Assembly: GCA_018900835.1 (NCBI GenBank)
Contig: JAHIFQ010000009.1
Coordinates: forward strand, 1,624 to 65,623
Length of the DNA stretch: 64,000 nucleotides
Direction: 5' to 3'
Origin: Patescibacteria group bacterium
GTDB taxonomy: Bacteria > Patescibacteriota > Minisyncoccia > Minisyncoccales > PEYH01
The position numbers and the translations under genes are program-made. Below are positions 1 through 64,000 of this stretch, one piece after another. Below the pieces are notes generated by a model. It was not told where the DNA came from. It saw only the letters and a list, made by a program, of their open reading frames with translations, and searched no databases. Positions within the stretch are counted from its first letter, which is position 1. Every line of letters begins with the position of its first letter.

Positions 1-593
1 AACCCCATTTGTCTCATAGGTTTTTGAAAATAGCTGGAATCTTGGTTTTGTTCTTTGCTCTGTATAATATAAATTCACAATTAAATGTTTTGGGCATGCC
101 CAGTTTTAGCGACTTGGGCGCCAATTCTAATCAACCAAGAGCTGTTGTAAAAGATAATGGGCCTCAAAAACAAGATGGATTAGCGCCTATTGTTGATGGT
201 AAGCAAATCTTAAAAATGGATGCTTCTTCTCGCGGATATTCGCCAAGTTATTTTAAAGTAAGGGCTGGGATGCCAGCAAGATGGGAAATCACTGATAAAG
301 GAACCAGTGGTTGTACAAATGCCATTATTTCAAAAAATTTATTTGACGGAGAGATTCCCCTAACCCCAGGCCAGACGAGCATTAAGGAATTTATTCCTGG
401 AAAACCGGGTAAGTATAAGTTTAGTTGTTGGATGGGCATGGTTTCAGGAATTATAGAAGTTATTGACGATGGCAATGTAGTACCAGAATATAATTCTTTA
501 AATAGCAATGGAGATTCATTTAACCCATCAGGAGCAGAGGGTTCGGGTGGAAGCTGCGGCTCAAGCGGAGCATGCAGTTGTGGAGGAGAATAA
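1..593 (+). CDS. Cupredoxin-like (cupredoxin_1/EfeO-type) domain protein with Gly/Ser/Cys-rich C-terminal tail; probably 5'-truncated by the window edge
   Basis: Frame of track ORF 9..593 stays open to the window edge. Hydrophobic N-terminal segment, then [25 protein letters not shown]...[17 protein letters not shown], the Cys/Cys/Met pattern of cupredoxin_1 domains found next to metal ATPases. Tail is [17 protein letters not shown]. Confidence 0.6.
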
Positions 594-612
594 AAATATA
601 AATTTAATTTTT

Positions 613-2859
613 ATGAAGATGAATCAGAAAACGATTCTAAAAATATCTGGCATACGCTGCGCTTCTTGTGTGGCAAACATTGAAAACGCTTTAAAAAAAG
701 AGGCAGGAATTAAATCTGCTAATGTTAATTTTGCTTCAGAGAAACTTTATGCAGAGTTTGACCCCATAGAGACAAGCATTGCTAGCATTCAAAAAACAAT
801 TGAAAAATTGGGGTACATGGCGATAGAAGAAGTCACAGAGCAAGAGACGCATGACCATCATAAAGATGTGAAAGCTCAAGAAATTAAAAAACTAAAAACA
901 CGGCTTATCTTTGCCCTGGTTTTTGGTTTCCCGATTATCTATATGGCAATGGGCGAAATGCTTGGATTGCCAATGCCAACAGTTTTTAAAAATTACAGCG
1001 CTATCATCCAATTTGTTTTGGCAACAGCCGTTATTGTTTCCTGTTTTAATATCTGGGCATCTGGCTTTAGAAAAATGTTGGGCTTGTCTCCGAATATGGA
1101 TACACTAATTTTTCTTGGCACAGCTGTCGCTTATTTTTACAGTTTAGTTATTTCTATTTTGATATTTTTAGGAACAAAAATAGAAGCTAATCTTTACTAT
1201 GAAAGTGCAGCCATGATTTTGGTTTTTATTTCTTTTGGCAAATATCTGGAAGCAATAACCAAGGGCAAGACAAGCGATGCGATTAAAAAGTTAATTGGGC
1301 TCCAACCAAAAGAAGCGACCACAATAATCGGTGATGAGGAAATTAAAATTCCTATTTTTGAAGTAAAAGTCGGTGATATTATTTTGGTAAGACCTGGTGA
1401 AAAAATTCCAGTTGACGGGATTGTTATTGATGGATATTCCGGCGTTGATGAAAAAGCGATTACAGGAGAAAGCATACCCGTGGAAAAGAAAAAAGGCGAT
1501 GAAGTGATTGGCGCAACAATTAATAAAACCGGTGTTTTGAAATTCAGAGCAACCCGAGTAGGCAAAGACACTATGTTGGCTCAGATTATAGAAATAGTGG
1601 AACAGGCAATGGGGTCTAAGGCTCCAATCCAGCTTTTGGCCGATAAGGTCTCTTTTTATTTTGTTCCATTTGTGATTGGCATTGCTGTTTTATCTCTCTT
1701 AGTTTGGCTTCTATTGGGACAATCACTTGCTTTTGCTTTAACAGTTTTTGTAGCTGTCTTAATTATCGCCTGCCCTTGCGCGTTAGGTCTGGCAACGCCA
1801 ACCGCTGTGATGATGGGCACTGGCTTGGCAGCCAAAAGCGGCATTTTGATTAAGAGCGGTAAGGCGTTGGAAATCGCTAAGAATGTAAATATTGTTATTT
1901 TTGACAAAACAGGAACGCTAACTCGCGGAGAGCCGAGTATTACTGATATTATCCAAGTTAAGAATGAGATTAGCGAAGATTCTATCTTACAAATTGCTGC
2001 ATCAGTTGAAAAGAATTCCGAGCATCCCTTGGCACAGGCAATTATTAATAAAGCAAAAGAGAAAAATCTTGTCTTGAGCAAAGCAGAAGGGTTTCAAGCC
2101 ATACCCGGCCATGGTGTTTCGGCCCAATTGTCTGGAATTAAAAAAATACTTTTTGGAACAAGAAAACTAATGACTGACAATCAAATTAATCCAGACAGGA
2201 TAGAAGAAAAAATGGTCGTTTTAGAAGACCAAGGCAAAACAGCAATGATTTTAGCGCAAAATAAAGAGATTATTGGCATTATTGCAGTGGCTGACACTCT
2301 TAAGGACTATTCAAAACAAGCAGTTCAGATGCTTCACAAGATGGGCAAGGGGGTTGCAATGATTACGGGAGATAATAAAAGGGTCGGGCAAGCCATTGCC
2401 AAGCAAGTTGGCATAAATAGGGTTTTGTCAGAGGTTTTGCCGCAAGAAAAATCAGCTGAAATTAAGAAGATACAAAGCCAAGGGAATATTGTTGCAATGG
2501 TTGGAGATGGAATAAATGATGCTCCAGCTCTGGCGCAGGCGGATTTAGGCATTGCATTGGGGTCTGGCACAGATGTGGCTATGGAAACAGGAGAAATAGT
2601 TTTAATCAAAGATGATTTGAGAGATGTGATAACAGCGATTGATTTGAGTAAATACGCTTTAAGTAAAATTAAGCAGAATCTTTTCTGGGCATTCTTTTAT
2701 AATATTGTCGGCATTCCTATTGCTGCTGGTATTTTATATCCTTTTACTGGTTGGCTTTTAAATCCAGCGATTGCCGCCGCTGCTATGGCGTTTTCATCGG
2801 TTAGTGTTGTTTCAAACTCTCTTTTGATGAAAGCGTACAAACCAAGAATCATTAAATAA
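613..2859 (+). CDS. copA: Copper-translocating P1B-type ATPase
   Basis: HMA domain [12 protein letters not shown] (CxxC), membrane CPC motif [11 protein letters not shown], phosphorylation site FDKTGTLT, hinge [11 protein letters not shown] at 613 (MKMNQK) preferred over the track start at 508, which overlaps the previous gene. Confidence 0.93.
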
Positions 2860-2881
2860 TCTAAACAACAATATCTATAAA

Positions 2882-2908
2882 GGCGGAATTTTTATCCGCC
2901 CGTTTTTT
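2882..2908 (+). terminator. Rho-independent terminator after copA
   Basis: ggcgga/tccgcc stem (2882-2887 / 2895-2900) followed by cg + tttttt. Confidence 0.6.
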
Positions 2909-2965
2909 GTTGAGTTCGTGGCGATAGAACAACCAATCGCCTCTGAATTTGAAAAAAGTTTAATC

Positions 2966-3039
2966 TGGTCGGGGTGCCCGGACTCGAACCGGGACTAAAT
3001 CCTCCCAAAGGATTCGTGCTACCATTGCACTACACCCCG
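2966..3039 (-). tRNA. tRNA-Pro (anticodon TGG), CCA encoded
   Basis: Reverse complement folds as CGGGGTG..CACCCCG acceptor, anticodon loop TTTGGGA, T arm CCCGG TTCGAGT CCGGG, then A-CCA. Confidence 0.85.
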
Positions 3040-3136
3040 CATATATGATGTTAAAGGAAAATCAGTGGATTGTGAAGGGGTTGCTTCTTGCTTTCTTTTA
3101 AATGTGTTAAAATATATCAATATATAAGCGTGCCTA

Positions 3137-4093
3137 ATGGCCAAAAAATTTTTCCAATTCAATATTTTCGCACAGTGTAAGAGATATCAAATTCCTGCAT
3201 GGCAATGCCCCGAGTTTTTATTTTTTATTATGGGCATAATAATCATCATCTCAAGTATCTCATTTTATGCGATAGGCGAAAGATATGTGTCAGACCCCAG
3301 AATAGTGGCGTTAATTGTAATGATAGTTTCCATGACCCTTCTTGTCATCGCTTTCACGATTACACGCAGTTTTGAGGACTTGGCTGAAGCAAATAGAATG
3401 AAGGCAGAGTTTGTTAATATCGTTTCCCACCAATTGAGAGCTCCATTGACCAATTTAAGGTGGGCAACCCAATTTCTTCTGTCAGAAGATTTTTCCACAG
3501 TGGCTAAAAAACTTTCTACTGGCAAAGAATCAGAATACTTTGATATTATAAAAGAAAATTCTTACAGGATGGAACAATTGATTGATGATTTGCTTACCAT
3601 TACTCGCTTAAAAGATGGTAGAACCAACAGCAAGAGGACAAAATTTTCTTTAGCAGGCATTACCAAGGGCACTATGGAAGAATGCCGGGCAATTGCATCA
3701 GCGTCTAATCTGTCAATAGAATTGAATGAGGATAAAAATGCGCCTTTAGTTTTTTCCAGTTATCCATTGATAAAGATAGTAGTTGATAACCTTTTGGGCA
3801 ATGCTATCAACTACAGCAATGGCGGCGGTAAAATAGCGATTAAAATTAAGTCATTGCCAAAAAAGGTCCAATTTGAGATAACAGATGAAGGCATTGGGAT
3901 TCCTGCAGAGGACCGGAAATATATTTTTGAAAAATTTTTCCGAGCCAAAAATGCTGTTAAGGCCGAGGTCTATGGAACCGGATTAGGGCTTTTTATCGCG
4001 AAATTAATTATTGACCAAATGAAAGGAAGGATTTGGTTTAAATCACAACAAGACAAAGGCACAACCTTTTATTTCACGCTACCAATCAATTAA
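3137..4093 (+). CDS. Membrane sensor histidine kinase
   Basis: Two N-terminal TM segments. HisKA H-box FVNIVSHQLRAPLT. HATPase_c N/G boxes NLLGNAINYS, TDEGIGIP, GTGLGLFIAKLII. Confidence 0.9.
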   Translation: MAKKFFQFNIFAQCKRYQIPAWQCPEFLFFIMGIIIIISSISFYAIGERYVSDPRIVALIVMIVSMTLLVIAFTITRSFEDLAEANRMKAEFVNIVSHQLRAPLTNLRWATQFLLSEDFSTVAKKLSTGKESEYFDIIKENSYRMEQLIDDLLTITRLKDGRTNSKRTKFSLAGITKGTMEECRAIASASNLSIELNEDKNAPLVFSSYPLIKIVVDNLLGNAINYSNGGGKIAIKIKSLPKKVQFEITDEGIGIPAEDRKYIFEKFFRAKNAVKAEVYGTGLGLFIAKLIIDQMKGRIWFKSQQDKGTTFYFTLPIN

Positions 4094-4132
4094 TCACTAA
4101 TCACTAATAACTAATCAATAATAATTAATTAT
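4091..4132 (+). repeat. Heptamer tandem array taatcac/taatcac/taataac/taatcaa/taataat/taattat
   Basis: Read directly. The array starts at the kinase TAA stop and ends 10 nt before the receiver ATG. Confidence 0.8.
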
Positions 4133-4142
4133 TTCTACTATT

Positions 4143-4532
4143 ATGAGCAAAATTTTATTCATAGAAGATGAGGCAGCTATCCAAAAAACGCTTGGTGAGT
4201 CGTTGCGCTCAAGAGGTTTTGATGTGAAGTCAGCGCTTGATGGCGAAATAGGTCTCCGCTTGGCGAAGAGCGAAAAGCCGGACTTAATTCTTTTAGACCT
4301 GATATTGCCCAAAAAACACGGGTTAGAAGTTTTAGAGGAGTTGAGGAAAGATGAAACCACATCAAATATTCCGGTAATGATACTAACTAATTTGGAAAAC
4401 GCCGGAGAGGTTGAAAAAGCAATTGAGCTTGGAGCAACCACTTATTTAGTAAAGGCAAACTACAGCTTGAACGAGGTCATAGAAAAAGTTGAACAAGCCC
4501 TGGCAAAAAAAAACATAGACAGCAAGGCATAA
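4143..4532 (+). CDS. Stand-alone response regulator receiver (CheY-like)
   Basis: Receiver motifs IEDE, DLILLDLILPKKHG (phospho-Asp), TNL..., ATTYLVK. No output domain. Confidence 0.9.
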   Translation: MSKILFIEDEAAIQKTLGESLRSRGFDVKSALDGEIGLRLAKSEKPDLILLDLILPKKHGLEVLEELRKDETTSNIPVMILTNLENAGEVEKAIELGATTYLVKANYSLNEVIEKVEQALAKKNIDSKA

Positions 4533-4557
4533 TTAATTTTTTACTCTGTTTTTTATT

Positions 4558-6312
4558 ATGAAACTTGATGTTAAAAGATTAAAAGCGTTCATTTTAGACG
4601 CTGATTTAGTCACAAAAGAGCAATTTAAGAAGGTAGAGCAGATAGCTAAAGCCAATGACCAGAATATAGAGGATGTTCTATCCTCTCATGATTTTATTTC
4701 CCCTGACGATTTGGCTCGGCTTAAAGCATATATTCTCGGGATGCCGTTTATTAATTTAGAGCAGTCCATAATCCCAAGCGATGTTTTAGAAATCATTCCA
4801 GAACCAATCGCCCGTTCTAACAACATAGTCGCTTTCAGAAAAGACAAGAAAAATTTAGAGGTGGCGATGATTGACCCGGATGACTTACAAACCATAGAGT
4901 TTATCAAAAAGAAATCCAACCTGAAAATCCTCCCTCGCCTGACTTCTCCGGAAGGGATTAAGAACGCCTTAGCCCAGTATAGAAAAACTTTAAAAGCGGA
5001 ATTCCAAGACCTTATAAAAAAAGACGCAAATGGCGTGAAGGTTATTCCTTTTAAAAGAGAATTTGGAGACAAAGAAAAACAAAATCTTAAAAAAGTAGCC
5101 GAGGAACTGCCTGTTATAAGAATTGTTGATACTCTTTTAAGGCATGCGGTTTTAGATAGGGCTTCAGATATTCACATAGAGCCGACAGAAAAAGAGGTCT
5201 TGGTTCGTTATAGGATTGATGGCATATTGCACGATGCTATGACATTACCCAAGCAAATTGCCCCGGGTATTGTTGCGAGAATTAAGGTTCTTTCTAATCT
5301 CAAACTGGATGAGCAACGATTGCCCCAAGATGGACGATTTAAGTTCAAAAGCAATGACGATAAATATTCAGTAAGAGTTTCAGTCCTCCCTGTTTTGACT
5401 GGTGAAAAGGTGGTTATGCGACTTTTAGCAGAAGGAGCCAAGGGATATTCGTTGGAAGAATTAGGCCTTAAGGGCGAGGCCTTAGAATACATCCATTCAG
5501 CGATTAAGAGACCGACTGGCTTGATTTTAGTGACAGGGCCTACTGGTTCTGGAAAAACCACTACCCTGTATTCAATCTTGGAGATGTTGAATACCCCGGA
5601 AATTAATATCTGCACTGTGGAGGACCCTATTGAATACCGGATACCGAGAGTCAACCAAACACAGGTTATGCCGAAAATTGGGCTTACATTCTCTAGTGGG
5701 TTAAGGTCTTTATTAAGACAAGACCCTGATATTATAATGGTTGGCGAAATCCGCGACAATGAAACTGCTTCTTTGGCAATAAATGCCGCCCTCACCGGAC
5801 ACCTTGTTTTATCAACACTTCATACAAATGACGCTGCCGGAGCAATTCCAAGATTGATAGATATGAAAATAGAACCGTTCCTAATCGCTTCTACCCTCAA
5901 TGTTGTTCTTGCCCAGCGGTTGGTCAGGAGATTATGCGCTTCAGGAGAGGAATACGCGCCAAGTCAGACAATTATTAAAAATTTATCCAAGCAATGCGAT
6001 TGTTCAAGATTTCTCGCCGCCCTAAAAGAAGATAAAATAATAAAACAGAGTCAGAAGCTCACAGATATCAATTTTTATCATCCCAAAAAGAGCAAGTCGT
6101 GTCCGGAAGGATATAAAGGCAGGAGCGGTATTTTTGAGGTCTTGCCCATCACCGAGTCAATCAAGAGATTGATTGATGAAGGCGTTTTTTCAGAAAAAAT
6201 AAAAGACCAGGCCATTAAAGAGGGAATGAGAACAATGGTGGAAGATGGTTTGGTTAAAGCAGCCCAGGGCATTACGACCATAGAAGAGGTGCTGAGAGTA
6301 ATAATGGAATAA
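4558..6312 (+). CDS. pilB: Type IV pilus/T2SS assembly ATPase, GspE/PilB family (set 1)
   Basis: N-terminal GSPII domain, Walker A GPTGSGKTTT, Asp box, Walker B IIMVGEIRD, His box TGHLVLSTLHTND, C-terminal Cys cluster. Confidence 0.92.
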   Translation: MKLDVKRLKAFILDADLVTKEQFKKVEQIAKANDQNIEDVLSSHDFISPDDLARLKAYILGMPFINLEQSIIPSDVLEIIPEPIARSNNIVAFRKDKKNLEVAMIDPDDLQTIEFIKKKSNLKILPRLTSPEGIKNALAQYRKTLKAEFQDLIKKDANGVKVIPFKREFGDKEKQNLKKVAEELPVIRIVDTLLRHAVLDRASDIHIEPTEKEVLVRYRIDGILHDAMTLPKQIAPGIVARIKVLSNLKLDEQRLPQDGRFKFKSNDDKYSVRVSVLPVLTGEKVVMRLLAEGAKGYSLEELGLKGEALEYIHSAIKRPTGLILVTGPTGSGKTTTLYSILEMLNTPEINICTVEDPIEYRIPRVNQTQVMPKIGLTFSSGLRSLLRQDPDIIMVGEIRDNETASLAINAALTGHLVLSTLHTNDAAGAIPRLIDMKIEPFLIASTLNVVLAQRLVRRLCASGEEYAPSQTIIKNLSKQCDCSRFLAALKEDKIIKQSQKLTDINFYHPKKSKSCPEGYKGRSGIFEVLPITESIKRLIDEGVFSEKIKDQAIKEGMRTMVEDGLVKAAQGITTIEEVLRVIME

Positions 6313-6322
6313 CTCAAAATTT

Positions 6323-7534
6323 ATGTCTGTCTATTCATATACTGCAAAATCGTTCAGCGGGAAAAGCAAAAAAGGAACAGTAGAGGCCAAGAGTAAAAAA
6401 GAATTGGCAAGCATGCTTAAGCAGGATGGGTTTTTTTTGATTTCAGCGGAAGCTGGGAAAGCGCCGAATAAGAAGATAAAAATTTCTTTAGGCATAAAAT
6501 ATGTTTCTCTTACAGAGAAACTGATGGCAACAAGGAATCTGCAGGTGATGATTGCTGCGGGAGTCCCTTTGCCAAGGTCATTGGAAATTTTGAGCACTCA
6601 GGCGAAGAACAAATATTTTAAGAAGGTTTTAGCCAATATTAAAAATGAGATTATTAAGGGGACAACTCTTTCAGATGCTCTGAAAAAATATCCAAGGGTT
6701 TTTCCGGAAATATATTACAGTATGGTTCAAGTCGGAGAGCAAACAGGTAAAATGGAAGAGGTTCTTGATATTCTCGCCATCCAACTTGAAAGAGCTCATG
6801 AGTTGAAGTCAAAGGTGATTGGGGCGATGGTTTATCCAGCAGTGATTATTGCAGCAATGCTTGTTATTGGAGTTATTATGTTGGTCAAGGTCGTGCCTCA
6901 GCTTAGTAAAACATTTGAGGAGTTGGGAGTAGACCTTCCTCCGATGACATTGCTTGTAATCGGACTCGGGAATTTCTTAGTCAATAGGTGGTATATAGTA
7001 ATTTTAATATTATTGGTATTGGTCTTTGCAATTATAATTCTAATAAGAAATAAGACCGGCAAGAAGTATTTTGACGCATGGCTTTTGCGAATTCCAGTAA
7101 TATCAGGGTTAATTAAAAAAATTAATTGCGCCTATACTTCTATCACCTTGAGCGCATTGATTCAAGGAGGGGTCCCGATTGTTACAGCATTGGGGATTTC
7201 GGTTGGCGCAGTGAGCAATACTCATTTCAAAGACGCGCTTAAAGACGCTGCCAAAAAAGTCCAAAAAGGAGAACGATTGTCTTCTGCTATGTCTAAGTTC
7301 CCGAATCTTTATCCGAACCTATTTTTACAGATGCTTCAAGTTGGCGAAGAGACCGGCGAAACATCTGGTATGCTTTCCAAATTAGCTAATTTTTTTGAGG
7401 GCCAGGTAAATAATATTACTAAGAATTTATCGTCTATTATAGAGCCGGTTCTTTTACTCTTTGTTGGAGCTGTTGTCGCTTTTTTTGCAATTGCCATGGT
7501 TCAGCCGATTTATTCAATAATGTCGGGCATGTGA
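6323..7534 (+). CDS. pilC: Type IV pilus platform protein, GspF/PilC family (set 1)
   Basis: Two T2SSF repeats (LSDALKKYPRVFPEIYYSMVQVGEQTG and LSSAMSKFPNLYPNLFLQMLQVGEETG) and three TM blocks. Confidence 0.9.
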   Translation: MSVYSYTAKSFSGKSKKGTVEAKSKKELASMLKQDGFFLISAEAGKAPNKKIKISLGIKYVSLTEKLMATRNLQVMIAAGVPLPRSLEILSTQAKNKYFKKVLANIKNEIIKGTTLSDALKKYPRVFPEIYYSMVQVGEQTGKMEEVLDILAIQLERAHELKSKVIGAMVYPAVIIAAMLVIGVIMLVKVVPQLSKTFEELGVDLPPMTLLVIGLGNFLVNRWYIVILILLVLVFAIIILIRNKTGKKYFDAWLLRIPVISGLIKKINCAYTSITLSALIQGGVPIVTALGISVGAVSNTHFKDALKDAAKKVQKGERLSSAMSKFPNLYPNLFLQMLQVGEETGETSGMLSKLANFFEGQVNNITKNLSSIIEPVLLLFVGAVVAFFAIAMVQPIYSIMSGM

Positions 7535-7539
7535 GGAAT

Positions 7540-7574
7540 CGTAAAGCGAAAAACACAAAACACAAAATAAAAAG
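7540..7574 (-). repeat. Heptamer array of the TTTTRYG/CTTTRCG flavour (reads cgtaaag/cgaaaaa/cacaaaa/cacaaaa/taaaaag on +)
   Basis: Read directly between the pilC stop and the GTG start at 7574. Same unit family as 44221-44270 and 46653-46754. Confidence 0.65.
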
Positions 7575-9430
7575 TGAAAAAGATAAAAAAGAAATTATCC
7601 AATAAAGGATTGACTCCCCGCTTTTTTTCTTACAATCAAAATGGGGGGTTCACCTTAATAGAGGTGCTTGTTGCCACTCTTTTAATCTCCATTATTTTTT
7701 TGGGGATTTTCGGCGGTTTTCAGTTAGCAGTAAGGGTAGTGGCGCAATCCAAAGCCAGAATGCAGGCAGTGTATTTGGCGTCAGAAAAAATAGAAGAGAT
7801 GCGAGGATTGAACTTTGTTGACATTGAAACAACCCAAGAAAGTATTGTCGTTAATGGCGTTGAATATAATACGGAAACAATAGTAGAGGATTTTGACGAT
7901 TGCGCGGACGGGACTATTGAGGGATTTGATTGTTCTGGAGCAATTGTTTTGCCGGATACCGCGCCTGATGATTATAAAAAAATAAAAGTAAGGGTTTCCT
8001 GGCAGACCTTTTTTGGCGGTGAAATGGTTTTAAGCTCTTATGCTGCCTCTGAATCATTGGAAACAGGGGAAGGCAAGGGGGCTATGAGGGTTTCTTTAAG
8101 CGATAGCTTGGGCCAGCCAATAGAGATTTTGACTGGGGACCAATTAGCCCCATGTTCTGCGAGTTCAATCAATATAATAAACAATGGGTATGGCCTTGAC
8201 CAATGTTATGGCACAGATACCAATAACCCCGGGGTCAGGGTTTTAATTTTGGATGAGTCATTGGAGCCGGATGATTATAAAATTATTGTTTCAAAGAGTG
8301 GTTATGCCGCAGCCGAGACATTTCGTTCTGGAGACACATACGGAGGAACAATAATCTCCACGCCAAACAGGAAAAATCCAACAATCAATGAAGGAGAGCT
8401 CTATCCGATTACTTTTATCATTGATTTGTTGAGCGATTTGAATATTAGCACAGCGCTCGCTTGGAGCGGAGATAGTTTTTTTGATACTTTTCTGAACCAG
8501 AACAAAATCTCTACAATAGAGAATCTTATTGTATCCAACGGACAAGCAACTCTAGCAACCAGCTCCCCTATTAGTTATTTTGATTCAGGATATTTAGAAT
8601 CAACGCCAATAGTTCCCGGCGAGATTACTGAATGGTATGATTTTGAATGGTCGGAATTAGAAGACACAGATACAGATATTACATATCAGGTCTTTTATGC
8701 AACCAGTAGTTCGTGGCTTTTGGTTCCTGATATTGATATCCCGGGAAATAGCAGTGGCTTAGAAATGTCACCCGTTGATTTAAGCCAAATGGATATTAAT
8801 AAATATTCTGAATTAAAAATAGGGGCGAATTTTTCAACAAGCGATGTCCTTAAAACACCCACCTTATATGAATGGCGCGCTTCTTGGAAGAATGGCGAGG
8901 AGACAATTATTTCCAATGTGAGTTTCGATATTAGGGGAGACAAGACAGTTGGGACAGATATCGAGGAATACTTGATTTATAAATATTCAGAAACACTAAC
9001 ATCAGATTCAGGCGGGCATAAATTAATATCAGGATTAGAAACAGATAATTACTATTTTTCAGGTTTTATAAAAAACGGAAGCGCGCTTAATCTTAACAGT
9101 AGTTTGAGCCCAATGCCTTTTAATCTTTTATCAGGCACAAGCACGGGATTTACTCTATACCTTGAATCAGACAATTCTTTACTCGTTAAAGTTAAAGATG
9201 TTTCAATCGCAGAGCCGGTTTTTGGCGCTGGAGTCCGACTTTCCAATCAAGGATTAGGATATGATGTGAGCTTGACTACGAATGAGTCAGGAGAAGCGTT
9301 GTTCCTTCCTTTGCAAATAAGCGCAAATTATGTTTTAGAGATTCAGGCGCAAAATTATTATGAAGAAACGATTCCTATTGCTGTTTCAGGAAATAATTAT
9401 AAAGAAGTAGGCATAGAGAGATATGAATAA
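7574..9430 (+). CDS. Giant prepilin-type protein (618 aa) with N-terminal cleavage/methylation motif
   Basis: GGFTLIEVLVATLLISI class III signal (G/FTLIE with Glu at +5) after a basic leader. The large beta-rich ectodomain ends in a carboxypeptidase-regulatory-like segment (my reading). GTG start. Confidence 0.75.
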   Translation: MKKIKKKLSNKGLTPRFFSYNQNGGFTLIEVLVATLLISIIFLGIFGGFQLAVRVVAQSKARMQAVYLASEKIEEMRGLNFVDIETTQESIVVNGVEYNTETIVEDFDDCADGTIEGFDCSGAIVLPDTAPDDYKKIKVRVSWQTFFGGEMVLSSYAASESLETGEGKGAMRVSLSDSLGQPIEILTGDQLAPCSASSINIINNGYGLDQCYGTDTNNPGVRVLILDESLEPDDYKIIVSKSGYAAAETFRSGDTYGGTIISTPNRKNPTINEGELYPITFIIDLLSDLNISTALAWSGDSFFDTFLNQNKISTIENLIVSNGQATLATSSPISYFDSGYLESTPIVPGEITEWYDFEWSELEDTDTDITYQVFYATSSSWLLVPDIDIPGNSSGLEMSPVDLSQMDINKYSELKIGANFSTSDVLKTPTLYEWRASWKNGEETIISNVSFDIRGDKTVGTDIEEYLIYKYSETLTSDSGGHKLISGLETDNYYFSGFIKNGSALNLNSSLSPMPFNLLSGTSTGFTLYLESDNSLLVKVKDVSIAEPVFGAGVRLSNQGLGYDVSLTTNESGEALFLPLQISANYVLEIQAQNYYEETIPIAVSGNNYKEVGIERYE

Positions 9431-9442
9431 ACGATTCTCACT

Positions 9443-10438
9443 ATGAATAAAGGATTTACATTAATAGAAACAATTGTCGCTGTGTTTATTTTAAGCGTTA
9501 TAACAACAGGGTTATTTTCTATCATCCCTGCCATTTATCGCGTTGATAGCTATGCTTGGCATCAGGCGCACGCAACCAATGAGGCAAGGAGAGGGATGAA
9601 GACAATGATAAGAGAAATCAGAGAAGCAATTACCGGCGAAGACGGGTCATATGTGCTTTTATCAGCCCAAGACAACGAACTCATTTTTTTCAGCGACATT
9701 GATAAAGACAATGACATAGAAAGAGTAAGATATTTTTTGGGAGGGACTTCAGATTATCAACAGACGCAGGAATGCGTTACCTATATTGACGGGGGCTCAT
9801 GTTCAATAGTATTTTCTGATTTTTTTAATGGAACATTAAATCAAGCAGTAGTACAGGTAGGCGTTAAGGGCGATTTCGGGCTGTCTAGCGAACTCGCCAA
9901 TATTTATGCTGATAGTGTTTTATTGGGTTCAATTTGTTCCAGCGTGTCATCTTGCGAAGATTGTTCAACTGTCTGGAACGGAATAATGAGCTTTGATGTT
10001 ATGGGTCAGGCGTCTGATAATTATTTGCAATTGACAGCTGATGCCAGTAGCTATGTTAATGACATTTGTTCTCCGGGATATTTTGCTATGCGCGCGCAGT
10101 TTCAATTAAATTGGCAGGCAGAGGAAGCAGGAAAGGAAAGAGAGTTTAAGAGAGGGGTTGTTGAGCCAATCGGCGATATTCCACAATACCTTACAGATAC
10201 GGAGGAAATAACTGTATTGTCCCGCTATGTTCAAAATCAAATAAACAGTCCACAAAAAACCGTTTTTAAATATTATGATAAAGATGGGCAGGAAATAATT
10301 GACCCGATAGAAAGAATAAACAGCACTAAGATTATAAAGATTATGTTGATAGTGAATGTTGAGCCGAATCGCGCGCCCGATGATTATTATCTGCAAAGCA
10401 AAGTTCAATTAAGAAATTTAATTTTTGATAACGAATAA
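9443..10438 (+). CDS. Large prepilin-type protein (331 aa)
   Basis: MNKGFTLIETIVAVFILSVI prepilin motif. Cys-rich ectodomain. Confidence 0.75.
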   Translation: MNKGFTLIETIVAVFILSVITTGLFSIIPAIYRVDSYAWHQAHATNEARRGMKTMIREIREAITGEDGSYVLLSAQDNELIFFSDIDKDNDIERVRYFLGGTSDYQQTQECVTYIDGGSCSIVFSDFFNGTLNQAVVQVGVKGDFGLSSELANIYADSVLLGSICSSVSSCEDCSTVWNGIMSFDVMGQASDNYLQLTADASSYVNDICSPGYFAMRAQFQLNWQAEEAGKEREFKRGVVEPIGDIPQYLTDTEEITVLSRYVQNQINSPQKTVFKYYDKDGQEIIDPIERINSTKIIKIMLIVNVEPNRAPDDYYLQSKVQLRNLIFDNE

Positions 10439-11901
10439 TGAATAGGGAAAAAGGATTTGTCATCACTTATATATTGGTCTTTGGTTCAGTGTTTTTGGTT
10501 TTGTTGGTGGCTCTTTTGGGCTTTATCTTAAGCCAAATGAGGCAGTCGCAGCACGAGTTGGCTTATGAACAATCTCTTCATATCGCAGAAGCAGGTCTAA
10601 ATAGATATAGGTGGTATTTACTGCACAAAGAGCAGGAACTTTTTGGCGGGATTGAGATTGGTTGTCCGCCTTCTGATTGCGTTTCTTGCGACCCCTGCGA
10701 ATACGAATATAGTTTGCCGGGCATCGGAGTAATCGGCAGGTATCGGTTGGATGTTGTTGAGGAGAGACCATGCGACATAACTACATCAATACAAGTGACT
10801 TCAACTGGCTGGACCAATCAGTTTCCCAATGCAGACAGAACAATAAGGGTTCATTATATCAAACCAACGGTTGCAGAATATTCATATATTCTTGACCATA
10901 ATGTTTGGGCAGGAGATGACCGGCTAATTATGGGACCATATCATTCCAATGGAGGAATCCGTATGGATGGGCAAAATAATTCTTTTGTGAGCTCTGAACA
11001 GGAACAATGGGTTTGCACTGATTCGTATGGTTGTTCTCCATGCCCACAGGAGTGCGATTATAGCCCATTGCAAGGATGCGTTTGCTCTGGTGTTTTTACT
11101 ACTGCCAATGGCAACGAAGATTTATTCAGAACAGGCGTGTCCCATTTTGACTTTGAGGGGATTACCATTGATTTGGGCACAATAAAAGGACTCACAAAAC
11201 CGCCACCAGAAGGAGAGGGCAAGGGCATATATATTCCTCCTTCAAATGCTTATGGTTATCATGTTATAATCAACCAAAGGCAGTTGTCTGTAAGAAAAGT
11301 TGAGCGAGTGAGCAGTGTGTATGCTTATGATACGGAGTTGGGTTATTTCTGGGAGTATTCAATAATCAGCAGAGAGAGTTCGGCTGTTAATTACAATTTA
11401 AGCGATTGCGGATTGGTATTTATTGAAGACAATGTTTGGCTTCAGGGTACGGTGAGCGGAAAAATCACTATGGCTATCGCTGACCTGATTACACCGAGCA
11501 CAACAAGAAATGTTTGGCTGAAAGACGATATTGTATATTTGAATCCTGATAATTCCGACAGTTTGGTGGTTCTTGGGCAGAACAATGTTTTGATAACCCC
11601 TGACTCGCCTAATTATTTGGACCTGCAAGGAGTGTTCATAGCCCAGACCGGCCATTTTGGAAGAAATTATTATTCTCCGTATAGTTATCCGAGTTATGCT
11701 AAAAAAGAACAGCTAAATATGTTTGGCTCTATCATTAGCAACGGCAGAGTGGGCACAAAATGGACATCTGGCAGTGTATGGGTCTCTGGCTATAAAGAGA
11801 GGCAGAATATCTATGACCCGACTATGAGCTTTAATCCCCCGCCGTTTTTACCATCTATTTCAGAGGAGTTTAGTTATAAAAAGTGGGAAGAAATACAATG
11901 A
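10438..11901 (+). CDS. PilX-N-like membrane-anchored pilus-associated protein (487 aa)
   Basis: N-terminal anchor GFVITYILVFGSVFLVLLVALLGFIL followed by SLHIAEAGLNRY (PilX_N-type AEAG motif). Cys-rich ectodomain. ATGA overlap with the previous gene. Confidence 0.6.
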   Translation: MNREKGFVITYILVFGSVFLVLLVALLGFILSQMRQSQHELAYEQSLHIAEAGLNRYRWYLLHKEQELFGGIEIGCPPSDCVSCDPCEYEYSLPGIGVIGRYRLDVVEERPCDITTSIQVTSTGWTNQFPNADRTIRVHYIKPTVAEYSYILDHNVWAGDDRLIMGPYHSNGGIRMDGQNNSFVSSEQEQWVCTDSYGCSPCPQECDYSPLQGCVCSGVFTTANGNEDLFRTGVSHFDFEGITIDLGTIKGLTKPPPEGEGKGIYIPPSNAYGYHVIINQRQLSVRKVERVSSVYAYDTELGYFWEYSIISRESSAVNYNLSDCGLVFIEDNVWLQGTVSGKITMAIADLITPSTTRNVWLKDDIVYLNPDNSDSLVVLGQNNVLITPDSPNYLDLQGVFIAQTGHFGRNYYSPYSYPSYAKKEQLNMFGSIISNGRVGTKWTSGSVWVSGYKERQNIYDPTMSFNPPPFLPSISEEFSYKKWEEIQ

Positions 11902-12995
11902 AGTTTAATGTGCTTAATTTACATCCCGGGACATTTGGGTTAGATATTTCTGACCTGTCTTTAAAAGCGGTTTCATTAAAGAAACACAGAAGACATTTAA
12001 GAATAGAGTCGCTCAAAGGAATTCTTTTGCCAGATGGCATAATTCAAGGCGGGGAAGTCAAAGATATAGAAAAACTTGCTGATTTTATAAAAAAAATAGT
12101 TAGCAAACTTAGGGGGCTTGATACTAATCAGGTGATTGTGTCTCTACCAGAAGAAAAGTCGTTTATACGGTTGCTTCGTATGCCGATAATGCCTGCGCAG
12201 GAAATAAAGGAAGCTGTACGATTTGAGGCAGAGAACTATATTCCGTTTTCAATAGACAAAGTTTATCTTGATTCACAGATTGTTCAGTCATTGGATAAAG
12301 ATAATAGTTTCGTGGAAGTTCTGATAGCTGCTTTGCCGAGAAAAACAGTTGACCCTTATGTGTCTGCGATTTATGAGGCCGGCCTTATTCCTGTTGCCAT
12401 GGAAACCGAATCCCAGGCAACTGCGCGAGCGCTGATAAAGGGTTCTTATATCCAGAAACCGGTTTTCATTGTTGATATGGGCGCAACTTCTACGAATTTT
12501 AGTGTTTATTCAGGCAATTCTCTGCGCTTTACTTCGTTTATCCCATTTTCTACAAATAGCTTAACAACTGTTTTATCTAAGGCATTAAAAATTAGCCCGC
12601 AAGAAGCGTATAAAGCGCAACTTCTATATGGATTTCAAAAGAAAGGAGAACGGTCTAAAAGAATATTTGAGGCGCTCCTTCCCTCAATAACCGGATTTAT
12701 AGAGGAAATCAATAAACATATTGATTATTATCAAACCCATTCTTCCCAGAAAGTAAAAGATAGCGCTGATATGGATGTGAAAGAATTGATTTTCTGCGGA
12801 GGCGGAGCAAGGATTAAAGGGTTAACTGGTTTTATGTCTGAAGAAACAGGGCTGAAGGTTCAAAAGGGGGATCCATTAACAAATCTTCCATTGGAAGAGA
12901 AATTGAATAAGAAAATATCTAAAGACGAGCTACTCCCTTTTACAACAGCCATAGGACTTGCCTTGAGGGGATACAAAATTGAACTATATGATTAA
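11898..12995 (+). CDS. pilM: Type IV pilus assembly protein PilM (actin-like ATPase fold), set 1
   Basis: GLDISDLSLKAV..., VDMGATSTN, CGGGARIKGL motifs of PilM/FtsA-like proteins. ATG at 11898 overlaps the upstream stop (ATGA). Confidence 0.85.
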   Translation: MKFNVLNLHPGTFGLDISDLSLKAVSLKKHRRHLRIESLKGILLPDGIIQGGEVKDIEKLADFIKKIVSKLRGLDTNQVIVSLPEEKSFIRLLRMPIMPAQEIKEAVRFEAENYIPFSIDKVYLDSQIVQSLDKDNSFVEVLIAALPRKTVDPYVSAIYEAGLIPVAMETESQATARALIKGSYIQKPVFIVDMGATSTNFSVYSGNSLRFTSFIPFSTNSLTTVLSKALKISPQEAYKAQLLYGFQKKGERSKRIFEALLPSITGFIEEINKHIDYYQTHSSQKVKDSADMDVKELIFCGGGARIKGLTGFMSEETGLKVQKGDPLTNLPLEEKLNKKISKDELLPFTTAIGLALRGYKIELYD

Positions 12996-13521
12996 TTTAT
13001 TGCCACCAATTGAAAAAGGTAAGAGGAGGCGAGAAAAGCAATTAAAATTGATTTGGATTTTAGGCATTTTAGTCGTGGCATCAGTCCTTTCATTCGCCTT
13101 GATTTTGCTTTCTATGAGGTTTTATATCGCTGGCCAGATAAGGGAGCAGGACATTTTAGTAGACGAAGCAAAAGGAAAAAATATTAAGGTAAATATTCTT
13201 CAGGAGAAAATAAAATCAGTCAATCGCACCTTGTCAGGACTGAATGATTTTTATCAGAGCCAATTTCCTCTTACAGATTTTTTGGAAAGGATCTCTAAAT
13301 TACTTCTTCAGGATATGTATTTAGAAAGGTTCTCATATCAGGAGGAGGGCTCGCGCGTGACTTTTACCTGCTATGCACCGACAATTGATTCAATTTATCA
13401 ATTCCGCGAAAGGGTTAGAAGCCAAGACGATTTTGAAGACATCAACTTTGTATTGCCGGATTGGCTTGAGCCAAACAATATAATTTTTAGAGTGAGTTTT
13501 AAGCTAAAATATGAATTATAG
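12988..13521 (+). CDS. pilN: PilN-like bitopic protein, set 1
   Basis: N-terminal MINLLPP (the INLLP motif that binds PilM), one TM, coiled periplasmic part. The position after pilM fits. Confidence 0.7.
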   Translation: MINLLPPIEKGKRRREKQLKLIWILGILVVASVLSFALILLSMRFYIAGQIREQDILVDEAKGKNIKVNILQEKIKSVNRTLSGLNDFYQSQFPLTDFLERISKLLLQDMYLERFSYQEEGSRVTFTCYAPTIDSIYQFRERVRSQDDFEDINFVLPDWLEPNNIIFRVSFKLKYEL

Positions 13522-14083
13522 AAAAATATTTTATTTATCTATATTCTTGATAATACTCACAGTGTTTTTGCTTTTTATGTTTTGTATTTTTCCGGCATTA
13601 AGGGCGATTAACTTGAGCTCAAAAGAATTGGCGCTTCGCCGTCAGGAGCTTGCGTCAATTGAGTTTTTAGCTCAAAGCTTTGAGGATTTTGAAAAGAATT
13701 TTCAATTTTATGAAGAAGGGCTTGCTGAAATGGATAATCTCCTCCAGGCAGAATCCTTAATTGACCCGGAGATACCAGTGAGTTTTATTAATTTTTTTAA
13801 AGAAGAGGCATTAAATCTTAATCTTGTTTTAAAGATTTCCCCTGTCGCCTTTCATGAGAATAATAATGGACAATGGGATTATATGGTGTTCAGGATTGAT
13901 GGTATGGGTAAGTTTGTTGATGCGATGAAATTTCTTGAAAAATTAGAAAACAGCAGGTGGTTAATAAAGGAAACGACATTTGACATTTCAAGCGTAAGGC
14001 AAGTCCAAGGGGCAGAAGAGTCAAAATTTGGCGGGGATTATGTAGAAATTTATCTTTCAATCGAGGCCTATGCCAAGAATTAA
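13511..14083 (+). CDS. PilO-like bitopic protein, set 1
   Basis: Single N-terminal TM, coiled coil, alpha/beta C-terminal part. Called mainly from its position after pilM/pilN. Confidence 0.5.
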   Translation: MNYRKIFYLSIFLIILTVFLLFMFCIFPALRAINLSSKELALRRQELASIEFLAQSFEDFEKNFQFYEEGLAEMDNLLQAESLIDPEIPVSFINFFKEEALNLNLVLKISPVAFHENNNGQWDYMVFRIDGMGKFVDAMKFLEKLENSRWLIKETTFDISSVRQVQGAEESKFGGDYVEIYLSIEAYAKN

Positions 14084-14390
14084 TTTTAGAATAAATATCA
14101 AGGGCGCAAAGCGGATATCAAGAAGAGTTCTTTGGTTTTTAGGGGAAAGGGCATTTGTTGTATTTTTAACCCTTGTTTTTGTATCTCTTTTTATTGGAGC
14201 TGTAATTTTTTATTATTATGGTTTCTTGGTCATAATTGATGAACCCGAGGCAAGACCGCAAGAGGTTCAGCTTGGCGATGAGTCATACCAGCAGTTTCTG
14301 GAAAACTATCGCCAGAGGAAAGCGAACTTTGAAAATACTGACTCTAAAATTTATTTTAATCCGTTTTTCCATACAAATATTCAGCAATAA
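14070..14390 (+). CDS. Small single-TM protein ending pilus set 1
   Basis: Basic N-terminus then TM FVVFLTLVFVSLFIGAVIFYYYGFLVII. A similarly placed small TM ORF follows pilO in set 2 (54380). Confidence 0.45.
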   Translation: MPRINFRINIKGAKRISRRVLWFLGERAFVVFLTLVFVSLFIGAVIFYYYGFLVIIDEPEARPQEVQLGDESYQQFLENYRQRKANFENTDSKIYFNPFFHTNIQQ

Positions 14391-14427
14391 GAGGGAATTA
14401 TTTTTCTAATTATTTTGCGCTAATACT

Positions 14428-14455
14428 CCTTGAGGCGGGCCTGTCCGCCTCAAGG
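14428..14455 (+). terminator. GC-rich stem-loop ending pilus operon 1
   Basis: ccttgaggcgg / ccgcctcaagg, an 11-bp perfect stem with a 6-nt loop. No clean U-tract. Confidence 0.5.
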
Positions 14456-14457
14456 GC

Positions 14458-14487
14458 TTGATTTAAGTAGGGTTTTTATTGTATAGT
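14458..14487 (+). promoter_or_regulatory. Putative sigma70-type promoter for tRNA-Arg
   Basis: ttgatt, 18 nt, tatagt. The spacer contains agtagggt, as in the promoter at 23725. Confidence 0.4.
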
Positions 14488-14498
14488 GTGAAGCATTA

Positions 14499-14570
14499 GC
14501 CCTCGTAGTTCAACGGATAGAATAGGGCCCTTCTAAGGCCTAGATATAGGTTCGATTCCTATCGAGGGCA
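14499..14570 (+). tRNA. tRNA-Arg (anticodon TCT)
   Basis: GCCCTCG..CGAGGGC acceptor, anticodon arm GGGCC CTTCTAA GGCCT, T arm ATAGG TTCGATT CCTAT. Confidence 0.85.
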
Positions 14571-14600
14571 CAAGCGACCACTTCGTGGTCTAAATTAAAG

Positions 14601-14656
14601 GTTAAAAATGAAAAGTTAAAAATAAAAGATAAAATTAGAAATTAGAAATTAATATT
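14601..14656 (+). repeat. Heptamer array gttaaaa/atgaaaa/gttaaaa/ataaaag/ataaaat/tagaaat/tagaaat/taatatt
   Basis: Read directly. It contains a 23-mer also found inside tsaD (antisense of 44501-44556) and a 23-mer shared with 44981-45003. Confidence 0.75.
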
Positions 14657-14661
14657 ATTAT

Positions 14662-14733
14662 GGTGGCTATGGTGTAATGGCAGCACAGAAACTTGTGGAG
14701 TTTCCAGAGGCGGTTCGAGTCCGCTTAGCCACC
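14662..14733 (+). tRNA. tRNA-His (anticodon GTG) with encoded G-1
   Basis: G-1 + GTGGCTA..TAGCCAC + C73, anticodon arm GAAAC TTGTGGA GTTTC, T loop TTCGAGT. Confidence 0.85.
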
Positions 14734-14740
14734 AAAAATG

Positions 14741-14777
14741 CCAAAAACCCTTGTATTTACAAGGGTTTTTGGGTTTT
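14741..14777 (+). terminator. Terminator hairpin after tRNA-His (copy 1 of a repeated hairpin)
   Basis: ccaaaaaccctt gtatttac aagggtttttgg, then gtttt. Confidence 0.6.
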
Positions 14778-14849
14778 ATGTTTACTGGTTGTTTGACTTT
14801 TGTTTTGTAATCTAATATAATCTTATATAGTTAAAGTATAAGATAATTT

Positions 14850-15911
14850 ATGACAAAAAATAAACGATTTGACCAACGATTATCTCAGATTCCAGCTAAG
14901 ATATGGTCAAAAATAACACAGATTGATGAATTAAAAGGACAATGGATTGCTGGCGCACGATTAAGTCCGCAGATTTTAGGTCGCTTGAAGCAGTCGGTTT
15001 TGATTACCTCCACTGGCGCCTCTACTCGTATTGAGGGCGCTCGTCTTTCTGATGAGGATGTAGAAAAATTGATGCGAGGTATTGATATTCAAAAATTCAC
15101 TGATAGGGATAAGCAAGAAGTGAAAGGTTATTTTGAATTGCTCGAAAATATTTTTAATTCTTGGAAATCTCTTAAATTTTCAGAAAATACTATTAAGCAT
15201 TTTCACAAAGAGCTTCTTAAGTATGTCCAAAAGGATGAGATTCACCGAGGTGATTACAAAAAAGAAGAAAACAAAGTGCATATGATTAATGCAGTTGGCG
15301 AATCTGTTGGCGATCTTTTTGATACTGCGCCGGCATATCTCACGCCGAAAGAAATGCAGGAATTGATTGAGTGGACTCAATGCGTACTGAATGAAAAAAA
15401 ATATCATCCACTTCTGGTTATTGGTAGTTTTTTGGTTGATTTTTTACAAATACATCCATTTCAAGATGGCAATGGTCGGCTTTCCCGTGTTTTGACCAAC
15501 CTTCTTTTATTAAAAGAGGGCTATTTATATGTGCCCTATATTTCTCATGAGAAATTAGTCGAAGACAATAAGCCGGAATATTATCTTGCGCTTCGTCAAA
15601 GTCAGAAAACATTTAAGACAAAACGCGAAAACATTATTCCGTGGCTCGATTTCTTTTTAACTATTTTCCTTAAACAATCGCAGATGGCTGTTGAGTTATT
15701 ATCTAAAGAAAACATAGAAAAACTTCTTTCAAGGAAACAACTTGCAGTATGGCAGTATTTGCAAGAAGTGGACGAAGTAAGTCCCGGCGAAATCGCTAAA
15801 AAAGCAAAAATTGCTCGTCCTACAGTTAATCAAGTGATGGATAGACTTTTGCGCCTTAAGAAAATCGAACGCATTGGCCTTGGCCGAAGCACAAGGTATA
15901 GGAAGATATAA
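14850..15911 (+). CDS. Fic/DOC family protein (probable AMPylase) with N-terminal inhibitory motif and C-terminal winged-helix domain
   Basis: Fic core HPFQDGNGRLSR. Upstream STRIEG matches the (S/T)xxxE(G/N) auto-inhibition motif. The C-terminal PGEIAKKAKIARPTVNQVMDRL is HTH-like. Confidence 0.88.
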   Translation: MTKNKRFDQRLSQIPAKIWSKITQIDELKGQWIAGARLSPQILGRLKQSVLITSTGASTRIEGARLSDEDVEKLMRGIDIQKFTDRDKQEVKGYFELLENIFNSWKSLKFSENTIKHFHKELLKYVQKDEIHRGDYKKEENKVHMINAVGESVGDLFDTAPAYLTPKEMQELIEWTQCVLNEKKYHPLLVIGSFLVDFLQIHPFQDGNGRLSRVLTNLLLLKEGYLYVPYISHEKLVEDNKPEYYLALRQSQKTFKTKRENIIPWLDFFLTIFLKQSQMAVELLSKENIEKLLSRKQLAVWQYLQEVDEVSPGEIAKKAKIARPTVNQVMDRLLRLKKIERIGLGRSTRYRKI

Positions 15912-15996
15912 AAATCATTTATAATCTTCAATCTATTCGGTGCTTGACTCAACGGGTTCTAATATCGTCCGATAGACGACCCTGTCATTCGGAAAC

Positions 15997-16031
15997 CCAA
16001 AAACCCTTGTAGTAAATGAAGGGTTTTTTGG
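15997..16031 (+). terminator. Terminator hairpin after the Fic gene (copy 2 of the repeated hairpin)
   Basis: ccaaaaaccctt gtagtaaatg aagggttttttgg, with arms nearly identical to 14741-14777. Confidence 0.6.
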
Positions 16032-16195
16032 TTACACTATAGGCAATTTTTGTTCTCCAGTCAGACAAGTGTTATAGATGATAATCAACCAAACGAGGAT
16101 ATAGAGGAAGTCGTTTATCAGAATAAAATGGAGATGGGTTTAATGATGTTTTTTTTAATGCTAAAATACTAAGAATCATTAATATCTATAAAACT

Positions 16196-17146
16196 ATGAA
16201 TGATCAAAACGAAAAAGTGTCGCCAAAGCATGTTTTTTTGCATCTTTTCTCGATAAGCATGCTTTATGTAACAACAATAAATATTCTTACGCTAATTTTT
16301 CAGTTTATAAATCAGAGCATAAAAGACCCCCTTGTTTATAGCATTTATAGCAGCATTAACTCTGCAGCATATTATAGCCATAACCTTGTCAGGTCCGCAT
16401 TAGCATCAATTATCATAGTTTTTCCATTATTTATTTGGGGTTCATGGTATTTGAATAAAATCTATTTAAGAATTCCTCAAGTCAGACAGATGAAAACTAG
16501 AAAATGGCTCATATATTTAACCCTCTTCATTGTTTCTCTTGTAATAGTCGGTGATTTTATCAGAATTGTTTGGGGATTTTTGGGCGGAGAAATCACTTTA
16601 CGCTTTATCCTAAAAGCGTTTGCAGTTTTCATCACTTCAGGATGTATTTTCGGATATTATTTATGGGATGTGCGCAGGGAAGCGCCATCCAATCGTTCAA
16701 AATATTTTGCTTGGTTAGCGAGCGCAGTTGTCTTAACATTAATTGTAATTGGTTTTTTTCTCACAGGCTCTCCAAAACAGGAAAGATTAATGCGTTTTGA
16801 TTATCAAAGGGTTAGCGCTTTGCAGGAAGTACAGTATCAAATAATAAGCTACTGGCAGAGCAAGGAGCGTCTGCCACAAGAACTTCAAGAATTAGAGGAC
16901 CCGATAAGTGGATTTATGGTGCCACAAGACCCGCAGACAGGAAATCTATATGAATATACTATAAAAGGAGAGAATGAATTTGAGCTTTGCGCGGAATTCA
17001 ATTTACCAAGTGATGAGAAACTGGATATAGCGGAACCAAGAATGTTGTCTGGTTCCAATTTTTCAAAGTGGAGTCATCCAGCAGGCAGATTTTGTTTTGA
17101 AAGAACAATAGACCAAGAGCTTTATCCGCCTTTCAAAAAATTATAG
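16196..17146 (+). CDS. Polytopic membrane protein (DUF5671-like by recollection) with a C-terminal pilin-head-like domain
   Basis: About five TM helices, then QRVSALQEVQYQIISYWQSKERLPQELQEL...DPQTGNLYEYTIKGENEFELCAEF, which resembles GspG/pilin globular domains. Family names are from memory and not searched. Confidence 0.4.
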   Translation: MNDQNEKVSPKHVFLHLFSISMLYVTTINILTLIFQFINQSIKDPLVYSIYSSINSAAYYSHNLVRSALASIIIVFPLFIWGSWYLNKIYLRIPQVRQMKTRKWLIYLTLFIVSLVIVGDFIRIVWGFLGGEITLRFILKAFAVFITSGCIFGYYLWDVRREAPSNRSKYFAWLASAVVLTLIVIGFFLTGSPKQERLMRFDYQRVSALQEVQYQIISYWQSKERLPQELQELEDPISGFMVPQDPQTGNLYEYTIKGENEFELCAEFNLPSDEKLDIAEPRMLSGSNFSKWSHPAGRFCFERTIDQELYPPFKKL

Positions 17147-17199
17147 AAATACCTAACCTTTAGGATAGAAATTTTTCATTGACTACCCTGCGTCGAAAG

Positions 17200-17219
17200 C
17201 CCCGCCCTTTAGGGCGGGG
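17200..17219 (+). other. GC-rich stem-loop ccccgccc ttta gggcgggg, followed directly by ttgaca
   Basis: 8-bp perfect stem. It may terminate the 16196 gene, and the adjoining ttgaca (17223) may be the -35 box for the TA pair. Confidence 0.4.
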
Positions 17220-17287
17220 AGGTTGACATTGATTTTTTGTTTTGATAAAGTAAGAATGTAAGAAAGTATTACTTAATTTAAAAATTT

Positions 17288-17530
17288 ATGACTACAATAG
17301 TTAGGGCAACAGCTAAAGGTCAAATTACCCTGCCCATTCGATGGAGGCAGAATTTTGCTAGTAACCGCTATATTATCAAAGAGAGAGGCGGGAAATTAGA
17401 GATTGCGCCGTTTAATCTTGAAAGGTTAGAAAAAGAAGAGGGATATACGGTATTTGACGCTATCCGCGATAACAAGGGCAAGGGAATTAAGGCCAGGGAC
17501 TTGGTTAAGATGTTGAAAAAAACGATTTAA
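17288..17530 (+). CDS. AbrB/MazE/SpoVT-type antitoxin
   Basis: The N-terminal VRATAKGQITLPIRWRQNF is the swapped-hairpin AbrB-type motif. 80 aa, 8 nt upstream of the toxin. Confidence 0.7.
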   Translation: MTTIVRATAKGQITLPIRWRQNFASNRYIIKERGGKLEIAPFNLERLEKEEGYTVFDAIRDNKGKGIKARDLVKMLKKTI

Positions 17531-17538
17531 CTTTTTTT

Positions 17539-17778
17539 ATGAAGGGAATAGAGAAATTATTAAAAAAGATTAACAAGCAGGATAGGCAGAGATTATTGGA
17601 GTTCATAGAAAAGTTGATTCAAGGCGAGGGAAAAGGATTGAATATTAGAAAAGTCACGGACAGTGATTTTTATCGTTCAAGGTCAGGTCGTTTTAGGATT
17701 ATATTCCATTATGAAAATAAGGAGATTATCATTGACAGTATTAAATTAAGGGATAAGAATACATATAGACGATTGTAA
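17539..17778 (+). CDS. RelE/ParE-family toxin
   Basis: 79 aa. FYRSRSGRFRIIFHYENKEIIIDSIKLRDKNTY matches the RelE/ParE YRxRxGxYRIIY...I..I..R pattern. Confidence 0.7.
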   Translation: MKGIEKLLKKINKQDRQRLLEFIEKLIQGEGKGLNIRKVTDSDFYRSRSGRFRIIFHYENKEIIIDSIKLRDKNTYRRL

Positions 17779-17781
17779 GTT

Positions 17782-17808
17782 GCCCCCATAGTTCAACTGG
17801 ATAGAGAA
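17782..17808 (+). pseudogene. 5' fragment of an Arg-like tRNA (acceptor 5' strand + D arm only)
   Basis: gcccccatagttcaactggatagagaa aligns with the 5' end of tRNA-Arg(GCG) at 48997 (gcccccgtagttcaatggacagaat). No T arm or matching 3' acceptor strand follows. Confidence 0.6.
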
Positions 17809-17917
17809 ATTCTGCGTTTCAACATGTATTATTAAATCAAGAAATTGTTTTAATAGAACAAGTTTTATCTATATTTAGGGCTATTGCTATTTCTATTGAG
17901 CATGTTAAAATGAAAAT

Positions 17918-18550
17918 ATGAGAATTCACTCAATAGAAAAAATAAAAGAGTTAAAAAGACTAAGAAGGAAAGGACTTAGTATTAATGAATTAGTAACGCA
18001 ATTATCAATCCCGAAGACTACGGTATGGCACCATATTCACGATATTGATGTTCCGGCAAAATATATTCCGACACTGAGAGCCAAAAGAGGTGGTAGTAAA
18101 GAACGTAAACAGAGAAACATAGAAAAAGCACAGAAACGCGCTCAAGAATTATTACGAAGTCCTAACAGGGATTTGTCAATCGTAATAGCTATGCTCTATT
18201 GGGCCGAAGGGAGCAAAAAGGGGTGCGAATTTATTAATTCTGATGGGAAAATGATAAAATCCTATTTGACTGTACTAAGAAATGTATTTAATGTTCAGGA
18301 GGAATTTATAGAGCCAACTATGAGAATATTTTCTGGCATGGATAGAAGAGAATGTTTAAATTATTGGTCCTTTATTACAGAAATACCGAAGCATAGATTT
18401 ATTATTCGATTTAATGATGGGGGTAGTAAAGGAAGAACTAAATACGGAATGTGTAGAATAACAGTAAAGAAAGGGGGCGATATTTTAAAATTAATACAAT
18501 CATTGAAAGATCAGGTTTATGAAGAGATAATGAACAAAACTGTAGTATAG
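17918..18550 (+). CDS. HTH + degenerate single-motif LAGLIDADG-like endonuclease (putative)
   Basis: N-terminal HTH LSINELVTQLSIPKTTVWHHI. LSIVIAMLYWAEGSKKG resembles a LAGLIDADG helix ending in an acidic residue. The architecture parallels ORF 49106. Confidence 0.45.
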   Translation: MRIHSIEKIKELKRLRRKGLSINELVTQLSIPKTTVWHHIHDIDVPAKYIPTLRAKRGGSKERKQRNIEKAQKRAQELLRSPNRDLSIVIAMLYWAEGSKKGCEFINSDGKMIKSYLTVLRNVFNVQEEFIEPTMRIFSGMDRRECLNYWSFITEIPKHRFIIRFNDGGSKGRTKYGMCRITVKKGGDILKLIQSLKDQVYEEIMNKTVV

Positions 18551-18563
18551 TATTCATACAGAT

Positions 18564-18637
18564 GCCCTCGTAGCTCAGTGGACAAGAGCAGGACACTCCT
18601 AAGGTCAAGATCGCAGGTTCAAATCCTGCCGAGGGCA
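18564..18637 (+). tRNA. tRNA-Arg (anticodon CCT)
   Basis: GCCCTCG..CGAGGGC acceptor, loop CTCCTAA, T arm GCAGG TTCAAAT CCTGC. The anticodon stem has two terminal mismatches. Confidence 0.75.
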
Positions 18638-18639
18638 CA

Positions 18640-18710
18640 GGGCCCGTAGTCTAGTGGCAAAACACGTCTATGGCATAGATGAGCTGAGGGTTCGATTCCC
18701 TCCGGGTCCA
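18640..18710 (+). tRNA. tRNA-Ala (anticodon GGC)
   Basis: Acceptor GGGCCCG..CGGGTCC gives the G3:U70 Ala identity pair. Anticodon arm CGTCT ATGGCAT AGATG, T arm GAGGG TTCGATT CCCTC. The D arm is irregular. Confidence 0.65.
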
Positions 18711-18734
18711 CAAGGGTTAATTATTAAACCTATT

Positions 18735-19943
18735 ATGAAAATTGATTCTAAAAAAATAGACGAGGTTCTGACAAGGAGCGTTGAGCAAATTGTCGACAGA
18801 GATCACTTCAGTAAAGCCCTTGCTTCGGGTAAAAAATTGAGAATTAAGCATGGCATTGACCCAACTGGAGACAAGATTCATATTGGCAGAGCCATCCAGC
18901 TCTGGAAATTAAAAGCATTTCAGGATTTAGGGCATAAAATCGTTCTGATTATCGGCGACTTTACTGCTCGCATCGGCGACCCATCAGATAAGCCAGAAGG
19001 CAGAAAAGGACTTAAAGACGAGGAGATAAAAAAGAATGTCAAATCATATTCAGACCAAATTGGGAAAATACTTGATTTAAAAAAGACCGAAATTAGATAT
19101 AACAGCGAATGGTTTAATAAGATGCCTCTTGGTGATTTTTTGCATTTGTCTGGCAATTTTTCTGTTCAACAATTAGTTCAAAGAAGAAATTTCCACGAAA
19201 GATGGAAAAAAGGAGAGCCAATTTCATTGAAAGAGATTTGCTATCCCCTTTTGCAGGGCTATGATTCAGTAGCAGTCAAGGCAGATATTGAATTGGGCGG
19301 TTATGACCAGCTTTTTAATCTTAATGCTGGAAGAGATATTCAGCGATTATTTGGAATGTATCCGCAAGATATAATGACCTTAAAAATGCTTTCAGGGCTT
19401 GATGGCAGAAAGATGTCCACTAGTTGGGGTAATGTGATTAATATTGTTGATAAACCGGAAGATATGTATGGGAAATTGATGTCTATGCGGGATGAAATGA
19501 TTTTTGATTATTTTGAGCTTTGCACGCTTCTTGCTGAAAAAGAATTAAGCGAAATTAAAAGAGAACTTAAGAATAAGAATATTAATCCAAGAGACATTAA
19601 AGCCAGATTAGCCAGAGAGATTGTTTCTATGTATCACAGCGAAAAATTAGCGCAAAAAGCAGGGCAAGAGTTTGATAAAATATTCAAAGAGAAAAGAATG
19701 CCCTCCAAGATGCCAGTATTTTTTACTCCAAAGCCGAGTTATCCAATAGTTGAGCTTTTATTTCATCTAGGACTAGCCAGCTCTAAGGGGGAGGGCAAGA
19801 GATTGGTGCTCCAGGGAGGAGTTAGAGTTGATTCTAATGTAATAAAAGATTTTAAACAGGAAATAAAAGTGAGGGATGAAATGATTATTCAAGTTGGCAA
19901 AAGAAAATTTGCTAAGCTAATTACCCATGACATCAGATGCTAA
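18735..19943 (+). CDS. tyrS: Tyrosyl-tRNA synthetase
   Basis: HIGH-type HIGR, GDFTARIGDPSDK, ELGGYDQLFN, KMSTS loop, C-terminal S4-like domain (GKRLVLQGGVRVD). ATG 18735 chosen because the track start 18654 lies inside tRNA-Ala. Confidence 0.88.
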   Translation: MKIDSKKIDEVLTRSVEQIVDRDHFSKALASGKKLRIKHGIDPTGDKIHIGRAIQLWKLKAFQDLGHKIVLIIGDFTARIGDPSDKPEGRKGLKDEEIKKNVKSYSDQIGKILDLKKTEIRYNSEWFNKMPLGDFLHLSGNFSVQQLVQRRNFHERWKKGEPISLKEICYPLLQGYDSVAVKADIELGGYDQLFNLNAGRDIQRLFGMYPQDIMTLKMLSGLDGRKMSTSWGNVINIVDKPEDMYGKLMSMRDEMIFDYFELCTLLAEKELSEIKRELKNKNINPRDIKARLAREIVSMYHSEKLAQKAGQEFDKIFKEKRMPSKMPVFFTPKPSYPIVELLFHLGLASSKGEGKRLVLQGGVRVDSNVIKDFKQEIKVRDEMIIQVGKRKFAKLITHDIRC

Positions 19944-20907
19944 TAAAGAAAGAGTCGCCATTGTTGGCGCAGGAATTATTGGACTTTATTTGGCTTGGCG
20001 CTTAAGCCAAAAGGGCCATAGCGTCACGGTGTTTGAGAAAAAGAGCAATATTGGAGGCAAGCCCTGCACTGCCCTGATATCAGAAAGGATTAAAGAGTAT
20101 TTGCCAATAAGCGATAGAGTTTATCAAGGAAGAGTAGAATCAATTTTAGTTCATTTTCCCAAGAAAGACATCAGAATTAAAGCGCGCCCTGCTTATCTTG
20201 TTTTTAATAGAGATGCCCTGGAGAACTTTGTCTATGATTTAGCAAAACAAGCAGGCGCAGAGATAGTTTTTAATAAAGAAATCAAGGAAATTCCAAAGGG
20301 TTTCACAAAGATTATTGGATGCGACGGAGCCCTATCGCAGACAAGGCAATTATTATCTATACCAATTCCTGTTTGTCGTTTGGGAATACAATTTTTTGTT
20401 GATAGGGCTGATAGGACTGATATGGCCGGAGAATCTATTGAGGTTTGGCCTCAAAAATTCGCTTGTCCTCCGAAATACGGCTTTGCGTGGAAAGTTCTCA
20501 AGAAAGACAACATTGAATATGGAATTATTGGCCCAACCAAAGAGGCGAAGAATGGGCTTGATGTATTTTTGACAAAACAAGAAATATATTTAAATGAAGG
20601 TGATTTTAAGGCAGCGATGATTCCTCAAGGATTGCGGTTGCCAAAATCAGACAAGATTACTTTGCTTGGTGATTCCGCTGGCATGACCAAGCCGACAACT
20701 GGTGGGGGGATTATTTGGGGATTTAAAGCTGGCGATATTTTAGCAGATTGTTTTCCTGATTTTAAAAAATATCGAAGAAAGACCAAAAGATTTTTTATTC
20801 TCAAGATTTTAAAAGGCAGAATAGCAGTTTCTGCTAGTTATTTCTTGGGCAATTATTTCCCCTTCCTGCTCCCTAAAAAAATATCAATTGACCCAGATTT
20901 ATTTTAA
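19927..20907 (+). CDS. FAD-dependent oxidoreductase, geranylgeranyl-reductase-like
   Basis: Rossmann VAIVGAGIIGLYLA...VFEKK and GCDGALSQ motif. Confidence 0.7.
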   Translation: MTSDANKERVAIVGAGIIGLYLAWRLSQKGHSVTVFEKKSNIGGKPCTALISERIKEYLPISDRVYQGRVESILVHFPKKDIRIKARPAYLVFNRDALENFVYDLAKQAGAEIVFNKEIKEIPKGFTKIIGCDGALSQTRQLLSIPIPVCRLGIQFFVDRADRTDMAGESIEVWPQKFACPPKYGFAWKVLKKDNIEYGIIGPTKEAKNGLDVFLTKQEIYLNEGDFKAAMIPQGLRLPKSDKITLLGDSAGMTKPTTGGGIIWGFKAGDILADCFPDFKKYRRKTKRFFILKILKGRIAVSASYFLGNYFPFLLPKKISIDPDLF

Positions 20908-20928
20908 ATCTGTCATCTGTATTTTAGG

Positions 20929-20963
20929 AATAGTAAATAATCAATAATAAATAATAAATAATG
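20929..20963 (+). repeat. Heptamer array aatagta/aataatc/aataata/aataata/aataatg
   Basis: Read directly. It ends 4 nt before tRNA-Ser(CGA). Confidence 0.65.
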
Positions 20964-20967
20964 ACTT

Positions 20968-21056
20968 GGAGAGGTACCGAAGTTCGGCTATAACGGCACG
21001 GTTTCGAAAACCGTCGGCCCCTAAAGGGCGCGTGGGTTCAAATCCCACCCTCTCCG
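20968..21056 (+). tRNA. tRNA-Ser (anticodon CGA), long variable arm
   Basis: GGAGAGG..CCTCTCC acceptor, ACGGT TTCGAAA ACCGT, variable arm cggcccctaaagggcgc, T loop TTCAAAT. Confidence 0.85.
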
Positions 21057-21083
21057 CATAAATTTTTGCCTTTACAAAAATTT

Positions 21084-21118
21084 GAGTAGTTAGTAATTAG
21101 TAATTAGTAGTTAGGACA
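21084..21118 (+). repeat. Heptamer array gagtagt/tagtaat/tagtaat/tagtagt/taggaca
   Basis: Read directly. gtagttagg (21105-21113 approx) pairs with cctaactac about 40 nt downstream. Confidence 0.65.
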
Positions 21119-21197
21119 AGGAAGTAGATTTTTATTCAAACAAAAATTTATTCCTAACTACAAATTACACACACAAATTACGATTTCAAATAAAGGA

Positions 21198-21220
21198 AAA
21201 AGCCGCATGAGGCGGTTTTT
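21198..21220 (+). terminator. Rho-independent terminator
   Basis: aaagccgc atgag gcggtttt, with the U-tract merging into the stem. Confidence 0.55.
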
Positions 21221-21222
21221 GC

Positions 21223-21251
21223 TTGAAAAATAGCGGGATTAGGTGTATTAT
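21223..21251 (+). promoter_or_regulatory. Putative promoter of infB
   Basis: ttgaaa, 17 nt, tattat, located 27 nt upstream of the ATG. Confidence 0.4.
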
Positions 21252-21277
21252 TCCTATTACTCTATCTATGTCTGCAT

Positions 21278-22771
21278 ATGAAAAAATCAAAAAAAGACAA
21301 TTTAAAAGAACGGGCGCCGATAGTGGTGGTTATTGGTCATGTTGACCATGGTAAGTCCTCGCTCTTGGAGGCGATTAAGGATTTTCGAATTACACAAAAA
21401 GAATCAGGCGGGATTACTCAGCATATCGGGGCTTATGAATTAGAGCACAAAGGAAAGAATATTACATTTATTGATACGCCCGGGCATGAAGCGTTTTGCG
21501 CTATGCGCTCAAGAGGCGCTAATGTTGCTGATATGGCTGTTTTAGTAGTAGCTGCCGAAGAGGGAGTGAAACCGCAAACAAAGGAAGCGATAAATTGCAT
21601 TCAAGAAACAGGCATACAGGTTATTGTGGCTATCAACAAAATAGACAAGCCAGAAGCTAATCCGCAAAAAGTAAAAGGCGAATTAGCAAAGGCAGGAATA
21701 GTTACAGAAGACATGGGTGGCAATATTCCTTGTGTTCTAACTTCTGCGACCCAAAAGATAGGGATTGATGATTTGCTGGAAATGATTTTATTGCTCGCCG
21801 AGATGCACGAGATTAAGGCTAGATATGAAAAGCCAGCAGAAGGCGTGATTATTGAAACTTATTTGGATGATAAAAGAGGGTGCATGGCAACGCTTTTGGT
21901 CAAAGACGGAATTTTAGAAGCGCAGGACATTGTAGCCACACCGTCAGCCATTGGAAAGATAAAAAATATGGAGGATTTCCAGGGCAATAATCTTAAGCAA
22001 GCAATTCCCTCTCAGCCAGTTTCGGTCTTAGGATTTGAAACAGTGCCTTTTGTGGGAGAAATTTTTAAAACATTTCCTGATATTGAAAAGGCGAGAGAAT
22101 ATGTTATAAAAGAAGGCAGAGAAAAACAGCAAAACTGTATTCAAACGGAAGAGGGGCATAAGTTCTTGAATATTATTTTAAAAACAGATGTTACAGGGTC
22201 GCTGGATGCCATAGAAGGAATGATTAGGGCAATACCGCAAAATGAAATGGCGGTCCATATTCTCAAGTCAGGAGCAGATACTATCACGGAAGATGATGTC
22301 CAAACAGCGGTTTCTGGAAAAGCGAAAATATTCGCTTTTAGGATAAAAGCGAATCCAAATGCCATAAGGTTGGCTGACCAGAAAAAGGTAACTATTCTGC
22401 ATTACGATGTCATATACGAGCTGATTCAAAATCTTAGGCGCTTGATGAAGCAGGAAGCAGAGCAGGAAATAGTGCGTAGAGATATCGGGAAAATGCAGAT
22501 ATTAAAGGTTTTTATGACCGAGAAAGACAGTCAGATTGTAGGTGGCAGGGTGGTGGAAGGAGAAATTATTAAAAATTCTAAATTAGAAATATACAGGAAT
22601 AACGAATTAATCGGCAAAGGTACGATTTCAGGAATCCAAAAAGAGAAAAAATCAGCGGAAAGAGGGGTCTTGGATGACGAAATAGGAATACTTTATCGGG
22701 GGACCACCAAGATAGAAGAGGACGATATTTTATCCTTTTTCGTAGAAGAGAAAAAGCAAGTAGATATTTAA
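21278..22771 (+). CDS. infB: Translation initiation factor IF-2 (short form lacking the long N-terminal region)
   Basis: G domain [29 protein letters not shown]-2 domains II-IV follow. Confidence 0.93.
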
Positions 22772-22782
22772 ACATAATATAA

Positions 22783-23130
22783 ATGTTTTCAAGGATAGAC
22801 CGACTTAACGAGCTTTTAAAAAGGGAAATAGGAAGCATTATTTTAAGAGAAGAAGGGTTTGATAGAAATGTTTTGGTCACGATAACTAAAGTGGATATTT
22901 CAAGTGATTTGAGCAACGCAAAAGTGTTTGTGAGTGTGATGCCTGCGGACAGGAGAAGGGAAATGATAAATTATCTTAGGGCTGATATTTATAACATACA
23001 GAAAATTCTGGACAGGAAATTGCGCATAAGAAAAGTTCCTAAAATAATTTTTTGTGAGGAAAAACAGGTTGAAGAAGCGGGAAGAATTGAGGAATTGTTG
23101 TCAGTGATTCATAAAAATAGCGAACAATAA
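22783..23130 (+). CDS. rbfA: Ribosome-binding factor A
   Basis: [18 protein letters not shown]..., [31 protein letters not shown]. Position after infB fits. Confidence 0.88.
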
Positions 23131-23145
23131 TTGATAATTGTCTTT

Positions 23146-23217
23146 GGCCAGGTAGCCAAGTAGCAAGGCAGCGGTCTGCAAAACCGCTATACGTGGGTGC
23201 AACTCCCGCCCTGGCCT
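23146..23217 (+). tRNA. tRNA-Cys (anticodon GCA)
   Basis: GGCCAGG..CCTGGCC, GCGGT CTGCAAA ACCGC. The T loop TGCAACT is non-canonical, with G at position 55. Confidence 0.75.
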
Positions 23218-23230
23218 TAAAATATATTGC

Positions 23231-23313
23231 GCCGGGGTGGTGGAATGGTTTACACGATGGATTTAAAATCCATTGGGCGCAAGCCCATGTGGGTTCGACT
23301 CCCACTCCCGGCA
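23231..23313 (+). tRNA. tRNA-Leu (anticodon TAA)
   Basis: GCCGGGG..TCCCGGC, ATGGA TTTAAAA TCCAT, long variable arm, T arm GTGGG TTCGACT CCCAC. Confidence 0.85.
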
Positions 23314-23316
23314 TAT

Positions 23317-23394
23317 GGGCGGTTAGCTCAGTTGGTAGAGCGTTCGCTTGACGTGCGAAAGGTTTCACTGGTTCGAGCCCAGTACCGCCCACCA
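23317..23394 (+). tRNA. tRNA-Val (anticodon GAC), CCA encoded
   Basis: GGGCGGT..ACCGCCC A CCA, TTCGC TTGACGT GCGAA, T arm ACTGG TTCGAGC CCAGT. The variable region is about 2 nt longer than usual. Confidence 0.8.
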
Positions 23395-23395
23395 A

Positions 23396-23509
23396 GCCGC
23401 GGTAGCTCCCTCCTTCGCCCTCATAATATTCGGGCTTCGGAAGGGCAAGTATCAATTTTGAGAATCATATTTGCTTTTCCGAAGCTCTGGTACTCCAGAG
23501 CACAGGAGA

Positions 23510-23522
<13 letters not shown>
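23396..23522 (+). repeat. 13-nt direct duplication of the tRNA-Phe 5' end (gccgcggtagctc at 23396-23408 and 23510-23522) bracketing a 101-nt structured insert
   Basis: Read directly. The insert contains gctctgg tact ccagagc (7-bp hairpin) and gcttcgg...ccgaagc long-range complementarity. Confidence 0.8.
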
Positions 23523-23581
<59 letters not shown>

Positions 23582-23602
23582 CATAATTGAGCATTTTGAA
23601 AT

Positions 23603-23678
23603 GCGGGTGTCGTATAATGGTTCATTACGCTACCTTGCCAAGGTAGTGATGGCGGTTCGATTCCGCTCACCCGCTCCA
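23603..23678 (+). tRNA. tRNA-Gly (anticodon GCC), CCA encoded
   Basis: GCGGGTG..CACCCGC T CCA, CTACC TTGCCAA GGTAG, T loop TTCGATT. Confidence 0.88.
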
Positions 23679-23683
23679 AAAAT

Positions 23684-23705
23684 ACGCCTGTTTGGCGTTT
23701 TTTGT
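23684..23705 (+). terminator. Rho-independent terminator of the five-tRNA cluster
   Basis: acgcc tgttt ggcgt followed by ttttttg. Confidence 0.65.
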
Positions 23706-23724
23706 TCCAAAATACCCAAAATCC

Positions 23725-23754
23725 TTGACAAGTAGGGTGTAAAAATGCTATGAT
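23725..23754 (+). promoter_or_regulatory. Sigma70-type promoter with extended -10
   Basis: ttgaca, 18 nt (agtagggtgtaaaaatgc), tatgat, with TGc immediately upstream of the -10 box. Confidence 0.55.
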
Positions 23755-23785
23755 ATAGTCAGATTCGGAAAAAATATATAAATAT

Positions 23786-24292
23786 ATGAAAACTAAAATT
23801 CAAGGATACATTGAATTTTTTATTATCTGGGGCGTTGTTGGCGGAGTAATTTTTTCTTTGTCAGGCGCTTTAGCTGCTTACCAGGACAATTCTTTGCCTG
23901 ATGATTATTTTGAATCAGGAGGCGCTTTGGCATTTGTTCAAGGAAATAGCGCTGTTTCCAATATAGAGCATTTTTTAGCAGTGCCGAGAGCAACAAATTC
24001 AAAGACGATTAAGGTTGTTGTCACTGCTTATTCTTCTTGCCCAATGGAAACAGATGACGACCCATATATCACTGCTTCTGGCTCATGGGTTCGTGACGGC
24101 ATAGTGGCTACAAATTTTCTTCCCTTTGGTACAGAAATAAGGATTCCAGAGATATATGGAGACAAGGTTTTCGTTGTTGAAGACAGAATGCATTCCAGAA
24201 AGACGCAACAAGTGGATATTTGGTTTCCATCTAAGCAAGAAGCCCTTGAATTCGGAGCGCGTTATAGCTATATAGAGGTTGTGGAGATTTAA
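23786..24292 (+). CDS. 3D-domain (MltA/RlpA-like) cell-wall-binding or lytic protein
   Basis: N-terminal TM/signal, then VVVTAYSSCPMETDDDPYITASGSWVRDGIVATNFLPFGT...VEDRMHSRKTQQVDIW, typical of 3D domains. Confidence 0.75.
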   Translation: MKTKIQGYIEFFIIWGVVGGVIFSLSGALAAYQDNSLPDDYFESGGALAFVQGNSAVSNIEHFLAVPRATNSKTIKVVVTAYSSCPMETDDDPYITASGSWVRDGIVATNFLPFGTEIRIPEIYGDKVFVVEDRMHSRKTQQVDIWFPSKQEALEFGARYSYIEVVEI

Positions 24293-24320
24293 ATTAATAT
24301 TTGATTGAATTAGGAAAACA

Positions 24321-24357
24321 AAAAATCGCCCTGAGTTTATCAAAGGGCGATTTTTTG
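24321..24357. terminator. Bidirectional terminator
   Basis: aaaaatcgccct gagtttatcaa agggcgattttt, with A-run and T-run flanks. Confidence 0.65.
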
Positions 24358-24372
24358 TTCTTATAATAGAGG

Positions 24373-24456
24373 TGCCGAGGGTGGGAGTTGAACCCACACG
24401 CCATTGCTGGCACATCCCCCTCAAAGATGCGAGTCTACCTATTTCTCCACCTCGGC
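24373..24456 (-). tRNA. tRNA-Leu (anticodon GAG)
   Basis: Reverse complement reads GCCGAGG..CCTCGGC A, CATCT TTGAGGG GGATG, long variable arm, T arm GTGGG TTCAACT CCCAC. Confidence 0.85.
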
Positions 24457-24473
24457 TCTCAACCAACGCTGTC

Positions 24474-25055
24474 TCATTGCTTATTTTCGTTTTTCAGCTC
24501 TTGTGCGCGATTTTCTTCAATAATCGACTCTTGCTGATTAGTGTTTTCAATTGGATTTTCGATGTTACTATTATCACCCCCTATTGGCATAGTCGCTTCT
24601 GGCATAATTTCTGGCGCTGTGTTATTCGGAATTTCTTCGCTTTCTGTAGGCATAGGTGTTTCTTCAACAGAAATTTCTGGCATAAACTCTTTGGCTTTAA
24701 GTCGCGCCTTTCTACCGCTTGCCCGGCGAAGATAAAAAAGCTTAGCCCTTCTCACCTTGCTCTTTCTTATTACCTCTATTTTTTTAATAGTAGGGGAAAA
24801 GATAGGGAAAATCCTTTCTACTCCAATTCTGTCTATCACCTTTCTTACGGTGATGGTGGCGCCGATTTCTTTGTTTCTTCTTTTCGCCAATACAACACCC
24901 TCAAATATCTGTATTTTTTCTTTTTTCTCTCCATGTTTTGAGGAGCTGGAATCAGGCATGATTTGATAAACCCTAATCGTATCTCCTGGTCTGATATCTG
25001 GAATTGATTTTGTCTCTTGTTCGTGATTTGTTACTTCTTCGTTTTCTATTGTCAT
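24474..25055 (-). CDS. rplS: 50S ribosomal protein L19 with long acidic C-terminal extension
   Basis: IRPGDTIRVYQ...IQIFEGVVLAKRRNKEIGATITVRKV...GVERIFPIFSPTIKKIEV core. About 70 extra low-complexity residues at the C-terminus. Confidence 0.9.
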   Translation of the reverse strand: MTIENEEVTNHEQETKSIPDIRPGDTIRVYQIMPDSSSSKHGEKKEKIQIFEGVVLAKRRNKEIGATITVRKVIDRIGVERIFPIFSPTIKKIEVIRKSKVRRAKLFYLRRASGRKARLKAKEFMPEISVEETPMPTESEEIPNNTAPEIMPEATMPIGGDNSNIENPIENTNQQESIIEENRAQELKNENKQ

Positions 25056-25759
25056 AAGTTTTTCAATAATTGTTTTAAGTCATCTGGCAATGGAGAAGAA
25101 AATGTTTTTTCCTCACCATCCATTAATTTAATTGTTAGTCCGCTGGCATGAAGGAATTGCCTTGTTAATACTTTTGGCACTATCTGATTCTTGAAAGAAT
25201 ACAGCTTGTCTCCTATTATAGGATGTCCTATATAAGAAAAATGAACTCGTATTTGGTGTTTTCTGCCGGTCTTTGGAATCGCCTCTATCAAGGTATATTT
25301 ATCATATTCTTCTATCATTTTCCATTGCGTTTCAGCCAATCGAGACCCTGTTTTTTTGGCTAAAGGACCGAGCCAAGGGTATGCCCTTTGTTTTTTTCCG
25401 TCTTTATCTCTATTAATCAGGGTTTTGATAATTCCTTCCTTTTCTTGGATTTTACCCCAAACCAGCGCAATATATTTTTTTCGTACATCTCTTGTTCTAA
25501 ACTGTTTTTGGAAAAAAGACAAGGCCTGATTGTTTTTTGCTACCAACAACAGCCCAGAAGTGTCTTTGTCCAAGCGATGAATCAATCCATATCTTGGTGG
25601 TTCGCCGACATTTTTAAGTTCAGGATTAGATTCAACTATCTCAGCCATCAGTCCGGAATCATTGTCTGAAAAAACAGCAATTCCTGCTGGTTTGTCCAAA
25701 ACTATAATGTTTTCATCTTCATAAATAATTTTCATAGTGCTTGGACAGATTGAATCCAT
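25052..25759 (-). CDS. RluA-family pseudouridine synthase
   Basis: Catalytic HRLDKDTSGLLLVAK and KKYIALVWG, HQIRVH motifs. Confidence 0.88.
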   Translation of the reverse strand: MDSICPSTMKIIYEDENIIVLDKPAGIAVFSDNDSGLMAEIVESNPELKNVGEPPRYGLIHRLDKDTSGLLLVAKNNQALSFFQKQFRTRDVRKKYIALVWGKIQEKEGIIKTLINRDKDGKKQRAYPWLGPLAKKTGSRLAETQWKMIEEYDKYTLIEAIPKTGRKHQIRVHFSYIGHPIIGDKLYSFKNQIVPKVLTRQFLHASGLTIKLMDGEEKTFSSPLPDDLKQLLKNL

Positions 25760-25779
25760 CTTGTGATTATTTTGTCAAA

Positions 25780-25855
25780 TGGTGGGCGAGAGAGGATTTG
25801 AACCTCTGGCCTGCCGCGTGTAAGGCGGATGCTCTAGCCGCTGAGCTACTCGCCC
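25780..25855 (-). tRNA. tRNA-Val (anticodon TAC), CCA encoded
   Basis: Reverse complement reads GGGCGAG..CTCGCCC A CCA, loop CTTACAC, T arm AGAGG TTCAAAT CCTCT. Confidence 0.85.
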
Positions 25856-25860
25856 TTTAT

Positions 25861-25894
25861 CCTCCCAACTTTTTATTTAAGAAAAGTTAGGAGG
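25861..25894. other. 13-bp stem-loop cctcccaactttt / aaaagttaggagg (one mismatch)
   Basis: Read directly. It separates tRNA-Val from the orphan tRNA 3' half. Confidence 0.5.
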
Positions 25895-25898
25895 GCAA

Positions 25899-25940
25899 GG
25901 TGGGCACGGTTGGATTTGAACCAACAACCTCGGCCTTATA
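25899..25940 (-). pseudogene. Orphan 3' half of a tRNA-Ile(UAU)-like gene (anticodon TAT through ACC)
   Basis: Reverse complement reads TATAAGGCCGAGGTTGTTGGTTCAAATCCAACCGTGCCCACC. It matches tRNA 26022-26093 except for 3 T-loop bases, and its T loop TTCAAAT is canonical. Confidence 0.8.
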
Positions 25941-25983
25941 GCGGCAACTCTGATTTAATATAATAAATAATTGTAGTTGCCGA

Positions 25984-26019
25984 TATATCGATGATTTCAT
26001 ATTGATTTTATCTCTTTGG
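25984..26019. repeat. Left arm of the inverted repeat flanking the intact tRNA
   Basis: tatatcgatgatttcatattgattttatctctttgg versus the reverse complement of 26097-26134, tatagcgatgattttcatttactaatttatctctttgg. Blocks of 14 nt (one mismatch) and 13 nt (exact), with a variable centre. Confidence 0.8.
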
Positions 26020-26021
26020 TA

Positions 26022-26093
26022 TGGGCACGGTTGGACTCGGACCAACAACCTCGGCCTTATAAGAGCCTTGCTCCGCCATTGAGCTACGTGCCC
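26022..26093 (-). tRNA. tRNA-Ile-like with genomically encoded anticodon TAT (UAU)
   Basis: GGGCACG TA GCTC AATGGCG GAGC A AGGCT CTTATAA GGCCG AGGTT GTTGG TCCGAGT CCAAC CGTGCCC A. The T loop has C at position 55. Confidence 0.75.
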
Positions 26094-26096
26094 ACC

Positions 26097-26134
26097 CCAA
26101 AGAGATAAATTAGTAAATGAAAATCATCGCTATA
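26097..26134. repeat. Right arm of the inverted repeat flanking the intact tRNA
   Basis: See 25984-26019. Its outer tata overlaps the anticodon of the orphan 5' half. Confidence 0.8.
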
Positions 26135-26166
26135 AGAGCCTTGCTCCGCCATTGAGCTACGTGCCC
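26130..26166 (-). pseudogene. Orphan 5' half of the same tRNA (positions 1-37), overlapping the ftsH stop codon
   Basis: Reverse complement reads GGGCACGTAGCTCAATGGCGGAGCAAGGCTCTTATAG, identical to tRNA 26022-26093 through the anticodon. The first 10 nt are the ftsH codons GGC ACG TAG plus C. Confidence 0.8.
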
Positions 26167-28010
26167 TTCTTCTTCCTGCTGATTTTGAGGATTTTTTCAA
26201 TTTCTTCTCTTTCCAGAGTTTCTTTTTCCATCAATTCCTTAGATAATTTTTCCAAAAGGTTCTTTTTTGCTTTTAGGACTTTTATTGCTAAAGCGCTTGC
26301 TTCTTTGATTATTTTTGATACTTCTTCGTCTATTTGTTCAGCTATTTTTTCAGAGTAATTTCTTTCTTCGCCGAAGTCCTTTCCCAAAAACTGAAGTTCG
26401 TTTCTTTCTCCGAAAACAATGGGTCCGAGTTTCTCTGACATGCCATAGTCCTTCACTAATCTCCGCGCCAATTCAGAGGCGATTTTCAGGTCATTGCTTG
26501 CGCCTGTGCTCACCTCCTTGAATTTCATCTTCTCTGTGAAGTATCCTCCGAGCAATGTAGCTATGTCTGCCAAGAAATCAGATTTTGCCTTAATGCTTTT
26601 TTCCTCTATCGGCGATTTAATAGTATATCCTGCCGCCATTCCTCTTGAAACAATAGAAACCTTTCTTACCGGTTCTCCTTTGTCGGTAAATGATGCGACT
26701 ATTGCGTGGCCTGCTTCATGATAGGCAGAAATTTTCTTTTCCCTTGGCGACAAGACATGGCTCTTCCTTTCAGGCCCTAAAAGAACTTTTTCAATTGATT
26801 CTGTCAGTTCTGCTTGGTCTATTTGGTGCTTGTTCCTCCTAGCAGCCAAGATTGCTGCTTCGTTTAAAAGATTTTCCAAATCAGCCCCGGAAAAACCAGG
26901 AGTCCTTTCCGCTATTTCTCTTAAATGGGTGTTTTTCGCCAATGGTTTGCCTCTGGTGTGGATTTTAAGGATTGCCTCTCTGTCTTCTATGCTGGGTAGA
27001 TTTAAGATAACCTGTCTGTCAAATCTGCCTGGTCTTAAAAGTGCAGGGTCCAAAATGTCCGGGCGATTGGTTGCAGCGATTATAATGGTTTTTGAGTCCC
27101 TTTCAAATCCATCCATTTCAACAAGTATCTGATTCAATGTTTGTTCTCTCTCATCATGCCCACCACCCATTCCCATTCCTCTTGTCCTGCCAATAGCGTC
27201 TAATTCATCAATAAAGATAATCGCTTTATTGTGTTTTTTCGCTTCCTGAAATAATGACCTTACTCTTCCGCTTCCTACGCCAACGAATAATTCTATAAAC
27301 TCGGAACCAGCCACAGAAAAAAACGGAACATTGCTCTCGCCTGCGGTTGCTCTTGCCAATAGTGTTTTGCCGCATCCCGGTGGGCCTAATAGCAAAACGC
27401 CTCTTGGAATTTTTGCACCCATATCCAGGAATTTTTTAGGGGTCTTTAAAAATTCAACAATTTCTTTCAATTCTTCTTTTGCTTCTTTTAGTCCAGCCAC
27501 ATCCTCAAAGTTTATCTTTTGTTTTGGATGACCCTCTGCGCCAAAAACACGAGCTCTTGCCTTGGAAAAATTAAATGTTTGCATTGCTCCCATTTTTGCC
27601 TGTTTCGCAAACGACCAAAAGAATAAGCCGAAGATTAATAAAGGAACGGCGAATAACATTATTGAGCCAATTTGTCCCCAGCCCGCCTTGGGCTCCTGAA
27701 CAACCATATTGACCTTTTCCAATTTTTCTTTTTCAACACCGTAATTAGCCAGAGATTCTGAAAGAGCTAATTCAGTTTCTTTTCTGCTTTGCCCCTGACT
27801 GTTGTCGTTATATGTGACGAGAATATCATTTCCAACAACCACAATTTCTTTAACTTTTTCTTGAGCTATTTCTTGGCTAAGTTGGCTTATGGAAATTTCT
27901 TTTTCAACATCAGGGGTTGGAGAAAGAATGGCAAAAACCACTGATATGCCTAAAAAAATCAGTACAATAACAAAAAAGTTCTTCGCTAAGTTTTGCGTTG
28001 CTTTTTTCAT
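26157..28010 (-). CDS. ftsH: ATP-dependent zinc metalloprotease FtsH
   Basis: Two TMs, AAA+ Walker [12 protein letters not shown], Walker [13 protein letters not shown], zinc site HEAGHAIV. Confidence 0.95.
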
Positions 28011-28046
28011 TATTTTTTTGTTTATAAATACAGGACTATGTCTATT

Positions 28047-29168
28047 CTAACCGTTTTTCAGGCGTAAGCCCATACGATGAGTGTCTATATCAAGGGCGAT
28101 GATTTCAAACTTATATTTTTTGCCCTTTTGTAGAGATTCTTTTTCCTTATCTTGGTTGTTGAATTCCGAGAGATGGATCAATCCCCTGATTTTTGGTTCA
28201 ATTTCAATAAATGCTCCTAATTGATTTATTTTTACCACTTCTCCTTCTATAATATCATTTTTCTTGTATTTTTTATCTATATCTTTCCAAGGGTCTTCTT
28301 TTAATGCTTTTAGGGATAGCGAGACCCTTCCGTCTTGGGATATTTCAGTAATTTTTGCCTTAATTATATCTCCAACCTTAACCACATCAGAGACATTGTC
28401 TATCAATTGCCAATCAAGCTCAGATATGTGAATAAGTCCTTCAGCTTGAATTTTTTCCAGCTTTAGTTCTTCCGCCCCGCTCTCTTTTAGCAATGGAAAT
28501 TTTATAAATGCGCCGAAATCGGCAAGTCCGGTAATTTTTCCTTCCACTATATCGTTGACCTTGTATTGTTCTAAAAGTTCGTTTATTGCCTTTGAGGTAA
28601 CCGCTTTTTCAGAAAAGATGAGTTTGTTTTCCTGCGGAGAAACATCAATAATTTTCACCTCTAATTGCTGGCCCACTAATTTTTGCAGATGTTTCAGTAT
28701 TTCATTTGAGTCCCCGTCCTTAACCCGTGGATAATTTTTAATTGAGAGCTGTGAGAGAGGGAGGAATCCCTTTATCCCTTCCATTTCAGCCAGAAGTCCG
28801 CCTTTATTTGCTCCCGCGATATCAACCATAACTGTCTGGGATGCTTTCTCGGTTTCTTTCAGAGTTTCCCAGCTCACCTCTTTTTGGGCGTCGGTAAGCG
28901 ATAGCTCCAAATAACCATCTTCGTTATCTACTTCCACAATCTTTGCCTTTATTAGCGCCTCGGGCTGTAGTCGTTTTATTATATCTTTGGCTGCGTAATA
29001 TTCTTTTCCATAAATTACGCCCACGCCAACAGGGCCCAAATCAACATAAACAGCAAAATGTCCGGCTCCGATAATCTTGCCCTCTATTGTCTGCCCCTTT
29101 TTCGGAGGAGTGGCAATATTTTGCAATTCATCTTTTGGCTGAATTGTTTTTTCAATTATTTTAGTCAT
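28047..29168 (-). CDS. rpsA: 30S ribosomal protein S1 (four S1 domains)
   Basis: Repeated S1/OB motifs (G.I..G.V..I...G.FV.L). 373 aa. Confidence 0.85.
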   Translation of the reverse strand: MTKIIEKTIQPKDELQNIATPPKKGQTIEGKIIGAGHFAVYVDLGPVGVGVIYGKEYYAAKDIIKRLQPEALIKAKIVEVDNEDGYLELSLTDAQKEVSWETLKETEKASQTVMVDIAGANKGGLLAEMEGIKGFLPLSQLSIKNYPRVKDGDSNEILKHLQKLVGQQLEVKIIDVSPQENKLIFSEKAVTSKAINELLEQYKVNDIVEGKITGLADFGAFIKFPLLKESGAEELKLEKIQAEGLIHISELDWQLIDNVSDVVKVGDIIKAKITEISQDGRVSLSLKALKEDPWKDIDKKYKKNDIIEGEVVKINQLGAFIEIEPKIRGLIHLSEFNNQDKEKESLQKGKKYKFEIIALDIDTHRMGLRLKNG

Positions 29169-29215
29169 AGTAAAATAAAGGGTAGCATAAAAGCCTGTTC
29201 ATATCAATAGGAAGG

Positions 29216-29244
29216 TTGAGTTTGTCTTTACTAAATGTTATAAT
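29216..29244 (+). promoter_or_regulatory. Putative promoter with extended -10
   Basis: ttgagt, 17 nt, tgt-tataat. Confidence 0.45.
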
Positions 29245-29283
29245 CATAAAAGATTTAAAAATAATTAAGCGTTTTTGTTTATT

Positions 29284-29937
29284 ATGGATATACTTTGGCA
29301 TGGTCAATCGTGTTTTGAAATAAGGGTGCCCTTGAATCAAAACGAAAAGAAAACGATTGTTATAGACCCGTTTTCGCCGGAGCAGACCGGATTAAAAATG
29401 CCGTCTATCGCGGCAGATGTTTTATTAATCACCCATCAGCATACTGACCACAATAATGTTAAAGCAATAAAAGGCCCTTTGTTTTTAATAGAAGGCCCAG
29501 GAGAATATGAGGTAGGAGGAATATTTATACAAGGCATTCCTGCGTCGCATGGGAGCATGGATAAAGAAAATTTGGGGGGCATCACCATTTATACGATTGA
29601 AGCAGAGGGTATTAAGTTATGTCATTTAAGCGACTTAAATCAAGGCGAACTTTCTTCCGAACAAGTTGAGGCCATAGGAGATATTGATATATTAATGATT
29701 CCCATAGGAGGCACTTACACAATTGACGGAACAATTGCTTCTAAAGTTATTAATCAGATTGAGCCAAAAATAGTAATACCAATGCATTACAAGATACCGG
29801 GTCTGAAAGTGAATTTGAAAGACATTGATAACTTCCTCAAAGCAATGGGGCAAGAAAGCATCGAGCCGCAGTCGTCATTGAAAATAAAAAAGCAAGGATT
29901 GCCAGCGGAAATGAAAATAGTTGTTTTGAAGCCGTAG
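29284..29937 (+). CDS. MBL-fold metal-dependent hydrolase (UPF0173-like)
   Basis: MDILWHGQSCFEI..., HQHTDHNN metal motif. ATG at 29284 preferred over TTG at 29275. Confidence 0.8.
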   Translation: MDILWHGQSCFEIRVPLNQNEKKTIVIDPFSPEQTGLKMPSIAADVLLITHQHTDHNNVKAIKGPLFLIEGPGEYEVGGIFIQGIPASHGSMDKENLGGITIYTIEAEGIKLCHLSDLNQGELSSEQVEAIGDIDILMIPIGGTYTIDGTIASKVINQIEPKIVIPMHYKIPGLKVNLKDIDNFLKAMGQESIEPQSSLKIKKQGLPAEMKIVVLKP

Positions 29938-29940
29938 AAA

Positions 29941-30141
29941 ATGAAATTTTTACAAAAAATTCAATCATTATCTTTGGAAAAAAGAAAAATGGTCTTATGG
30001 GTGTCTGTGGCAATCATAGGATTGATTTTTTTAATCGTGTTTTTAGCAGTAATTGCCTTCAGATTTAAATCATTTGATTTTCAGAATTTTGGGCAACAGC
30101 TCAATATCCCTTCTTTTGAAATTCCTGATTTAAACGAATAA
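29941..30141 (+). CDS. Small single-TM protein
   Basis: 66 aa with [26 protein letters not shown]. No recognisable family. Confidence 0.4.
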
Positions 30142-30152
30142 TTTTTACAACT

Positions 30153-32675
30153 ATGCCAAAATCAAAATCAAAACCAGAGCCAGAGCCAGAAGAAAATAAC
30201 AAGGCCAAGAAGACAGACAATGGAGACAATGAAAACGGGTTAGAGAATATAGGATATGTAAAACCCAGAGAAATCTGCGAAGAAATGAAGGAGAGCTATA
30301 TTGATTACGCAATGTCAGTAATTGTTTCTCGAGCATTGCCCGATGTGAGGGATGGGTTGAAACCAGTGCACAGGAGAATTCTTTACGCAATGGGAGAAGA
30401 GGGTCTTTATTACAACGCCAGATTTAGGAAATCAGCAACAGTAGTTGGAGCAGTTCTTGGCAGATATCATCCACACAGCGACGCTGCGGTTTATGATTCT
30501 TTGGTAAGAATGGCGCAGGATTTTTCTTTGAGATATATGCTGGTAAAAGGCCAGGGCAATTTTGGATCAATTGATGCGGATCCTCCAGCCGCTCAAAGAT
30601 ATACAGAGTGTCGGCTTTCAAGGGCGGGGCAGGAGATGTTAAGGGATATAAATAGAGATACTGTTGATTTCATAGACAACTATGACTCAACAAGGAAAGA
30701 ACCGACCGTTTTGCCGTCTCCGCTTCCCCAGCTTCTATTAAACGGCTCATTGGGAATTGCGGTTGGTATGGCGACAAGCATTCCGCCACACAATCTTGTG
30801 GAAACATGCGATGCAGCCATACATTTGATTGATAATCCCGAAGCCACAACCGAGGAATTATTTCAGTTTATAAAAGGACCTGATTTCCCGACAGGTGGCA
30901 TTATCTTTAACCAAAAAGAAATAATTTCTGCTTATGCCCAAGGCAAAGGACCTGTTTTGGTTCAGGGTAAGGCAGATATAGTTGAGGAAAAGAACGGTGG
31001 GTGGAAGATTGTTATCAATGAAATACCTTATCAAGTTAATAAAGCAACATTGGTGGGACAGATAGCCAAGTTGATTCAGGAAAAGAAAATTAAAGGAGTA
31101 AAGGATGCTAGGGACGAATCAGACAGAGATGGTATCAGGATTGTCATAGAATTAAAAAAAGAAGCGTTTCCGCAAAAGGCGCTGAATTGTCTCTATAAGT
31201 CCACTGATTTACAGAAAAAATTCCATCTCAACATGATAGCTCTTGTTGATGGGATTCAGCCAAAAGTTTTGTCTTTATCAGAAATGCTTGGATATTTTTT
31301 AAAGCATCGTCAGGAAGTTGTGTTGCGGAGAACTAAATTTGATTTAACAAAAGCCAAAGAAAGGGAGCATATTCTTTTGGGTTTGGCAAAATGCTTGGCA
31401 AAAATAGACCAAGTCATTGAAACCATTAAGAAATCCAAAAACAGGGATGATGCCAAGAGCAACTTAAAGAAAAAATTTCAACTCACGGACATTCAAGCAG
31501 AGGCAATTTTAGAGACAAAGCTTTCTGCTTTAGCTCGTCTTGAAATACAGAAAATAGAAGATGAGCTTAAAGAGATAAAAGCAAAGATTGAAGAACTATC
31601 TGGAATTGTTAAGAGCCCTGCAAAAGTAAAGGCAGTTGTGAAAAAAGAACTCAAAGAATTGAAAGAGACCTATCCTGAACCACGGAGAACTAAAGTATAT
31701 GTGAAAAAAGCGGAAGAAATATCAGAAGAGGATTTAGTGCCAGAAGAAGAGGTTTTGATTACTCTTACCAATAAGGGATATATCAAGAGAGTGAGCCCGT
31801 CTTCCTATAAGATTCAAAAGAGGGGCGGGAAAGGCATTATGGGCATCAAGGCGCAGGATGATGATTTTGTGGAACATTTCTTTTTAGCAAATACTCTTGA
31901 TAAGATATTGGTCTTTACTGATTCCGGTAAGGTTTTTGCAATGCCTGCTTATGAGATTCCTTCTGCAACAAGGATTTCAAAAGGCAGGGCATTAGTTAAT
32001 TTCTTAGAAATCAGCCAAGAAGACAAGGTTTTAGCAATTTTGCCTCTTGGTAAAAAAGATGACAGCGAACAAATGAAGTATTTAGTCATGGCAACCAAGA
32101 ATGGTATAATCAAAAGAACAGCGCTTGAAGAGTTTCGCAATTTAAGGAGTTCTGGTTTGATAGCGATTCGGCTCAAAAAAGGCGACTCATTAAGGTCTGT
32201 AAAAAAGACGAGCGGAAAAAGTGAAACAATACTTGTGAGCAAACAGGCCCAATCAATCAGATTCAAAGAAGAACAGATAAGACCGATGCAGAGAAGCGCG
32301 GCAGGTAATAAGGGAATGAATCTCAAAAAAGGAGATGAAGTAATTGGAATGGAGGCTATTGAGAAAGACCAAGTTAAGGACTATATTTTAATAATCACTA
32401 GCAAGGGATATGGCAAGAGAAGCGGGGTTTCCTCGTATCGTCAGCAAAGCAGAGGAGGCACAGGAATAATGACAGCCAAGCTCACAGCCAAAACAGGCGA
32501 TTTGGTTAAGGCAGAGATTGTAAAGGGCGACGAAGAGTTGATATTCATTTCAAGAAATGGTCAGGTTTTGAGAACTACTGCCAAAGGAATATCCGCGCTC
32601 GGCAGGGCAACCCAAGGAGTAAGAATAATGCGCTTGGATGAGGGCGATAGCGTAGTTTCATTAATAAAGTTGTAA
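30153..32675 (+). CDS. gyrA: DNA gyrase subunit A
   Basis: [29 protein letters not shown] and the active-site Tyr region [12 protein letters not shown]-terminal beta-pinwheel repeats. Confidence 0.95.
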
Positions 32676-32685
32676 TATTTAATTT

Positions 32686-33216
32686 TTGAATATGGTTAGT
32701 TTTTTGGAACCGGAAAAAATAATAGAGCAGATCCCTTTAAGTCAGGATTGGCAAACAGCAGAGTTTGGCTGCGGTCCGGGCGGTTTTGCAATTGCTTTAG
32801 CAAGGCGAGTGCCGAAAGGGATGGTTTATGCTTTGGACATCCAAGAAGAACCGCTTTCCGCTTTAATTGGAAGAGCTAAAGGTGTGGGCTTATCGAATAT
32901 TAAAACAATACAATGCGACTTAGAGGAACCCAAGGGCTCTACGCTTAAAGATGAATCAATGGATTTGGTGCTGATAGCAAATGCATTGTTTCAAATAGAA
33001 GACAAAGACGCATTTTTGAAAGAAGCCAAGCGAGTGCTCAAACGAAATGGCAATTTAGTGATAATTGATTGGAATCCGGACTCTCCTTTCGGGCCTGAAG
33101 AAAATAGAGTTTCTCTTGAACAAGCGCACAAAATAGTTAAGTTTATGGACATTAAGCTGGTAAAAGAGTTAGAGACCGGCACCTACCACTGGGGAGCAAT
33201 TTTCGTAAAAATGTAA
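32686..33216 (+). CDS. Class I SAM-dependent methyltransferase
   Basis: Motif I AEFGCGPGGFAIALA, motif II YALDIQ, MDLVLIANALFQ. Confidence 0.8.
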   Translation: MNMVSFLEPEKIIEQIPLSQDWQTAEFGCGPGGFAIALARRVPKGMVYALDIQEEPLSALIGRAKGVGLSNIKTIQCDLEEPKGSTLKDESMDLVLIANALFQIEDKDAFLKEAKRVLKRNGNLVIIDWNPDSPFGPEENRVSLEQAHKIVKFMDIKLVKELETGTYHWGAIFVKM

Positions 33217-33233
33217 TCTCTCGGCAAGGCAAA

Positions 33234-34220
33234 ATGAAAAAAAAGATTATTTTTTTCACACTGATTTTTTTAGGGGTTTTTATAGTTTGTCAATCTGTCT
33301 TCTCTGCGACATCTACCGGCGGTTTTGTCACAGTTAATTTAAATTCTTCTTATTCATATCCGGCTGTGGGAGCTGCGATTACTATAACAGCAGGGGTTAA
33401 TATAAATACAACTCAGTGTGTGATCAATTTTGATGATGGAATAGAGATATCATTGGATTGTTGGGAGGCAAGCGATTGTCTCTCAAATCCCAATTGTACT
33501 TGGTCTGATTCTACTGATCCTACTGACCCCCGCGGTTCCGGAAGTTGTTCTTATTCTTTCAGCCATAGTTACGGGACGAGCGGAGAAAAATTTATTACTT
33601 TTTATTGCATAAATTCAGCAAGCTATGAAGCTGGGGTAGATATTCTTATAGAGGTAGGTGGCACACCACGGCCCTGTGAACCTGATGGGTGTAATAACTA
33701 TTGTCCGCAAAATTGCGATGTAAGCCAAGACTATGATTGCGCTTGTGTCGGCGGAAATGGGTGCTGCGCACCTGGATGCGATTTTACCACTGATAGTGAT
33801 TGTCCTCCTCCACGGCCGTGTTCTCCTATTCAGTGCGACCAAATTTGTCAGCCAAATTGCAATGTCAGCCAAGATTCTGATTGCGGATGCCTTGGAGGGA
33901 ACGGTTGTTGCGCCCCGGGATGCACTATTGCTAATGACAGCGATTGTCCTCCTGTTCCAACCCAGTATGACAATCCCTTAACTTGGAGCGATGTGCCAGA
34001 ACTTTTGCAACAAACCATAGAAACCATTTTTGGTATGTTAATGGCTTTGGCAGTCCTGATTATCATAATTGGTGGTTATGTAATGGTAACTTCTGGCGGG
34101 ATTCCTTTAAGATTTGATAAAGGCAAGAAGATAGTTATCTGGGCATTAATAGGATTTGCCGTATCTGCTGTCTCTCGAGGCATAATCGCTTTAGTGGAAA
34201 TGATTATAGGGAAACAATAG
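33234..34220 (+). CDS. Secreted PKD-like + tandem Cys-rich-module protein with C-terminal two-TM VirB2/TrbC-like pilin module (paralog 1)
   Basis: Signal peptide. INFDDG...SHSYGTSGEKFITF is PKD-like. Two 48-aa modules with 10 Cys each. C-terminal NPLTW...LAVLIIIIGGYVMVTSGGIP...GKKIVIWALIGFAVSAVSRGIIALV. Confidence 0.6.
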   Translation: MKKKIIFFTLIFLGVFIVCQSVFSATSTGGFVTVNLNSSYSYPAVGAAITITAGVNINTTQCVINFDDGIEISLDCWEASDCLSNPNCTWSDSTDPTDPRGSGSCSYSFSHSYGTSGEKFITFYCINSASYEAGVDILIEVGGTPRPCEPDGCNNYCPQNCDVSQDYDCACVGGNGCCAPGCDFTTDSDCPPPRPCSPIQCDQICQPNCNVSQDSDCGCLGGNGCCAPGCTIANDSDCPPVPTQYDNPLTWSDVPELLQQTIETIFGMLMALAVLIIIIGGYVMVTSGGIPLRFDKGKKIVIWALIGFAVSAVSRGIIALVEMIIGKQ

Positions 34221-34226
34221 AAAAAT

Positions 34227-35006
34227 ATGAAAACCAAAAGTAATTTAATAATACTATTTTTCGTAGCGGTTTTTTCTATTTTTATATTATTTTCTACAAC
34301 AAGGGTATATGCTGGAAACCCTTTTCCGCCTGACGATGTAATTGTATCAGCAGACACGGTATTTTTAGGCGATTCAAGTCAGATTCAAGTCACAGTCAAA
34401 GCATATCCTTTGGCATATGCCTGGAAGATAAAGGTGGACTTCGGAGATGGGTCGGGCATTAGAACAAGGGTTTGCTTTATTGATTCAATACTTGGTCAGT
34501 GTACTCTAAATTTTCCGCATCCGTATGGTACTATAGGAAGCTATGCTGTTAAAGTGAATGTTTGTGATAAACAAAATATTACACTATGCAGAACTGGTCG
34601 CGCAACCGCTGTCGTGAATGGTCCTTTTGTCTGTGGGAATAACACACTGGAGCCACCAGGCGAAGAATGTGATGATGGAAATACTGTTTCCGGAGATGGA
34701 TGTAGCCAGAGTTGCAAAATAGAACACCCATCTCCGCCACCTGTTAATAATGATTTGAATCCACTTCAAGCAAATACTTTTGGAGAATTATTTAGAGATA
34801 TTGTTGGCGCGATTTTTTGGATAGCAATAATTTTAGGACCTCTACTGATAATCGCTGGAGGGTTTATGATAATTTTTGCTGGCCTGGATGGGGGCAAAAT
34901 AATCTTGGGCAAGAAAATTATTCTATACACTGCTGTAATTCTTGGTATAATATTGATAATAAAGGCAATGGCTGACTTTTTCGCGCCTGATGTAACTTTT
35001 TTATAA
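34227..35006 (+). CDS. Secreted PKD-like protein with Myxococcus-type Cys-rich repeat and C-terminal VirB2/TrbC-like module (paralog 2)
   Basis: KVDFGDGS...HPYGTIGSYAVKVNV (PKD). CGNNTLEPPGEECDDGNTVSGDGCSQSCKIE (CxxxxxExCDDGNxxxGDGCxxxC repeat). NPLQANTF...GGFMIIFAG...GKKIILYTAVILG. Confidence 0.6.
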   Translation: MKTKSNLIILFFVAVFSIFILFSTTRVYAGNPFPPDDVIVSADTVFLGDSSQIQVTVKAYPLAYAWKIKVDFGDGSGIRTRVCFIDSILGQCTLNFPHPYGTIGSYAVKVNVCDKQNITLCRTGRATAVVNGPFVCGNNTLEPPGEECDDGNTVSGDGCSQSCKIEHPSPPPVNNDLNPLQANTFGELFRDIVGAIFWIAIILGPLLIIAGGFMIIFAGLDGGKIILGKKIILYTAVILGIILIIKAMADFFAPDVTFL

Positions 35007-35010
35007 AATT

Positions 35011-35586
35011 ATGAAAAAAACAACATTAATTTTTCCTTTGATTTTGGTGATTCTTTCCTTATTTATTATCGTTGGCCAAGCGCAAGCGCAAATCACTATT
35101 ACCAATCCATTAACTCCGGGGAATATAGATTTTGACGAAATGCTTATAAGGGTCTTGGGCTGGGTATTCGGGTTTGCGTTAGTTATCGGTGTTTTAATGG
35201 TAATAATAGGTGGCTATATGATGATTGTTTCCTCCGGCGACCCAGAAAGATTTTCCACAGGCAGAAAGACCGTTGTTTATGCTTTGTCTGGTGTTGCCAT
35301 TGTAACTGTGTCAAGAGGAATAATCGCCTTGGTGGGGCAAATACTGCCACAGGGAGTGGATGCTGGAACAGCTCTGTATAATATAATAGTTTATGCCTTT
35401 GGATTTTTAATAGTAATAAGCGTTTTAATGCTTATTATTGCGGCCTTTTTATTCATCACTGGCGGAGGAAATCCGGAACAAACAACAAAAGCAAAGAGGT
35501 GGTTGATATACGCCTTAATCGGATTGACTGTTGCGGTAATCAGTAGGGGGCTGGTAGCGCTTGTTCTGTTAATAGTCACTCCTTGA
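35011..35586 (+). CDS. Secreted protein made of two tandem VirB2/TrbC-like two-TM modules (paralog 3)
   Basis: Signal peptide ending AQA. Module a is NPLTPGN...VIIGGYMMIVSSGDPERFSTGRKTVVYALSGVAIVTVSRGIIALV. Module b is ...LIIAAFLFITGGGNPEQTTKAKRWLIYALIGLTVAVISRGLVALV. Confidence 0.6.
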   Translation: MKKTTLIFPLILVILSLFIIVGQAQAQITITNPLTPGNIDFDEMLIRVLGWVFGFALVIGVLMVIIGGYMMIVSSGDPERFSTGRKTVVYALSGVAIVTVSRGIIALVGQILPQGVDAGTALYNIIVYAFGFLIVISVLMLIIAAFLFITGGGNPEQTTKAKRWLIYALIGLTVAVISRGLVALVLLIVTP

Positions 35587-35625
35587 TGAGAGTATTTAAT
35601 AAAAGTTAAATATAAATTTTAGAAA

Positions 35626-36393
35626 TTGCTTATGAAAAAAAATTGTTTACTTTTTATAATGTTAATCATTTGCGGTTTGTTTTTGGGATTGAGCCAGCAA
35701 GTATGCGCAGCCAATCCGCCGGGCTTTGCGGTTGCGTTTATTTCTGAAATTGGTCCCACTAATATACAAACAGGAGATACTGTTAACGGTACGCTTATTA
35801 TAGAAGCAAGTTGTTATAGTGGTGCGGTTGGCGGCGCGGTATTTTTTAAACCAATAATAAATTTTGGCGAGGCGCCTCCACCTTCGGCAACTGCCCCGGA
35901 CGAGCAATTGGAGGGAGGTCCTTGTGTATGTGTGAACGATAGTAACGATACATCGTTAAAAACAGTAAGATGCAGCTATAATTTTAGCCATACCTACAGT
36001 AGAACCGGCACTTTTGCGGTCATCCCAAAGACCTCATATTCTTCTTTCGGATCTTCTGCCGTAGGTTCAAGTGGAACAGCAGAAACCATTTATGTTACAG
36101 AAACGCCTACGCCAACTCCGCATGGAAACGATATCAATCCATTGGTGGCTACCGGAATCGCAGAGCTCATAAGGCAACTTACTGACAGAATTTTTATATA
36201 TTTTAGTGGTTTAGCGGTCTTGTTCGTAATCATGGGTGGGCTTACTATCATGACAGCAGCTGGAAGCCCAACGCGGGTTATGAAAGGAAAAAAGATTGTT
36301 ATTTTTACTATTGTTGGTTATGCCCTTATTATATTAGCAAGGGCGATTGCGATGCTGATTGTAAGAATTTTAGATATTAATGTTGTGATTTAG
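35626..36393 (+). CDS. Secreted PKD-like protein with TPTPTP linker and C-terminal VirB2/TrbC-like module (paralog 4)
   Basis: CSYNFSHTYSRTGTFAV (PKD-like), ETPTPTPHGNDINPL..., VIMGGLTIMTAAGSPTRVMKGKKIVIFTIVGYALIILARAI. The start may be the second Met (35632). Confidence 0.55.
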   Translation: MLMKKNCLLFIMLIICGLFLGLSQQVCAANPPGFAVAFISEIGPTNIQTGDTVNGTLIIEASCYSGAVGGAVFFKPIINFGEAPPPSATAPDEQLEGGPCVCVNDSNDTSLKTVRCSYNFSHTYSRTGTFAVIPKTSYSSFGSSAVGSSGTAETIYVTETPTPTPHGNDINPLVATGIAELIRQLTDRIFIYFSGLAVLFVIMGGLTIMTAAGSPTRVMKGKKIVIFTIVGYALIILARAIAMLIVRILDINVVI

Positions 36394-36501
36394 CTTCCTG
36401 TGGACAAAATACTTGCTTTTTTACGCTTAAGGATTAAAATAGTATAATAAAACAAAACTTCAAAGGTCGGTTAATTGAAAAAAAATAATCAATAAAAAAC
36501 A

Positions 36502-36876
36502 ATGAACAAGAAAATATTGGGGATAATGAGTTTGGTTGTGATTGGAGGACTATGCTTTGCGCCATATTTGGCTTTAGCAGCACCAACTCCTCCTTCTGTA
36601 GGACTCACGCCAAGCCCAACAGACCCGCCGAATATAGACCCAAATGCATTACTTGCAGTGATAATTAGATATGTATTTGGTTTCATGATAGTCGTAGTAG
36701 TTCTAATGCTTATGATTTCTGCTTATATGTTTGTAACAGCAGGGGGTAGCCCAGAACAAGTAGGAAAAGCAAAAAATTTCCTTATTTATGCCTTAATCGG
36801 ATTAGCTGTTGCTGTTTTAGCCAGAGGATTAGTTGGTATAGTGTTGACTATGCTTTGGGGAGCCTCAACAACATAA
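36502..36876 (+). CDS. Minimal VirB2/TrbC-like pilin-type protein (paralog 5)
   Basis: Signal peptide ..LALAAP, Pro/Thr/Ser linker TPPSVGLTPSPTDPP, then LMLMISAYMFVTAGGSPEQVGKAKNFLIYALIGLAVAVLARGLVGIV. Confidence 0.6.
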   Translation: MNKKILGIMSLVVIGGLCFAPYLALAAPTPPSVGLTPSPTDPPNIDPNALLAVIIRYVFGFMIVVVVLMLMISAYMFVTAGGSPEQVGKAKNFLIYALIGLAVAVLARGLVGIVLTMLWGASTT

Positions 36877-36902
36877 TAAGAGAGTTTTTATCTCTAAATT
36901 AT

Positions 36903-36942
36903 AAAAATCAATCTCCTTTGTAAAGAGGAGATTGATTTTTTT
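36903..36942 (+). terminator. Rho-independent terminator of the pilin-like cluster
   Basis: aaaaatcaatctcct ttgtaaag aggagattgattttt, then tt. Confidence 0.7.
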
Positions 36943-36991
36943 CAAGAAAAAGGATAATTTAAGAAGAGATGCGATTTGTTATAAAAGCTAA

Positions 36992-37073
36992 GCCGAGGTG
37001 GTGAAATTGGCAAACACACTAGCTTTAGGAGCTAGCGCCGTAAGGTTTGTGGGTTCAACTCCCACCCTCGGCA
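36992..37073 (+). tRNA. tRNA-Leu (anticodon TAG)
   Basis: GCCGAGG..CCTCGGC A, CTAGC TTTAGGA GCTAG, long variable arm, T arm GTGGG TTCAACT CCCAC. Confidence 0.85.
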
Positions 37074-37090
37074 TTAATTTTATAAAATTA

Positions 37091-38014
37091 ATGAAAATAT
37101 CCTTTATAATTCCTATTTATAATGAAAGCGGAAATATTCCAGAGCTTTATCGCAGGTTAAAAAAAGCAATAGAAAGCGATTTCCGTGATTTTGATTATGA
37201 AATAATATTTGTGGATGACGGGAGCAATGATAATTCTTTTGATTTAATAGAAGGATTACATAATCAAAATACCAAGGTCAAGGCAATTAAATTTAGTAGA
37301 AATTTTGGTCATCATATAGCCATCACAGCTGGGCTGGATATTGCTGTTGGAGATTTCGTAGTGATGATGGATGGGGACTTGCAGGACCAACCAGAAGAGA
37401 TAATCAAGCTATGGAATAAGTTGCAGCAAGGATATGATGTGGTTTATGCTCAAAGAAAAAACAAAAAATTTGGCTATTTTAAAAAAGTCACCTCGAAATT
37501 ATTCAATTTTTTAATCAAAAAATTAATCGATGAAGATATTGAAATTAATAGTTCCATTTTTAGGATTATGACCAAAGAAGTGGTAGAAAAAATCAAAGAA
37601 TTAAGAGAATCCAACAGGTATATTATAGGCCTGATCGGTTGGGTTGGGTTTAAGCACATAGCGCAAGAAGTAGAACACGGGGAGAGATTTAAAGGCAAGG
37701 GTAAATATGATATTAATAGGCAATTTAAGTTAGCCCTTAATGCTATTTTTTCTTTTTCCACCATTCCCATTAAAATAATAACTAGGATTGGATTATTATT
37801 TATTCTTTTTTCGCTTTTTTTAGCAATTTATATTCTTATTAAAAAATTTATTTATTGTTCTATTATCGCAGGATTGACTTATGCTATTTTATTGATATTT
37901 TTTGTCGGAGGAATTCAAATTATAGCCATTGGGATTATAGGAGAATATATTGTCAGAACTTATGCAGAAGCAAGAAGAAGGCCGTTGTATATAATTAAGG
38001 ATAAATTAATTTAA
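37091..38014 (+). CDS. GT2 polyprenyl-phosphate glycosyltransferase (Dpm1/Ppm1/GtrB/ArnC-like) with two C-terminal TMs
   Basis: ISFIIPIYNESGNI, IIFVDDGSNDNS, VVMMDGDLQDQPEE (DxD). C-terminal TM pair. ATG 37091 used because the track start lies inside tRNA-Leu. Confidence 0.8.
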   Translation: MKISFIIPIYNESGNIPELYRRLKKAIESDFRDFDYEIIFVDDGSNDNSFDLIEGLHNQNTKVKAIKFSRNFGHHIAITAGLDIAVGDFVVMMDGDLQDQPEEIIKLWNKLQQGYDVVYAQRKNKKFGYFKKVTSKLFNFLIKKLIDEDIEINSSIFRIMTKEVVEKIKELRESNRYIIGLIGWVGFKHIAQEVEHGERFKGKGKYDINRQFKLALNAIFSFSTIPIKIITRIGLLFILFSLFLAIYILIKKFIYCSIIAGLTYAILLIFFVGGIQIIAIGIIGEYIVRTYAEARRRPLYIIKDKLI

Positions 38015-38015
38015 C

Positions 38016-38750
38016 ATGGAGTTTTTTGTAGAAAAATTTGATTCTGAAGTATTGGGCAAGACCGTTGCCAAGCTAATTCTTGACGAACCCATTAGTAAGA
38101 GGTTTCAAGACAAATACAAAGAATTTGTTGCAGGGAATAATCCTGATATAGTTTTTGCCTTTACTCATTTTTATCAACAGAACATTAATTTTTTAGAAGA
38201 ACAAGAGTTTGGACTAATAAGCGTTAGAACAATATATAAATGTCCAGATTTGACTTCCAAAAAGCCCAATAATGACCCAGATTTAAGCATTAAGGAGAAA
38301 GTGGATTGTCGGTTAACGCCGGATAATGATTCTGTCCAAGAAATTCTTAAAATAATTGCTCGCACTAGCAGATATTGCAAGGATATTAAATTGGGAGAAG
38401 AGTCGTGTTTTAAAATATATAATCAATGGCTTGTTAATAGTTTTTCAGGATATGCTAAAAAAATATTTTTTCTTTTTTATAAAGAAGTAGTGATAGGATT
38501 TGTCACGCTTAAAGAAAAAGACGATAAGGTTTGGGTGGACCTTATAGGAATAGGCGCTGGCCTTCAAGGAAAGGGGCTAGGAGATTTGCTTATTGATAAA
38601 TGTAAGCAATATTGCCAAGAGAACAAAAAAGAGCTATGGGTTATTACAGAGGGAGAAAATATAGGAGCGAGTAGGTTTTATCAAAAAAATGGATTTTTGA
38701 TTCAAATTTTAGAGCTGGTATTCCATAAACATTTAAATAAATCATTATGA
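38016..38750 (+). CDS. GNAT-family N-acetyltransferase (sugar N-acetyltransferase candidate)
   Basis: The C-terminal LIGIGAGLQGKGLGDLLIDK...GASRFYQKNGF is the acetyl-CoA binding motif A/B. It has an extra N-terminal domain, as in sugar-nucleotide acetyltransferases. Confidence 0.65.
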   Translation: MEFFVEKFDSEVLGKTVAKLILDEPISKRFQDKYKEFVAGNNPDIVFAFTHFYQQNINFLEEQEFGLISVRTIYKCPDLTSKKPNNDPDLSIKEKVDCRLTPDNDSVQEILKIIARTSRYCKDIKLGEESCFKIYNQWLVNSFSGYAKKIFFLFYKEVVIGFVTLKEKDDKVWVDLIGIGAGLQGKGLGDLLIDKCKQYCQENKKELWVITEGENIGASRFYQKNGFLIQILELVFHKHLNKSL

Positions 38751-39778
38751 AAAAAACAATTTTAATAGCAGGGTCTGGCGGATACTTAGGTAGCGAAATG
38801 GTGAAAGATTTTTTATCTAAGGGATATAAGATTAAGGCATTAGATAGGCATTTTTTTGGTTATAAATTCGGAGATATTGAAAATAAAAACATCGAAGTCA
38901 TTCAAGAAGACATAAGGTGGATAGGAGAAGATTTTTTAAGAGGAGTAGATGTTATTATAAATTTAGCTGGGCTTTCCAATGACCCAAGCGTTGATTTAGC
39001 GCCTGCAGCTAGCGAGGATATAAATTATATAGGGGCAGTAGAATTGGCGAAAAAAGCAAAGAATGTGGGCGTAAAAAAATACATTTTTTCTTCTTCTTGT
39101 AGCGTCTATGGCCAAGGAGACGATACTCAATTAACAGAGGAATCAAAATTGAGGCCGGTTTCTCTTTATGCTATTTTGAAAGCCAAAGCAGAGGAAGAAA
39201 TATTATCTCTATCAGATGATAATTTTTGCGTTACTTCATTAAGGAATTCAACACTTTACGGATTATCAGAGCACAGAATGAGGTTCGATTTAGTGGTTAA
39301 TTTGATGACGCTTAACGCATGGAGAGATGGTAAGATTTTTGTTTTGGGCGGTGGTGAACAGTGGAGGCCGCTGATGCACTTGAAAGACGCGATTAATGCT
39401 TTTGAGAGAGTCATTGAAGAAGACAACCTCTCCAAGATAAATAAACAAACATTTAATGTCGGCTCAAACAATCAGAATTATAAAATAATTCAAGTCGCTA
39501 ATTTGGTGAGGAATGTTTTGCCAAATACTAAAATCGAATCTATTCCAAGCGACACAGACAAAAGGGACTATAATGTTTTGTTCAATAAAATTAGACAAAT
39601 TCTGAATTTTGAGCCACGGTTCACCGTGGAGGATGGGATAAAAGAAATAGTAGAGGCATTAGAGAGAAAAATAATCGATGGCAATGACACTAGGACCAAT
39701 ACCGTGAGATATTATAAGCATCTAATAGATACTGATAGAGTTTTATCAGACGTAAAGCTTCGGGGAAGAATATTTTAA
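38747..39778 (+). CDS. NAD-dependent sugar-nucleotide epimerase/dehydratase (extended SDR)
   Basis: GSGGYLGSEMV (GxxGxxG), SSSCSVYG, YAILKAKAE (YxxxK). Confidence 0.85.
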   Translation: MKKTILIAGSGGYLGSEMVKDFLSKGYKIKALDRHFFGYKFGDIENKNIEVIQEDIRWIGEDFLRGVDVIINLAGLSNDPSVDLAPAASEDINYIGAVELAKKAKNVGVKKYIFSSSCSVYGQGDDTQLTEESKLRPVSLYAILKAKAEEEILSLSDDNFCVTSLRNSTLYGLSEHRMRFDLVVNLMTLNAWRDGKIFVLGGGEQWRPLMHLKDAINAFERVIEEDNLSKINKQTFNVGSNNQNYKIIQVANLVRNVLPNTKIESIPSDTDKRDYNVLFNKIRQILNFEPRFTVEDGIKEIVEALERKIIDGNDTRTNTVRYYKHLIDTDRVLSDVKLRGRIF

Positions 39779-39807
39779 ATTACAATATAAATCATAAATA
39801 TAATTTT

Positions 39808-40935
39808 ATGAAAATTGAATTTTATAGACACAATCTTAATGATGACGACAAAAAAGAAGTTCAAAAGATTTTAGAATCTTTGTTTTTAACCACAGGAGAT
39901 TCTGTTGTGGAGTTTGAGAATAAATTCGCAAAATATACTGAGAACCAGCATGCCCTGGGCATTACCTCTTGTACAGAGGGACTTTTTTTGGGATTAAAAT
40001 ATTTAGGCATTAAAGATGGAGACGAAGTGATCACGACCCCAATGTCTTTTGTGTCCACCGCCAATAGCATAGAGTATTGCAATGCCAAGCCAGTGTTTGT
40101 AGACGCGGAGAAGACAACAGGGAATATTGATATTGATAAGATTGAGGCAGTCATTGCTCCCAATACAAAAGCAGTAATTCCTGTTCATCTCTATGGGCAG
40201 ATGTGCGACATGAAGCGCTTAAAAGAGATTGCAATTAAGAATAATCTTAAAATAATTGAGGATTCTGCTCATTGTATAGAGGGGAGCAGAGATGATGTTA
40301 GGCCCGGGCAATTGGGTGACATCGCTTGTTATAGTTTCTATGCTACAAAGAATATAACCTGTGGCGAAGGTGGCGCGATAACATGTAATAATCAAGATGC
40401 GCATGATTGGATTAAAAAAGCGAGATTACACGGCATAAGCAAGTCAGCTGCCGATAGATATACAAAAAGATATGAACATTATGATATGGATTTTTTGGGC
40501 TTTAAGGCAAATATGACCAATATAGACGCAGCCCTACTGATTCATCAAATAGACAGAATAGAAGAATTATTGTCAGCTAAAGAGAATATAGCAAAAAGAT
40601 ATGATGATGGGTTTAGTAATAATCTATTTATATCAATTCCTAATGTTTTGCCAAATAGCAAGCATGCTCGCCATATTTATACCATATGGGTTAATCCACA
40701 AAAGAGAGACGAGTATATGCACCAGCTTCAAGATGTTGGAATAGGGGTTGCGGTGAATTTTAGGCCAATTCATTTGATGAAATATTATAGGGAGAAATAT
40801 GGGTATAAGCCCGGAGACTTTCCTGTTGCAGAAAAAATTGGGAATAGCACCATTACAATTCCGCTTTATTCTGGCCTGAAAGATGAAGAAGTAGATTATA
40901 TTATAAATTCAATTAATAAGATTATAATTCAATAA
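39808..40935 (+). CDS. DegT/DnrJ/EryC1/StrS-family PLP-dependent sugar aminotransferase
   Basis: VITTPMSFVSTAN, IIEDSAHC, SFYATKNITCGEGGAI (PLP-lysine motif). Confidence 0.88.
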   Translation: MKIEFYRHNLNDDDKKEVQKILESLFLTTGDSVVEFENKFAKYTENQHALGITSCTEGLFLGLKYLGIKDGDEVITTPMSFVSTANSIEYCNAKPVFVDAEKTTGNIDIDKIEAVIAPNTKAVIPVHLYGQMCDMKRLKEIAIKNNLKIIEDSAHCIEGSRDDVRPGQLGDIACYSFYATKNITCGEGGAITCNNQDAHDWIKKARLHGISKSAADRYTKRYEHYDMDFLGFKANMTNIDAALLIHQIDRIEELLSAKENIAKRYDDGFSNNLFISIPNVLPNSKHARHIYTIWVNPQKRDEYMHQLQDVGIGVAVNFRPIHLMKYYREKYGYKPGDFPVAEKIGNSTITIPLYSGLKDEEVDYIINSINKIIIQ

Positions 40936-40967
40936 AATTTAGCATTAAAAAAGTTGATAAATGAACT

Positions 40968-40991
40968 AAAAATCCGCTTAAGCGGATTTTT
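40968..40991. terminator. Bidirectional terminator between convergent genes
   Basis: aaaaatccgc ttaa gcggattttt. Confidence 0.7.
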
Positions 40992-41012
40992 AGTTAGACC
41001 GTAGAAGTGCGT

Positions 41013-42365
41013 TTAAAATATATTGAAATATCGTTGAAATCCGTAAGTGGTGGGAGCTGAGGCGATAAACCCACCTATGATAATAAGAATCATTATCCAA
41101 AACAATTTTTTATTGTGTTTTCTTATCCAATCCAAAATGATTCCCAAATTAACAATTGTGAGAACATATGAGGGGAAATAGTGATAAAGGAAAGTTGAGC
41201 GAGAAATTAGGATGAACGGCAATAAATTAAACAGATATCCGAATAAAATAAAGAATATTAAAAATGGAGATATGGCAAACTCATCTCTTATTTTTTTTGA
41301 CAATAAGCTGAATACCAACATTATCATTCCGATACTTGATAGTATCCAGATGACATAGTTTCCAACCAATCCAATGGCAGCAACATTGGGCTTGTCTGCT
41401 GTTGTGGTTGCTGTTGGCTCGAGCCAGTATGTTATCGTCGTTTCCATAAAAGGCCATTCGTAAAAACGACTACTGCTTGGGTGTGAAAAATCACCACTTT
41501 CTTGGCTTTGAAACATTATATAATTCATTCTTGCCAATTTCCCTGGGAAAGAAAGCTGTTCAAAATCGTCCCCTCTAAATTGTATTGGAGAAAATCTTTC
41601 TCCATATTGATTCCAAAAATTATCCACCTTATTATTGTTCGGAGTAATATGGAATTGGACCCAAAATGACAAACAATAAACGAATATAACACAAATTCCT
41701 AAAACAATTCCAGTTTTTGACCATTCTCTCAAACGAGCCTTTGATTCTGATAATTTCATCATTACAAGAAGAATGGCTGTAGCAATTATGCCGAGTCCTG
41801 TCCATTTGACTGATAGGCAAGCACCCAAACTTAATCCTGATAAAATAATAAAAAGCCATTTTATTTTGATGCGTTTTTCATCCATGGCTTTCAAAAGCAG
41901 AAAGAGGCCGAGGATGCCGAAGAATATGAGAAAAATATCAATAAGAATAAGCCGCGACTGAACGAGAATAGCATTTTCGCAAACAAATAAAAATCCTCCG
42001 ATCAGAGCGATTTCTTTTGATTTGGTCAGTATTTTTATAAAAGCGTAAAACACCATTAGAGACAATACTCCGAATAGCGCTGGTAAAAATCTTAATGCGA
42101 AAAAAATATAAGGAGAGCAAGGATGCCCCACTTCTTCAAATGTGCAGTTTGGTTCTATATTAAAAATCCAACCAGCCCCAGCGAGCATCATTTCTCCCAA
42201 TGGAGGATGCCCAGAGAAAGAGGGGTCTCTCGTCAAATAGGCAGAAGCGAATTTGCCATAATGATATTCATCAAAAACTACCTCTGAAGGGTAGTTTAGG
42301 AACATAAAATGGGTGAGGAAGGATAGAGAAATTAGAACAATCAGAAGCCAGTCCGTCTTTGTCAT
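41013..42365 (-). CDS. GT-C glycosyltransferase of the PMT (protein O-mannosyltransferase, GT39-like) type
   Basis: Loop-1 motif VVFDEYHYGKFASAYL matches the PMT DE-x-H-F/Y-GK signature. At least 9 predicted TMs (counted by eye) with a large extracytoplasmic loop. Confidence 0.75.
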   Translation of the reverse strand: MTKTDWLLIVLISLSFLTHFMFLNYPSEVVFDEYHYGKFASAYLTRDPSFSGHPPLGEMMLAGAGWIFNIEPNCTFEEVGHPCSPYIFFALRFLPALFGVLSLMVFYAFIKILTKSKEIALIGGFLFVCENAILVQSRLILIDIFLIFFGILGLFLLLKAMDEKRIKIKWLFIILSGLSLGACLSVKWTGLGIIATAILLVMMKLSESKARLREWSKTGIVLGICVIFVYCLSFWVQFHITPNNNKVDNFWNQYGERFSPIQFRGDDFEQLSFPGKLARMNYIMFQSQESGDFSHPSSSRFYEWPFMETTITYWLEPTATTTADKPNVAAIGLVGNYVIWILSSIGMIMLVFSLLSKKIRDEFAISPFLIFFILFGYLFNLLPFILISRSTFLYHYFPSYVLTIVNLGIILDWIRKHNKKLFWIMILIIIGGFIASAPTTYGFQRYFNIF

Positions 42366-42773
42366 TTATTTATCCTTTATAGTGATTTTTTTCTTGGAAA
42401 TTGTTTGGGCTTTTGGGATTTTTAGAGTGAGTACTCCATTTTTTACCTCTGCCTTAGCTGAAGCGATTTTCGCTTTTTCAGGCAAGATGATTTTTTTGGA
42501 AAATGGTCCCCAATAACACTCCTGCTGAAAGTAATTTTTTATTCCATCGCTTTCTGGCTTCTGGCGGGAGCCCTTGATAATCAGCATATCCTCTTCAGCA
42601 GAGATGTCCAAATCGCTGGCGCTGATGCCTGCAATTGTTGACTGGATGACGATTTCCTTGTCGGTTTCATAAGCATCTATTGCCAACTCGCCCTCGTTGT
42701 TTTGGGATAGCCACTGTTCCTGTGGTTGTTTTTCTTCTTTTTCCGGTTGTTCTGATTTTGATTTTTTAAACAT
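42366..42773 (-). CDS. Hsp20/alpha-crystallin small heat-shock protein
   Basis: ELAIDAYETDKEIVIQSTIAGISASDLDISAEEDMLIIKGSR...AEVKNGVLTLKIPK. Confidence 0.88.
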   Translation of the reverse strand: MFKKSKSEQPEKEEKQPQEQWLSQNNEGELAIDAYETDKEIVIQSTIAGISASDLDISAEEDMLIIKGSRQKPESDGIKNYFQQECYWGPFSKKIILPEKAKIASAKAEVKNGVLTLKIPKAQTISKKKITIKDK

Positions 42774-42780
42774 AATTTTA

Positions 42781-43497
42781 TTAAAGCGGTTTGCGCATAC
42801 CGTAAATTTTTAATTTGTTAACCTTTTTGAATTCGTATAAAACAACGAGGAATAAGCCGAAGAGCATTGATATTATAATCACTGCCTTAGACCATCCTTC
42901 TATCGTTATAGCAAGATTATACACCCCATGCAAGATGATAGAAGCTGTCAGTCCTGTAATAAAAAGCAAGGTATTTCTTTTCTTTTTAATAAGAGATAGG
43001 GCTAAAAAGAATCCGATGTTTGCCGAGCAAAGGGCATGCAGAAATGTTGCGCCAATAAATCTTCCGCTTAGAGTGAGAATTGTTTTTTCCAAAAGCTCGG
43101 GTTGTTTTAGGACAAACAGGACCAAGATGTTTTCTAAAGCAGCAAATCCCAGTCCAGCTATTATCATATAAATCATTGCGTCTATTGGTTCGTCAAACGC
43201 AGGGTCTCTTAATATCCTAAATTTTATTATCAGATATTTTGCCACTTCCTCAACCAAAGCAACGCCTAAAAGAAAATAAATGGCAAGCATTACGCCGGAA
43301 GGAAGGTTAAAGTTTTTGAGTACGCCTACAAAGCCCCACTCTATCAAGGCAACAGGTAGAGTAATTGCCATTCCGTAAATAAATATCTTTATCACCATTT
43401 CATTTGGTTCAGGCCTCTTGTCTTTTCTAAGATAAAAAAGCAACCAGATAATACTTGGCACAAGCCCGAGAATTATGAAAATAGGGTATTGAAACAT
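42781..43497 (-). CDS. PrsW-family intramembrane metalloprotease
   Basis: VALVEEVAKYL (EExxK), FLHALCSAN and ILHGVYN His motifs. Multiple TMs. Confidence 0.75.
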   Translation of the reverse strand: MFQYPIFIILGLVPSIIWLLFYLRKDKRPEPNEMVIKIFIYGMAITLPVALIEWGFVGVLKNFNLPSGVMLAIYFLLGVALVEEVAKYLIIKFRILRDPAFDEPIDAMIYMIIAGLGFAALENILVLFVLKQPELLEKTILTLSGRFIGATFLHALCSANIGFFLALSLIKKKRNTLLFITGLTASIILHGVYNLAITIEGWSKAVIIISMLFGLFLVVLYEFKKVNKLKIYGMRKPL

Positions 43498-43500
43498 AAT

Positions 43501-43563
43501 TTAATCAATAATGATTAATCATTTATCGCTAATCACTTATCATTGGTCATTGATGATTAATCA
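43501..43563 (+). repeat. Heptamer array ttaatca/ataatga/ttaatca/tttatcg/ctaatca/cttatca/ttggtca/ttgatga/ttaatca
   Basis: Read directly. It fills the spacer between the prsW-like start and the tsaD stop (which lies inside the last unit). Confidence 0.75.
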
Positions 43564-44771
43564 GCGATGCGGAGATTTGGTTCTGCTTTGATTTTATTCC
43601 AATTTATCGCTTTTTTATTTGGGATTCGCAGATACGCAGACATTGCTATCATCGCCGCGTTATCTGTGCAGTATTTGCCACTTGAAACAATTAGGTTAGC
43701 TTCTGGACTGTATTCTTGAACTTTTTTTTCAAATTGTATTCTTAATTCTTTATTCGCTGCCACGCCTCCGCCGAGCATAATTGTTTTTACTCTATAATCC
43801 CTCGCTGCTTTAAGGGTTTTCTTGATTAACACATCGATAATTGCTTGTTGGGCTTCTTTTGCAATCAGGCGGATATATTCTTTTGATTTTTTTATTTTAC
43901 TGTTTCTTTTTATATAATCATACAATACTGATGTTTTAAGTCCAGAAAAACTAAAATCATAATCCTTGGTATTGAGCATTGGCCTCGGCAGTTTTATTGA
44001 TAATTTATCATTGATCATTGATGATTGCTTGGCTTGTTGGGCAATGACTGGTCCGCCAGGGTAGCCAAGACCAAGGATTCTTGCTATTTTATCAAATGCT
44101 TCGCCAGCAGCATCATCTCTTGTCTCTCCCAATATCTTATATTGCCCAATTTTTTTTACTAAGATAATCTGCGTATGCCCACCGCTTACTATCAAACAAA
44201 TCGCAGGCAATTTAATTTTATTTTCTGTTTTCTGTTTTACGTTTTGCGTTTTGCGCTTTGCGCTTTCGCCAATTGGCGTTAGCCAATTGGCGAGTAGGTG
44301 TCCCTCAATATGATTCACTGGAATTATTGGTACTCCCCACCAATAGGCGAGCGCTTTGGCGAAATTAACCCCAGTCCAAAGACAGGGGTCAAGGCCAGGG
44401 CCTACAGTCACTGCGATATAATCAATCTCCGGCTTCTGATATTTTCCCAAAAACTTCTCTGTTTTATCGTAAAGGAATTTTTCTCTTTCTAATATATTTT
44501 TTAATTTTAGATTTTTAACTGTAATTTTTAACTTTTCATTTTTAACTTTTAACTTAAGCATATTTGTTGCCCTTAAACCTTGTTCTAAAAGCGGGACAAG
44601 ATTTTTTTGGTGTTCCCTCCGCGCAAAAGATGGATACACTCCTCCCCATTTTTTATGAATCTCCTTTTGCGATGAGATAAGATTAGACATTAATTTAAAA
44701 TCTTTGGCAGATGGTTCTGCCAAAGCAATACAAGTATCATCGCAGGATGTTTCTATTGCTAAAATTTTCAT
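43557..44771 (-). CDS. tsaD: tRNA N6-adenosine threonylcarbamoyltransferase TsaD, carrying two low-complexity insertions
   Basis: MKILAIETSCDDT, VTVGPGL, VNHIEGHLLA, IVSGGHTQII, GETRDDAAGEAFDK, GYPGGP motifs. The extra segments LKLKVKNEKLKITVKNLKLKN and ESAKRKTQNVKQKTENK are encoded by heptamer arrays. Confidence 0.92.
   Translation of the reverse strand: MKILAIETSCDDTCIALAEPSAKDFKLMSNLISSQKEIHKKWGGVYPSFARREHQKNLVPLLEQGLRATNMLKLKVKNEKLKITVKNLKLKNILEREKFLYDKTEKFLGKYQKPEIDYIAVTVGPGLDPCLWTGVNFAKALAYWWGVPIIPVNHIEGHLLANWLTPIGESAKRKTQNVKQKTENKIKLPAICLIVSGGHTQIILVKKIGQYKILGETRDDAAGEAFDKIARILGLGYPGGPVIAQQAKQSSMINDKLSIKLPRPMLNTKDYDFSFSGLKTSVLYDYIKRNSKIKKSKEYIRLIAKEAQQAIIDVLIKKTLKAARDYRVKTIMLGGGVAANKELRIQFEKKVQEYSPEANLIVSSGKYCTDNAAMIAMSAYLRIPNKKAINWNKIKAEPNLRIAD
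44221..44270 (+). repeat. Seven-unit heptamer array ttttctg/ttttctg/ttttacg/ttttgcg/ttttgcg/ctttgcg/ctttcgc inside the tsaD CDS
   Basis: Read directly. The antisense strand translates to ESAKRKTQNVKQKTEN within TsaD. Confidence 0.8.
44501..44556 (+). repeat. Eight-unit heptamer array ttaattt/tagattt/ttaactg/taatttt/taacttt/tcatttt/taacttt/taactta inside the tsaD CDS
   Basis: Its reverse complement contains gttaaaaatgaaaagttaaaaat, a 23-nt exact match to intergenic 14601-14623. Confidence 0.8.
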
Positions 44772-44844
44772 TGCTTACTTAGAATATCAAACCCCTTGAA
44801 TTTTTACAACTTTTTGTCTATTATAAAGCCACGCTTGGAAGTCC

Positions 44845-45005
44845 CAATTTTCAATTTACAATTTTCAATGAAATTACAAATCTTAATTTCCAAACCAAAT
44901 TTTGAAAATTAGTGCTTGGTATTTATTTGGGATTTGAAAATTAAAAATTTGATTCAAAATTCGAGTTTCATTCAAAATTCAAAATTAGAAATTAAAAATT
45001 AATTC
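44845..45005 (+). repeat. 161-nt spacer readable as 23 consecutive heptamers in one register (caatttt/caattta/caatttt/caatgaa ... ttcaaaa/ttcaaaa/ttagaaa/ttaaaaa/ttaattc)
   Basis: Read directly. The middle units are degenerate. It ends 1 nt before tRNA-Glu. Confidence 0.6.
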
Positions 45006-45006
45006 T

Positions 45007-45078
45007 GGCCCTATCGTCTAGTGGTTAGGACATCAGGTTTTCAACCTGACGACCGGGGTTCGACTCCCCGTAGGGCCG
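45007..45078 (+). tRNA. tRNA-Glu (anticodon TTC)
   Basis: GGCCCTA..TAGGGCC G, TCAGG TTTTCAA CCTGA, T arm CGGGG TTCGACT CCCCG. Confidence 0.88.
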
Positions 45079-45091
45079 CAACATTATTTCT

Positions 45092-46678
45092 ATGCCTGAT
45101 AAATATTATCTAAGAATTGCTTTTGCGTCTGATTTGAAAAAAACAAGCGAGCGGTTATTATACCGCTTTTTAGAAATGCTGCCTGGCATAATAACATGGA
45201 CAACCCTTCTCGGCGCAATTCTGTTGTCTTATCTTAAGCCCATATTGATATCCATTTTTATTATCATTTTTGTAATATATTGGCTTTCCAAGACAATATA
45301 TTTTTCGTTTCACCTAAGAGTAAGTTATCAAAAAATGAAGCAAAACATAGAAATTGACTGGTTAGGCAAGTTGAACAAGCTTGGTACACCCTCCAACGGA
45401 CTGCCGATTCATCACTGGAATGAAATATACCATTTAATAGTTCTGCCAATGTATAAGGAGCCGTATGAAGTTGTAAGAGAATCCATAAAATCGCTTTTAA
45501 GAACTGATTATCCCAAAGACAAAATGATTGTTATTTTAGCCCAAGAAGAGAGGGCTGGAAATGATTTCAATAATGAATTGTCCAAGAAGATAGGTCAGGA
45601 ATTTAAAAATAGTTTTTATCAATTTTTTATTACTGTCCACCCAAAGGACTTACCCGGGGAAATAGCAGCAAAGTCCTCAAATGAAACATGGGCAGCCAAG
45701 AAGGCAAAGGAGCTAATATCTGTGCTCAATATTCCTTTTGAAAAAGTCATTTTTTCATCTTTTGACATAGACACAGTTGTTTCTGCCGATTACTTCGGCT
45801 GTCTTACTCATCACTATTTAACTACCCCAAAGCCATTGCGAACCAGTTTTCAACCAATCCCTTTGTTTTTAAACAATGTCTGGCAAGCCCCTGGAATATC
45901 AAGGGTATTTTCTTTTTCTTCAAGCTTTTGGCATTTGATTAATCAGCAAAGACCGGAAAAATTAATAACTTTTTCATCGCACTCAATGCCGTTCAAGGCA
46001 TTAGTTGATGTTGGTTTTAAGCAAACAGATGTTGTTTCAGATGATTCCCGGATTTTTTGGCAATGCCTTTTATTTTATGATGGCGATTATCGCGCAGAGC
46101 CGTTGAATTGTTCCATATCCATGGATGCCAATGCAGCAGAAACGCTTCGCAGAACTATTGTTCATATGTATAAACAACAAAGAAGGTGGGCTTATGGCGC
46201 AGGAGAAATTCCTTATTTTATTTTCGGATTTTTAAAGAATAAAAAAATATCTCTCAAAAGAAAGATTGCCTTAGCATTTGAAGCTATAGAGGGGCACTGG
46301 AATTGGGCTTGCGCCCCCATCCTTATTTTCGCCTTGGGCTGGCTTCCGATTTATCTTGGTGGCTCGGAATTTACCCAAACGATTTTTTCATACAATCTGC
46401 CAAAAATACTCGGCAGAATTCTTACAATTTCTATGCTTGGCTTGATTATGTCTATGTATTACACTTTTTATCTTTTGCCCCCAAAACCAAACACCAAGAA
46501 ACAGAAATTAAATATTTTGTGGGCCTGTGTGCAATGGATATTGGTGCCCTTTACAATGATATTTTTTACTGCTTTTCCAGCCATAGACGCGCAGACAAGA
46601 TTGCTTTTGGGGAAATATATGGGATTCTGGCCAACCCCGAAGCACAGGAAAGTGCAAAGCGTAAAACAAAAAGCGTAA
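45092..46678 (+). CDS. Membrane-embedded processive GT2 glycosyltransferase (cellulose/chitin-synthase-like, QxxRW type)
   Basis: LPMYKEPYEVV, DKMIVILAQEE, SFDIDT and QQRRWAYGA (Q-x-x-R-W), flanked by N- and C-terminal TM bundles. Confidence 0.7.
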   Translation: MPDKYYLRIAFASDLKKTSERLLYRFLEMLPGIITWTTLLGAILLSYLKPILISIFIIIFVIYWLSKTIYFSFHLRVSYQKMKQNIEIDWLGKLNKLGTPSNGLPIHHWNEIYHLIVLPMYKEPYEVVRESIKSLLRTDYPKDKMIVILAQEERAGNDFNNELSKKIGQEFKNSFYQFFITVHPKDLPGEIAAKSSNETWAAKKAKELISVLNIPFEKVIFSSFDIDTVVSADYFGCLTHHYLTTPKPLRTSFQPIPLFLNNVWQAPGISRVFSFSSSFWHLINQQRPEKLITFSSHSMPFKALVDVGFKQTDVVSDDSRIFWQCLLFYDGDYRAEPLNCSISMDANAAETLRRTIVHMYKQQRRWAYGAGEIPYFIFGFLKNKKISLKRKIALAFEAIEGHWNWACAPILIFALGWLPIYLGGSEFTQTIFSYNLPKILGRILTISMLGLIMSMYYTFYLLPPKPNTKKQKLNILWACVQWILVPFTMIFFTAFPAIDAQTRLLLGKYMGFWPTPKHRKVQSVKQKA

Positions 46679-46687
46679 AACAACAAT
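46653..46687 (-). repeat. Heptamer array (reads tgcaaag/cgtaaaa/caaaaag/cgtaaaa/caacaat on +) covering the last codons and stop of the GT2 gene
   Basis: Read directly. It encodes ...VQSVKQKA*. Confidence 0.7.
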
Positions 46688-46719
46688 TTAAAATTTAAAC
46701 TTTTATTTTTGCACTGTTA

Positions 46720-46754
46720 TTTTGCGCTTTACACTTTACGCTTTACGCTTTATT
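46720..46754 (+). repeat. Heptamer array ttttgcg/ctttaca/ctttacg/ctttacg/ctttatt, inverted relative to 46653-46687
   Basis: Read directly. It abuts the recG stop (46750-46752). The two arrays can pair (aaagcgtaaa / tttacgcttt). Confidence 0.7.
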
Positions 46755-48882
46755 CCAGGTGAATATTTCTGCGGAAAAAAACCAATCTCTGTCTTAAGAA
46801 GGGGAGATTTTTTAGTTCTGGGTCGCGCGTTAATATATCCTGCGCTGTTTCCCTGGCTTTTTCTACCAAAGAGAAATCATCCAAAGCATTCATCGCAATA
46901 TCAGGCAGACCCCATTGTTTTGTTCCAAGGAATTGTCCAGGCCCCCTTATTTTCAAATCTTTTTCCGCCAACTTAAGCCCATTGTCTATGGTTGCCAACG
47001 CTTTGAGTCGGGCATAGGCATTTTTAGACCGGGTATTACAGAATAACAGGCAATATGCTTGGTCGCCTTGTCTGCCTATCCTGCCTCTGAATTGATGTAG
47101 TTGCGACAAGCCGAATCTTTCCGCTCCTTCAATAACCATCACTGTTGCGTTGGGGATATCTATTCCCACCTCTATAACAGAAGTGGAAACCAGAATATCT
47201 ATTTTCTGCCTCCTGAAATCCTTCATTATTTTATTCTTATCTGTGTTCGGCATTTTGCCGTGGAGCATTGCGATTTTAAATTGAGGGAACACTTCTTTAG
47301 ATAGCCGTTGATATTCTTCCTTGACTGCTTTCACTTCTGACCAGCCCGACTTATCTTCTTTTCCTTCTTCTAATTCTTTTTCCTCAATCCGAGGACAAAT
47401 CACGAACGCCTGTCTGCCCCTGCCCATCTCTTCTTCAATTAATTTGTAGATTTTTTTCCTATCTTTTTGGGGGACTAAAAGGGTTTTTACTTTCCTTTGC
47501 CCTTTTGGCATTTGGTCAATCAGAGATAAATCCAAATCACCGTAAACTGTCAGAGCCAAAGTTCGGGGGATAGGAGTGGCGGTCATTGATAAAAGATGTG
47601 GAATAATTGTTTTCCCAGCGCGATGGAGCTTGGCACGCTGTTCCACGCCGAATCGGTGTTGTTCGTCTAAAATCACAAGTCCTAATTTTAGAAATTTTAC
47701 CTTATCTTGAATTAAAGAATGGGTGCCGATTAAAATATCTATATCTCCTTTTAATGTATCCTCTAAAAGTTTTTTTCTGGAAATTTCCACTGCCTGGCGT
47801 TTAAGTTTTTTGGAAATAAATTTGTCTGTTTTTGAAGTGAGCAAACCGATATTTATTTTACAATCTTGCAGCAACGCGCCAATGGTTTCAAAATGTTGTT
47901 TTGAAAGAATCTCTGTGGGCGCCATAAAAGCAACTTGATTCCCGGACTTTATCACATTTAAACTTGCCATTGTAGCTACAACTGTTTTACCAGAGCCGAC
48001 ATCTCCTTGGAGTAGGCGGGTCATTGGTCTGTTCTTTTCCATATCTTTTAATATTCTCCAAGCAATTTTTTTCTGTGAATCAGTGAGCTTAAATGGAAGA
48101 GATTTTACGAATCGCTGAATAATCTCTACCTTAATAGGCATAGGAACGGTCTTGAGCCGGGAGATTTCCTCTTTCTTGCCTAATACAAATAATTCCAGTA
48201 AAAATAATTCTTCAAAAGCAAATCTGTGCTTTGCTTTTTCCGCCATTTTAGCAGAGCTTGGGAAATGTATTTCAGAGATAGCTTTTTTAATGGCTAAAAG
48301 ATTGTTTTCTTTTATAATATTCTCTGGCAAAGTTTCTGGAACTTTTTCGGAAAACTCTTTTAGCAATGGCCTGATGATGAATCTTAACCACCTTGAAGAA
48401 ACGCCCCTGATTTCAGGATAAACAGGGATTATCCTACCAGTATGAGTGAATTCATTTTGTTTGCCATTTGCTTCAGACCATATTTTTTCGTAAACAGGAT
48501 TGGAGAAATAAGCGCCTTCTTTGCCAATAGAGATTTTTCCTGCCAGACAAACAATATCTCCGGACTTAATAGATTGAATTAAATATGGTTGATTAAACCA
48601 AGTCGCTTGCATTGTTCCGCTTGAATCCTTTATCACTGCTTTTGTAAGGGAAAATCTTTTTCTGAATGTGGTTTGGTTTTCAATCTTTAAAACCTCGCCC
48701 TTGATACAGGCGGTCTCGTTTATTTTCAGTTGGGATATTTTTTTGAGATTGGAAAAATCCTCGTAGCGGTGGGGGAAATAAAAAAGAAGGTCACGAACAG
48801 TCCTAACCCCCATTTTTTCAAGTTTTTTTATATACACAGGTCCGATTTTCTGAAGCTCTCCTACTGGAGTGGATAATTGCAT
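46750..48882 (-). CDS. recG: ATP-dependent DNA helicase RecG
   Basis: N-terminal wedge/OB domain, helicase motif I GDVGSGKT, DEQHRFG (motif II), SATPIPRTL, C-terminal helicase lobe QLHQFRGRIGRQ. Confidence 0.93.
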   Translation of the reverse strand: MQLSTPVGELQKIGPVYIKKLEKMGVRTVRDLLFYFPHRYEDFSNLKKISQLKINETACIKGEVLKIENQTTFRKRFSLTKAVIKDSSGTMQATWFNQPYLIQSIKSGDIVCLAGKISIGKEGAYFSNPVYEKIWSEANGKQNEFTHTGRIIPVYPEIRGVSSRWLRFIIRPLLKEFSEKVPETLPENIIKENNLLAIKKAISEIHFPSSAKMAEKAKHRFAFEELFLLELFVLGKKEEISRLKTVPMPIKVEIIQRFVKSLPFKLTDSQKKIAWRILKDMEKNRPMTRLLQGDVGSGKTVVATMASLNVIKSGNQVAFMAPTEILSKQHFETIGALLQDCKINIGLLTSKTDKFISKKLKRQAVEISRKKLLEDTLKGDIDILIGTHSLIQDKVKFLKLGLVILDEQHRFGVEQRAKLHRAGKTIIPHLLSMTATPIPRTLALTVYGDLDLSLIDQMPKGQRKVKTLLVPQKDRKKIYKLIEEEMGRGRQAFVICPRIEEKELEEGKEDKSGWSEVKAVKEEYQRLSKEVFPQFKIAMLHGKMPNTDKNKIMKDFRRQKIDILVSTSVIEVGIDIPNATVMVIEGAERFGLSQLHQFRGRIGRQGDQAYCLLFCNTRSKNAYARLKALATIDNGLKLAEKDLKIRGPGQFLGTKQWGLPDIAMNALDDFSLVEKARETAQDILTRDPELKNLPFLRQRLVFFRRNIHLE

Positions 48883-48925
48883 ATTATTACGAGGTTATTA
48901 CGAGGCCGGGCCTCGTAGTTCTTTG

Positions 48926-48997
48926 TGCCCCCGAGAGGAGTCGAACCTCTATCACAAACTCCGCAAGTTCGCATTCTGTCCATTGAACTACGGGGGC
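48926..48997 (-). tRNA. tRNA-Arg (anticodon GCG)
   Basis: Reverse complement reads GCCCCCG..CGGGGGC A, CGAAC TTGCGGA GTTTG, T arm AGAGG TTCGACT CCTCT. Confidence 0.8.
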
Positions 48998-49105
48998 TTG
49001 ATTATATATAATTTAGCATAGAAAGCTCTTAATTTCAATGTTTTGCCGTATACTTAATACAAAAATTATGTTAACATGGAGATATAGCCGAATAGGCTAA
49101 TCATT

Positions 49106-50086
49106 ATGAGAGTTATTTTATCTCCGCAAAAACAGAAAAAATTAATGCAAGCCATTTTGTCTCGTATCTCAGTGAAAGATGTAGCAAAAGCATGCTCTCT
49201 TTCCGAGAGAACAATTAGAGATTGGCGTAGAGCAAAGTTTTCAATAGACCTAAAGGCTCTGCGTAAATTATGTAGCAAAACTAATATTCCCTTTCCTTCT
49301 AATGCTGAATTAAAGGATGATTATTGGTATACAGATGATGGCTCATCCGCTGGTGGCCTGGCAGTTTATAAAAAATATGGGAGAGTTGGAGGAGATCCTG
49401 AATATCGGAAGAAGAAATGGTATGAATGGTGGGAGAGAGAGGGACAATATAGAAATAATTTAATAGCTGGCCACCCTCTTCCTTTTAAGAAGCCAAAATT
49501 GTCTCAAAGTTTGGCAGAGTTTGTCGGGATTATTTTAGGCGATGGTTCTGTTGCTGAAAGACAAATTGTTATAACGCTCCATAGTAAAGATGATAGGGAA
49601 TATGGTAGATTTATCGTTAGTTTAATAAAAAAATTATTTAATGTGCCAGTGGGTACCTATTTAAGGAAGGATCAAGCAACAATTAATTTTATTATTTCAA
49701 GAACTAAATTGGTTAATTTTATGGTTGGAAAGCTTGGACTGGTGAGAGGAGACAAAGTGAAACAACAAGTAGATGTTCCAAAATGGATAAAAGAAAACAA
49801 GAGATACGTGATTGCCTGTATTCGTGGACTCATAGACACCGATGGGTGTGTTTTTGATCATCGTTATAAAGTGAATGGAAAGGCTTATAGCTATAAAAAA
49901 CTTTCTTTTACAAATCATTCTAAGCCACTTCTCGAATTTGTTTTTAACAATTTAAAGAGGAATAAATTAAATCCTAGATTGGCACGGGATACAGATGTTT
50001 TTCTTGATAGCAAAGAAGATATGAAAAGATATTTCAGAATCATTAATTCTCATAACCCTAAACACTTGAAGAGATATTCAAAATGA
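49106..50086 (+). CDS. Free-standing double-motif LAGLIDADG homing endonuclease with N-terminal HTH
   Basis: LAEFVGIILGDGSV and ACIRGLIDTDGCV are the two LAGLIDADG motifs. N-terminal VKDVAKACSLSERTIRDW is the HTH. Confidence 0.8.
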   Translation: MRVILSPQKQKKLMQAILSRISVKDVAKACSLSERTIRDWRRAKFSIDLKALRKLCSKTNIPFPSNAELKDDYWYTDDGSSAGGLAVYKKYGRVGGDPEYRKKKWYEWWEREGQYRNNLIAGHPLPFKKPKLSQSLAEFVGIILGDGSVAERQIVITLHSKDDREYGRFIVSLIKKLFNVPVGTYLRKDQATINFIISRTKLVNFMVGKLGLVRGDKVKQQVDVPKWIKENKRYVIACIRGLIDTDGCVFDHRYKVNGKAYSYKKLSFTNHSKPLLEFVFNNLKRNKLNPRLARDTDVFLDSKEDMKRYFRIINSHNPKHLKRYSK

Positions 50087-50114
50087 GATAAGATAAGCTA
50101 AAGTAAGCATTTTG

Positions 50115-50202
50115 GGAGGAGTACTCAAAAGGTTACGAGAGCGGGTTGCTAACCCGTAGGGGTTTAAAAAGCCTCTTGTGGGTTCGAATCCCACCTCCTC
50201 CG
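50115..50202 (+). tRNA. tRNA-Ser (anticodon GCT)
   Basis: GGAGGAG..CTCCTCC G, GCGGG TTGCTAA CCCGT, long variable arm, T arm GTGGG TTCGAAT CCCAC. Confidence 0.85.
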
Positions 50203-50296
50203 CAGACGAATATAGATGAGGAGGCACTGAGCACAGTAGTGCGAATGTGCCAAATATTTAAGTTAGAATAAATAGCGCCAGATACTAATTTTAAAT

Positions 50297-50380
50297 GGAG
50301 GAGTCGCATAGTGGTTTAGTGCACCGGTTTTGAAAACCGGCGTCCGCAAGGACTCGTGGGTTCGAATCCCACCTCCTCCG
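50297..50380 (+). tRNA. tRNA-Ser (anticodon TGA)
   Basis: Same acceptor and T arm as 50115. CCGGT TTTGAAA ACCGG. Confidence 0.85.
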
Positions 50381-50463
50381 CAGATGCAATTTCTTATCGG
50401 AGCGACCCGAGCGATTAATTTAAAAAATGAAATAAGGATTTTCAGAAGAATCAAAATATCAAT

Positions 50464-51150
50464 ATGGATTTACAGGAATTTAAAAATAAAGTCATATGTG
50501 AAGAGTTAGAAATTCCTGAAGATTATGGAAAGATTTTTTCTTTTGTAGATTTTTCTAATGTAAATAGATGGTTTGAAAATGATAATCAAGATTGGAATAA
50601 TAAATTGCTTACTAACAGCGAGAAGCTTTCTATAGATCTTGAAAAGTTAAAATCATTTACAGATATTTTTAGCGAAAAGGTAAGGATATATTACGGAGAA
50701 GATTCTAAAAATCAAGGGTCGCTAAAATTTACTTATGTAATCAGAAAAATATTCGGAAAACGAAATGTAGTAATAAAAGATTTACAGAGAATAAAGCATT
50801 ATATTGAATTAGAGGGGGCAGATAACATTAAGCATATTTTTAGAGATAAGGATGGGAGATATTATGCGGAAATTAGAAAATGTAATTTTGATGTAGAAAT
50901 TTCTGTTGATGCTATTAAAATGCTTCGGCACTATGATACTTTTTGCATTCTTTCGAGCGATGCGGACTTTACATATTTAAACAACTTTTTAAGAAAAGAA
51001 GGAAAGAAAGTTATTATAATAAAAGGTGGATTTATTACTGCTAAGCTAAGGGAATCGGCTGACTTAGTTATCAATGCTCAAAAGATAAAAAAATATATAG
51101 CTCGAATAATAAAAGACAAAGACCTGACTGAGTCAGGTCTTTGTGGATAG
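50464..51150 (+). CDS. NYN-domain (LabA/PIN-like) putative RNase
   Basis: FSFVDFSNVN, KCNFDVEISVDAIKM, DTFCILSSDADFTYLNNFLRKEGKKVIII match the NYN motif series. Confidence 0.65.
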   Translation: MDLQEFKNKVICEELEIPEDYGKIFSFVDFSNVNRWFENDNQDWNNKLLTNSEKLSIDLEKLKSFTDIFSEKVRIYYGEDSKNQGSLKFTYVIRKIFGKRNVVIKDLQRIKHYIELEGADNIKHIFRDKDGRYYAEIRKCNFDVEISVDAIKMLRHYDTFCILSSDADFTYLNNFLRKEGKKVIIIKGGFITAKLRESADLVINAQKIKKYIARIIKDKDLTESGLCG

Positions 51151-51404
51151 TTCTCCCGAATTAACCTCGGGCAGGTATGAATCCAATATACTATACTTAA
51201 AATTAAAGTCAATGGGTATTATCCACATAGGTAAAATTTATCTCAAAAATAAAGACATTTGTTGAGTTAGTTGTTTAGGGTTAGTGTAAAAGATATAATT
51301 TTTAAAATCTTCAGTATTGTCTCGTTTATAGAAGATAGGCCATGACCCATGTGCCTCGGTTACTGCGTGGCAAAGTCCGTCTCAAGCACACGAATCATTG
51401 GTTT

Positions 51405-52097
51405 TTATCCTCGCGCGACAACCGCGCCCCAAACCCGCTGGGCGTGGTTTTGTTTTAGGACTTTCGCGCATTCTTCCATTGTTGCGCCAGTGGTGAAAAC
51501 ATCATCTATCAATAATACATCTTTATTTTTAATCAACTGCCCAAACAGCGGATTCAATTCAAAAGCATTAAGAATATTTTTTATCCGTTCTTCTTTTGTG
51601 AGCTCTGCTTGCGGAAGCGTTGTTTTTGTTTTCACAAGCAATCCTGGGACGAAAGAGATGCCGATTTCTTCGGAAAAATATTTAGCGATTTCTTCGGATT
51701 GGTTAAAGCCCCTGTTTTTCAGTTTTTTTCTGCGCATTGGCACGCCACAGACAATTAAATTATCACAGCATTGGTTTACAGAGAGTAATTGATACGACAG
51801 GAGCGTTTGATTGTCCAATAATTTAAAGTGAGCTATAATTAAATCAGATAAATGGTTGGACAAGTCCTTGATGCGATTGTATTTGCATAAATGGATTATT
51901 GATTTGACCATTTTGTCATTGTAAGCAGTGGCAGCATGCAGACCGTCAAGATACTGGAATTTTTCATAGGACGCATCCTTGAAAATATCAATTAACGCAA
52001 AGCAATCCTCGCAGAGGCATTGCCCTGGTTTATTGCAATTTACGCAACGCTTTGGCCAGAGGCCGTCTAAAATAGTTTCTTTTATGGTTTTCCACAT
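51405..52097 (-). CDS. comFC: ComF-family phosphoribosyltransferase-like competence protein
   Basis: N-terminal CxxC...CxxC zinc finger (CVNCNKPGQCLCEDC) and PRTase motif VLLIDDVFTTGATM. Confidence 0.85.
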   Translation of the reverse strand: MWKTIKETILDGLWPKRCVNCNKPGQCLCEDCFALIDIFKDASYEKFQYLDGLHAATAYNDKMVKSIIHLCKYNRIKDLSNHLSDLIIAHFKLLDNQTLLSYQLLSVNQCCDNLIVCGVPMRRKKLKNRGFNQSEEIAKYFSEEIGISFVPGLLVKTKTTLPQAELTKEERIKNILNAFELNPLFGQLIKNKDVLLIDDVFTTGATMEECAKVLKQNHAQRVWGAVVARG

Positions 52098-52191
52098 TGT
52101 GTGTTTAAAAATAATAGCAAAAAAAAAGAAATAAGGGTAAAATAGATTAATCGCAATAATCGCAATAAAATAATATTATATCATTTTTTAA

Positions 52192-53250
52192 ATGCCGTTA
52201 TTTTCTAAAAACTTTTTAGGCATTGATGTTGGCACCTCGTCTATCAAGATAGTGGAGTTGCAAAAAAGCAAGGGCATTACTTTGTCCAATTATGCTATTT
52301 TAGGCGCTGACTATTTTGGCGCAGATGATTTTCAGACCCGAGAAAAAGGCATGCTTTCTATTTCCGAGGATGATATCTCTAAGGCACTTATGGTTATGTT
52401 GAAAGAAGCAGGAATAAAATCAAAGCAGGCATTTTTTTCTATTCCTGATTACGCAACCTTTTTTACCACCTTTGACCTTCCGTCAATGTCTGCGGAAGAA
52501 ATTCCTGAAGCAGTAAAATATGAAGCGCCGCGCCGAATTCCTTTGCCCTTATCAGAAGTAATTCTTGATTGGCAACTTATTAAAGGCGGTCCCTCTAAAG
52601 AGGGTCGAACGCCGTTGCGGATTCTATTGGTAGCTGTACCAAAAGAGATAATCAACCAATATCAGAACATAGCATTGTCAGTGGGGCTCAAGGTGATTGC
52701 TTTGGAGGCAGAAGTGTTTGCCATTATCAGGGCATTGATTAAATATCAGGATAAGAGCAATATTATATGCCTTGTTGATATCGGAGAAAGGAGCACCACA
52801 ATTAATGTTGTTGCCCAAGGAATCTTAAAGGTTTCCCACAGCTTTGATGTGGCTGGTGAAGATTTTACAAAAGCATTTTCTGATTCTCTGCAGATTGACA
52901 AAAGAAAAGCAGAGACAATTAAAAGGATGTATGGACTTACTGATAAAAATCCAGGCATCAAGGAAATAATCAAACCGCAAATAGAAGCAATTGTTAAAAA
53001 GATTAAAAATACCACCGATGAATTATATTTAGAGGATAAAGAGAGGATAGGAAAGGTCATTATTTCCGGAGGAGGAGCTATGTTAGCAGGAGGAGCAGAT
53101 TATTTTTCTAAAAAACTTGATTTGCCGGTAGAGTTAGCTGACCCGTTTATAGACATTTCATACCCGCCCATTCTCTCGGAGCCATTGAAAAAAATCAGTT
53201 CTGGATTTACAATAGCAGTAGGAATGGCTCTCCGCGGTTTTAATAAGTAA
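52192..53250 (+). CDS. pilM: PilM, set 2
   Basis: GIDVGTSSIKIVEL, VDIGERSTT, ISGGGAMLAG. Actin-like fold. About 350 aa. Confidence 0.85.
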   Translation: MPLFSKNFLGIDVGTSSIKIVELQKSKGITLSNYAILGADYFGADDFQTREKGMLSISEDDISKALMVMLKEAGIKSKQAFFSIPDYATFFTTFDLPSMSAEEIPEAVKYEAPRRIPLPLSEVILDWQLIKGGPSKEGRTPLRILLVAVPKEIINQYQNIALSVGLKVIALEAEVFAIIRALIKYQDKSNIICLVDIGERSTTINVVAQGILKVSHSFDVAGEDFTKAFSDSLQIDKRKAETIKRMYGLTDKNPGIKEIIKPQIEAIVKKIKNTTDELYLEDKERIGKVIISGGGAMLAGGADYFSKKLDLPVELADPFIDISYPPILSEPLKKISSGFTIAVGMALRGFNK

Positions 53251-53267
53251 AAGTTAATATTCTTCTT

Positions 53268-53807
53268 ATGGTGCAGGTGATTCCAAGAAAAGTTGCTCCC
53301 CAGAAGTCCTTGGTCAAAAAGATATTGCCCTGGTCTTCTTTGTTTTTAATAGCGCTGATGGTTATCCTTTATTTCGTCTTTGATTTTCAGGCCAAAAGAG
53401 CAGAGACATCTTTAGTAGAAGTAAAAAATGAGCTGGGCAGAACTCAAACAGAAGAGCAGGCAGAGCTTCAGAAAATTGTTTTGGGTTTCCAGAAAAGAAT
53501 TGAGGATGTTGCTATTCTATTAAAGGACAGAGAAAAGGTTTCAGATATATTGGCCTTCCTTGAGACATATATTCATCCGAAAGTATATTTTGATTCAATG
53601 ACCCTTAATATTGAAACTCGGCTAATAAATCTACAGGGGATATCAGAGGATTTTACAAGTTTGGGCCAACAGATTTTCGCCTTTCAACAGGACCCGTTTA
53701 TCAAAGAAGTAAAGCTGTCTAATGTTTCTCTATCTGTAGAGGGGGGAGTAAAATTTGTTATAGAATTGTTCTTGCCAGATAAAAGCGAGGACATAACTAA
53801 GAAATAA
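53268..53807 (+). CDS. PilN-like bitopic protein, set 2
   Basis: Single TM WSSLFLIALMVILYFVF, coiled region. Position after pilM fits. Lacks the INLLP motif. Confidence 0.5.
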   Translation: MVQVIPRKVAPQKSLVKKILPWSSLFLIALMVILYFVFDFQAKRAETSLVEVKNELGRTQTEEQAELQKIVLGFQKRIEDVAILLKDREKVSDILAFLETYIHPKVYFDSMTLNIETRLINLQGISEDFTSLGQQIFAFQQDPFIKEVKLSNVSLSVEGGVKFVIELFLPDKSEDITKK

Positions 53808-53812
53808 TTATA

Positions 53813-54337
53813 ATGAAATACGCTATTATCATTGTCGCTGTGAGCATATTGATTTCCCTGACATTGGGCATTTTCTTAGTTTGGCCTCAATACAGGGGCT
53901 TTAGAGATATACAGAGTCAGTTGAATCAGAAAGAATTGCAGTTGGAAAATCAGAATAAATATATTCAATCACTGAAGGTCGCTAAAAAAGAAATGGATGA
54001 GCGGTCGGATATAGTTTCTAAAATTGAGAGCGCTCTCCCCATTGGTTCTGACGCGCCTTCTTTGCTTGAGTTCCTGCAAAACGCATCTGCCTCATCTGGC
54101 ATTAGTTTGGACAATATTAGCTTGGAAAAGGCCTCTCCTGGCGACGAAAAAGAGAGGGTTAAGAGCCATTTTTTCAGCGCAGAATTGTCTGGTTCTTATT
54201 TTTCATTTAAAAATTTCTTATTTGCCCTTGAGACGAGTTCCCGCTTGATAGAGGTGGAGCAAACAAATTTTTCTGTGCCATTAACAGAAGGGCAATCAGC
54301 ATTGATTAAAATTAGAGCAAGAATCAGTTCGTATTAA
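53813..54337 (+). CDS. PilO-like bitopic protein, set 2
   Basis: N-terminal TM, coiled coil QLNQKELQLENQNKYIQSL, alpha/beta C-terminus. Confidence 0.5.
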   Translation: MKYAIIIVAVSILISLTLGIFLVWPQYRGFRDIQSQLNQKELQLENQNKYIQSLKVAKKEMDERSDIVSKIESALPIGSDAPSLLEFLQNASASSGISLDNISLEKASPGDEKERVKSHFFSAELSGSYFSFKNFLFALETSSRLIEVEQTNFSVPLTEGQSALIKIRARISSY

Positions 54338-54376
54338 TAACTAATAACTGATAACTGATTAATGATTAATGATTAA
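54335..54376 (+). repeat. Heptamer array taataac/taataac/tgataac/tgattaa/tgattaa/tgattaa
   Basis: Read directly. It starts at the TAA stop and ends 3 nt before the next ATG. Confidence 0.85.
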
Positions 54377-54379
54377 TTT

Positions 54380-54667
54380 ATGGCTATAGTATTTTACGAA
54401 AAAAGGAAGAAAGAAATTTATATAGCAATTGCTGGTTTGGCATTGATAGCCATTCTTGTTTTTGTTTTAATTAAAATTAAAGGAGGCGGGTTTATTGTGG
54501 GAGAATCAGCGTTGTCTCTTCCTGTAGTCAAGGAGGTTAAGATAGATTTTCAAAAAATAGAGGAGGAAATTTGGAACGACCTAAAATCCTTTACGCCGAT
54601 TTCTCCTCTTTCAGAAGGCATTGGGAGGGAGAATCCTTTTGCCCCTGCGCTTCCTGTGTCAAATTGA
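54380..54667 (+). CDS. Small single-TM protein of pilus set 2
   Basis: TM IYIAIAGLALIAILVFVLI. Positional counterpart of 14070..14390. Confidence 0.4.
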   Translation: MAIVFYEKRKKEIYIAIAGLALIAILVFVLIKIKGGGFIVGESALSLPVVKEVKIDFQKIEEEIWNDLKSFTPISPLSEGIGRENPFAPALPVSN

Positions 54668-54742
54668 TGGTCAGTCATTGTCAGGCGAAATTTTTATATA
54701 CTTTTGCAGTCCACTCGCGCGGGTGGTCTTCTTCTTAATGAA

Positions 54743-56473
54743 ATGAATTTAATAAACCAACTATTAAAACAAAGGGTTATTGACAAGAAGATTGCAGATT
54801 CTTTGGTAAAAGAATCTGCAAGTTCTGGACGAACCATTGAGGAGGTTATATTAAGCAAACAATTATTGCCGGAAAACAAGCTTTTTCAGATAAAAAGCGA
54901 TACTCTTGGCATCCCCTTAAAAGAGATTATCTCGCAAGATATTCCGGGCGATGTTTTGGAGCTTATTCCGCAGGATTCCGCAGAGCATTATAAGATGGTT
55001 CCGCTGGAGAAGAAGCAGAATATGCTTGAAGTGGCGATGGTTTATCCAGAAGATTTAAAGGCGCAAGAGGCCTTGAATTTTTTAGCCAGGCAAAGAGGAT
55101 TTAATTATCGCGTGAGCTTAATTACCTTAAGCAGTTTTCAGAATTTTTTGAAGAAATATCAAAACTTGGGGAGAGAAGTTAAAACAGCTCTTCAAGAATT
55201 AGAGAGACAGCTTCAACCCGGGAGACAAGATTCTGCGTTAAAAACCAAAGAGGAAATCGTTCAAAAAAGAAGCGAGGCCCCTATCAGCAAAACCGTTGCA
55301 GTTATCTTAAAACATGCTGTAGAAGGAAGGGCCTCGGATATACACATAGAACCCATGCCAGGCAGAAGCAGGATAAGATTTCGATTAGACGGTATTTTGC
55401 ATTCCAGTTTATTCCTGCCACAGGAGGTTCATCCTTCCATAGTAGCCAGAATTAAAATTATATCTAAATTAAAAATAGATGAGACGCGAATTCCGCAAGA
55501 TGGCCGTTTTTCCGTAAATATGAACAATCAAAATATTGATTTTAGGGTTTCAACCTTTCCAACAACGCTTGGCGAAAAAGTAGTAATGAGGGTGCTTAAT
55601 CCTGATTTAAGGGTTTCCACATTTGAGGAATTAGGGTTAGTTGGAAGAAATTTAGAGATTTTGAAGAAAGCGGCGAAAAGGCCTTATGGTATGATATTGT
55701 CCACAGGACCTACTGGTTCTGGGAAAACAACTACGCTTTATGTTGTCCTGGATTCTGTTAACAAGGAAGGCGTTAATATCATCACACTGGAAGACCCAGT
55801 AGAATATTTTATCAGTGGTGTGAGCCAATCGCAAGTAAAGCCAGAGATTGGGTATAGTTTTGCTACCGGATTAAGGCATGTTTTAAGACAAGACCCGGAT
55901 ATAATTATGGTCGGAGAAATTCGTGATAACGAAACCGCAGAATTAGCCACACACGCAGCGCTTACAGGACACTTGGTTCTTTCAACCGTCCATACTAATA
56001 ATGCTTTGGGCGCAATTCCAAGAATGATTGATTTAGGAGTCAGGGCGTTTTTGTTGCCTTCCAGTACAAACGCAATAATCGCCCAGAGATTAGTTAGGCG
56101 ACTTTGTCCTCATTGCAAGAAAAAAATTGCTGCAAGCGGGAAGATGAAGGAATTAATAATTGATGAAATGAAGGGCTTGCCAGATTGGGCGAAAGATGAA
56201 TATGGCGCTGGAACGAATATTCAAATTTGGGAACCTGTCGGCTGTAGTCAGTGCGGAGAAAGCGGGTATGTCGGCAGAGTCGGGGTATTTGAGATTTTAG
56301 AGATGACTAAAGCGCTTGGAGATATAATTATATCTGAACCAAGCGAGAATAAAATACTTGCCGAAGCCAATAATCAGGGGATGATAAGCATGAGACAGGA
56401 TGGAATATTGAAAGTTCTGAAAGGAGAGACATCTTTAGAGGAAGTTATCAGGAGCACATCCGAAGAGAGGTAA
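54743..56473 (+). CDS. pilB: Type IV pilus assembly ATPase PilB/GspE, set 2
   Basis: GSPII N-domain, Walker A GPTGSGKTTT, IIMVGEIRD, TGHLVLSTVHTNN, tetracysteine CPHC...CSQC. ATG 54743 preferred over TTG 54704. Confidence 0.92.
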   Translation: MNLINQLLKQRVIDKKIADSLVKESASSGRTIEEVILSKQLLPENKLFQIKSDTLGIPLKEIISQDIPGDVLELIPQDSAEHYKMVPLEKKQNMLEVAMVYPEDLKAQEALNFLARQRGFNYRVSLITLSSFQNFLKKYQNLGREVKTALQELERQLQPGRQDSALKTKEEIVQKRSEAPISKTVAVILKHAVEGRASDIHIEPMPGRSRIRFRLDGILHSSLFLPQEVHPSIVARIKIISKLKIDETRIPQDGRFSVNMNNQNIDFRVSTFPTTLGEKVVMRVLNPDLRVSTFEELGLVGRNLEILKKAAKRPYGMILSTGPTGSGKTTTLYVVLDSVNKEGVNIITLEDPVEYFISGVSQSQVKPEIGYSFATGLRHVLRQDPDIIMVGEIRDNETAELATHAALTGHLVLSTVHTNNALGAIPRMIDLGVRAFLLPSSTNAIIAQRLVRRLCPHCKKKIAASGKMKELIIDEMKGLPDWAKDEYGAGTNIQIWEPVGCSQCGESGYVGRVGVFEILEMTKALGDIIISEPSENKILAEANNQGMISMRQDGILKVLKGETSLEEVIRSTSEER

Positions 56474-56498
56474 AATAATTATTAATTTATTATAAAAT

Positions 56499-56864
56499 AT
56501 GAAAAAAGTATTATTAGTAGAGGATGACCCATTTTTAATAGATATTTATTCCACAAAACTTGGTGAATCAGGGTTTGAGGTTCATTTGGCAAAGGACGGA
56601 GGAGCTGTATTAGATTTTTCCAAAAAAATTAAGCCAGATATAATTATTCTGGATATTGTTTTGCCGCACATAGATGGGTGGCAGATATTAAAACAACTAA
56701 GAGTAGAGGAGGGGCTTAAGCATACCAAAATTATAATCCTGTCCAATTTGAGTCAAAAAGAGGAGGTTGAAAAAGGACTTTCGTTAGGGGCTGACAAATA
56801 TTTAATTAAGTCGGATTATACTCCTACGCAAGTCATTGATGAGATTAATAAAGTTTCTCATTAA
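56499..56864 (+). CDS. Stand-alone response regulator receiver (PilH/CheY-like)
   Basis: VEDD, DIIILDIVLPHIDG, SNL, ADKYLIK receiver motifs. Confidence 0.88.
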   Translation: MKKVLLVEDDPFLIDIYSTKLGESGFEVHLAKDGGAVLDFSKKIKPDIIILDIVLPHIDGWQILKQLRVEEGLKHTKIIILSNLSQKEEVEKGLSLGADKYLIKSDYTPTQVIDEINKVSH

Positions 56865-56893
56865 AAAAAACAATTAGGGTTGTTGTATAATAA

Positions 56894-57985
56894 ATGATAA
56901 AAGACCATAAAAAATTTTTAGATGATTTATTAACTCTTGCCGTTAAAAAAGGCGCTTCTGATATTCATTTTTCTTCTTCCAAAAGTCCAATTTTGCGGAT
57001 AGCAAGCCGACTAACCCCGCTCACAAAAGAAGCAGAGCTTAAGTCAGATGATATTGTTTCCATAGTCAAAGTTTTGTTATCACAGAATTATTCACAAGAA
57101 AGATTTGATAAATTCTTAAGGGAGAGGGAGATTGATTTTTCTTATGACTCTGGTGATAAGGGCAGGTTTAGAGGAAACGCATATTTCCAGCAGGGTAAGG
57201 TGAGTTGCGCTTTGAGGTTTTTATCAAGGAAGATTTCAACTATTGAAGACCTGAATCTCCCGCCAGTTCTTAACTTGTTTAGCCAAGCCCATCAGGGGTT
57301 TGTTTTAATAACAGGGCCTTCCAGTCAAGGAAAATCAACCACTTTGGCTGCCTTGATAGACGCTATTAATCATTCTCGGAGCTGTCATATCATAACAATT
57401 GAAGACCCTATTGAATATGTGTTTGAGGACGATTTGGCGATTATTGACCAAAGAGAGGTCTTTAGCGATACATTATCTTTTGCCAGGGCTTTGCGTTCTA
57501 CTTTTCGCCAAGACCCGGATGTGATTATGTTGGGAGAGATGCGCGACCCAGAAACAATCGCCATTGCTCTTTCAGCAGCAGAAACCGGACATTTGGTCTT
57601 TGCCACTCTTCATACCAACTCTGCTGCCCAGACAATACACAGGATTGTAGATAGTTTTGATGATAATCGGCAAAAGCAAATCCGCGCGCAATTATCCACT
57701 TCGCTTTTAGGCATTGTCTCCCAGCGGTTAATTCCAAATATCAAAGGAGGACTTACTCCTGCCACGGAAATAATTTTTAATAACCCTGCGATAGCCAATC
57801 TTGTCAGAGAGGGCAAGATACATGAGATTCCGATAGTAATAGAGACCTCATCTGAAGAGGGAATGATTTCCTTAAATAAATCGTTGGCGCTTTTGGTTCA
57901 AGATAAGGAAATCACAAGGGAGTCAGCATTTAAATTTACCACAAACCCAGACGGATTGAGAACCCTATTAGGAGGCAAATTTTAA
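56894..57985 (+). CDS. pilT: Retraction ATPase PilT
   Basis: ASDIHFSS, Walker A GPSSQGKSTT, DVIMLGEMRD, TGHLVFATLHTNSA. 363 aa, which is PilT-sized. Confidence 0.88.
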   Translation: MIKDHKKFLDDLLTLAVKKGASDIHFSSSKSPILRIASRLTPLTKEAELKSDDIVSIVKVLLSQNYSQERFDKFLREREIDFSYDSGDKGRFRGNAYFQQGKVSCALRFLSRKISTIEDLNLPPVLNLFSQAHQGFVLITGPSSQGKSTTLAALIDAINHSRSCHIITIEDPIEYVFEDDLAIIDQREVFSDTLSFARALRSTFRQDPDVIMLGEMRDPETIAIALSAAETGHLVFATLHTNSAAQTIHRIVDSFDDNRQKQIRAQLSTSLLGIVSQRLIPNIKGGLTPATEIIFNNPAIANLVREGKIHEIPIVIETSSEEGMISLNKSLALLVQDKEITRESAFKFTTNPDGLRTLLGGKF

Positions 57986-57999
57986 TAATTCTGCTATAA

Positions 58000-58174
58000 T
58001 TAAACTACTTTTAAAAATTATATATAAAAAGTTTAATTTCAAGGTTCTGTGAGCGGAGCGAGCAGGTTCTTATTATTAAACTGAATGAAGTTTAATTTCG
58101 AGCGTTCTGCGAGCGGAGCGAGCAGGTTCTTATAATGAGATTTATCATCAACAACTTAAACTAATGCAGTTTAA
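58000..58174 (+). promoter_or_regulatory. Repeat-rich leader of pilC2: two 45-46 nt direct repeats plus three ttaaact-N-agtttaa palindromes
   Basis: Direct repeats at 58029-58073 and 58088-58133 (aagtttaatttc..gttctg.gagcggagcgagcaggttcttat). Palindromes at 58000-58036, 58076-58095 and 58156-58174, the last spanning the ATG. Copy 2 ends in tataat. Confidence 0.6.
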
Positions 58175-59378
58175 TTATCAAGCAAGAACAAAAAACGGAT
58201 TAATCCAAGTTGGAGTGATAGAAGTGTCATCACGGAATGATGCTGTTTCTCTTTTGCAGAAAGAGGGTCTTTACATCACCCATTTAGAGGAAGTGACGAA
58301 AAGACCGTTTTATTTCCGTCAAATAGACCTGCTTAATAGGGCAGGGAAAAAAGATGTTATGATGTTCTGTCGAGAACTCGCCCTAATGTTGAAATCAGGA
58401 GTCGGATTAGTGGAGTCATTGAGGGCATTGGCAGAGCAAACCGAAAAATCAGTGTTTAAGGCACAGATTGTTGAGGTATCAGAAGATGTTGAAGGTGGCG
58501 TATATTTCTCAGAGGCATTATCAAAATTTCCGAAGATTTTTTCCAATTTTTTTATCAATATTATAAAAGCAGGCGAGGCGTCTGGAAAATTGTCAGAGAG
58601 CTTAAATTATTTAGCCCAGCATCTTGAAAGAGAGTATAATCTAATTAATAAAATTAAGAGCGGAATGACTTATCCGGCGTTTATTCTCTTGGTATTTTTA
58701 GGAATAGGAGGACTGGGAATATTTATGGTGCTTCCGTCATTCCAAGATACGCTTTCATCGCTTGAAGTGGAATTGCCTGTTTTAACACGGGCGGTTCTCG
58801 GATTAGGTGAAGCAGCGAGGACATGGTGGTGGGCATTCTTAATAGGCATTATTCTAATCGTGGTCTTGATTCGGAGATATTCTAAAACCGATGAAGGAAG
58901 AGAAATAATAGGAAAAATTGTTTTAAAGATACCTATATTAGGTAAAACTGTCAGGAGGGTGTATCTAACGAGATTTACGGAAAATCTATCTACATTGATT
59001 TTAGCAGGCCTGCCAATTACTCAAGCATTGGATATAGTGAGCGGCGCTGCAGGCAATAAAACATATCAGAGAATAATAATGGAGACACAAGAAGGAGTGA
59101 GGAGGGGAGAATTAATGAGCTCTGTTTTGGAAAAATACCCAAAAGACATTCCGGGATTAGTGACTCAAATGATTAAGGTTGGAGAGAGGACCGGACGGCT
59201 TGACGAGTCGTTGATGCATATTGCTAATTTCTATGAATCAGAGGTTAATCGAAATATTGATGCTTTGATAGATATTATTGAACCGGTCTTGATAGTTGTG
59301 TTAGGCGGGATGGTCGCATTATTAATGGTTTCTATCATAGTCCCTGTATACAAAGGCGTATCTTCTTTCGGATTTTAG
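58164..59378 (+). CDS. pilC: PilC/GspF platform protein, set 2
   Basis: Two T2SSF repeats (FSEALSKFPKIFSNFFINIIKAGEASG and MSSVLEKYPKDIPGLVTQMIKVGERTG) and three TM blocks. Confidence 0.9.
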   Translation: MQFNYQARTKNGLIQVGVIEVSSRNDAVSLLQKEGLYITHLEEVTKRPFYFRQIDLLNRAGKKDVMMFCRELALMLKSGVGLVESLRALAEQTEKSVFKAQIVEVSEDVEGGVYFSEALSKFPKIFSNFFINIIKAGEASGKLSESLNYLAQHLEREYNLINKIKSGMTYPAFILLVFLGIGGLGIFMVLPSFQDTLSSLEVELPVLTRAVLGLGEAARTWWWAFLIGIILIVVLIRRYSKTDEGREIIGKIVLKIPILGKTVRRVYLTRFTENLSTLILAGLPITQALDIVSGAAGNKTYQRIIMETQEGVRRGELMSSVLEKYPKDIPGLVTQMIKVGERTGRLDESLMHIANFYESEVNRNIDALIDIIEPVLIVVLGGMVALLMVSIIVPVYKGVSSFGF

Positions 59379-59478
59379 TTATTCCCGCTTTAGCTAAGTT
59401 ATTCACAGTATTTGTTTGATAAGACCCATTTTTTGGTATACAATAAATTATAGACAAATAAATGTAATTCCCGTCTAA

Positions 59479-59568
59479 CTTGCGAGGTTTGCAGGATAAA
59501 TAGGAGGGGGTAAAATCCCCCACCAATCCTGCGAGCGACGCAGGATTGGTGGGGGGAAAGGTCGCAAG
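59479..59568 (+). ncRNA. Structured leader upstream of the major pilin gene (candidate cis-regulatory or stabilising RNA)
   Basis: Outer helix cttgcga/tcgcaag (59479-59485 / 59562-59568) encloses a perfect 17-bp hairpin cccccaccaatcctgcg agcga cgcaggattggtggggg (59517-59555). Alternative pairings are ggggg taaaat ccccc, and gcaggat with atcctgc. Confidence 0.5.
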
Positions 59569-59594
59569 AGTAAAAATTTAAATCTATAAAGGTT

Positions 59595-60056
59595 ATGAAA
59601 TCAAAAAAAGGTTTTACTTTAATTGAACTTTTAGTGGTTATTGCTATTATTGGAATTTTGGCTGCTATTGTGTTGGTTTCTTTGAGGGGAGCTCCTGCTC
59701 GGGCAAATGACGCGAGAATCAAATCAGCTGTCAATCAAGCAAGGACACAGGCCGAATTAATTTGGGCAGATGATTCACTTTATACTGGTCTGTGCGATAC
59801 AGATACCCTGAATCAAGCGCACGCCACTTACGGTGCTCAACTCGCTGCTTTGGAAAATGATATTGCAGACAGGCAAGGGAAGGTTTTCCCTGCTCCTCCC
59901 GATATGAATTGTCAAGCAAGCGCTAATGCCTATTGTGTGAGCGCAAAACTTACCAGCCCTGCCACAACAACCTATTTCTGTGTTGACAGCGATGGCTTGG
60001 TGAAAGACGACGCAACAGAAGCTGATTGTGTTGTTGGCGCTATAAATTGCCAGTAA
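59595..60056 (+). CDS. pilA: Type IV major pilin
   Basis: MKSKKGFTLIELLVVIAIIGILAAIVLVSL class III signal. 153 aa with C-terminal Cys pairs. Confidence 0.9.
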   Translation: MKSKKGFTLIELLVVIAIIGILAAIVLVSLRGAPARANDARIKSAVNQARTQAELIWADDSLYTGLCDTDTLNQAHATYGAQLAALENDIADRQGKVFPAPPDMNCQASANAYCVSAKLTSPATTTYFCVDSDGLVKDDATEADCVVGAINCQ

Positions 60057-60078
60057 TTAATAGTTATCATTTTCTCCT

Positions 60079-60522
60079 ATGAAAGCTTTGCTTAAAAAAA
60101 GAAAAGGGTTTACTATAGTTGAACTGCTTATAGTAGTGGCTATTATTGGTATTTTGGCAACCATTGTCATTGTTTCTTTAAAAGAAGCGTCAGACAGGGC
60201 AAGGAATACTAAGATAATCACAAGCGTAACACAAATCAGAAAAATCGCTGAAGATATGTATATTCAGGAGGCAGGCGGATACGAGTCATTATGTATATCC
60301 GGCGAATTGAATGGTGGCTACAGCGATATATTGACTATTCTGGAAAACGATGTGGAAAAATATGGTGGAGATATGGTAAGCTGTTACGACTCGCGCTACA
60401 GTTACTGTGTAAGCGCTCAACTCACTGGTAGCACAACAAAATATTTTTGCATTGATGACCAGGGAAGCAATATTGAATCAACAAGCAATGCCTGTAGCGA
60501 CATCAATATTGCCTGTGAGTGA
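60079..60522 (+). CDS. Second type IV pilin
   Basis: KRKGFTIVELLIVVAIIGILATIVIVSL. 147 aa. The layout YCVSAQLT...YFCID parallels that of pilA. Confidence 0.88.
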   Translation: MKALLKKRKGFTIVELLIVVAIIGILATIVIVSLKEASDRARNTKIITSVTQIRKIAEDMYIQEAGGYESLCISGELNGGYSDILTILENDVEKYGGDMVSCYDSRYSYCVSAQLTGSTTKYFCIDDQGSNIESTSNACSDINIACE

Positions 60523-60548
60523 GGGGCAGTTATAATCTAATCTTCAAA

Positions 60549-60580
60549 AAGAGACCTCCTCTATCTTAAGGAGGTCTCTT
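60549..60580 (+). terminator. Stem-loop after the pilin genes
   Basis: aagagacctcc / ggaggtctctt, an 11-bp perfect stem with a 10-nt loop. Confidence 0.6.
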
Positions 60581-60589
60581 GGCTGAATA

Positions 60590-60613
60590 GGTTGGCAGGT
60601 TGGCAGGTTGGCA
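60590..60613 (+). repeat. Three tandem copies of the octamer ggttggca
   Basis: Read directly. The last copy runs into cataat (-10-like). Confidence 0.75.
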
Positions 60614-60642
60614 TAATAAGCTCACAGCGCTTACTTGTAGAG

Positions 60643-60671
60643 AATGTTTAGAGGTTCAACCTCTAAACATT
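60643..60671 (+). other. Perfect 12-bp hairpin aatgtttagagg ttcaa cctctaaacatt covering the first ATG of track ORF 60644
   Basis: Read directly. It argues that pilD starts at the next in-frame ATG (60686). Confidence 0.6.
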
Positions 60672-60685
60672 GTAATGATTTATTA

Positions 60686-61531
60686 ATGATTATTTATTAT
60701 TTGTTAATTTTTATATTCGGTCTTATAGTGGGTTCATTTTTGAACTGCGTGATTTATCGGTTGGAGAAAAAGGAGAGTTTTTTACATGGCAGGTCATTTT
60801 GTCCTAATTGCAAGCATTCTTTAGCTTGGTATGACCTGATTCCATTATTGAGTTTTATTCTTCTGCGCCGAAAATGCCGTTATTGCCATAAATCAATCTC
60901 TTGGCAATATCCAATTATAGAAACAGCAACAGGGGCGCTATTTCTGCTAATTTTCAATTTCTCCGCCCAAGGCGGGCAGGCAATTTTCAATGAAATCTCA
61001 ATTTTCAACAGTTCGGCCATGAGCTCACTGCCGAATGGTTTTCAATTTTTAAACTTTGTCTATTATTTATTGATTGCCTGTTTCCTCATTGTTATTTTTG
61101 TTTATGACTTGAAGCATTTCATAATCTTGGACAAGGTCTTGATTCCAGCAATCGCCATATCTTTGATATATAGGTTAGTCGGCGCCTTGTTTTTGAATAA
61201 TCAATTATCAATTATTAATTATCTGCTTTCTGCTTTTGGCGCTGCTGGTTTTTTCCTTTTGATATATTTGATCTCCAAGGGCAAGTGGCTTGGATTTGCA
61301 GATGTTAAATTGGTAATACTTTTGGCAATGATTTTGGGCTGGCCTAAAATAGCCCTGTCTTTGTTTTTAAGTTTTTTCATCGGTGCTATAATAGGTATAG
61401 GACTGATAGTTTTCTCCGGGAAAAAGCTTAAAAGCGAAGTTCCGTTTGCCCCATTTTTAATAACCGGAACATTGATTGCCTTATTTTGGGGTCAGCATCT
61501 CATTGATTGGTATTCCGCTTTGATTTTCTGA
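60686..61531 (+). CDS. pilD: Prepilin peptidase/N-methyltransferase PilD (A24 family) with a repeat-derived insertion
   Basis: GSFLNCVIYRL, CPNC...CRYC zinc motif, YPIIETATGALF, FVYDLKHFIILD and GFADVKL catalytic Asp regions. The segment FNFSAQGGQAIFNEISIFN is encoded by repeat DNA. Confidence 0.88.
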   Translation: MIIYYLLIFIFGLIVGSFLNCVIYRLEKKESFLHGRSFCPNCKHSLAWYDLIPLLSFILLRRKCRYCHKSISWQYPIIETATGALFLLIFNFSAQGGQAIFNEISIFNSSAMSSLPNGFQFLNFVYYLLIACFLIVIFVYDLKHFIILDKVLIPAIAISLIYRLVGALFLNNQLSIINYLLSAFGAAGFFLLIYLISKGKWLGFADVKLVILLAMILGWPKIALSLFLSFFIGAIIGIGLIVFSGKKLKSEVPFAPFLITGTLIALFWGQHLIDWYSALIF

Positions 61532-61605
61532 TAAATGATTAATGATAAATCCGCCCGAGGCGGGCAGGCCCGCCTCGGGAGGGCAAGTGATAAATGATAA
61601 ATAAT
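61529..61605 (+). repeat. Heptamer array tgataaa/tgattaa/tgataaa interrupted by a 38-nt GC-rich hairpin element, then tgataaa/tgataaa/taattat
   Basis: The hairpin is cccgaggcggg cagg cccgcctcggg (61553-61578). The 20-mer tccgcccgaggcgggcaggc matches pilD CDS 60962-60981 at 19 of 20 positions. Confidence 0.8.
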
Positions 61606-62145
61606 TATTGTTCAACAAAGAGTAAGGAGACAGGCATGACCTTGGTTGAGGCCTTGATTACCGTTGCGATAGTAGGAATTTTATTGGCAACAAGCTTTTT
61701 GGCTTATCGGCCAAGAGGGCAGGAGCTTGCCCTGCAGAGGTCTGCTTTCAAGATTGCATCTGATATTGAGATTGTTAGAGAAATGGCAATGTCAGCGCGG
61801 AAAAATGTTGGCGGAGAAATTCCTATTGGCGGATACGGTATTTATTTTGACATTGCAAATCCATCGTCTTATATTCTATTCGCTGATTCAGACGCAAGCA
61901 AGAATAGAAAATCAGACGGTTCCGAAGATATTAAAACATTAGACATAGAAGACGGAATAGTGTTAAGTATTTTGTCGCCCTCTAATCCAGTAAACATCAC
62001 ATTTGTTTCTCCTTCCCCTGATGTTTTTTTACAAGGAGGCGCCACAGTGGGACAAATAGATATAACCGTAGCAATACAAGCGGATATTTCTAAGACAAAA
62101 ATTATCTCTATAAACAAGGCGGGATTGATTTCCACTGACCAATGA
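61594..62145 (+). CDS. Minor pilin, GspH/FimT-like
   Basis: Leader MINNYCSTKSKETG then MTLVEALITVAIVGILLA (Glu at +5). 183 aa. Confidence 0.7.
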   Translation: MINNYCSTKSKETGMTLVEALITVAIVGILLATSFLAYRPRGQELALQRSAFKIASDIEIVREMAMSARKNVGGEIPIGGYGIYFDIANPSSYILFADSDASKNRKSDGSEDIKTLDIEDGIVLSILSPSNPVNITFVSPSPDVFLQGGATVGQIDITVAIQADISKTKIISINKAGLISTDQ

Positions 62146-62219
62146 TCACTAATTAATGATTGCTGATTACTGATTAATAATCACTGATAAATGATTAATA
62201 ATAAATGATTAATAATAAC
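62143..62219 (+). repeat. Eleven-unit heptamer array tgatcac/taattaa/tgattgc/tgattac/tgattaa/taatcac/tgataaa/tgattaa/taataaa/tgattaa/taataac
   Basis: Read directly. It begins at the TGA stop and contains the next gene's ATG and its MINNN codons. Confidence 0.85.
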
Positions 62220-62738
62220 GGATTTACATTGATAGAAATGCTTATCACCGTCTCTGTGGTGAGCGTTGGCATTGTTGGCGTTTTTATGTCGGTCCAACAA
62301 GGGATAATTGCAATTGATTACGCTAACTCCCGATTTACCGCAGCCCTACTTGCTCAAGAGGGAGTAGAAATTATTAAAAGCATTAGAGACACGAATCTTT
62401 TGGAATATAATTATGTTTCCACTGGCACTGCTTGGAACGAGGGAATTAGAACAGGAGATATTGAAGCACAGTATACAGACCCTCAATTAACAGAACCCGC
62501 CATGACACAACCAATATGTAGTCCAAGTTGTGACCCTGATGATATCAGGTTCCTTAAAAAATCCATTACAGGATTTTACAATTACGATACAGGGGATGAT
62601 AGCAGATTTAAAAGATTGATTCATATAGAATCACCGAATGCTGACCAAATGGATGCGACTATTACTGTTTTTTGGAACAAGAGGGGCGGAGGGTATTATA
62701 GTATTTCTCTGCTTCAGCATTTATATAATTGGTGGTAG
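62205..62738 (+). CDS. Minor pilin, PilV-like
   Basis: MINNNGFTLIEMLITVSVVSVGIVGVFMSVQQG. Confidence 0.7.
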   Translation: MINNNGFTLIEMLITVSVVSVGIVGVFMSVQQGIIAIDYANSRFTAALLAQEGVEIIKSIRDTNLLEYNYVSTGTAWNEGIRTGDIEAQYTDPQLTEPAMTQPICSPSCDPDDIRFLKKSITGFYNYDTGDDSRFKRLIHIESPNADQMDATITVFWNKRGGGYYSISLLQHLYNWW

Positions 62739-62758
62739 ATTCCTTCGTCAAACAAAAA

Positions 62759-63310
62759 ATGCAAAACAGGAAACAAAAAAAGAGAAATAATAAAAATAAT
62801 GGCTTTACCCTTATTGAGGTTGTTGTTGTGGCAGGGATATTTAGTGTTTTAATGATAGTTATTTCAGGAGTTTTTATTGCAGCTCTCAAAGCAGAGAGGA
62901 ATATTCTTGAGTCCAAAAAAGTTTTAGGAGAATTAAGTTATGCTATAGAATATATGACCCGGGCCTTGAGAATGGCGGAAAAAGACACTTCTGGCACCTG
63001 TATCCCTAATGGTTCTAATTATCAATTAACAGCCAGGGACGGCATAAAATTTATTAATATTCTTCAATCAAGCGCTTGCCAGGAATTTTTTGTAAATGAT
63101 GGGAAAATCAAGTATGCGACAGGGGCTGAAGAACTTGAGCTAACCTCTGCAGATGTAAATGTTTTAGTGTTAAAGTTTGAGATTATTAATGAGACAGAAT
63201 CAGATAATCTCCAGCCATTTGTAACGATACAGATTAAGGCAGACACGCCTAACAGCACAACGCTTGAACTTCAGACCAGTGTTTCGCAAAGAAATCCTGA
63301 TATCAGATAA
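62759..63310 (+). CDS. Minor pilin, PilW-like prepilin-type protein
   Basis: Basic leader MQNRKQKKRNNKNNG then FTLIEVVVVAGIFSVLMIV. ATG 62759 preferred over TTG 62729. Confidence 0.65.
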   Translation: MQNRKQKKRNNKNNGFTLIEVVVVAGIFSVLMIVISGVFIAALKAERNILESKKVLGELSYAIEYMTRALRMAEKDTSGTCIPNGSNYQLTARDGIKFINILQSSACQEFFVNDGKIKYATGAEELELTSADVNVLVLKFEIINETESDNLQPFVTIQIKADTPNSTTLELQTSVSQRNPDIR

Positions 63311-63331
63311 TAATCTTCTAATAGAAGTATG

Positions 63332-63366
63332 TAAGTGATAAGTGATAACAAATCAATGATTAGCAA
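63332..63366 (+). repeat. Heptamer array taagtga/taagtga/taacaaa/tcaatga/ttagcaa
   Basis: Read directly. It spans the alternative GTG/ATG starts of the next gene. Confidence 0.6.
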
Positions 63367-63751
63367 TTCTCAAAAAGGAGCCACCCTATATTTCGCAATA
63401 ATCATAATGTCTATTTTACTGGCAGCGGTTTTTAGCATTAGTTCTATAGTGTTAACACAGATAAGGACTATCAAGGGAATGGGGGATTCAATAATAGCTT
63501 TCTACGCAGCTGACACTGGTATAGAAACAGCGTTGTATGACCTCTATAATGCCAATTATATTGGCCATTATGGGCCAGTATCGTTGGGCAGTGGGACATA
63601 TACTTATGAAGTATGGGTTACACAGCCAGTTGGCGGAGCATTACCCACAGAAATTTTAGAAGACATTAATTGCACAGCAGGCGAATATTATTGCATTAAA
63701 TCAGTCGGCACATATAATAATACCAAGAGGGCAATAGAAGCAGATGGTTAA
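63356..63751 (+). CDS. PilX-N-like minor pilus protein
   Basis: [27 protein letters not shown] anchor then [14 protein letters not shown] (PilX_N-type motif). Start is ATG 63356 or GTG 63335. Confidence 0.6.
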
Positions 63752-63771
63752 TAAACGATAAGTTTTTTATT

Positions 63772-64000
63772 ATGGATAAGGGGTCTGCAAAAAAAAGGAT
63801 AGAAAAACTCAAAAAGGTGATTAATTATCACCGTTATTTATATCATGTTTTAGATAAGCAGGAGATTTCTGACCCTGCTTTTGACTCTTTAAAAAACGAA
63901 CTTGTTGTTTTGGAAAAACAGTATCCAGATATGGTTACTAAAGATTCTCCGAGCCAGAGAGTTGGAGGAAAACCATTAGATAAGTTTGAAAAAATAGAAC
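63772..64000 (+). CDS. ligA: NAD-dependent DNA ligase LigA, N-terminal fragment (runs off the window)
   Basis: My translation from ATG 63772 gives [66 protein letters not shown], the LigA domain Ia/adenylation N-terminus pattern. It is open to base 64000 and is not in the ORF track. Confidence 0.8.

Follow-up and report, generated by a model that had tools for sequence, protein, structure and literature searches.

Over-representation of heptanucleotide repeats has been known in cyanobacteria since 1990 and in bacteria since 2007, and CPR genomes were still undescribed at the time of the 2007 survey of simple-sequence repeats (SSRs). The STRR of heterocystous cyanobacteria, which Mazel reportedly described in 1990 (cited in PMC4692102), are said to be degenerate tandem heptanucleotides in several dispersed, mostly intergenic families; to our knowledge, in-frame arrays inside housekeeping genes are not part of that description. 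Small dispersed repeats, or very small mobile elements, were reportedly described in Nostoc by Elhai in 2008 (cited in PMC3116915 and PMC2884548).

The survey of Mrázek, Guo and Shah (2007), as relayed in later work (PMC4679880, PMC4692102), treats heptanucleotide long SSRs in prokaryotes as patchy and mostly intergenic, with period 7 dominant. TAACTGA direct repeats have been published for Beggiatoaceae, Cyanobacteria and Bacteroidetes (MacGregor 2015, PMC4679880), and comparable behavior, including 7-nt indels between strains and a slippage hypothesis, has been described (PMC4679880, PMC4692102). A literature search directed in part at CPR/Patescibacteria returned no report of heptamer arrays in CPR, which agrees with an initial reading made from the DNA letters (the sequence-only reading).

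The stretch analyzed here (the window) is 64,000 nt long. The sequence-only reading had proposed that it comes from a CPR-like host and that STRR-like heptamer arrays organize many of its short gene junctions. The relatives of its TsaD place the lineage in the CPR (Parcubacteria/Paceibacterota). The likeness to cyanobacterial STRR holds for the heptanucleotide tandem units, the several degenerate families and the many dispersed loci; however, the phylum is different, the canonical units CCCCAGT, TTGGTCA and CAACAGT are absent here save for a single TTGGTCA at 43543, and the closest analog is not STRR1-3 but the TAACTGA direct repeats (PMC4679880), which are identical in kind to the T[AG]AT[ACT]A[AC] family that dominates here. 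The arrays are thus of a kind already known from cyanobacteria and Beggiatoa, to which the CPR occurrence is an addition, and within CPR the trait is clade-specific rather than universal. With a probability of roughly 60%, we interpret them as dispersed heptanucleotide long SSRs that are shaped by slippage and inter-array exchange and tolerated at unconstrained sites.

A period of seven nucleotides

The arrays in the window are real. TRF returns 28 period-7 rows against 3.0±1.7 (maximum 8) in 100 segment-wise dinucleotide shuffles. Intergenic identity exceeds that of the shuffles at lag 7 (z = 6.4), lag 14 (4.8) and lag 21 (4.3), and coding DNA taken whole has no excess over shuffles at these lags; TRF and lag-7 comparisons of this kind had been suggested in the sequence-only reading. 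An independent match/mismatch detector recovers 13 segments (452 nt) at period 7 and 0–1 at each other period from 4 to 13. Grouped by unit, the 86 arrays from the window and related loci make up 61 families, with period 7 alone enriched among non-triplet periods, and TNANTRA arrays of at least three units number six in the window against 0.015 expected.

Chance low complexity or an assembly artifact would be favored by the AT-richness of the window (36–41% GC) and by the shortness or degeneracy of several claimed arrays. Yet the excess over shuffles, its restriction to period 7, the count of TNANTRA arrays, the presence of orthologous arrays in other genomes and the identity of assemblies from three samples rule this explanation out, and its probability is negligible. 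The window is matched 100% by an ENA assembly and by Logan assemblies from two separate sequencing runs, which jointly cover ~47 kb, include most arrays and reproduce these exactly. The independent consensus assemblies from the three samples display no array-length polymorphism within the population, a point against the slippage-and-exchange reading; slippage is therefore either slow or hidden by the consensus assemblies. Individually, the arrays at 4091, 54335, 62143, 43501, 20929, 21084, 44221, 46653 and 46720 read as had been claimed, and those at 63332-63366 and 7540-7574 are also arrays but short and weak.

Arrays at gene junctions

On the plus strand, a T[AG]AT-family array of six units (4091..4133; TRF and detector; lag-7 identity 0.71) extends from the histidine-kinase stop (TAA 4091-4093) to 9 nt short of the response-regulator ATG at 4143. 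A second plus-strand array of six TAATAAC/TGATAAC/TGATTAA units (54335..54377; TRF and detector; lag-7 identity 0.86) begins at the stop codon of PilO, ends 3 nt short of the following ATG and contains an exact (TAACTGA)2 within 54338-54372. The TsaD-to-PrsW spacer on the minus strand is filled by nine TGATTAA-family units (43501..43563; TRF), which give TsaD its stop codon and end 3 nt before the PrsW ATG. A CGYAAAR/AAAACAC array (7540..7580, plus strand; TRF and detector; lag-7 identity 0.72; short) fills the 39-nt gap that separates PilC (T2SSF) from a pilin-like gene. As the sequence-only reading had stated, arrays start at stop codons: the ORF ends at 4093, 54337, 61531 and 62145 fall in the first array unit, the stops at 4091, 54335, 61529 and 62143 being its first triplet. 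Seven of the eight co-directional spacers of 39–62 nt are array-filled, and none of the co-directional spacers that are shorter than this, or longer than 100 nt, is an array. Short junctions are therefore sites that arrays organize, but not the sole ones, with in-frame arrays occurring in TsaD and the prepilin peptidase.

These arrays resemble the TAACTGA repeats (PMC4679880) in several respects. TGATAAC is TAACTGA rotated, with one- and two-position variants mixed in; the repeats point forward to the start codon and finish a few nucleotides upstream of it, and in the window, besides the arrays at 4091, 43501 and 54335, those at 62143 and 63332 enclose the ATG itself, a placement relative to the ATG that recurs in the orthologous arrays of the related genomes L003 and L004. 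Further shared features are the lack of a Shine-Dalgarno (SD) site between repeat and start, three-frame stops that often overlap the upstream stop codon, 7-nt-step indels between relatives and occasional copies within ORFs. The differences lie in the very compact, essentially SD-less CPR/Parcubacteria host, in the co-dominance of TAACTGA with TGATTAA, TAATCAC and TAATAAC (related heptamers being rare as repeats in BOGUAY), in arrays that often span the whole spacer from stop to start, and in arrays that encode pilin leader peptides.

The placement raises the alternative that the T[AG]AT/TAACTGA-type arrays function as RNA elements, offering the ribosome (protein S1) or a Csp/CsrA-like protein a place to bind or stand by; such elements would set downstream translation without SD and stop upstream ribosomes in every frame. 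For Beggiatoaceae an equivalent proposal has been made (PMC4679880). The T[AG]AT family has the sense of transcription at all seven independent junctions, the minus-strand operon included, and the gap from array end to ATG is ~3 nt in the window, L003 and L004. This fixed orientation and gap suggest that, over and above tolerance, selection acts on the RNA or on translation, and count against the slippage-and-exchange reading. SD-like motifs occur in only 3 of 63 genes, and an SD-like 4-mer 4–13 nt upstream is absent from all array-preceded genes. By predicted RNA folding, four of nine array-containing stretches (three of the four being arrays) are no more structured than shuffles, as would suit such elements, and in Nostoc reporters deletion of heptamer repeats alters expression about 2-fold (bioRxiv 10.1101/2022.06.06.494920). 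Against this, some arrays fold significantly via self-complementary units (z -2.5 to -3.8), one orthologous junction holds 8, 9 or 18 copies whose unit sequences drift freely, most operon junctions are spacers of 0–36 nt with no array, unrelated unit families occupy other junctions, and one family can supplant another; nor has a binding protein been identified. We regard such an RNA element as unlikely, and a dedicated regulatory function is possible, although no finding here demands one. The composition of the units is in line with tolerance: 9 of the 13 intergenic consensus units contain stops, and 15 of the 18 units in coding sequences are cyclically stop-free in the sense direction.

Pilin leaders and the prepilin peptidase

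The prepilin peptidase gene and the pilin-like genes downstream carry several arrays, all on the plus strand. CAATTTT-type units lie in frame in the peptidase linker (60952..60995); they carry the degenerate stretch also present at 44846-44873, which is interrupted in the linker by a 19-nt GC-rich insert, TCCGCCCAAGGCGGGCAGG. A weak AATTATC-type array follows in the same coding sequence (61196..61222; TRF and detector). From the peptidase stop codon, TGATAAA/TGATTAA units (61529..61605; TRF) come as 3+3, not 11, around a nested 35-nt GC-rich hairpin at 61550-61584. A GC-rich element, TCCGCCCRAGGCGGGCAGG, is nested in the arrays at both 60962 and 61550. The claim that the 61529..61605 array supplies a pilin start at 61594 is ambiguous, because the gene caller favors the ATG at 61636. 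The TGATTAA-family array at 62143..62219 (11 units from a pilin stop codon; TRF) does include the ATG at 62205, and its encoding of the leader MINNN ahead of G|FTLIE was verified. A short, weak TAAGTGA-type array (63332..63366; TRF) contains the ATG at 63356 of a further pilin-like gene, with the leader MISNSQKG.

Arrays enclose the ATG and leader of two or more pilin-like genes (clearly at 62205, less so at 63356, and only possibly at 61594). Such arrays could be contingency loci: if a single unit were added or dropped in the interval that separates the ATG from the Gly-Phe cleavage site, the frame would shift and individual pilins would switch on or off by phase variation. The unit length is not a multiple of 3, the classic requirement, and heptanucleotide precedents exist in NeuO and HMW1A (PMC13001214, PMC8262952). 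However, the units 3' of the ATG are only two and non-identical, hence slippage there should be rare; the consensus assemblies from three samples are identical; most arrays lie outside 5' coding regions; and pilus operons are not significantly enriched in arrays given the number of junctions (about P = 0.09 by a binomial estimate). Phase variation is accordingly very improbable.

The GT2–RecG junction and tRNA flanks

At the convergent junction of the GT2 and RecG genes, a CGTAAAA-family array (46653..46687, plus strand; TRF) encodes the C-terminal tail and stop of GT2, VQSVKQKA*, a proposal of the sequence-only reading that was verified. On the minus strand, a CGTAAAG array (46720..46754; TRF), inverted relative to the former, starts from the RecG stop codon. 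Together the two are predicted to form a ~35 bp hairpin on both strands (ΔG -32.6/-36.3 kcal/mol, z about -5). Three further plus-strand arrays, all recovered by TRF and the detector, flank tRNA genes: an A-rich array of GTTAAAA/AAATTAG units between tRNA-Arg and tRNA-His (14601..14656), an AATAATA-type array immediately upstream of tRNA-Ser(cga) (20929..20962) and an AGTAATT array downstream of it (21085..21114).

In-frame arrays in TsaD

The minus-strand TsaD gene carries three in-frame arrays, which correspond to three insertions relative to solved TsaD structures. In loop 1, a GTTAAAA-type array (period 7/14; 44498..44555; TRF and detector) encodes LKLKVKNEKLKITVKNLKLK within a ~40-residue insertion; in loop 2, a CGCAAAA-family array (44221..44270; TRF and detector) encodes AKRKTQNVKQKTEN and coincides with an 18-residue insertion; and in loop 3, an array at 43996..44027 (TRF and detector) encodes QSSMINDKLSI and coincides with a 5-residue insertion. 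The placement of the loop 2 array at a gene junction by the sequence-only reading was mistaken, as it is located within the TsaD coding sequence. Residues invariant across aligned TsaD homologs are intact despite the arrays. Coding arrays are periodic at 7 nt in the DNA itself, near-perfect instances being AAATCAC x4 and AAATTTC x4.7, which rules out a protein heptad (coiled-coil) repeat lacking a 7-nt DNA period.

Between a conserved block upstream of TsaD and tRNA-Glu lies an array region (44845..45005, no strand assigned; TRF and detector) with clear arrays at 44845-44869 (CAATTTT) and 44970-45002 (ATTCAAA). This region, which had been described as 23 units in one register, has a decayed middle, where lag-7 identity is 0.47 against 0.32±0.04 in shuffles.

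Turnover in related genomes and probable inter-array exchange

Between sister genomes the arrays resize in whole 7-nt units; array length in sister genomes was a comparison that the sequence-only reading had suggested. From a conserved anchor to the ATG, the TsaD-to-PrsW junction measures 66 nt (9 units) in the window, 129 nt (18 units) in L003 and 59 nt (8 units) in L004, all in one register, and the PilO junction has six units in the window and seven in its L003 ortholog. One unit family can also be swapped for another at a given junction: the convergent RecG–GT2 junction and the tRNA-Glu-to-TsaD region both have conserved flanks and differ in unit families between the window and L003, the latter having a TAATCAC array in the tRNA-Glu-to-TsaD region. 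The GT2 tail changes likewise, from VQSVKQKA* in the window to IINN* in L003, which derives from the array of L003 itself. L003 further carries (TAACTGA)3 and (TAACTGA)2. That close relatives differ so widely at a given junction, in array length as in sequence, is a trait shared with the heptanucleotide long SSRs, as far as accounts of the 2007 survey go, and with the Xanthomonas GGGAATC repeats (PMC4692102). The window also agrees with those accounts in having tandem arrays of a 5–11-nt unit that exceed the length expected from composition, chiefly at period 7 and chiefly between genes. The units here differ from GGGAATC (PMC4692102) in being AT-rich and unable to form G-quadruplexes, and the evidence of inter-array exchange and of persistent coding-loop arrays sets these arrays apart from both.

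Specific degenerate stretches common to different loci indicate ectopic copying. The start of the 14601 array shares a 22-nt exact match with part of the TsaD loop 1 array (44524), and the 44846-44873 stretch is found again in the prepilin peptidase coding sequence. In L014, a 98-nt composite occurs in both TsaD loop 2 and a downstream spacer (91% identity, the central 60 nt being 100% identical), and the TsaD of L015 has AAATCAC x4 in two loops and a closely related AAATTAC array in a third. Deep CPR lineages retain arrays at orthologous positions, a pattern consistent with vertical descent accompanied by concerted evolution.

Two further observations count against slippage and within-genome exchange as the full account. 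The ValRS genes of L006 and L013, two distant CPR genomes, share a degenerate 31-mer (30 of 31 nt identical) at non-homologous sites with unrelated flanks, at GC contents of 35% and 48%, and a related copy exists in L014; the match between L006 and L013 is accounted for by neither in-situ slippage nor within-genome gene conversion. AAATYNC cassettes, moreover, are suspiciously uniform, with four units plus AAA in most instances found. Hence the arrays might be, or be spread by, a very small mobile element: a heptamer cassette of ~31 nt, sometimes with a nested GC-rich hairpin, inserted by a dedicated transposase-like or template-copying enzyme into spacers and in frame into genes. The duplicated L014 composite, the nested TCCGCCCRAGGCGGGCAGG copies and the presence of exact (TAACTGA)x4 on 32 IMG/VR viral contigs could be read in the same way, and by description the Nostoc small dispersed repeats are comparable in having 20–30 nt elements apparently copied between loci and hairpin inserts nested in other repeats, although the cassettes here are heptamer arrays with no mobility mechanism evident. 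However, Pfam matches, which cover most window genes, include no transposase, reverse transcriptase or similar enzyme except for one LAGLIDADG-like ORF; no terminal inverted repeats were seen; and neither defined cassette ends nor a mobilizing enzyme were found for the 31-mer, the L014 98-nt duplicate or the GC-rich insert of the window. The ValRS 31-mer has no exact match on viral contigs with one position left free, all within-genome cases are explicable by inter-array gene conversion, and the orthologous positions across deep lineages also speak against mobility. We consider such an element quite improbable.

Under the favored reading of slippage and exchange, slipped-strand mispairing with a preferred 7-nt step would create and resize the arrays, and this step may be inherent in the machinery of replication or repair, a proposal credited to Mrázek (2007). 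This reading gives no account of why the step is 7 nt, and a polymerase footprint is just an idea. Ectopic gene conversion, with the arrays themselves as homology arms, would homogenize and spread them. Selection would then act as a filter, such that sense-oriented units with stops in all frames persist between genes and cyclically stop-free units persist inside them. The arrays are confined to weakly constrained sites, namely operon-internal spacers, tRNA flanks, first and last codons and variable protein loops. There they may have been put to use passively: as stop codons, as starts that bring a pilin leader peptide with them, as loops or C-terminal tails of proteins, as spacers before SD-less start codons and, in inverted pairs, as 3' hairpins.

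Implications for CPR biology

The occurrence of TAACTGA-type heptamers in CPR extends the phenomenon to a phylum whose genomes are tiny, have few repair genes and make almost no use of SD sites; this narrows the list of candidate mechanisms. For annotation of CPR genomes, start codons, pilin leader peptides and C-terminal tails can be by-products of arrays, and so can the “CPR-specific insertions” of TsaD, ValRS and other conserved proteins. If, as the evidence indicates, arrays in spacers and arrays in coding loops exchange sequence, minimal genomes may have in this a simple way to generate new peptide segments. A bolder version, speculative and in our estimation doubtful, is that the arrays are not passive microsatellites but tiny self-propagating cassettes (~31 nt, GC-rich hairpins nested in them) able to copy from spacer to coding loop and back, and even from one distant CPR lineage to another. 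In otherwise minimal genomes they would keep supplying new ends for proteins (N-terminal leaders and C-terminal tails), new loops, new codons for starting and stopping, and terminator hairpins, and the 7-nt step would reflect one identifiable enzyme of the reduced CPR replication or repair set. If this were true, the question of why heptamers are favored would become experimentally tractable.

A specific 7-nt period in the window

The heptamer arrays are a real and statistically strong feature of the window, and the sequence-only reading, which had described them as STRR-like fillers of gene junctions in a CPR-like genome, characterized them correctly. The expected excess over shuffled sequence is borne out: Tandem Repeats Finder reports 28 period-7 rows in the window, against 3.0±1.7 (maximum 8) in 100 shuffles that preserve dinucleotides separately for every coding and every intergenic segment. 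Period 14 accounts for 8 rows and the remaining periods from 6 to 13 for 1–8 each. The autocorrelation proposed for intergenic DNA likewise places identity at lags 7, 14 and 21 above the shuffles (z = 6.4, 4.8 and 4.3), and in the same test the pooled coding DNA of the window shows only the usual period 3. A match/mismatch detector recovers 13 period-7 segments (452 nt) in the window and 0–1 for each other period from 4 to 13.

Most of the arrays fall into a 7-nt register as originally described, but a few have to be qualified. The stretch at 61529-61605 consists of three units, a 35-nt GC-rich hairpin and three further units; the arrays at 7540 and 63332 are short; and the 161-nt region at 44845-45005 has clear arrays at its ends only, its middle being decayed yet periodic (lag-7 identity 0.47 versus 0.32±0.04 in shuffles). 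The ENA assembly and the Logan assemblies of two sequencing runs, which jointly span ~47 kb of the window with most arrays included, are 100% identical to it. As no independent contig differs from the window, an assembly artefact is ruled out, and no population polymorphism is seen among these contigs.

Array-filled spacers in a CPR genome

The closest TsaD relatives among species-representative genomes belong to MAGs labeled Parcubacteria, Paceibacterota, Staskawiczbacteria and "Saccharibacteria," and because of these lineage labels the host is assigned to the CPR bacteria. In the window, 19 tRNA genes lie alongside two type IV pilus clusters and housekeeping genes. A Shine-Dalgarno (SD)-like 4-mer lies 4–13 nt 5' of the start codon in just 3 of its 63 ORFs, and the regions 5' of ORF starts are plainly A/T-rich; translation in this host appears to initiate without SD pairing.

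Co-directional spacers of up to 36 nt are array-free, seven of the eight spacers of 39–62 nt are array-filled, and those longer than 100 nt hold hairpins and promoters with no periodicity. Since the arrays fill the 39–62-nt class and neither the shorter nor the >100-nt spacers, it is the medium-length spacers that the arrays make. Lag-7 identity is 0.65–0.86 in six array-filled spacers of this class, against a background near 0.28, and 0.42 in the weak spacer at 63311; the remaining one, at 61532, contains a nested hairpin with three units on either side. A binomial estimate on the junction table, which takes the number of junctions into account, gives no significant association between arrays and pilus operons.

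Several other elements of the window deserve mention in their own right. A free-standing LAGLIDADG-like ORF (49106-50086) and a NYN-domain ORF (50464-51150) lie among tRNA genes, with a 30-nt-period repeat at 50417-50488, and most of the 49106-51150 segment is missing from the sister genome L003. Five small genes stand in a row at 33234-36876, 3' of gyrA and a methyltransferase and apart from both type IV pilus clusters; four have weak matches to PF18895 (T4SS_pilin) and one to DUF4215. An exact 8-nt tandem repeat, AGGTTGGC x3.1, occupies 60589-60613 just 5' of the prepilin peptidase start codon. A ACCCAAAAACCCTTGT-like motif occurs in both orientations at 14741-14775, 3' of tRNA-His, and at 15993-16011, 3' of the gene ending at 15911; these copies may represent a shared terminator-like element.

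Orientation of arrays and array-encoded gene ends

Arrays of the main T[AG]AT[ACT]A[AC] family (4091, 43501, 54335, 61529, 62143 and 63332) all run in the sense of their flanking genes, and this orientation also holds at the minus-strand TsaD-PrsW pair. As had been noticed, each begins at or within the stop codon of the gene ahead; at the other end they include the following ATG or stop ~3 nt short of it. The suggestion that arrays write the N-termini of two pilin-like genes holds at 62205, where the array reads ATG ATT AAT AAT AAC and supplies the leader MINNN ahead of the prepilin motif G|FTLIE, but the gene caller picked the ATG at 61636 over the one at 61594, which leaves that start ambiguous. 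A further array-encoded leader, MISNSQKG, begins at 63356.

The CGYAAAR family is found at 7540, 44221, 46653 and 46720, in the sense orientation throughout. At the convergent junction of the GT2 synthase and RecG (46648-46760), two of its copies are inverted and form a ~35-bp hairpin on either strand (ΔG -32.6 and -36.3 kcal/mol, z about -5), which may serve as a bidirectional terminator or 3' stabilizer. The C-terminus ascribed to the array is indeed that of the window GT2, which ends VQSVKQKA*. Conservation of the protein between the window and L003 extends through ...WPTPKHRK; the L003 tail is IINN*, each tail being coded by the array family of its own genome.

An Rfam scan returned only tRNAs, and a reading of the arrays as structured RNAs was rejected: folding is inconsistent among arrays, the inverted array pairs being the exception. 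In a promoter and terminator scan of ~43–47.5 kb, neither the 18 promoter-like nor the 6 terminator-like sites departed by more than ~1.4 sd from the mean of shuffles. A reading as DnaA boxes or a replication origin was likewise rejected, as the cumulative GC skew climbs across the window with small local dips and no reversal of trend, and the units, judged by eye, match the DnaA-box consensus only partially.

Arrays inside coding sequences

The view of the arrays as junction features is correct in that they fill short spacers, but they also lie in-frame within TsaD and the prepilin peptidase. The minus-strand TsaD ORF (43557-44771) has three internal arrays that match exactly the three insertions, of ~40, 18 and 5 residues, located by sequence alignment to solved TsaD structures (a single-sequence AlphaFold model was unusable, with pLDDT 39). 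Residues invariant across the aligned homologs are intact, and CAATTTT units lie in the inter-domain linker of the prepilin peptidase. The arrays are confined to weakly constrained positions, and whether a unit contains stop codons also fits its location: 15 of 18 units within coding sequence are cyclically stop-free in the sense direction, and stops are present in 9 of the 13 units between genes.

TsaD loops hold near-perfect arrays in many lineages, among them AAATTTC, CCAATTT and CGAAAATC. In the TsaD of L015, another of the compared loci (L015:4397-4951), (AAATCAC)x4 occupies two separate loops, a closely related (AAATTAC) array a third, and a TTCAAGC array a fourth position. Within a given lineage each TsaD-loop array is homogeneous, as concerted evolution would lead one to expect. 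Beside the loop-1 array, the window clade also has a conserved lineage-specific insertion, ILEREKFLYDKTEKFLGKYQKP, which, according to the alignments, neither the solved TsaD structures nor several other CPR lineages possess.

Turnover among relatives

Period-7 segments recur in most of the related loci, namely in the sister genomes L003 (6 in 21 kb) and L004 (2 in 4.8 kb) and in six other compared loci (L005, L006, L008, L010, L011 and L013); none were found in L007, L009 or the non-CPR control L012. Across 80 metagenome TsaD loci not selected for arrays and 11 genome loci, their density per 10 kb drops with falling TsaD identity to the window, from 3.46 at ≥70% to 1.36 at 49–60%, 0.28 at 41–48% and 0.19 at 36–40%. 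The trait is therefore strong in the window clade and patchy elsewhere. Seven is the leading non-triplet period in every identity bin, and the 86 arrays of all compared loci make up 61 unit families: the period is specific despite the diversity of the units. Among these loci, TNANTRA arrays of at least three units are limited to the window, L003 and L004, and lineages beyond them use other unit families.

The comparison suggested for sister genomes does show length differences, and array length shifts in whole units. From TsaD to PrsW, a conserved anchor lies 66, 129 and 59 nt from the ATG in the window, L003 and L004. The arrays here have 9, 18 and 8 units, all in the same register, and three more bases (ATT; CTT in L004) separate each from the ATG; at the PilO junction, L003 has 7 units to the window's 6. 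Families turn over as well, the RecG-GT2 junction and the tRNA-Glu/TsaD region having wholly different unit families in the window and L003. A conserved block of 59 nt immediately 5' of the TsaD start, probably the site of the TsaD promoter, is retained in both.

A copy number of 8, 9 or 18 at one junction speaks against a tuned regulatory element, as does the lack of arrays at most junctions. The arrays might nonetheless have a translational role, as unstructured A/U-rich standby sites in an SD-less genome. It is their consistent sense orientation and fixed distance to the ATG that speak for such a role, which has been proposed likewise for the TAACTGA repeats (PMC4679880), and reporter effects in Nostoc are modest (bioRxiv 10.1101/2022.06.06.494920).

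Probable copying between arrays and a possible mechanism

Arrays share sequence across loci. The tRNA-spacer array at 14601 and the TsaD loop 1 array have an exact 22-nt stretch in common, variant unit included. The AATTTTCAATTT·CAATTTTCAATGAAAT stretch at 44846 reappears in-frame in the peptidase, where 19 nt of GC-rich sequence interrupt it; this insert is the same as the first half of the hairpin within the 61529 array, and TGATAAATGATTAA occurs at three window junctions as well as in L003 and L004. The small GC-rich element of this insert, TCCGCCCRAGGCGGGCAGG, is present twice in the window: at 60962-60980, in-frame within the prepilin peptidase, and in the 35-nt junction-array hairpin at 61550-61584, whose first arm it forms. 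In the compared locus L014, a 98-nt composite, in which heptamers stand on both sides of a unique 36-nt core (CCGCTTCTAGCGGGATCCCGTCAGAATGCGGGAC), occupies both TsaD loop 2, in-frame, and the downstream TsaD-PrsW spacer (L014:675-772 and L014:1431-1528); the two copies are 91% identical across their length and fully identical (100%) in the central 60 nt. The hardest case of copying to explain is a degenerate 31-mer, AAATCCCARATTACAAATTCCAAATCACAAA (encoding KSQITNSKSQ), in the ValRS of two distant CPR genomes (L006:13223-13253 and L013:13417-13447): the copies are identical at 30 of 31 nt, at non-homologous positions with unrelated flanks, and a related copy lies at L014:1564-1594. A viral vector was considered and rejected: IMG/VR holds no copy of the 31-mer (exact matching, one position left free), and the TGATAAATGATTAA doublet occurs on a single contig there.

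We infer that the arrays would arise by slipped-strand mispairing with a favored 7-nt step and would spread by ectopic gene conversion, in which they would act as homology arms; selection would serve as a filter, followed by passive co-option. For the 7-nt step the literature offers a single proposal, a footprint of the polymerase (Mrázek 2007, as relayed by PMC4679880 and PMC4692102).

Relation to known repeats

The main family shares every tested defining feature with the published TAACTGA direct repeats: unit sequence, orientation, start-codon distance, the lack of an RBS, stops in every frame and indels of 7 nt. The definition of heptanucleotide long SSRs fits the family too, and it is like the cyanobacterial STRRs in kind, differing in that the canonical STRR units and a cyanobacterial host are absent here. 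The literature searched, with queries naming either CPR or Patescibacteria included, yielded no description of such arrays in this group. The window arrays extend an already described type of repeat, and what is worth following is the persistence of in-frame arrays in essential genes, the array-written gene ends and pilin leader peptides, the inverted-array hairpins, the GC-rich elements nested in arrays and the hints of cassette-like copying. Exact (TAACTGA)x4 is also found on 32 IMG/VR viral contigs (L099-L130), some with several arrays, and this bears on the origin of the family's patchy distribution across phyla.

Follow-up and report, generated by a model that had tools for sequence, protein, structure and literature searches.

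A probable palindromic insert carrying a replacement tRNA-Ile(UAU) within the resident tRNA-Ile(UAU) gene of a Patescibacteria genome

Downstream of ftsH in a metagenome-assembled Patescibacteria genome, a complete tRNA-Ile(UAU) gene is enclosed between two halves of another tRNA-Ile(UAU) gene. Are the halves parts of a split tRNA that is joined after transcription, or the remains of a gene broken by an insert that brought its own replacement? An earlier note on this DNA raised both possibilities. We analysed the 64-kb stretch of DNA that contains the locus (the window, in which all positions below are counted) and compared it with the corresponding loci of relatives. The arrangement most likely reflects a self-compensating insert, of a kind little known so far, and not a split tRNA that undergoes splicing. 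With a probability of roughly 0.65, it is a palindromic insert of ~190 bp that carries a replacement tRNA-Ile(UAU) and is flanked by relics of the resident gene.

Anatomy of the interrupted locus

The six parts of the locus that the earlier note had placed on the minus strand are all present, as determined by repeat search, ARAGORN, and Rfam (Table 1). The outer 5' half reproduces the first 36 positions of the complete tRNA exactly (36 nt, 100% identity, E 9e-16 in blastn-short). The note had given it 37 nt (26166-26130); the identity holds, but the copy ends one nucleotide earlier, as base 26130 differs. The overlap of this half with the ftsH stop codon is as previously described. The outer 3' half matches the inner copy in 37 of 40 nt (93%, E 5e-11 in blastn-short), and all three differences are confined to the T loop, which reads TTCAAAT in the outer half and TCCGAGT in the inner tRNA, as the note had observed. 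Compared with the sole tRNA-Ile(UAU) gene of the relative L023, the outer 3' half is identical at 41 of 41 nt. If joined, the outer halves fold into a canonical cloverleaf, in agreement with the earlier claim.

Table 1. Positions of the features of the tRNA-Ile(UAU) locus and its neighbours in the window
Feature	Position	Strand	Remarks
ftsH	26157..28010	(-)	617 aa; 100% match to Patescibacteria FtsH P0001
ftsH stop codon TAG	26159-26157	(-)	within the outer tRNA 5' half, at its positions 8-10
Outer (orphan) 5' half, positions 1-36 of the resident tRNA-Ile(UAU)	26131..26166	(-)	ends CTTATA; exact copy of the inner 5' half
arm1, left inverted-repeat arm, 37 nt	26094..26130	(-)	complementary to arm2
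Inner complete tRNA-Ile(UAU), 72 nt, T loop TCCGAGT	26022..26093	(-)	found by ARAGORN and Rfam (tRNA, 61.1 bits)
arm2, right inverted-repeat arm, 38 nt including the terminal TATA	25984..26021	(-)	homologous to arm2 of L018
Hairpin B, stem CGGCAACT/AGTTGCCG, 25-nt A+T-rich loop	25941..25983	(-)	TATA on either side
Outer (orphan) 3' half of the resident tRNA-Ile(UAU)	25899..25940	(-)	runs from TATA through the discriminator and CC; T loop TTCAAAT
13-bp hairpin CCTCCCAACTTTT/AAAAGTTAGGAGG	25861..25894	(-)	in the spacer before tRNA-Val; relatives' spacers have no equivalent; may be separate from the insert
tRNA-Val(UAC)	25780..25855	(-)	conserved downstream neighbour
rluA	25759-25052	(-)	follows tRNA-Val
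rplS	25055-24474	(-)	after rluA

The insert is non-coding and measures 190 nt in the window and 196 nt in a second lineage (L018, see below). Gene callers placed no spurious open reading frames across it in the relatives' contigs retrieved. The sequence TATA recurs at three junctions, a point not made in the earlier note: between the 5' half and arm1, between arm2 and the hairpin, and between the hairpin and the 3' half. The insert is also flanked by a 40-nt direct repeat of the 3' part of the tRNA, which is 93% identical and begins at the anticodon. No orphan halves of any other tRNA were found in the 64-kb window. On the tRNA strand, the stretch from ftsH to tRNA-Val contains no promoter-like or terminator-like site, which fits co-transcription.

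The two arms extend the inner tRNA into a long stalk. The 16 tRNA-proximal nucleotides of arm1 lengthen the inner acceptor stem, so that the arms and the stem form a continuous helix of about 22-23 bp, and a second, distal helix is formed by the pairing of GCGATGATTT of arm1 with the end of arm2. The flanks of the inner tRNA are predicted to form a duplex of -30.2 kcal/mol, compared with -9.0 +/- 2.8 kcal/mol for shuffled sequences (z = -7.7). Complementary flanks are absent from the other 18 tRNAs of the window, and processing stalks are thus not general there. The predicted fold of the entire 276-nt stretch consists of nested cloverleaves (z = -8.0).

Contigs from other samples bear on the possibility that metagenome assembly mis-joined strain variants or a repeat. 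The source of the window, a metagenome-assembled genome, is in keeping with such an error, as is the shorter locus of the same-species contig L008 (SRR9644742), which is without the first 73 nt, comprising the 5' half and arm1. Against an error, the Logan contig L001 (SRR9644739) has an end exactly on base 30 of the 36-nt repeat, and the contig L007 (SRR6976411) starts exactly on its base 7. These breakpoints are what a k=31 graph would give for a repeat with two different contexts on its left and two on its right, and the contig ends in these two other samples are compatible with a genuine duplication. Furthermore, the inner tRNA, arm2, hairpin, 3' half, and tRNA-Val are base-for-base as in the window in both L007 and L008, and the same architecture was assembled identically in seven contigs of the L018 species, where the locus contains no long exact repeat. 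An assembly artefact is extremely improbable. The 73-nt absence in L008 is either a true deletion between direct repeats or a collapsed graph loop; if the deletion is real, the outer 5' half and arm1 are dispensable.

Empty sites and a homologous insert in relatives

The relative L006, the FtsH of which is 89% identical to that of the window, has one intact tRNA-Ile(UAU) gene of the same type, which overlaps the ftsH stop codon likewise. It contains a single TATA, whereas in the window TATA is present on both sides of the insert, as in a target-site duplication. The plain single-tRNA locus of the closer relatives is the empty site with one TATA. A simple tRNA-Ile(UAU) gene is also present in L009, L017, L021-22, L023-28, L015, and L016. 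A metagenome scan with the 5'-half pattern, in a collection without the window's own contig, returned only two more distant relatives, both with simple genes. The earlier note had pointed to C55 in the T loop of the inner copy. An argument that this base makes the inner copy aberrant is weakened by relatives L015 and L002, in which the only tRNA-Ile(UAU) gene likewise has a C55 T loop; therefore, the inner copy is plausibly functional.

Open reading frames with an HTH domain adjoin the tRNA pair in L002 and L006 and are homologous to one another. That they are LAGLIDADG endonucleases was not supported: a nuclease domain was unconfirmed by Pfam, PDB, and pairwise comparison with the HTH+LAGLIDADG_3 reading frame of the window.

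The second lineage is a species represented by seven contigs identical over the locus (L018, L019, L020, L029, L031, L032, and L033) and by an eighth, L030, with an 82-nt deletion just downstream of it. Its FtsH is 75% identical to that of the window. An insert occupies the same position in the anticodon loop, and the locus is arranged in the order 5' half, arm1', complete tRNA-Ile(UAU), arm2', hairpin ending in AGTTGCCGC, and 3' half; this 3' strand of hairpin B is conserved between the two lineages. The insert is flanked by TATA on one side and CATA on the other. Arm2 and the hairpin, which together span 81 nt in both lineages, are 65% identical between them (z = 6.3, compared with z = 0.9 for a control spacer), even though the four-fold degenerate sites of ftsH have diverged to saturation. 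The outer tRNA of L018 is decayed, with broken pairs in the acceptor stem (3 of 7), D stem (2 of 4), and T stem (2 of 5), and ftsH extends 20 nt into the outer 5' half. The inner tRNA has kept every stem, through compensatory changes relative to the window. In the comparison of the ftsH 3' flank among relatives, which the earlier note had proposed as a check, close relatives have a single tRNA, and the L018 species has a homologous insert without intact outer halves.

The stalk is conserved between the two lineages. All 22 aligned base pairs of the stalk and inner acceptor stem are paired in both; nine of them, including six in the stalk, have changed on both sides, and none is broken. The distal arm helix contains two further compensatory changes. 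The compensatory changes in the arms do not distinguish an RNA helix from co-evolving terminal repeats.

Weighing the readings

If the locus were a functional interrupted tRNA, a protein endonuclease or RNase III would excise the 190-nt insert and a ligase would join the halves, so that the cell would contain two tRNA-Ile(UAU) species distinguished by their T loops. The predicted fold accords with this, since the outer halves make a cloverleaf in which the anticodon stem runs on into the insert helix. The joined halves have the form and T loop of a canonical tRNA, the canonical 37/38 intron position lies within the junction ambiguity, and the outer 3' half has no substitutions relative to the working gene of L023. 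Several results argue against this reading. A bulge-helix-bulge (BHB) motif, defined as a 3-nt bulge, a 4-bp helix, and a 3-nt bulge at the two junctions with three pairs scored per flanking helix, cannot be formed in any of the five possible registers of the insert, in the window or in L018. In a scripted test the central helix reached only 0-3 of 4 pairs, and no register had the central and both flanking helices fully paired. A group I or II intron was likewise rejected, as Rfam gave only tRNA hits at gathering thresholds in the whole window and at E <= 10 in positions 25700-26400. The last base of the insert in the five registers is A, U, A, U, and C, respectively, and the terminal G of group I introns is absent. 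No gene for RtcB or a splicing endonuclease is among the about 60 reading frames of the window, and, to our knowledge, protein-dependent tRNA splicing is not known in bacteria. The decay of the outer halves in L018, alongside perfect arms, and the lack of the 5' half in L008 also speak against joining. The functional split or nested tRNA of the earlier note, with its halves brought together by the arms, is thus very unlikely. We give no more credence to a combined reading, in which the window organism makes both tRNAs, the inner one by cutting of the stalk and the outer one by excision of the 190-nt insert by a double-strand-specific nuclease and sealing of the anticodon loop by an RNA ligase. 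It is conceivable for this organism because its halves are intact and canonical, but the decayed halves of L018 and the L008 variant argue against it. If it were true, the joining of the outer halves would be a case of protein-dependent tRNA splicing in a bacterium, with two differing tRNA-Ile(UAU) species as its products.

Two further explanations were considered. Tandem tRNA duplications with partial deletions, or break repair, could have rearranged the locus, the inverted repeats being incidental. The near-identity of the inner and outer copies is what a duplication within a single genome would give, and breaks are plausible since, in relatives, the tRNA cluster has as neighbours a gene with a LAGLIDADG domain and members of an HTH family that looks mobile. 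The non-tRNA arms and hairpin, however, have homologues at this very site in an independent lineage and are missing from the empty sites of close relatives, and both junctions fall on the same TATA. A local rearrangement is already weakened by L018, and we regard it as highly improbable. An old, vertically inherited insert, acquired a single time by the ancestor that the window and L018 clades share and no longer mobile, is unlikely but deserves more weight. The insert has the same site and synteny in both lineages, with one copy per genome seen, and the two element-bearing clades are sisters in the FtsH tree. The stalk and hairpin would have been retained as processing signals of the only tRNA-Ile(UAU), recombination between direct repeats would have removed the insert repeatedly in relatives, and gene conversion with the inner copy would keep the outer halves of the window intact. 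The compensatory pattern of the stalk is typical of a long-lived functional helix, and the direct repeats ease precise loss, of which L008 may be an example. The four-fold degenerate sites of ftsH, however, are only 28% identical between the window and L018, which equals saturation, and a pseudogene of that age should be unrecognisable, whereas the outer halves of L018 are only moderately decayed and those of the window pristine. Because the halves are recognisable in both lineages despite saturated neutral sites, both insertions appear younger than the lineage split, which suggests that the site received an insert at least twice. Moreover, gene conversion with the inner copy cannot explain an outer T loop in the window that differs from the inner one at three positions and equals that of L023.

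The palindromic insert with a replacement tRNA, which was the alternative offered in the earlier note as a tRNA-carrying element with ~36-bp terminal inverted repeats in the anticodon loop and a TATA duplication, is favoured by the empty site of L006 and the diverged member in L018. According to this reading, the resident tRNA-Ile(UAU) gene, which follows ftsH and overlaps its stop codon, would have been interrupted by the ~190-bp non-coding insert at the central TATA of the palindromic anticodon-loop DNA CTTATAAG. The insert would consist of the two complementary arms around the complete tRNA-Ile(UAU), followed by the small hairpin, and the outer 5' and 3' halves would be relics of the resident gene. 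Since the outer halves of the window are still pristine, its insertion would be young. Judging from sequence, the inner tRNA is probably the working, expressed gene. In a co-transcript of ftsH, the two tRNAs, and rluA, the arm helix may serve as a processing stalk for a double-strand-specific nuclease of the RNase III type, the cutting of which would release the inner pre-tRNA to RNase P and 3' trimming. As DNA, the arms may be the terminal inverted repeats of a putatively mobile, site-specific insert resembling a miniature inverted-repeat element (MITE). The direct repeats of 36 and 40 nt made by the insertion would permit its partial or full loss by recombination.

Some observations count against the favoured reading. 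Only two members of the family are known, each seen in one copy per genome. The cargo is almost identical to the gene that it interrupts (36 of 36 and 37 of 40 nt), which for a foreign element requires either a very closely related donor or subsequent gene conversion. The orphan 3' half, with its more canonical T loop equal to that of a distant relative's working gene, also matches a still-functional exon. No gene for a transposase, integrase, or RNase III was found within the 64-kb window, and no second copy of the arms was found elsewhere in the window or in the relatives' loci retrieved. Exact arm-sequence patterns, which would miss diverged members, detected nothing related in 185,579 species genomes or IMG/VR; the five matches of the arm pattern in genome contigs were from unrelated organisms and were taken as chance. 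Two patterns that include parts conserved with L018 had no match in viral contigs, and a 17-nt right-end motif had eight viral matches without tRNA context, where about 28 are expected by chance according to a rough estimate. A phage origin was rejected after a blastn comparison of the insert with 50,697 phage records, which gave generic tRNA matches only.

If the favoured reading is true, the insert occupies an essential tRNA gene in a compact manner that the host survives: the resident copy is split, a replacement is supplied at the hairpin tip, and the host comes to depend on the insert. The locus would offer a bacterial snapshot of tRNA genes becoming "genes in pieces", with relevance to the debated origin of the split and intron-containing tRNAs of archaea. 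Such inserts may also explain why the tRNA-Ile(UAU) sequences of this locus depart from the host phylogeny in these Parcubacteria and look repeatedly replaced. The stalk, which is conserved and runs on from the acceptor stem, is a candidate for tRNA maturation of an unusual kind, in a phylum whose RNA-processing machinery is reduced. For annotators, the locus is a warning: a full tRNA copy flanked by orphan halves can be a specific structure that recurs.

Comparison with known systems

We found no description in the literature of a tRNA nested within its own halves, and the insert shares features with several known systems. It resembles the bacterial MITEs (Correia/NEMIS, ERIC, RUP, and RPE), the transcripts of which form a long stem-loop that can be cut by RNase III in Neisseria (review PMC2229807). 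Like them, it is a short non-coding unit of less than 200 bp (190 nt) with terminal inverted repeats (arms of 37 and 38 nt), a TA-containing target duplication, and a long stem-loop in the transcript. Unlike them, it was seen once per genome (in the 64-kb window and the relatives' loci), carries a full tRNA gene at the hairpin tip, and is found at a single specific site, in the anticodon loop of a tRNA of its own kind. A cognate transposase is not known, and the 64-kb window contains no transposase.

Phages and genomic islands reportedly enter the anticodon loop of tRNA genes as one of the sublocation classes of integrases attributed to Williams (2002), with the gene rebuilt by a 3' part borne on the element. 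The insert is similar in its entry into the anticodon loop, in the preservation of function by brought-in sequence, and in the displaced 3' part that forms a direct repeat. It differs in carrying a whole tRNA, so that the 5' half is duplicated too, in having no integrase in the insert or window, in its size of only ~190 bp, and in the inverted arms around the cargo.

The break in the anticodon loop, the complementary sequences, and the compatibility with position 37/38 are shared with the split, permuted, and intron-containing tRNAs of archaea, such as those with BHB introns or those of Nanoarchaeum. In contrast to these, the locus has no BHB motif, a bacterial host, a full copy of the same tRNA inside, and halves that decay in L018. 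Group I introns occur in tRNA anticodon loops of Patescibacteria (PMC13011429). The phylum and target are thus the same, but the insert has neither a ribozyme core nor a terminal G, and 72 of its 190 nt are tRNA.

The stalk has its closest parallel in ribosomal RNA. In rRNA operons, the 5' and 3' flanks pair into a processing stalk that is cut by RNase III. As in these stalks, a long helix made by the flanks of the inner tRNA encloses a stable RNA; its 22 pairs, against the about 20 or more expected of a stalk of the RNase III type, are maintained by compensatory changes. Unlike in rRNA operons, the RNA enclosed is a single tRNA, the helix is continuous with its acceptor stem, and cleavage of the stalk is our proposal.

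Organization of the nested tRNA-Ile(UAU) locus

The locus downstream of ftsH contains the two orphan halves of a tRNA-Ile(UAU) gene, which enclose a complete copy of the same gene flanked by two arms. This anatomy, proposed in the earlier note, is confirmed, and the 5' half is an exact copy of the intact gene, although over 36 rather than 37 nt. The repeats of the tRNA halves are far above chance, with E-values of 9e-16 for the 5' half and 5e-11 for the 3' half.

Coordinates of the locus and of other features of the window
Feature	Position	Strand	Remark
ftsH	28010-26157	minus	TAG stop at positions 8-10 of the outer tRNA 5' half
Outer 5' half of tRNA-Ile(UAU), 36 nt	26166-26131	minus	3' end formed by the anticodon-loop letters CTTATA
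arm1	26130-26094	minus	
Inner complete tRNA-Ile(UAU), 72 nt	26093-26022	minus	ARAGORN; Rfam 61.1 bits
arm2	26021-25984	minus	ends in TATA
Hairpin CGGCAACT...AGTTGCCG	25983-25941	minus	
Outer 3' half, 42 nt	25940-25899	minus	from TATA to the discriminator plus CC
tRNA-Val(UAC), then rluA, rplS	downstream of the outer 3' half	minus	
13-bp hairpin	25861-25894		in the spacer of 43 nt that separates tRNA-Val from the outer 3' half
tRNA-Cys(GCA)	23146-23217		T loop TGCAACT
Type IV pilus clusters, two, separate	4558-13521 and 52192-62145		PilB/T2SSE, PilC/T2SSF, PilM/N/O, prepilins, prepilin peptidase
Several T4SS_pilin-domain ORFs	33234-36876		
Imperfect palindrome	46649-46751		51-nt arms, 75% complementary, made of repeated AAAGCGTAAA units; between the convergent ends of recG and a 528-aa ORF without Pfam match
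Free-standing 326-aa ORF	49106-50086		HTH and LAGLIDADG_3 (E 5.8e-08); between tRNA-Arg(GCG) and tRNA-Ser(GCU)
NYN-domain ORF	50464-51150		after tRNA-Ser(UGA)

The three differences between the outer 3' half and the inner copy are all located in the T loop, which reads TTCAAAT in the outer and TCCGAGT in the inner sequence. If joined, the outer halves would form a canonical cloverleaf, as had been predicted. The inner tRNA has complementary flanks (z = -7.7), a property found at none of the other 18 tRNAs in the window (0/18), and the whole locus is predicted to fold with one cloverleaf nested within the extended anticodon stem of the other (z = -8.0). TATA is present at the junctions of the 5' half with arm1, of arm2 with the hairpin, and of the hairpin with the 3' half. 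The 13-bp hairpin in front of tRNA-Val could be a further small palindromic insertion; in relatives with a simple locus this spacer has just 1-23 nt and no hairpin.

FtsH matches place the organism in the Parcubacteria/Patescibacteria, and the same strain was found in three Logan assemblies from other sequencing runs. Within the 36-nt repeat, contig L001 ends at precisely base 30 and L007 begins at precisely base 7; in a k=31 de Bruijn graph, as built by the Logan pipeline, such ends arise only when the repeat has two different neighbours on the left and two on the right. The inner tRNA, arm2, hairpin, 3' half, and tRNA-Val have zero differences in contigs L007 and L008. In L008, ftsH joins the inner tRNA directly; the 73 nt that this contig lacks (5' half and arm1) were either truly lost by deletion between the 36-nt direct repeats or dropped where a graph loop collapsed.

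Empty and filled sites in relatives

The gene order gyrA - lactamase_B_3 - S1 - ftsH - tRNA-Ile(UAU) - tRNA-Val - rluA - rplS is conserved. The relative L006 (FtsH 89% identical) has a single intact tRNA-Ile(UAU) gene, which shares the sequence type of the window, contains one TATA, and overlaps the ftsH stop as the outer 5' half does in the window; this locus is the empty site. A simple tRNA-Ile(UAU) gene is also present in L009, L017, L021/22, L023-28, L015, and L016. A second species (L018, L019, L020, L029, L031, L032, and L033), with FtsH 75% identical to that of the window, carries a homologous insert. At least four independent assemblies (NCBI, ENA, JGI, Logan) contributed these seven contigs, and the locus is identical in 7/7. 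In L018, the order after ftsH is a 5' half with CTTATA at its end, arm1', the whole tRNA-Ile(UAU), arm2', a hairpin whose last bases are AGTTGCCGC, a 3' half starting with CATAA, and tRNA-Val; the two loci can be aligned colinearly. The comparison of ftsH 3' flanks, as the earlier note had advised, provided both empty and filled sites, and the single TATA of L006 together with the homologous L018 insert supports an insertion into the anticodon loop with TATA duplication. An eighth contig of the L018 species (L030, JGI 3300005265, also listed under NCBI) has an 82-nt deletion at ~4150-4195, which starts just past the strand that the outer 3' half contributes to the anticodon stem and extends to the corresponding position in tRNA-Val, the 5' part of which is gone; it represents either recombination between two tRNA-like sequences or mis-assembly.

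In L002-L005 (FtsH 90%), a 222-aa ORF with an N-terminal HTH separates ftsH from a quite different tRNA-Ile(UAU). ORFs of this kind (~222 aa; L002:3800-4655, also L003-L005, and L006:5098-5769) lie beside the tRNA-Ile/tRNA-Val pair, upstream of tRNA-Ile in L002 and downstream of tRNA-Val in L006, and are homologous (30% identity, E 4e-30). The 3' end of the L002 ORF overlaps the tRNA-Ile(UAU), and the stretch past the L002 ftsH stop resembles a decayed tRNA 5' half. The ORF looks like a mobile gene and possibly encodes a homing endonuclease (motif LYWGEGSK / LYWAEGAK); a nuclease domain was not confirmed in L002 or L006. A LAGLIDADG_3 ORF follows rplS in L023, and the close FtsH homologues P0004/L009:1244-4402, P0027, P0028, P0103, and P0119 (~1050-1080 aa) owe their length to an intein with a LAGLIDADG_3 domain. 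An intein is also present in L023 gyrA; the ftsH of the window has none.

Decay of the outer tRNA and conservation of the insert

The outer tRNA of L018 has broken pairs in the acceptor (3/7), D (2/4), and T (2/5) stems, has lost U8, and reaches no more than 73% identity with any of the tRNA-Ile sequences compared. Furthermore, the reading frame of L018 ftsH continues for 20 nt within what was the 5' half and stops in the D loop. The inner tRNA of L018 has all stems preserved, seven pairs through changes on both sides. The outer tRNA is, by this pattern, a relic. The stalk and the inner acceptor stem form 22 aligned pairs, which are fully paired in both lineages with none broken; nine of them changed on both sides, six in the stalk. 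The distal arm helix contains two further compensatory changes and, in addition, one A.C. The covariation indicates selection on the pairing of the arms. Between the window and L018, ftsH is 28% identical at four-fold degenerate sites, which corresponds to saturation. Arm2 and the hairpin (81 nt in both lineages) are 65% identical (z = 6.3 versus shuffles), and a control spacer comparison gave z = 0.9; on these values the insert is conserved beyond neutral expectation.

The insertions are younger than the lineage split, because the outer halves can still be recognised in L018 and show no decay in the window. This argues for at least two insertions at the same site, and hence for present or past mobility and site specificity of the insert; a domesticated structure, inherited vertically and lost repeatedly, is a less likely but serious alternative. 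In the window, cargo and target are nearly identical, which requires that the donor was very closely related or that gene conversion followed the insertion. A purely local duplication is rejected: it would leave unexplained the homology of the non-tRNA parts to their counterparts in a distant lineage and their absence from empty sites. The archaeal-type intron or split tRNA, with halves joined via the arms, is not supported: the bulge-helix-bulge motif is absent in every register of the window and L018, and the L018 halves are decayed. The 64-kb window, one part of the genome, encodes no RtcB or splicing endonuclease, enzymes which the earlier note had proposed to seek, and no RNase III, transposase, or integrase. 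A group I or II intron is likewise rejected: Rfam gives no signal even at E <= 10, no junction register ends in G, and the tRNA makes up 72 of the 190 nt. The known tRNA group I introns of Patescibacteria are ordinary ribozymes at position 35/36 of tRNA-Asn and tRNA-Asp (PMC13011429).

The contrast drawn earlier between the inner C55 and the canonical outer T loop does not disqualify the inner copy, because C55 is likewise present in L015 (TCCGAAT) and L002 (TCCGAGC), in each case in the only tRNA-Ile(UAU) gene. T-loop position 55 is normally an invariant U. C55 recurs in three lineages (window 26040-26046; L015 ~3624-3630, minus; L002 ~4631-4637), and T/C at this position is the single difference between L015 and L016. 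Among the 19 tRNAs of the window, the sole other one without U55 is tRNA-Cys(GCA), with G. The working gene of L023 (FtsH 74% identical) matches the outer 3' half of the window at 41/41 positions, and the inner T loop is one step away from that of L006. The two copies may be alleles of different origin, which is compatible with partial gene conversion as well as with a donor that was closely related. The tRNA sequences at the locus disagree with the FtsH tree: the identity of the window type is 94% with L023 (FtsH 74%) and just 65-69% with L009 and L002 (FtsH 90%), which suggests that the gene was replaced repeatedly.

Proposed mechanism and relation to known elements

The break in the resident gene lies at the TATA in the centre of the palindrome CTTATAAG, and a ~190-bp unit of arm, tRNA, arm, and hairpin occupies the site with TATA on both sides. 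The expressed gene would be the inner tRNA. The tRNA strand has no promoter-like or terminator-like site between ftsH and tRNA-Val, and the tRNA is therefore probably cut from a long ftsH-tRNA-tRNA-rluA transcript. A 22-24-bp helix is continuous with the acceptor stem, and nucleotide -1 pairs with the discriminator, a geometry that should hinder RNase P. Therefore, we expect a double-strand-specific RNase III-type cut in the stalk, followed by RNase P and 3' trimming. One G.U pair in the window stalk and two, identified by eye, in the L018 hairpin would all be A.C on the opposite strand, which weakly indicates selection on the sense RNA. The arms may also act as terminal inverted repeats. When LAGLIDADG nucleases cut their pseudo-palindromic sites, they leave 4-nt 3' overhangs at the centre. 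The duplicated TATA coincides exactly with the four bases in the middle of the palindromic anticodon stem-loop DNA, and a LAGLIDADG-type cut there is a candidate for moving the insert. As context for this lead, the HTH ORFs of L002 and L006 neighbour the same tRNA pair, and the LAGLIDADG_3 ORFs of the window and of L023 are located nearby.

The insert family has two known members with one copy per genome; exact-pattern arm scans, sensitive to near-identical arms only, added no others. Its interest rests mainly on the recurrence in a second lineage with a conserved, co-varying stalk. The insert is similar to bacterial MITEs in its size, hairpin shape, and TA-containing duplication, and MITE transcripts are cut by RNase III in Neisseria (PMC2229807). 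In addition to this MITE-like form, it shares with integrative elements the logic of restoring the tRNA.

Follow-up and report, generated by a model that had tools for sequence, protein, structure and literature searches.

Heptanucleotide tandem arrays in frame within tsaD of a member of the Patescibacteria, and their probable membership of a lineage-wide repeat family

The stretch of DNA analysed here (the window, 64,000 nucleotides of a Patescibacteria contig) contains a tsaD gene with three tandem arrays of 7-nt units in its reading frame, together with related arrays at both ends of the gene and in more distant spacers. These features are as follows.

14590-14657, plus strand: array between tRNA-Arg(TCT) and tRNA-His, a homologue of array 1 that contains an exact 23-mer of it
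43501-43563, strand not given: intergenic array of nine TTAATCA units spanning the interval between the tsaD stop and prsW start codons, of the array 3 unit family (Tandem Repeats Finder)
43557-44771, minus strand: tsaD coding sequence, intact, 404 aa (ORF list), with the catalytic motifs HIEGH, SGGHT and CTDNAAM conserved
43994-44030, minus strand: array 3 (site C), CAATCAT/CAATGAT units, encoding QSSMINDKLSI, aa 248-260
44216-44270, minus strand: array 2 (site B), CGCAAAA/CGTAAAA/CAGAAAA units, encoding SAKRKTQNVKQKTEN, aa 168-184
44495-44560, minus strand: array 1 (site A), about nine units of GTTAAAA type, including one of 6 nt, encoding LKLKVKNEKLKITVKNLKLKN, aa 72-92
44839-45004, both orientations: arrays in the divergent tsaD/tRNA-Glu spacer (Tandem Repeats Finder, lag-7 scan)
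46656-46757, strand not given: intergenic arrays of GCGTAAA/AAAGCGT type between convergent genes, of the array 2 unit family (Tandem Repeats Finder, lag-7 segments)

The 404-aa open reading frame matches the Pfam TsaD family (PF00814) with an E-value of 6.9e-77 and a score of 259 bits, against a curated cut-off of 24.8. H154 and H158 (HxxxH), D370 (the C-terminal Asp), S196-T200 (SGGHT) and G124-G126 (GPG) are invariant in an alignment of 33 TsaD sequences. An AF2 model of the protein (pLDDT 82.4) has an ASKHA two-lobe fold like that of solved TsaD, and the best Foldseek matches are the TsaD/YgjD structures 3zet_B and 4ydu_A (E ~1e-24, TM-score 0.81 on the target). By Pfam, motif and fold alike, the product of 43557-44771 is TsaD/Kae1/Qri7, the t6A transferase.

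A first-pass annotation of this DNA had described two period-7 arrays in frame in tsaD. Both are borne out by the ORF translation and by Tandem Repeats Finder, which places array 1 at 44499-44555 (period 7, 8.3 copies, 73% matches) and resolves array 2 into tracts at 44221-44238 and 44234-44266 (period 7, 100% and 92% matches). Overlooked at that stage were array 3, which is found by Tandem Repeats Finder (43996-44027, period 7, 4.6 copies) and also as a lag-7 segment, the arrays adjoining both ends of tsaD, the larger segment around array 1, and the occurrence of such arrays throughout the genome and the lineage. The larger segment spans about 43 aa (aa 69-111), encloses array 1 and is specific to the clade. 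The in-gene arrays are 37-66 nt long with fuzzy ends, and the perfect tracts within them are short, at about 2-3 units (the longest being 2-2.6 by Tandem Repeats Finder).

The array 2 peptide, also given as ESAKRKTQNVKQKTEN (aa 168-183) in the TsaD ORF translation, is what is obtained by reading (GCAAAAC)n and then (CAGAAAA)n in three frames, and the SMIND of array 3 is a reading of (CAATGAT)n. With a unit of 7 nt, translation passes through all three frames, only steps of three units preserve the frame, and slippage by a single unit breaks the gene. A pure (GTTAAAA)n array would bring a stop every seven codons in all frames. In array 1, the two units that deviate most from the consensus are exactly those at which the consensus would give an in-frame TAA. 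These deviations, which may reflect selection for an open frame, are counted in favour of the explanation preferred below.

The two arrays first described had been assigned to short loops of E. coli TsaD, and the structural comparison agrees. All three segments are missing from the solved TsaD structures of Aquifex, Thermotoga and E. coli, which have gaps or short loops at these points of the alignment; array 3 adds 5 aa relative to them. Array 2 is modelled as a disordered loop, with pLDDT below 50 over aa 166-183 of the AlphaFold model. The array-encoded loops, rich in Lys, Asn and Gln, are most likely tolerated, and they may possibly give a slight advantage in binding RNA or partner proteins. 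The RNA of array 1 is predicted to be fully unstructured (MFE 0 kcal/mol, z = +1.9) and has less structure than every shuffle, and folding of arrays 2 and 3 gives no significant structure.

A preference for period 7 runs through the window, in which 20 lag-7 segments are observed against 0.3 in dinucleotide shuffles, an excess of about 60-fold; the other lags from 3 to 13 give 0-4 segments each. Non-coding DNA makes up 11% of the window, yet it holds 13 of the 18 arrays. Where arrays lie within ORFs they are A-rich on the coding strand (45 of 51). The period-7 excess is present in CPR loci, whereas the non-CPR loci sampled as negative controls are almost free of it, with 1-4 segments in a few. 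These controls came from a scan of genome contigs with the TsaD alignment, in which the matches listed were to universal motifs and mostly in non-CPR bacteria. Unit families are many in the window, and 24 canonical units occur among 34 perfect arrays across the loci; neighbouring units in the window shift gradually, as in the series TTTTCTG, TTTTACG, TTTTGCG, CTTTGCG. A survey of other genes, based on crude ORF calls in loci centred on tsaD, found in-frame arrays in RecG and prepilin peptidase also. Periodicity of 7 aa at the protein level, sought in 119 orthologs, yielded 4 segments only; this measure is insensitive, and the DNA-level analysis was used instead. The arrays are overwhelmingly of period 7, abundant in spacers, often adjacent to start codons or tRNA 5' ends, and A-rich on the sense strand.

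In the tsaD/tRNA-Glu spacer, the orientation of the arrays flips with the direction of transcription, 44839-44872 being A-rich on the minus strand and 44967-45004, which adjoins tRNA-Glu, on the plus strand. Relatives have other units here, of TAATCA type, and arrays of other lengths, while a promoter-like region near tsaD is conserved. Both the units and the length of the tsaD-prsW array differ among the window and two relatives (L085 and L082). At 46656-46757, the first array doubles as coding sequence for the C-terminal tail of the upstream protein, a tail that differs in the ortholog (PKHRKIINN versus PKHRKVQSVKQKA, each ending at the stop codon).

The exact 23-nt identity reported between array 1 and an intergenic array also stands. 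GTTAAAAATGAAAAGTTAAAAAT occurs exactly twice, at 14601-14623 (+) and 44524-44546 (-), with no copies expected in 100 shuffles. It forms part of a match of about 68 nt at about 81% identity between array 1 and the tRNA-Arg/tRNA-His spacer, the best-scoring pair among all window arrays, and the spacer also has array 1's stop-avoiding ATGAAAA unit. With PilM as the synteny anchor, this spacer, 23-mer included, was found to be 96% identical in a genome that has only 78-82% protein identity to that of the window and in comparison with which synonymous sites are near saturation. The array 1 and tRNA spacer copies are both older than the split between the window and L129 genomes. The Fic-family gene adjoining tRNA-His, which failed as an anchor, is 85-90% identical across many lineages and apparently mobile.

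The suggestion that one repeat is common to coding and non-coding DNA holds for the 23-mer and the 68-nt match, and it proves to be general. Within one genome, blocks reappear at several sites, coding and non-coding, with their variant units in the same order, so the arrays have been copied as well as slipped. One genome (L092) has 70 nt at about 97% identity common to a 766-aa protein and TsaD site A, another (L012) has an identical 38 nt at two loci 7.6 kb apart, and a third (L094) has 32 nt common to two RecG sites. Array pairs with 14-mers or longer in common amount to 16% within a genome and 1.5% between genomes. Among features that might accompany copying, no target-site duplications, defined ends or associated enzyme were found.

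In 37 CPR orthologs, heptamer arrays with differing units recur at five or six loop sites of TsaD, site C being occupied most often. Orthologs of 78-80% identity have in-gene arrays of unchanged length, and sequence homologous to arrays 2 and 3 is retained in orthologs of 59-65% identity. By contrast, the arrays flanking tsaD differ between relatives in both length and unit, which indicates fast turnover. The copy number constraint that the first-pass annotation had supposed is therefore seen within the gene, but not in the intergenic arrays on either side of it. The same annotation had named homologous, non-repetitive sequence in orthologs as evidence against its view; instead, close orthologs are homologous and repetitive at these positions, and distant ones have other heptamer arrays or nothing. 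The tsaD arrays are old and degenerate, and since they are old, their description as ‘inserted’ cannot be taken to mean recently inserted. Arrays are missing from certain orthologs, close ones (P0005, P0006) as well as short ones (P0097, P0119), in which the catalytic motifs are kept.

Within the tsaD arrays, synonymous sites have diverged about half as much as in the remaining gene, a figure that is suggestive, coming from about 50 codons only; dN in the arrays is not lower than elsewhere in the gene. Taken with the 96% conservation of the tRNA spacer, the reduced dS hints at a constraint at the nucleotide or RNA level, which purely neutral slippage would not predict.

Natural alleles show that unit loss splits the gene, as had been anticipated. 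Two samples in the L085 lineage (L125 and L128) have alleles that lack exactly 7 nt in array 2; the two differ at 42 positions and are elsewhere 98.7-99.6% identical to intact alleles. A third allele (L124) lacks exactly 14 nt at site C and is otherwise identical to an intact allele. Each deletion divides tsaD into two ORFs, and in the one-unit-deletion allele the downstream half is still intact, with a GTG start that overlaps the upstream stop. The split alleles, on assembled contigs rather than reads, comprise two contigs in the P0002 lineage and one in the P0031 lineage, beside intact alleles. The arrays change copy number by whole units, and tsaD remains fragile in that a loss of one or two units splits it.

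The explanation that we favour, with a probability of about 0.72, is that the tsaD segments are in-frame members of a lineage-wide Patescibacteria family of short (~30-70 bp), A-rich, non-palindromic heptanucleotide tandem arrays, shaped by slippage and copying. Replication slippage favouring a 7-nt register would give rise to arrays and change their length, and gene conversion or template switching, as forms of ectopic copying from one array to another, would spread or overwrite them. Within genes, the only arrays to survive would be those that lie in permissive surface loops, run in the A-rich orientation, are free of stops and have a net length divisible by three. Such limits on survival would account for the occupation of the same five or six TsaD loops by different units throughout the phylum. 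A more ambitious form of this proposal can be held only tentatively, and is rather doubtful: that Patescibacteria possess a new class of dispersed heptamer-array cassettes, copied or gene-converted between intergenic spacers and surface loops of conserved proteins, which would systematically give rise to the lineage-specific insertions of CPR housekeeping proteins, could through slippage by one unit split and perhaps re-fuse essential genes such as tsaD, and would in some copies, for instance those of the tRNA spacer and of tsaD, be under selection at the nucleotide level.

Other explanations fare less well. It is unlikely that the arrays are kept for a selected function, whether as a contingency-like switch of tsaD, as Lys-rich loops binding tRNA or partners, or as a protein-binding site in RNA or DNA that is common to the tRNA spacer. 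In favour of a function are the one-unit deletion on two diverged haplotypes, with its intact downstream half and GTG start, the lowered synonymous divergence, the 96% conserved spacer copy, and the retention of array 2 and 3 sequence in orthologs of 59-65% identity. Against it are perfect tracts of 2-3 units, which are short for a switch, the absence of arrays from some orthologs that keep their catalytic motifs, the modelled disorder of array 2, dN values no lower than in the remaining gene, and an Rfam search of the window that returned tRNAs only, with no match to a known RNA family.

It is more improbable still that each array slipped locally from a chance seed, the similarity between sites being convergence on A-rich units with no copying. 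The diversity of units (24 among 34 perfect arrays), the gradual change between neighbouring units, which is typical of evolution in place, and the directly observed unit-step deletions are all in keeping with local slippage. They do not, however, account for 32-70-nt blocks with ordered variant units at unrelated sites of one genome, nor for sharing that is about ten times higher within than between genomes; block sharing instead suggests that paralogous copies with unrelated flanks are closest relatives.

A mobile element of the RPE or MITE kind, in which dedicated machinery inserts cassettes and the tsaD arrays are insertion events, is a poor candidate. Dispersed coding and non-coding copies, in frame in loops of TsaD, RecG and prepilin peptidase, would be expected of it, but there is no palindrome or hairpin (the RNA of array 1 folds at 0 kcal/mol, and no arm pairs span the arrays), terminal inverted repeats and target duplications were looked for and none seen, and no transposase or similar gene was found nearby. 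The arrays are also of 30-70 bp rather than 100-150 bp, and conserved sites with differing units fit overwriting better than fresh insertion. Virtually nothing speaks for a compositional artefact, in which an AT-rich genome (38% G+C for that of the window) and Lys-rich peptides or protein heptads mimic a 7-nt period: it is refuted by the shuffles (20 segments against 0.3, other lags giving 0-4), by the 21-nt rather than 7-nt period that a protein heptad would produce, by peptides that are exactly three-frame heptamer readings, and by deletions of exact multiples of 7 nt.

If the favoured picture of slipped and copied heptamer arrays holds, it would provide a concrete source at the DNA level for many lineage-specific insertions in universal CPR proteins. 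It would mean that repeats whose unit length is no multiple of three can be maintained over long times within an essential gene while being read in all three frames, and it would supply natural cases in which slippage by one unit splits a universal enzyme at a surface loop. The arrays would also offer a tractable system for asking why bacterial simple repeats favour period 7 and how short arrays are copied without the features of mobile elements. For annotation there is a warning: a housekeeping gene that looks split or ‘partial’ in a CPR metagenome bin may represent a slippage allele and not a true loss.

Several known systems invite comparison. Contingency loci of host-adapted bacteria lie in surface or virulence genes and consist of long, perfect runs of 1-5 nt units. 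There, as here, a change of unit number within an ORF shifts the frame, and frameshifted alleles exist in natural populations; the tsaD arrays differ in having perfect tracts of 2-3 units of 7 nt (at most 2-2.6 in the window tsaD), in place of a long one, and in lying in a housekeeping tRNA-modification gene. RPEs are palindromic elements of 100-150 bp, of defined families, dispersed through non-coding DNA and through the reading frames of conserved genes, to whose products they add surface segments. Their outcome is reportedly a set of dispersed in-frame copies in conserved proteins. The parallel that had been drawn with them is sound as to outcome, since related copies lie here too in non-coding DNA and in frame at the surface of conserved proteins. 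It fails as to structure, the tsaD arrays being 30-70 bp tandem heptamers that undergo unit slippage, non-palindromic and without hairpin potential, and lacking the length of ~100-150 bp with defined ends.

By period, intergenic bias and unit steps (seen in relatives' alleles), the tsaD arrays are of the heptanucleotide simple-sequence-repeat type. A preference for heptanucleotides among prokaryotic simple sequence repeats, and the idea of polymerase slippage, are attributed to Mrazek 2007 as cited in PMC4679880 and PMC4692102. In so far as those citing accounts describe them, prokaryotic heptanucleotide LSSRs and cyanobacterial STRRs are likewise tandem 7-nt units, with period 7 over-represented and a mostly intergenic location, that vary in length and sequence among close relatives, slippage being the proposed cause. 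Set against the same accounts, the present arrays are distinct in occurring in Patescibacteria, in being short, in having many A-rich units and not a few defined ones, in lying to a sizeable extent in frame in recurrent loops of conserved housekeeping proteins, and in being copied as blocks. A search of the full-text literature found nothing relevant on heptamer or heptanucleotide repeats in Patescibacteria or CPR. The tandem repeats of Borgs (PMC9879509) are similarly pervasive and A-biased, about half of them lie in ORFs, and they encode disorder-promoting residues; their in-ORF units are all divisible by three, unlike the 7-nt unit seen here.

The TAACTGA repeats of Beggiatoaceae, Cyanobacteria and Bacteroidetes (MacGregor 2015, PMC4679880) resemble the present arrays in lying a few nucleotides upstream of start codons, in giving stops in all frames one way round and in sometimes occurring within ORFs the other way. 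One unit dominates in those genomes, and most cases within ORFs there fall at the ends of proteins or in hypothetical ones (PMC4679880). Here, in contrast, the units are diverse, neither the window nor the loci having the one or few dominant units of cyanobacterial STRRs or TAACTGA repeats, and arrays within ORFs form internal loops of TsaD, RecG and prepilin peptidase. TAACTGA units are themselves present in the window, at 54337-54377, between a stop and a start codon.

The gene in question lies on the minus strand; public data contain an identical protein, located on an ENA metagenome contig and named TsaD, from a Patescibacteria bacterium. Two in-frame period-7 arrays had been claimed for it in the first-pass annotation; both of the quoted peptides are found in the ORF translation, and Tandem Repeats Finder agrees, adding a third array to that list.

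43557-44771, minus strand: tsaD ORF, 404 aa, Pfam TsaD E = 6.9e-77
44499-44555, minus strand: array 1 in tsaD, period 7, 8.3 copies (Tandem Repeats Finder)
44221-44266, minus strand: array 2 in tsaD, period 7, two overlapping sub-arrays (Tandem Repeats Finder)
43996-44027, minus strand: array 3 in tsaD, period 7, absent from the first list (Tandem Repeats Finder)
60644-61531, plus strand: prepilin peptidase gene, Pfam A24_N_bact and Peptidase_A24, in-frame heptamer arrays at 60682-60709 and 61193-61224

A 23-mer shared by array 1 and an intergenic array occurs exactly twice in the window, at 44524-44546 (-) and at 14601-14623 (+), the latter between tRNA-Arg(TCT) and tRNA-His; the chance expectation is none. 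In local alignment the likeness between array 1 and this tRNA spacer reaches ~68 nt at ~81% identity, the top-scoring pair among all arrays of the window. The claim that one repeat sequence occupies both coding and non-coding DNA thus holds.

Period 7 in the window is neither due to chance nor limited to tsaD. Counted as 21-nt windows in which 16 or more positions self-match, the segments at lag 7 number 20, compared with 0.3 for dinucleotide shuffles; the other lags from 3 to 13 gave 0-4 segments, and lag 14 tracked lag 7. Among publicly collected loci, close Patescibacteria relatives have lag-7 arrays at densities of up to 3-16 per 10 kb, and other groups of the Candidate Phyla Radiation (CPR) have them too; the non-CPR loci among the scan matches listed are without them, save for 1-4 segments in a few loci, mostly Chloroflexota. 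Lags other than 7 are near zero in all of these loci, CPR and non-CPR.

On a rough gene map, in which 89% of the window is coding, 13 of its 18 arrays are intergenic, often spanning an entire stop-to-start spacer or adjoining the 5' end of a tRNA. Of the five that fall within genes, tsaD has three and the prepilin peptidase gene two. The peptidase array at 60682-60709 is of the rare T-rich orientation, and the residues it encodes, LLMIIYYLLIFIF, are a hydrophobic segment close to the N-terminus of the membrane protein. Among the 51 in-ORF arrays of all loci, the coding strand is the A-rich one in 45. The divergent tsaD/tRNA-Glu spacer (44839-44949) holds inverted arrays: the A-rich strand is the minus strand on the tsaD side and the plus strand on the tRNA-Glu side, and array orientation therefore matches the direction of transcription. 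An array at 46656-46683 codes for the C-terminal tail of a 528-aa protein (45092-46678) and determines where its stop codon falls: past a common PKHRK, the tail reads VQSVKQKA-stop, versus IINN-stop in the ortholog (L082 8091-8129). Several CPR genomes have a RecG ortholog beside tsaD with as many as three in-frame heptamer arrays per gene (L094 1101-3239; L096 1093-3213; also L090, L095 and L003); in the RecG of the window itself (46750-48882) no array reaches the threshold applied.

Pure (GTTAAAA)n contains one stop per seven codons in each frame. In array 1 the most deviant units, ATGAAAA and ATCTAAA, are exactly the two that start where the consensus reads AGT TAA, and the phase is also reset by one 6-nt unit. 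(GCAAAAC)n and (CAGAAAA)n are without stops and read AKRKTQN and QKTENRK, the array 2 peptide, and (CAATGAT)n reads SMIND, the array 3 peptide. The unit deviations of array 1 and the A-rich orientation are signs of selection on the reading frame.

That loss of units would frameshift the gene had been predicted, and natural alleles bear this out. The clusters of close relatives contain some short tsaD products whose contigs are long. In loci from two samples (L125 and L128, with 42 differing positions over 3.6 kb), exactly one AAAACGA unit (7 nt) is missing at contig level from the array-2 homologue compared with the intact allele. The result is two ORFs, of 190 and 214 aa, with the GTG start of the second overlapping the end of the first; the downstream half is otherwise undamaged. 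In the assembled contig L124 (Nealsonbacteria lineage) the array at site C, that of array 3, is shorter than the intact one by exactly 14 nt, or two units, splitting tsaD into ORFs of 254 and 137 aa. An intact relative, P0004, has identical coding on 24 or more contigs, so the arrays are as a rule stable.

The tsaD arrays are old, not recent insertions, since orthologs at 59-80% identity carry them too. At 78-80% identity (L085, L086, L082), arrays 1 and 2 lie at identical positions with equal length and differ from the window by point substitutions only. Array 2 is still detectable at the DNA level in L131 and L132 (59-65%), and array 3 in L131 (65%), yet some closer orthologs (P0005, P0006) are without array 2. 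The proposed constraint on copy number is evident within the gene, whereas the intergenic arrays at both tsaD flanks vary in length and unit among the window, L085 and L082, beside a promoter-like segment that is conserved. In a DNA-level survey of 37 CPR tsaD genes, heptamer arrays concentrate at few sites (query numbering: aa 17-29, 71-90, 168-189, 248-260, 294-306, 347-364), with unit sequences wholly different between genomes, e.g. ACAAATT, AAATCCG, AAAAATC and AATACAG.

The two listed arrays had also been placed at short loops of E. coli TsaD. In sequence alignment with the solved Aquifex (8iey) and Thermotoga (6nak) proteins, query residues 165-182 fall opposite a gap, residues 69-111 have no counterpart and site C amounts to five extra residues. 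An AlphaFold model built from 33 orthologs (mean pLDDT 82.4) resembles TsaD/YgjD structures; in it, residues 166-183 (array 2) have pLDDT <50, residues 69-82 are coil and residues 83-93 a moderate-confidence helix. The C-terminal half of the 69-111 insertion, ILEREKFLYDKTEKFLGKYQKP, is conserved and without repeats. From the alignment gap and the model, array 1 is the variable N-terminal half of this clade-specific insertion. The catalytic residues are invariant in the ortholog alignment. Array 1 is predicted to leave helix alpha1 at its C-terminal end, which we take from TsaD-TsaB structures to be the edge of the TsaB-binding helical bundle.

Exact 14-mers or longer are common to 16% of same-genome array pairs, against 1.5% of different-genome pairs. 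A 766-aa protein and the array 1 site of TsaD in L092 have 70 nt at ~97% identity, in L012 an identical 38-nt block is present at two loci separated by 7.6 kb, two RecG sites of L094 have 32 nt in common, and L016 and L106 have long blocks common to TsaD and other proteins. In each case the variant units are in equal order, and such blocks cannot stem from independent slippage. The array 1/tRNA spacer pair of the window is an older case of such block sharing. Ectopic copying between arrays, perhaps via gene conversion or template switching, is probably responsible, and would explain how sites persist while units change. Target duplications, inverted ends and associated genes were not seen at the arrays.

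The tRNA-Arg/His spacer, exact 23-mer and all, shows 96% identity to its L129 counterpart (window 14572-14661; L129 8643-8733), although the proteins of that genome are only 78-82% identical to those of the window, with synonymous divergence saturated, and the promoter and terminator regions of the operon are more diverged than the spacer. The spacer opens with a perfect GACCAC-UUCG-GUGGUC hairpin, followed by an A-rich array. Within tsaD, on a small sample, pS is 0.34 in the three arrays versus 0.66 in the rest of the gene (about half), 8 same-amino-acid codons of the arrays differ versus 15.2 expected, and dN is equal in both parts. Spacer conservation and low array pS possibly reflect a function at the nucleotide or RNA level, or else homogenising conversion. 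Directly 3' of tRNA-His lies a Fic-family gene (14850-15911, +) whose product has 85-90% identity to proteins from a great many contigs, among them some labelled Omnitrophota and various CPR groups; L129 and L130 have other genes in its place, and it is probably horizontally mobile cargo at the tRNA site.

Heptanucleotide repeat excess, with a hypothesis of polymerase slippage, is established for other phyla, as far as Mrazek et al. 2007 is related in PMC4679880 and PMC4692102. An incomplete literature search found no report of heptamer arrays in Patescibacteria. New here are Patescibacteria as host, the fact that different heptamers recurrently fill the same loops in conserved enzymes, the copying of blocks, and tsaD alleles split in nature. 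TAACTGA repeats (MacGregor 2015, PMC4679880) lie just upstream of start codons and now and then inside ORFs; the window arrays likewise adjoin start codons and occasionally lie in ORFs, but the in-ORF TAACTGA cases are mostly at protein ends. TAACTGA/TGATTAA-type arrays of the window (54330-54383, with TAACTGA units at 54337-54377 by Tandem Repeats Finder, and 62141-62224) fill the stop-to-next-start gap within an operon. With TGA, TAA and ATG in their units, these arrays have a stop in every frame as well as stop-start motifs that overlap, a feature on record for the TAACTGA repeats of Beggiatoaceae. Borg tandem repeats give rise to disordered segments of proteins, but their units are always divisible by three (PMC9879509), unlike the 7-nt unit of tsaD. 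The first-pass observation is confirmed and its interpretation supported, with the parallel drawn to Rickettsia palindromic elements (RPEs) confined to outcome; it fails for structure, because the tsaD arrays are not palindromic (palindrome tests were negative).

Some TsaD orthologs bear non-heptamer in-frame inserts at the same loops. At site C of P0004 (aa 249-258; L082 tsaD) a short GC-rich palindrome, CCCGCCCGAGGCGGGC, encodes TRPRRA, and a similar palindrome lies upstream of tRNA-Arg in L130 (8310-8350). P0008 and P0030 have longer GC-rich inserts after residue 20, in the N-terminal region. In appearance these GC-rich inserts are closer to RPEs or REPs than the heptamers are. A KNHAS(F/L)xSAEP peptide inserted at two different TsaD loops (P0012 aa 315-330; P0015 aa 199-215) suggests another dispersed element able to land in frame. 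L082 also carries a GyrA gene with an intein (19078-21230; Pfam Intein_splicing between DNA_topoisoIV halves).
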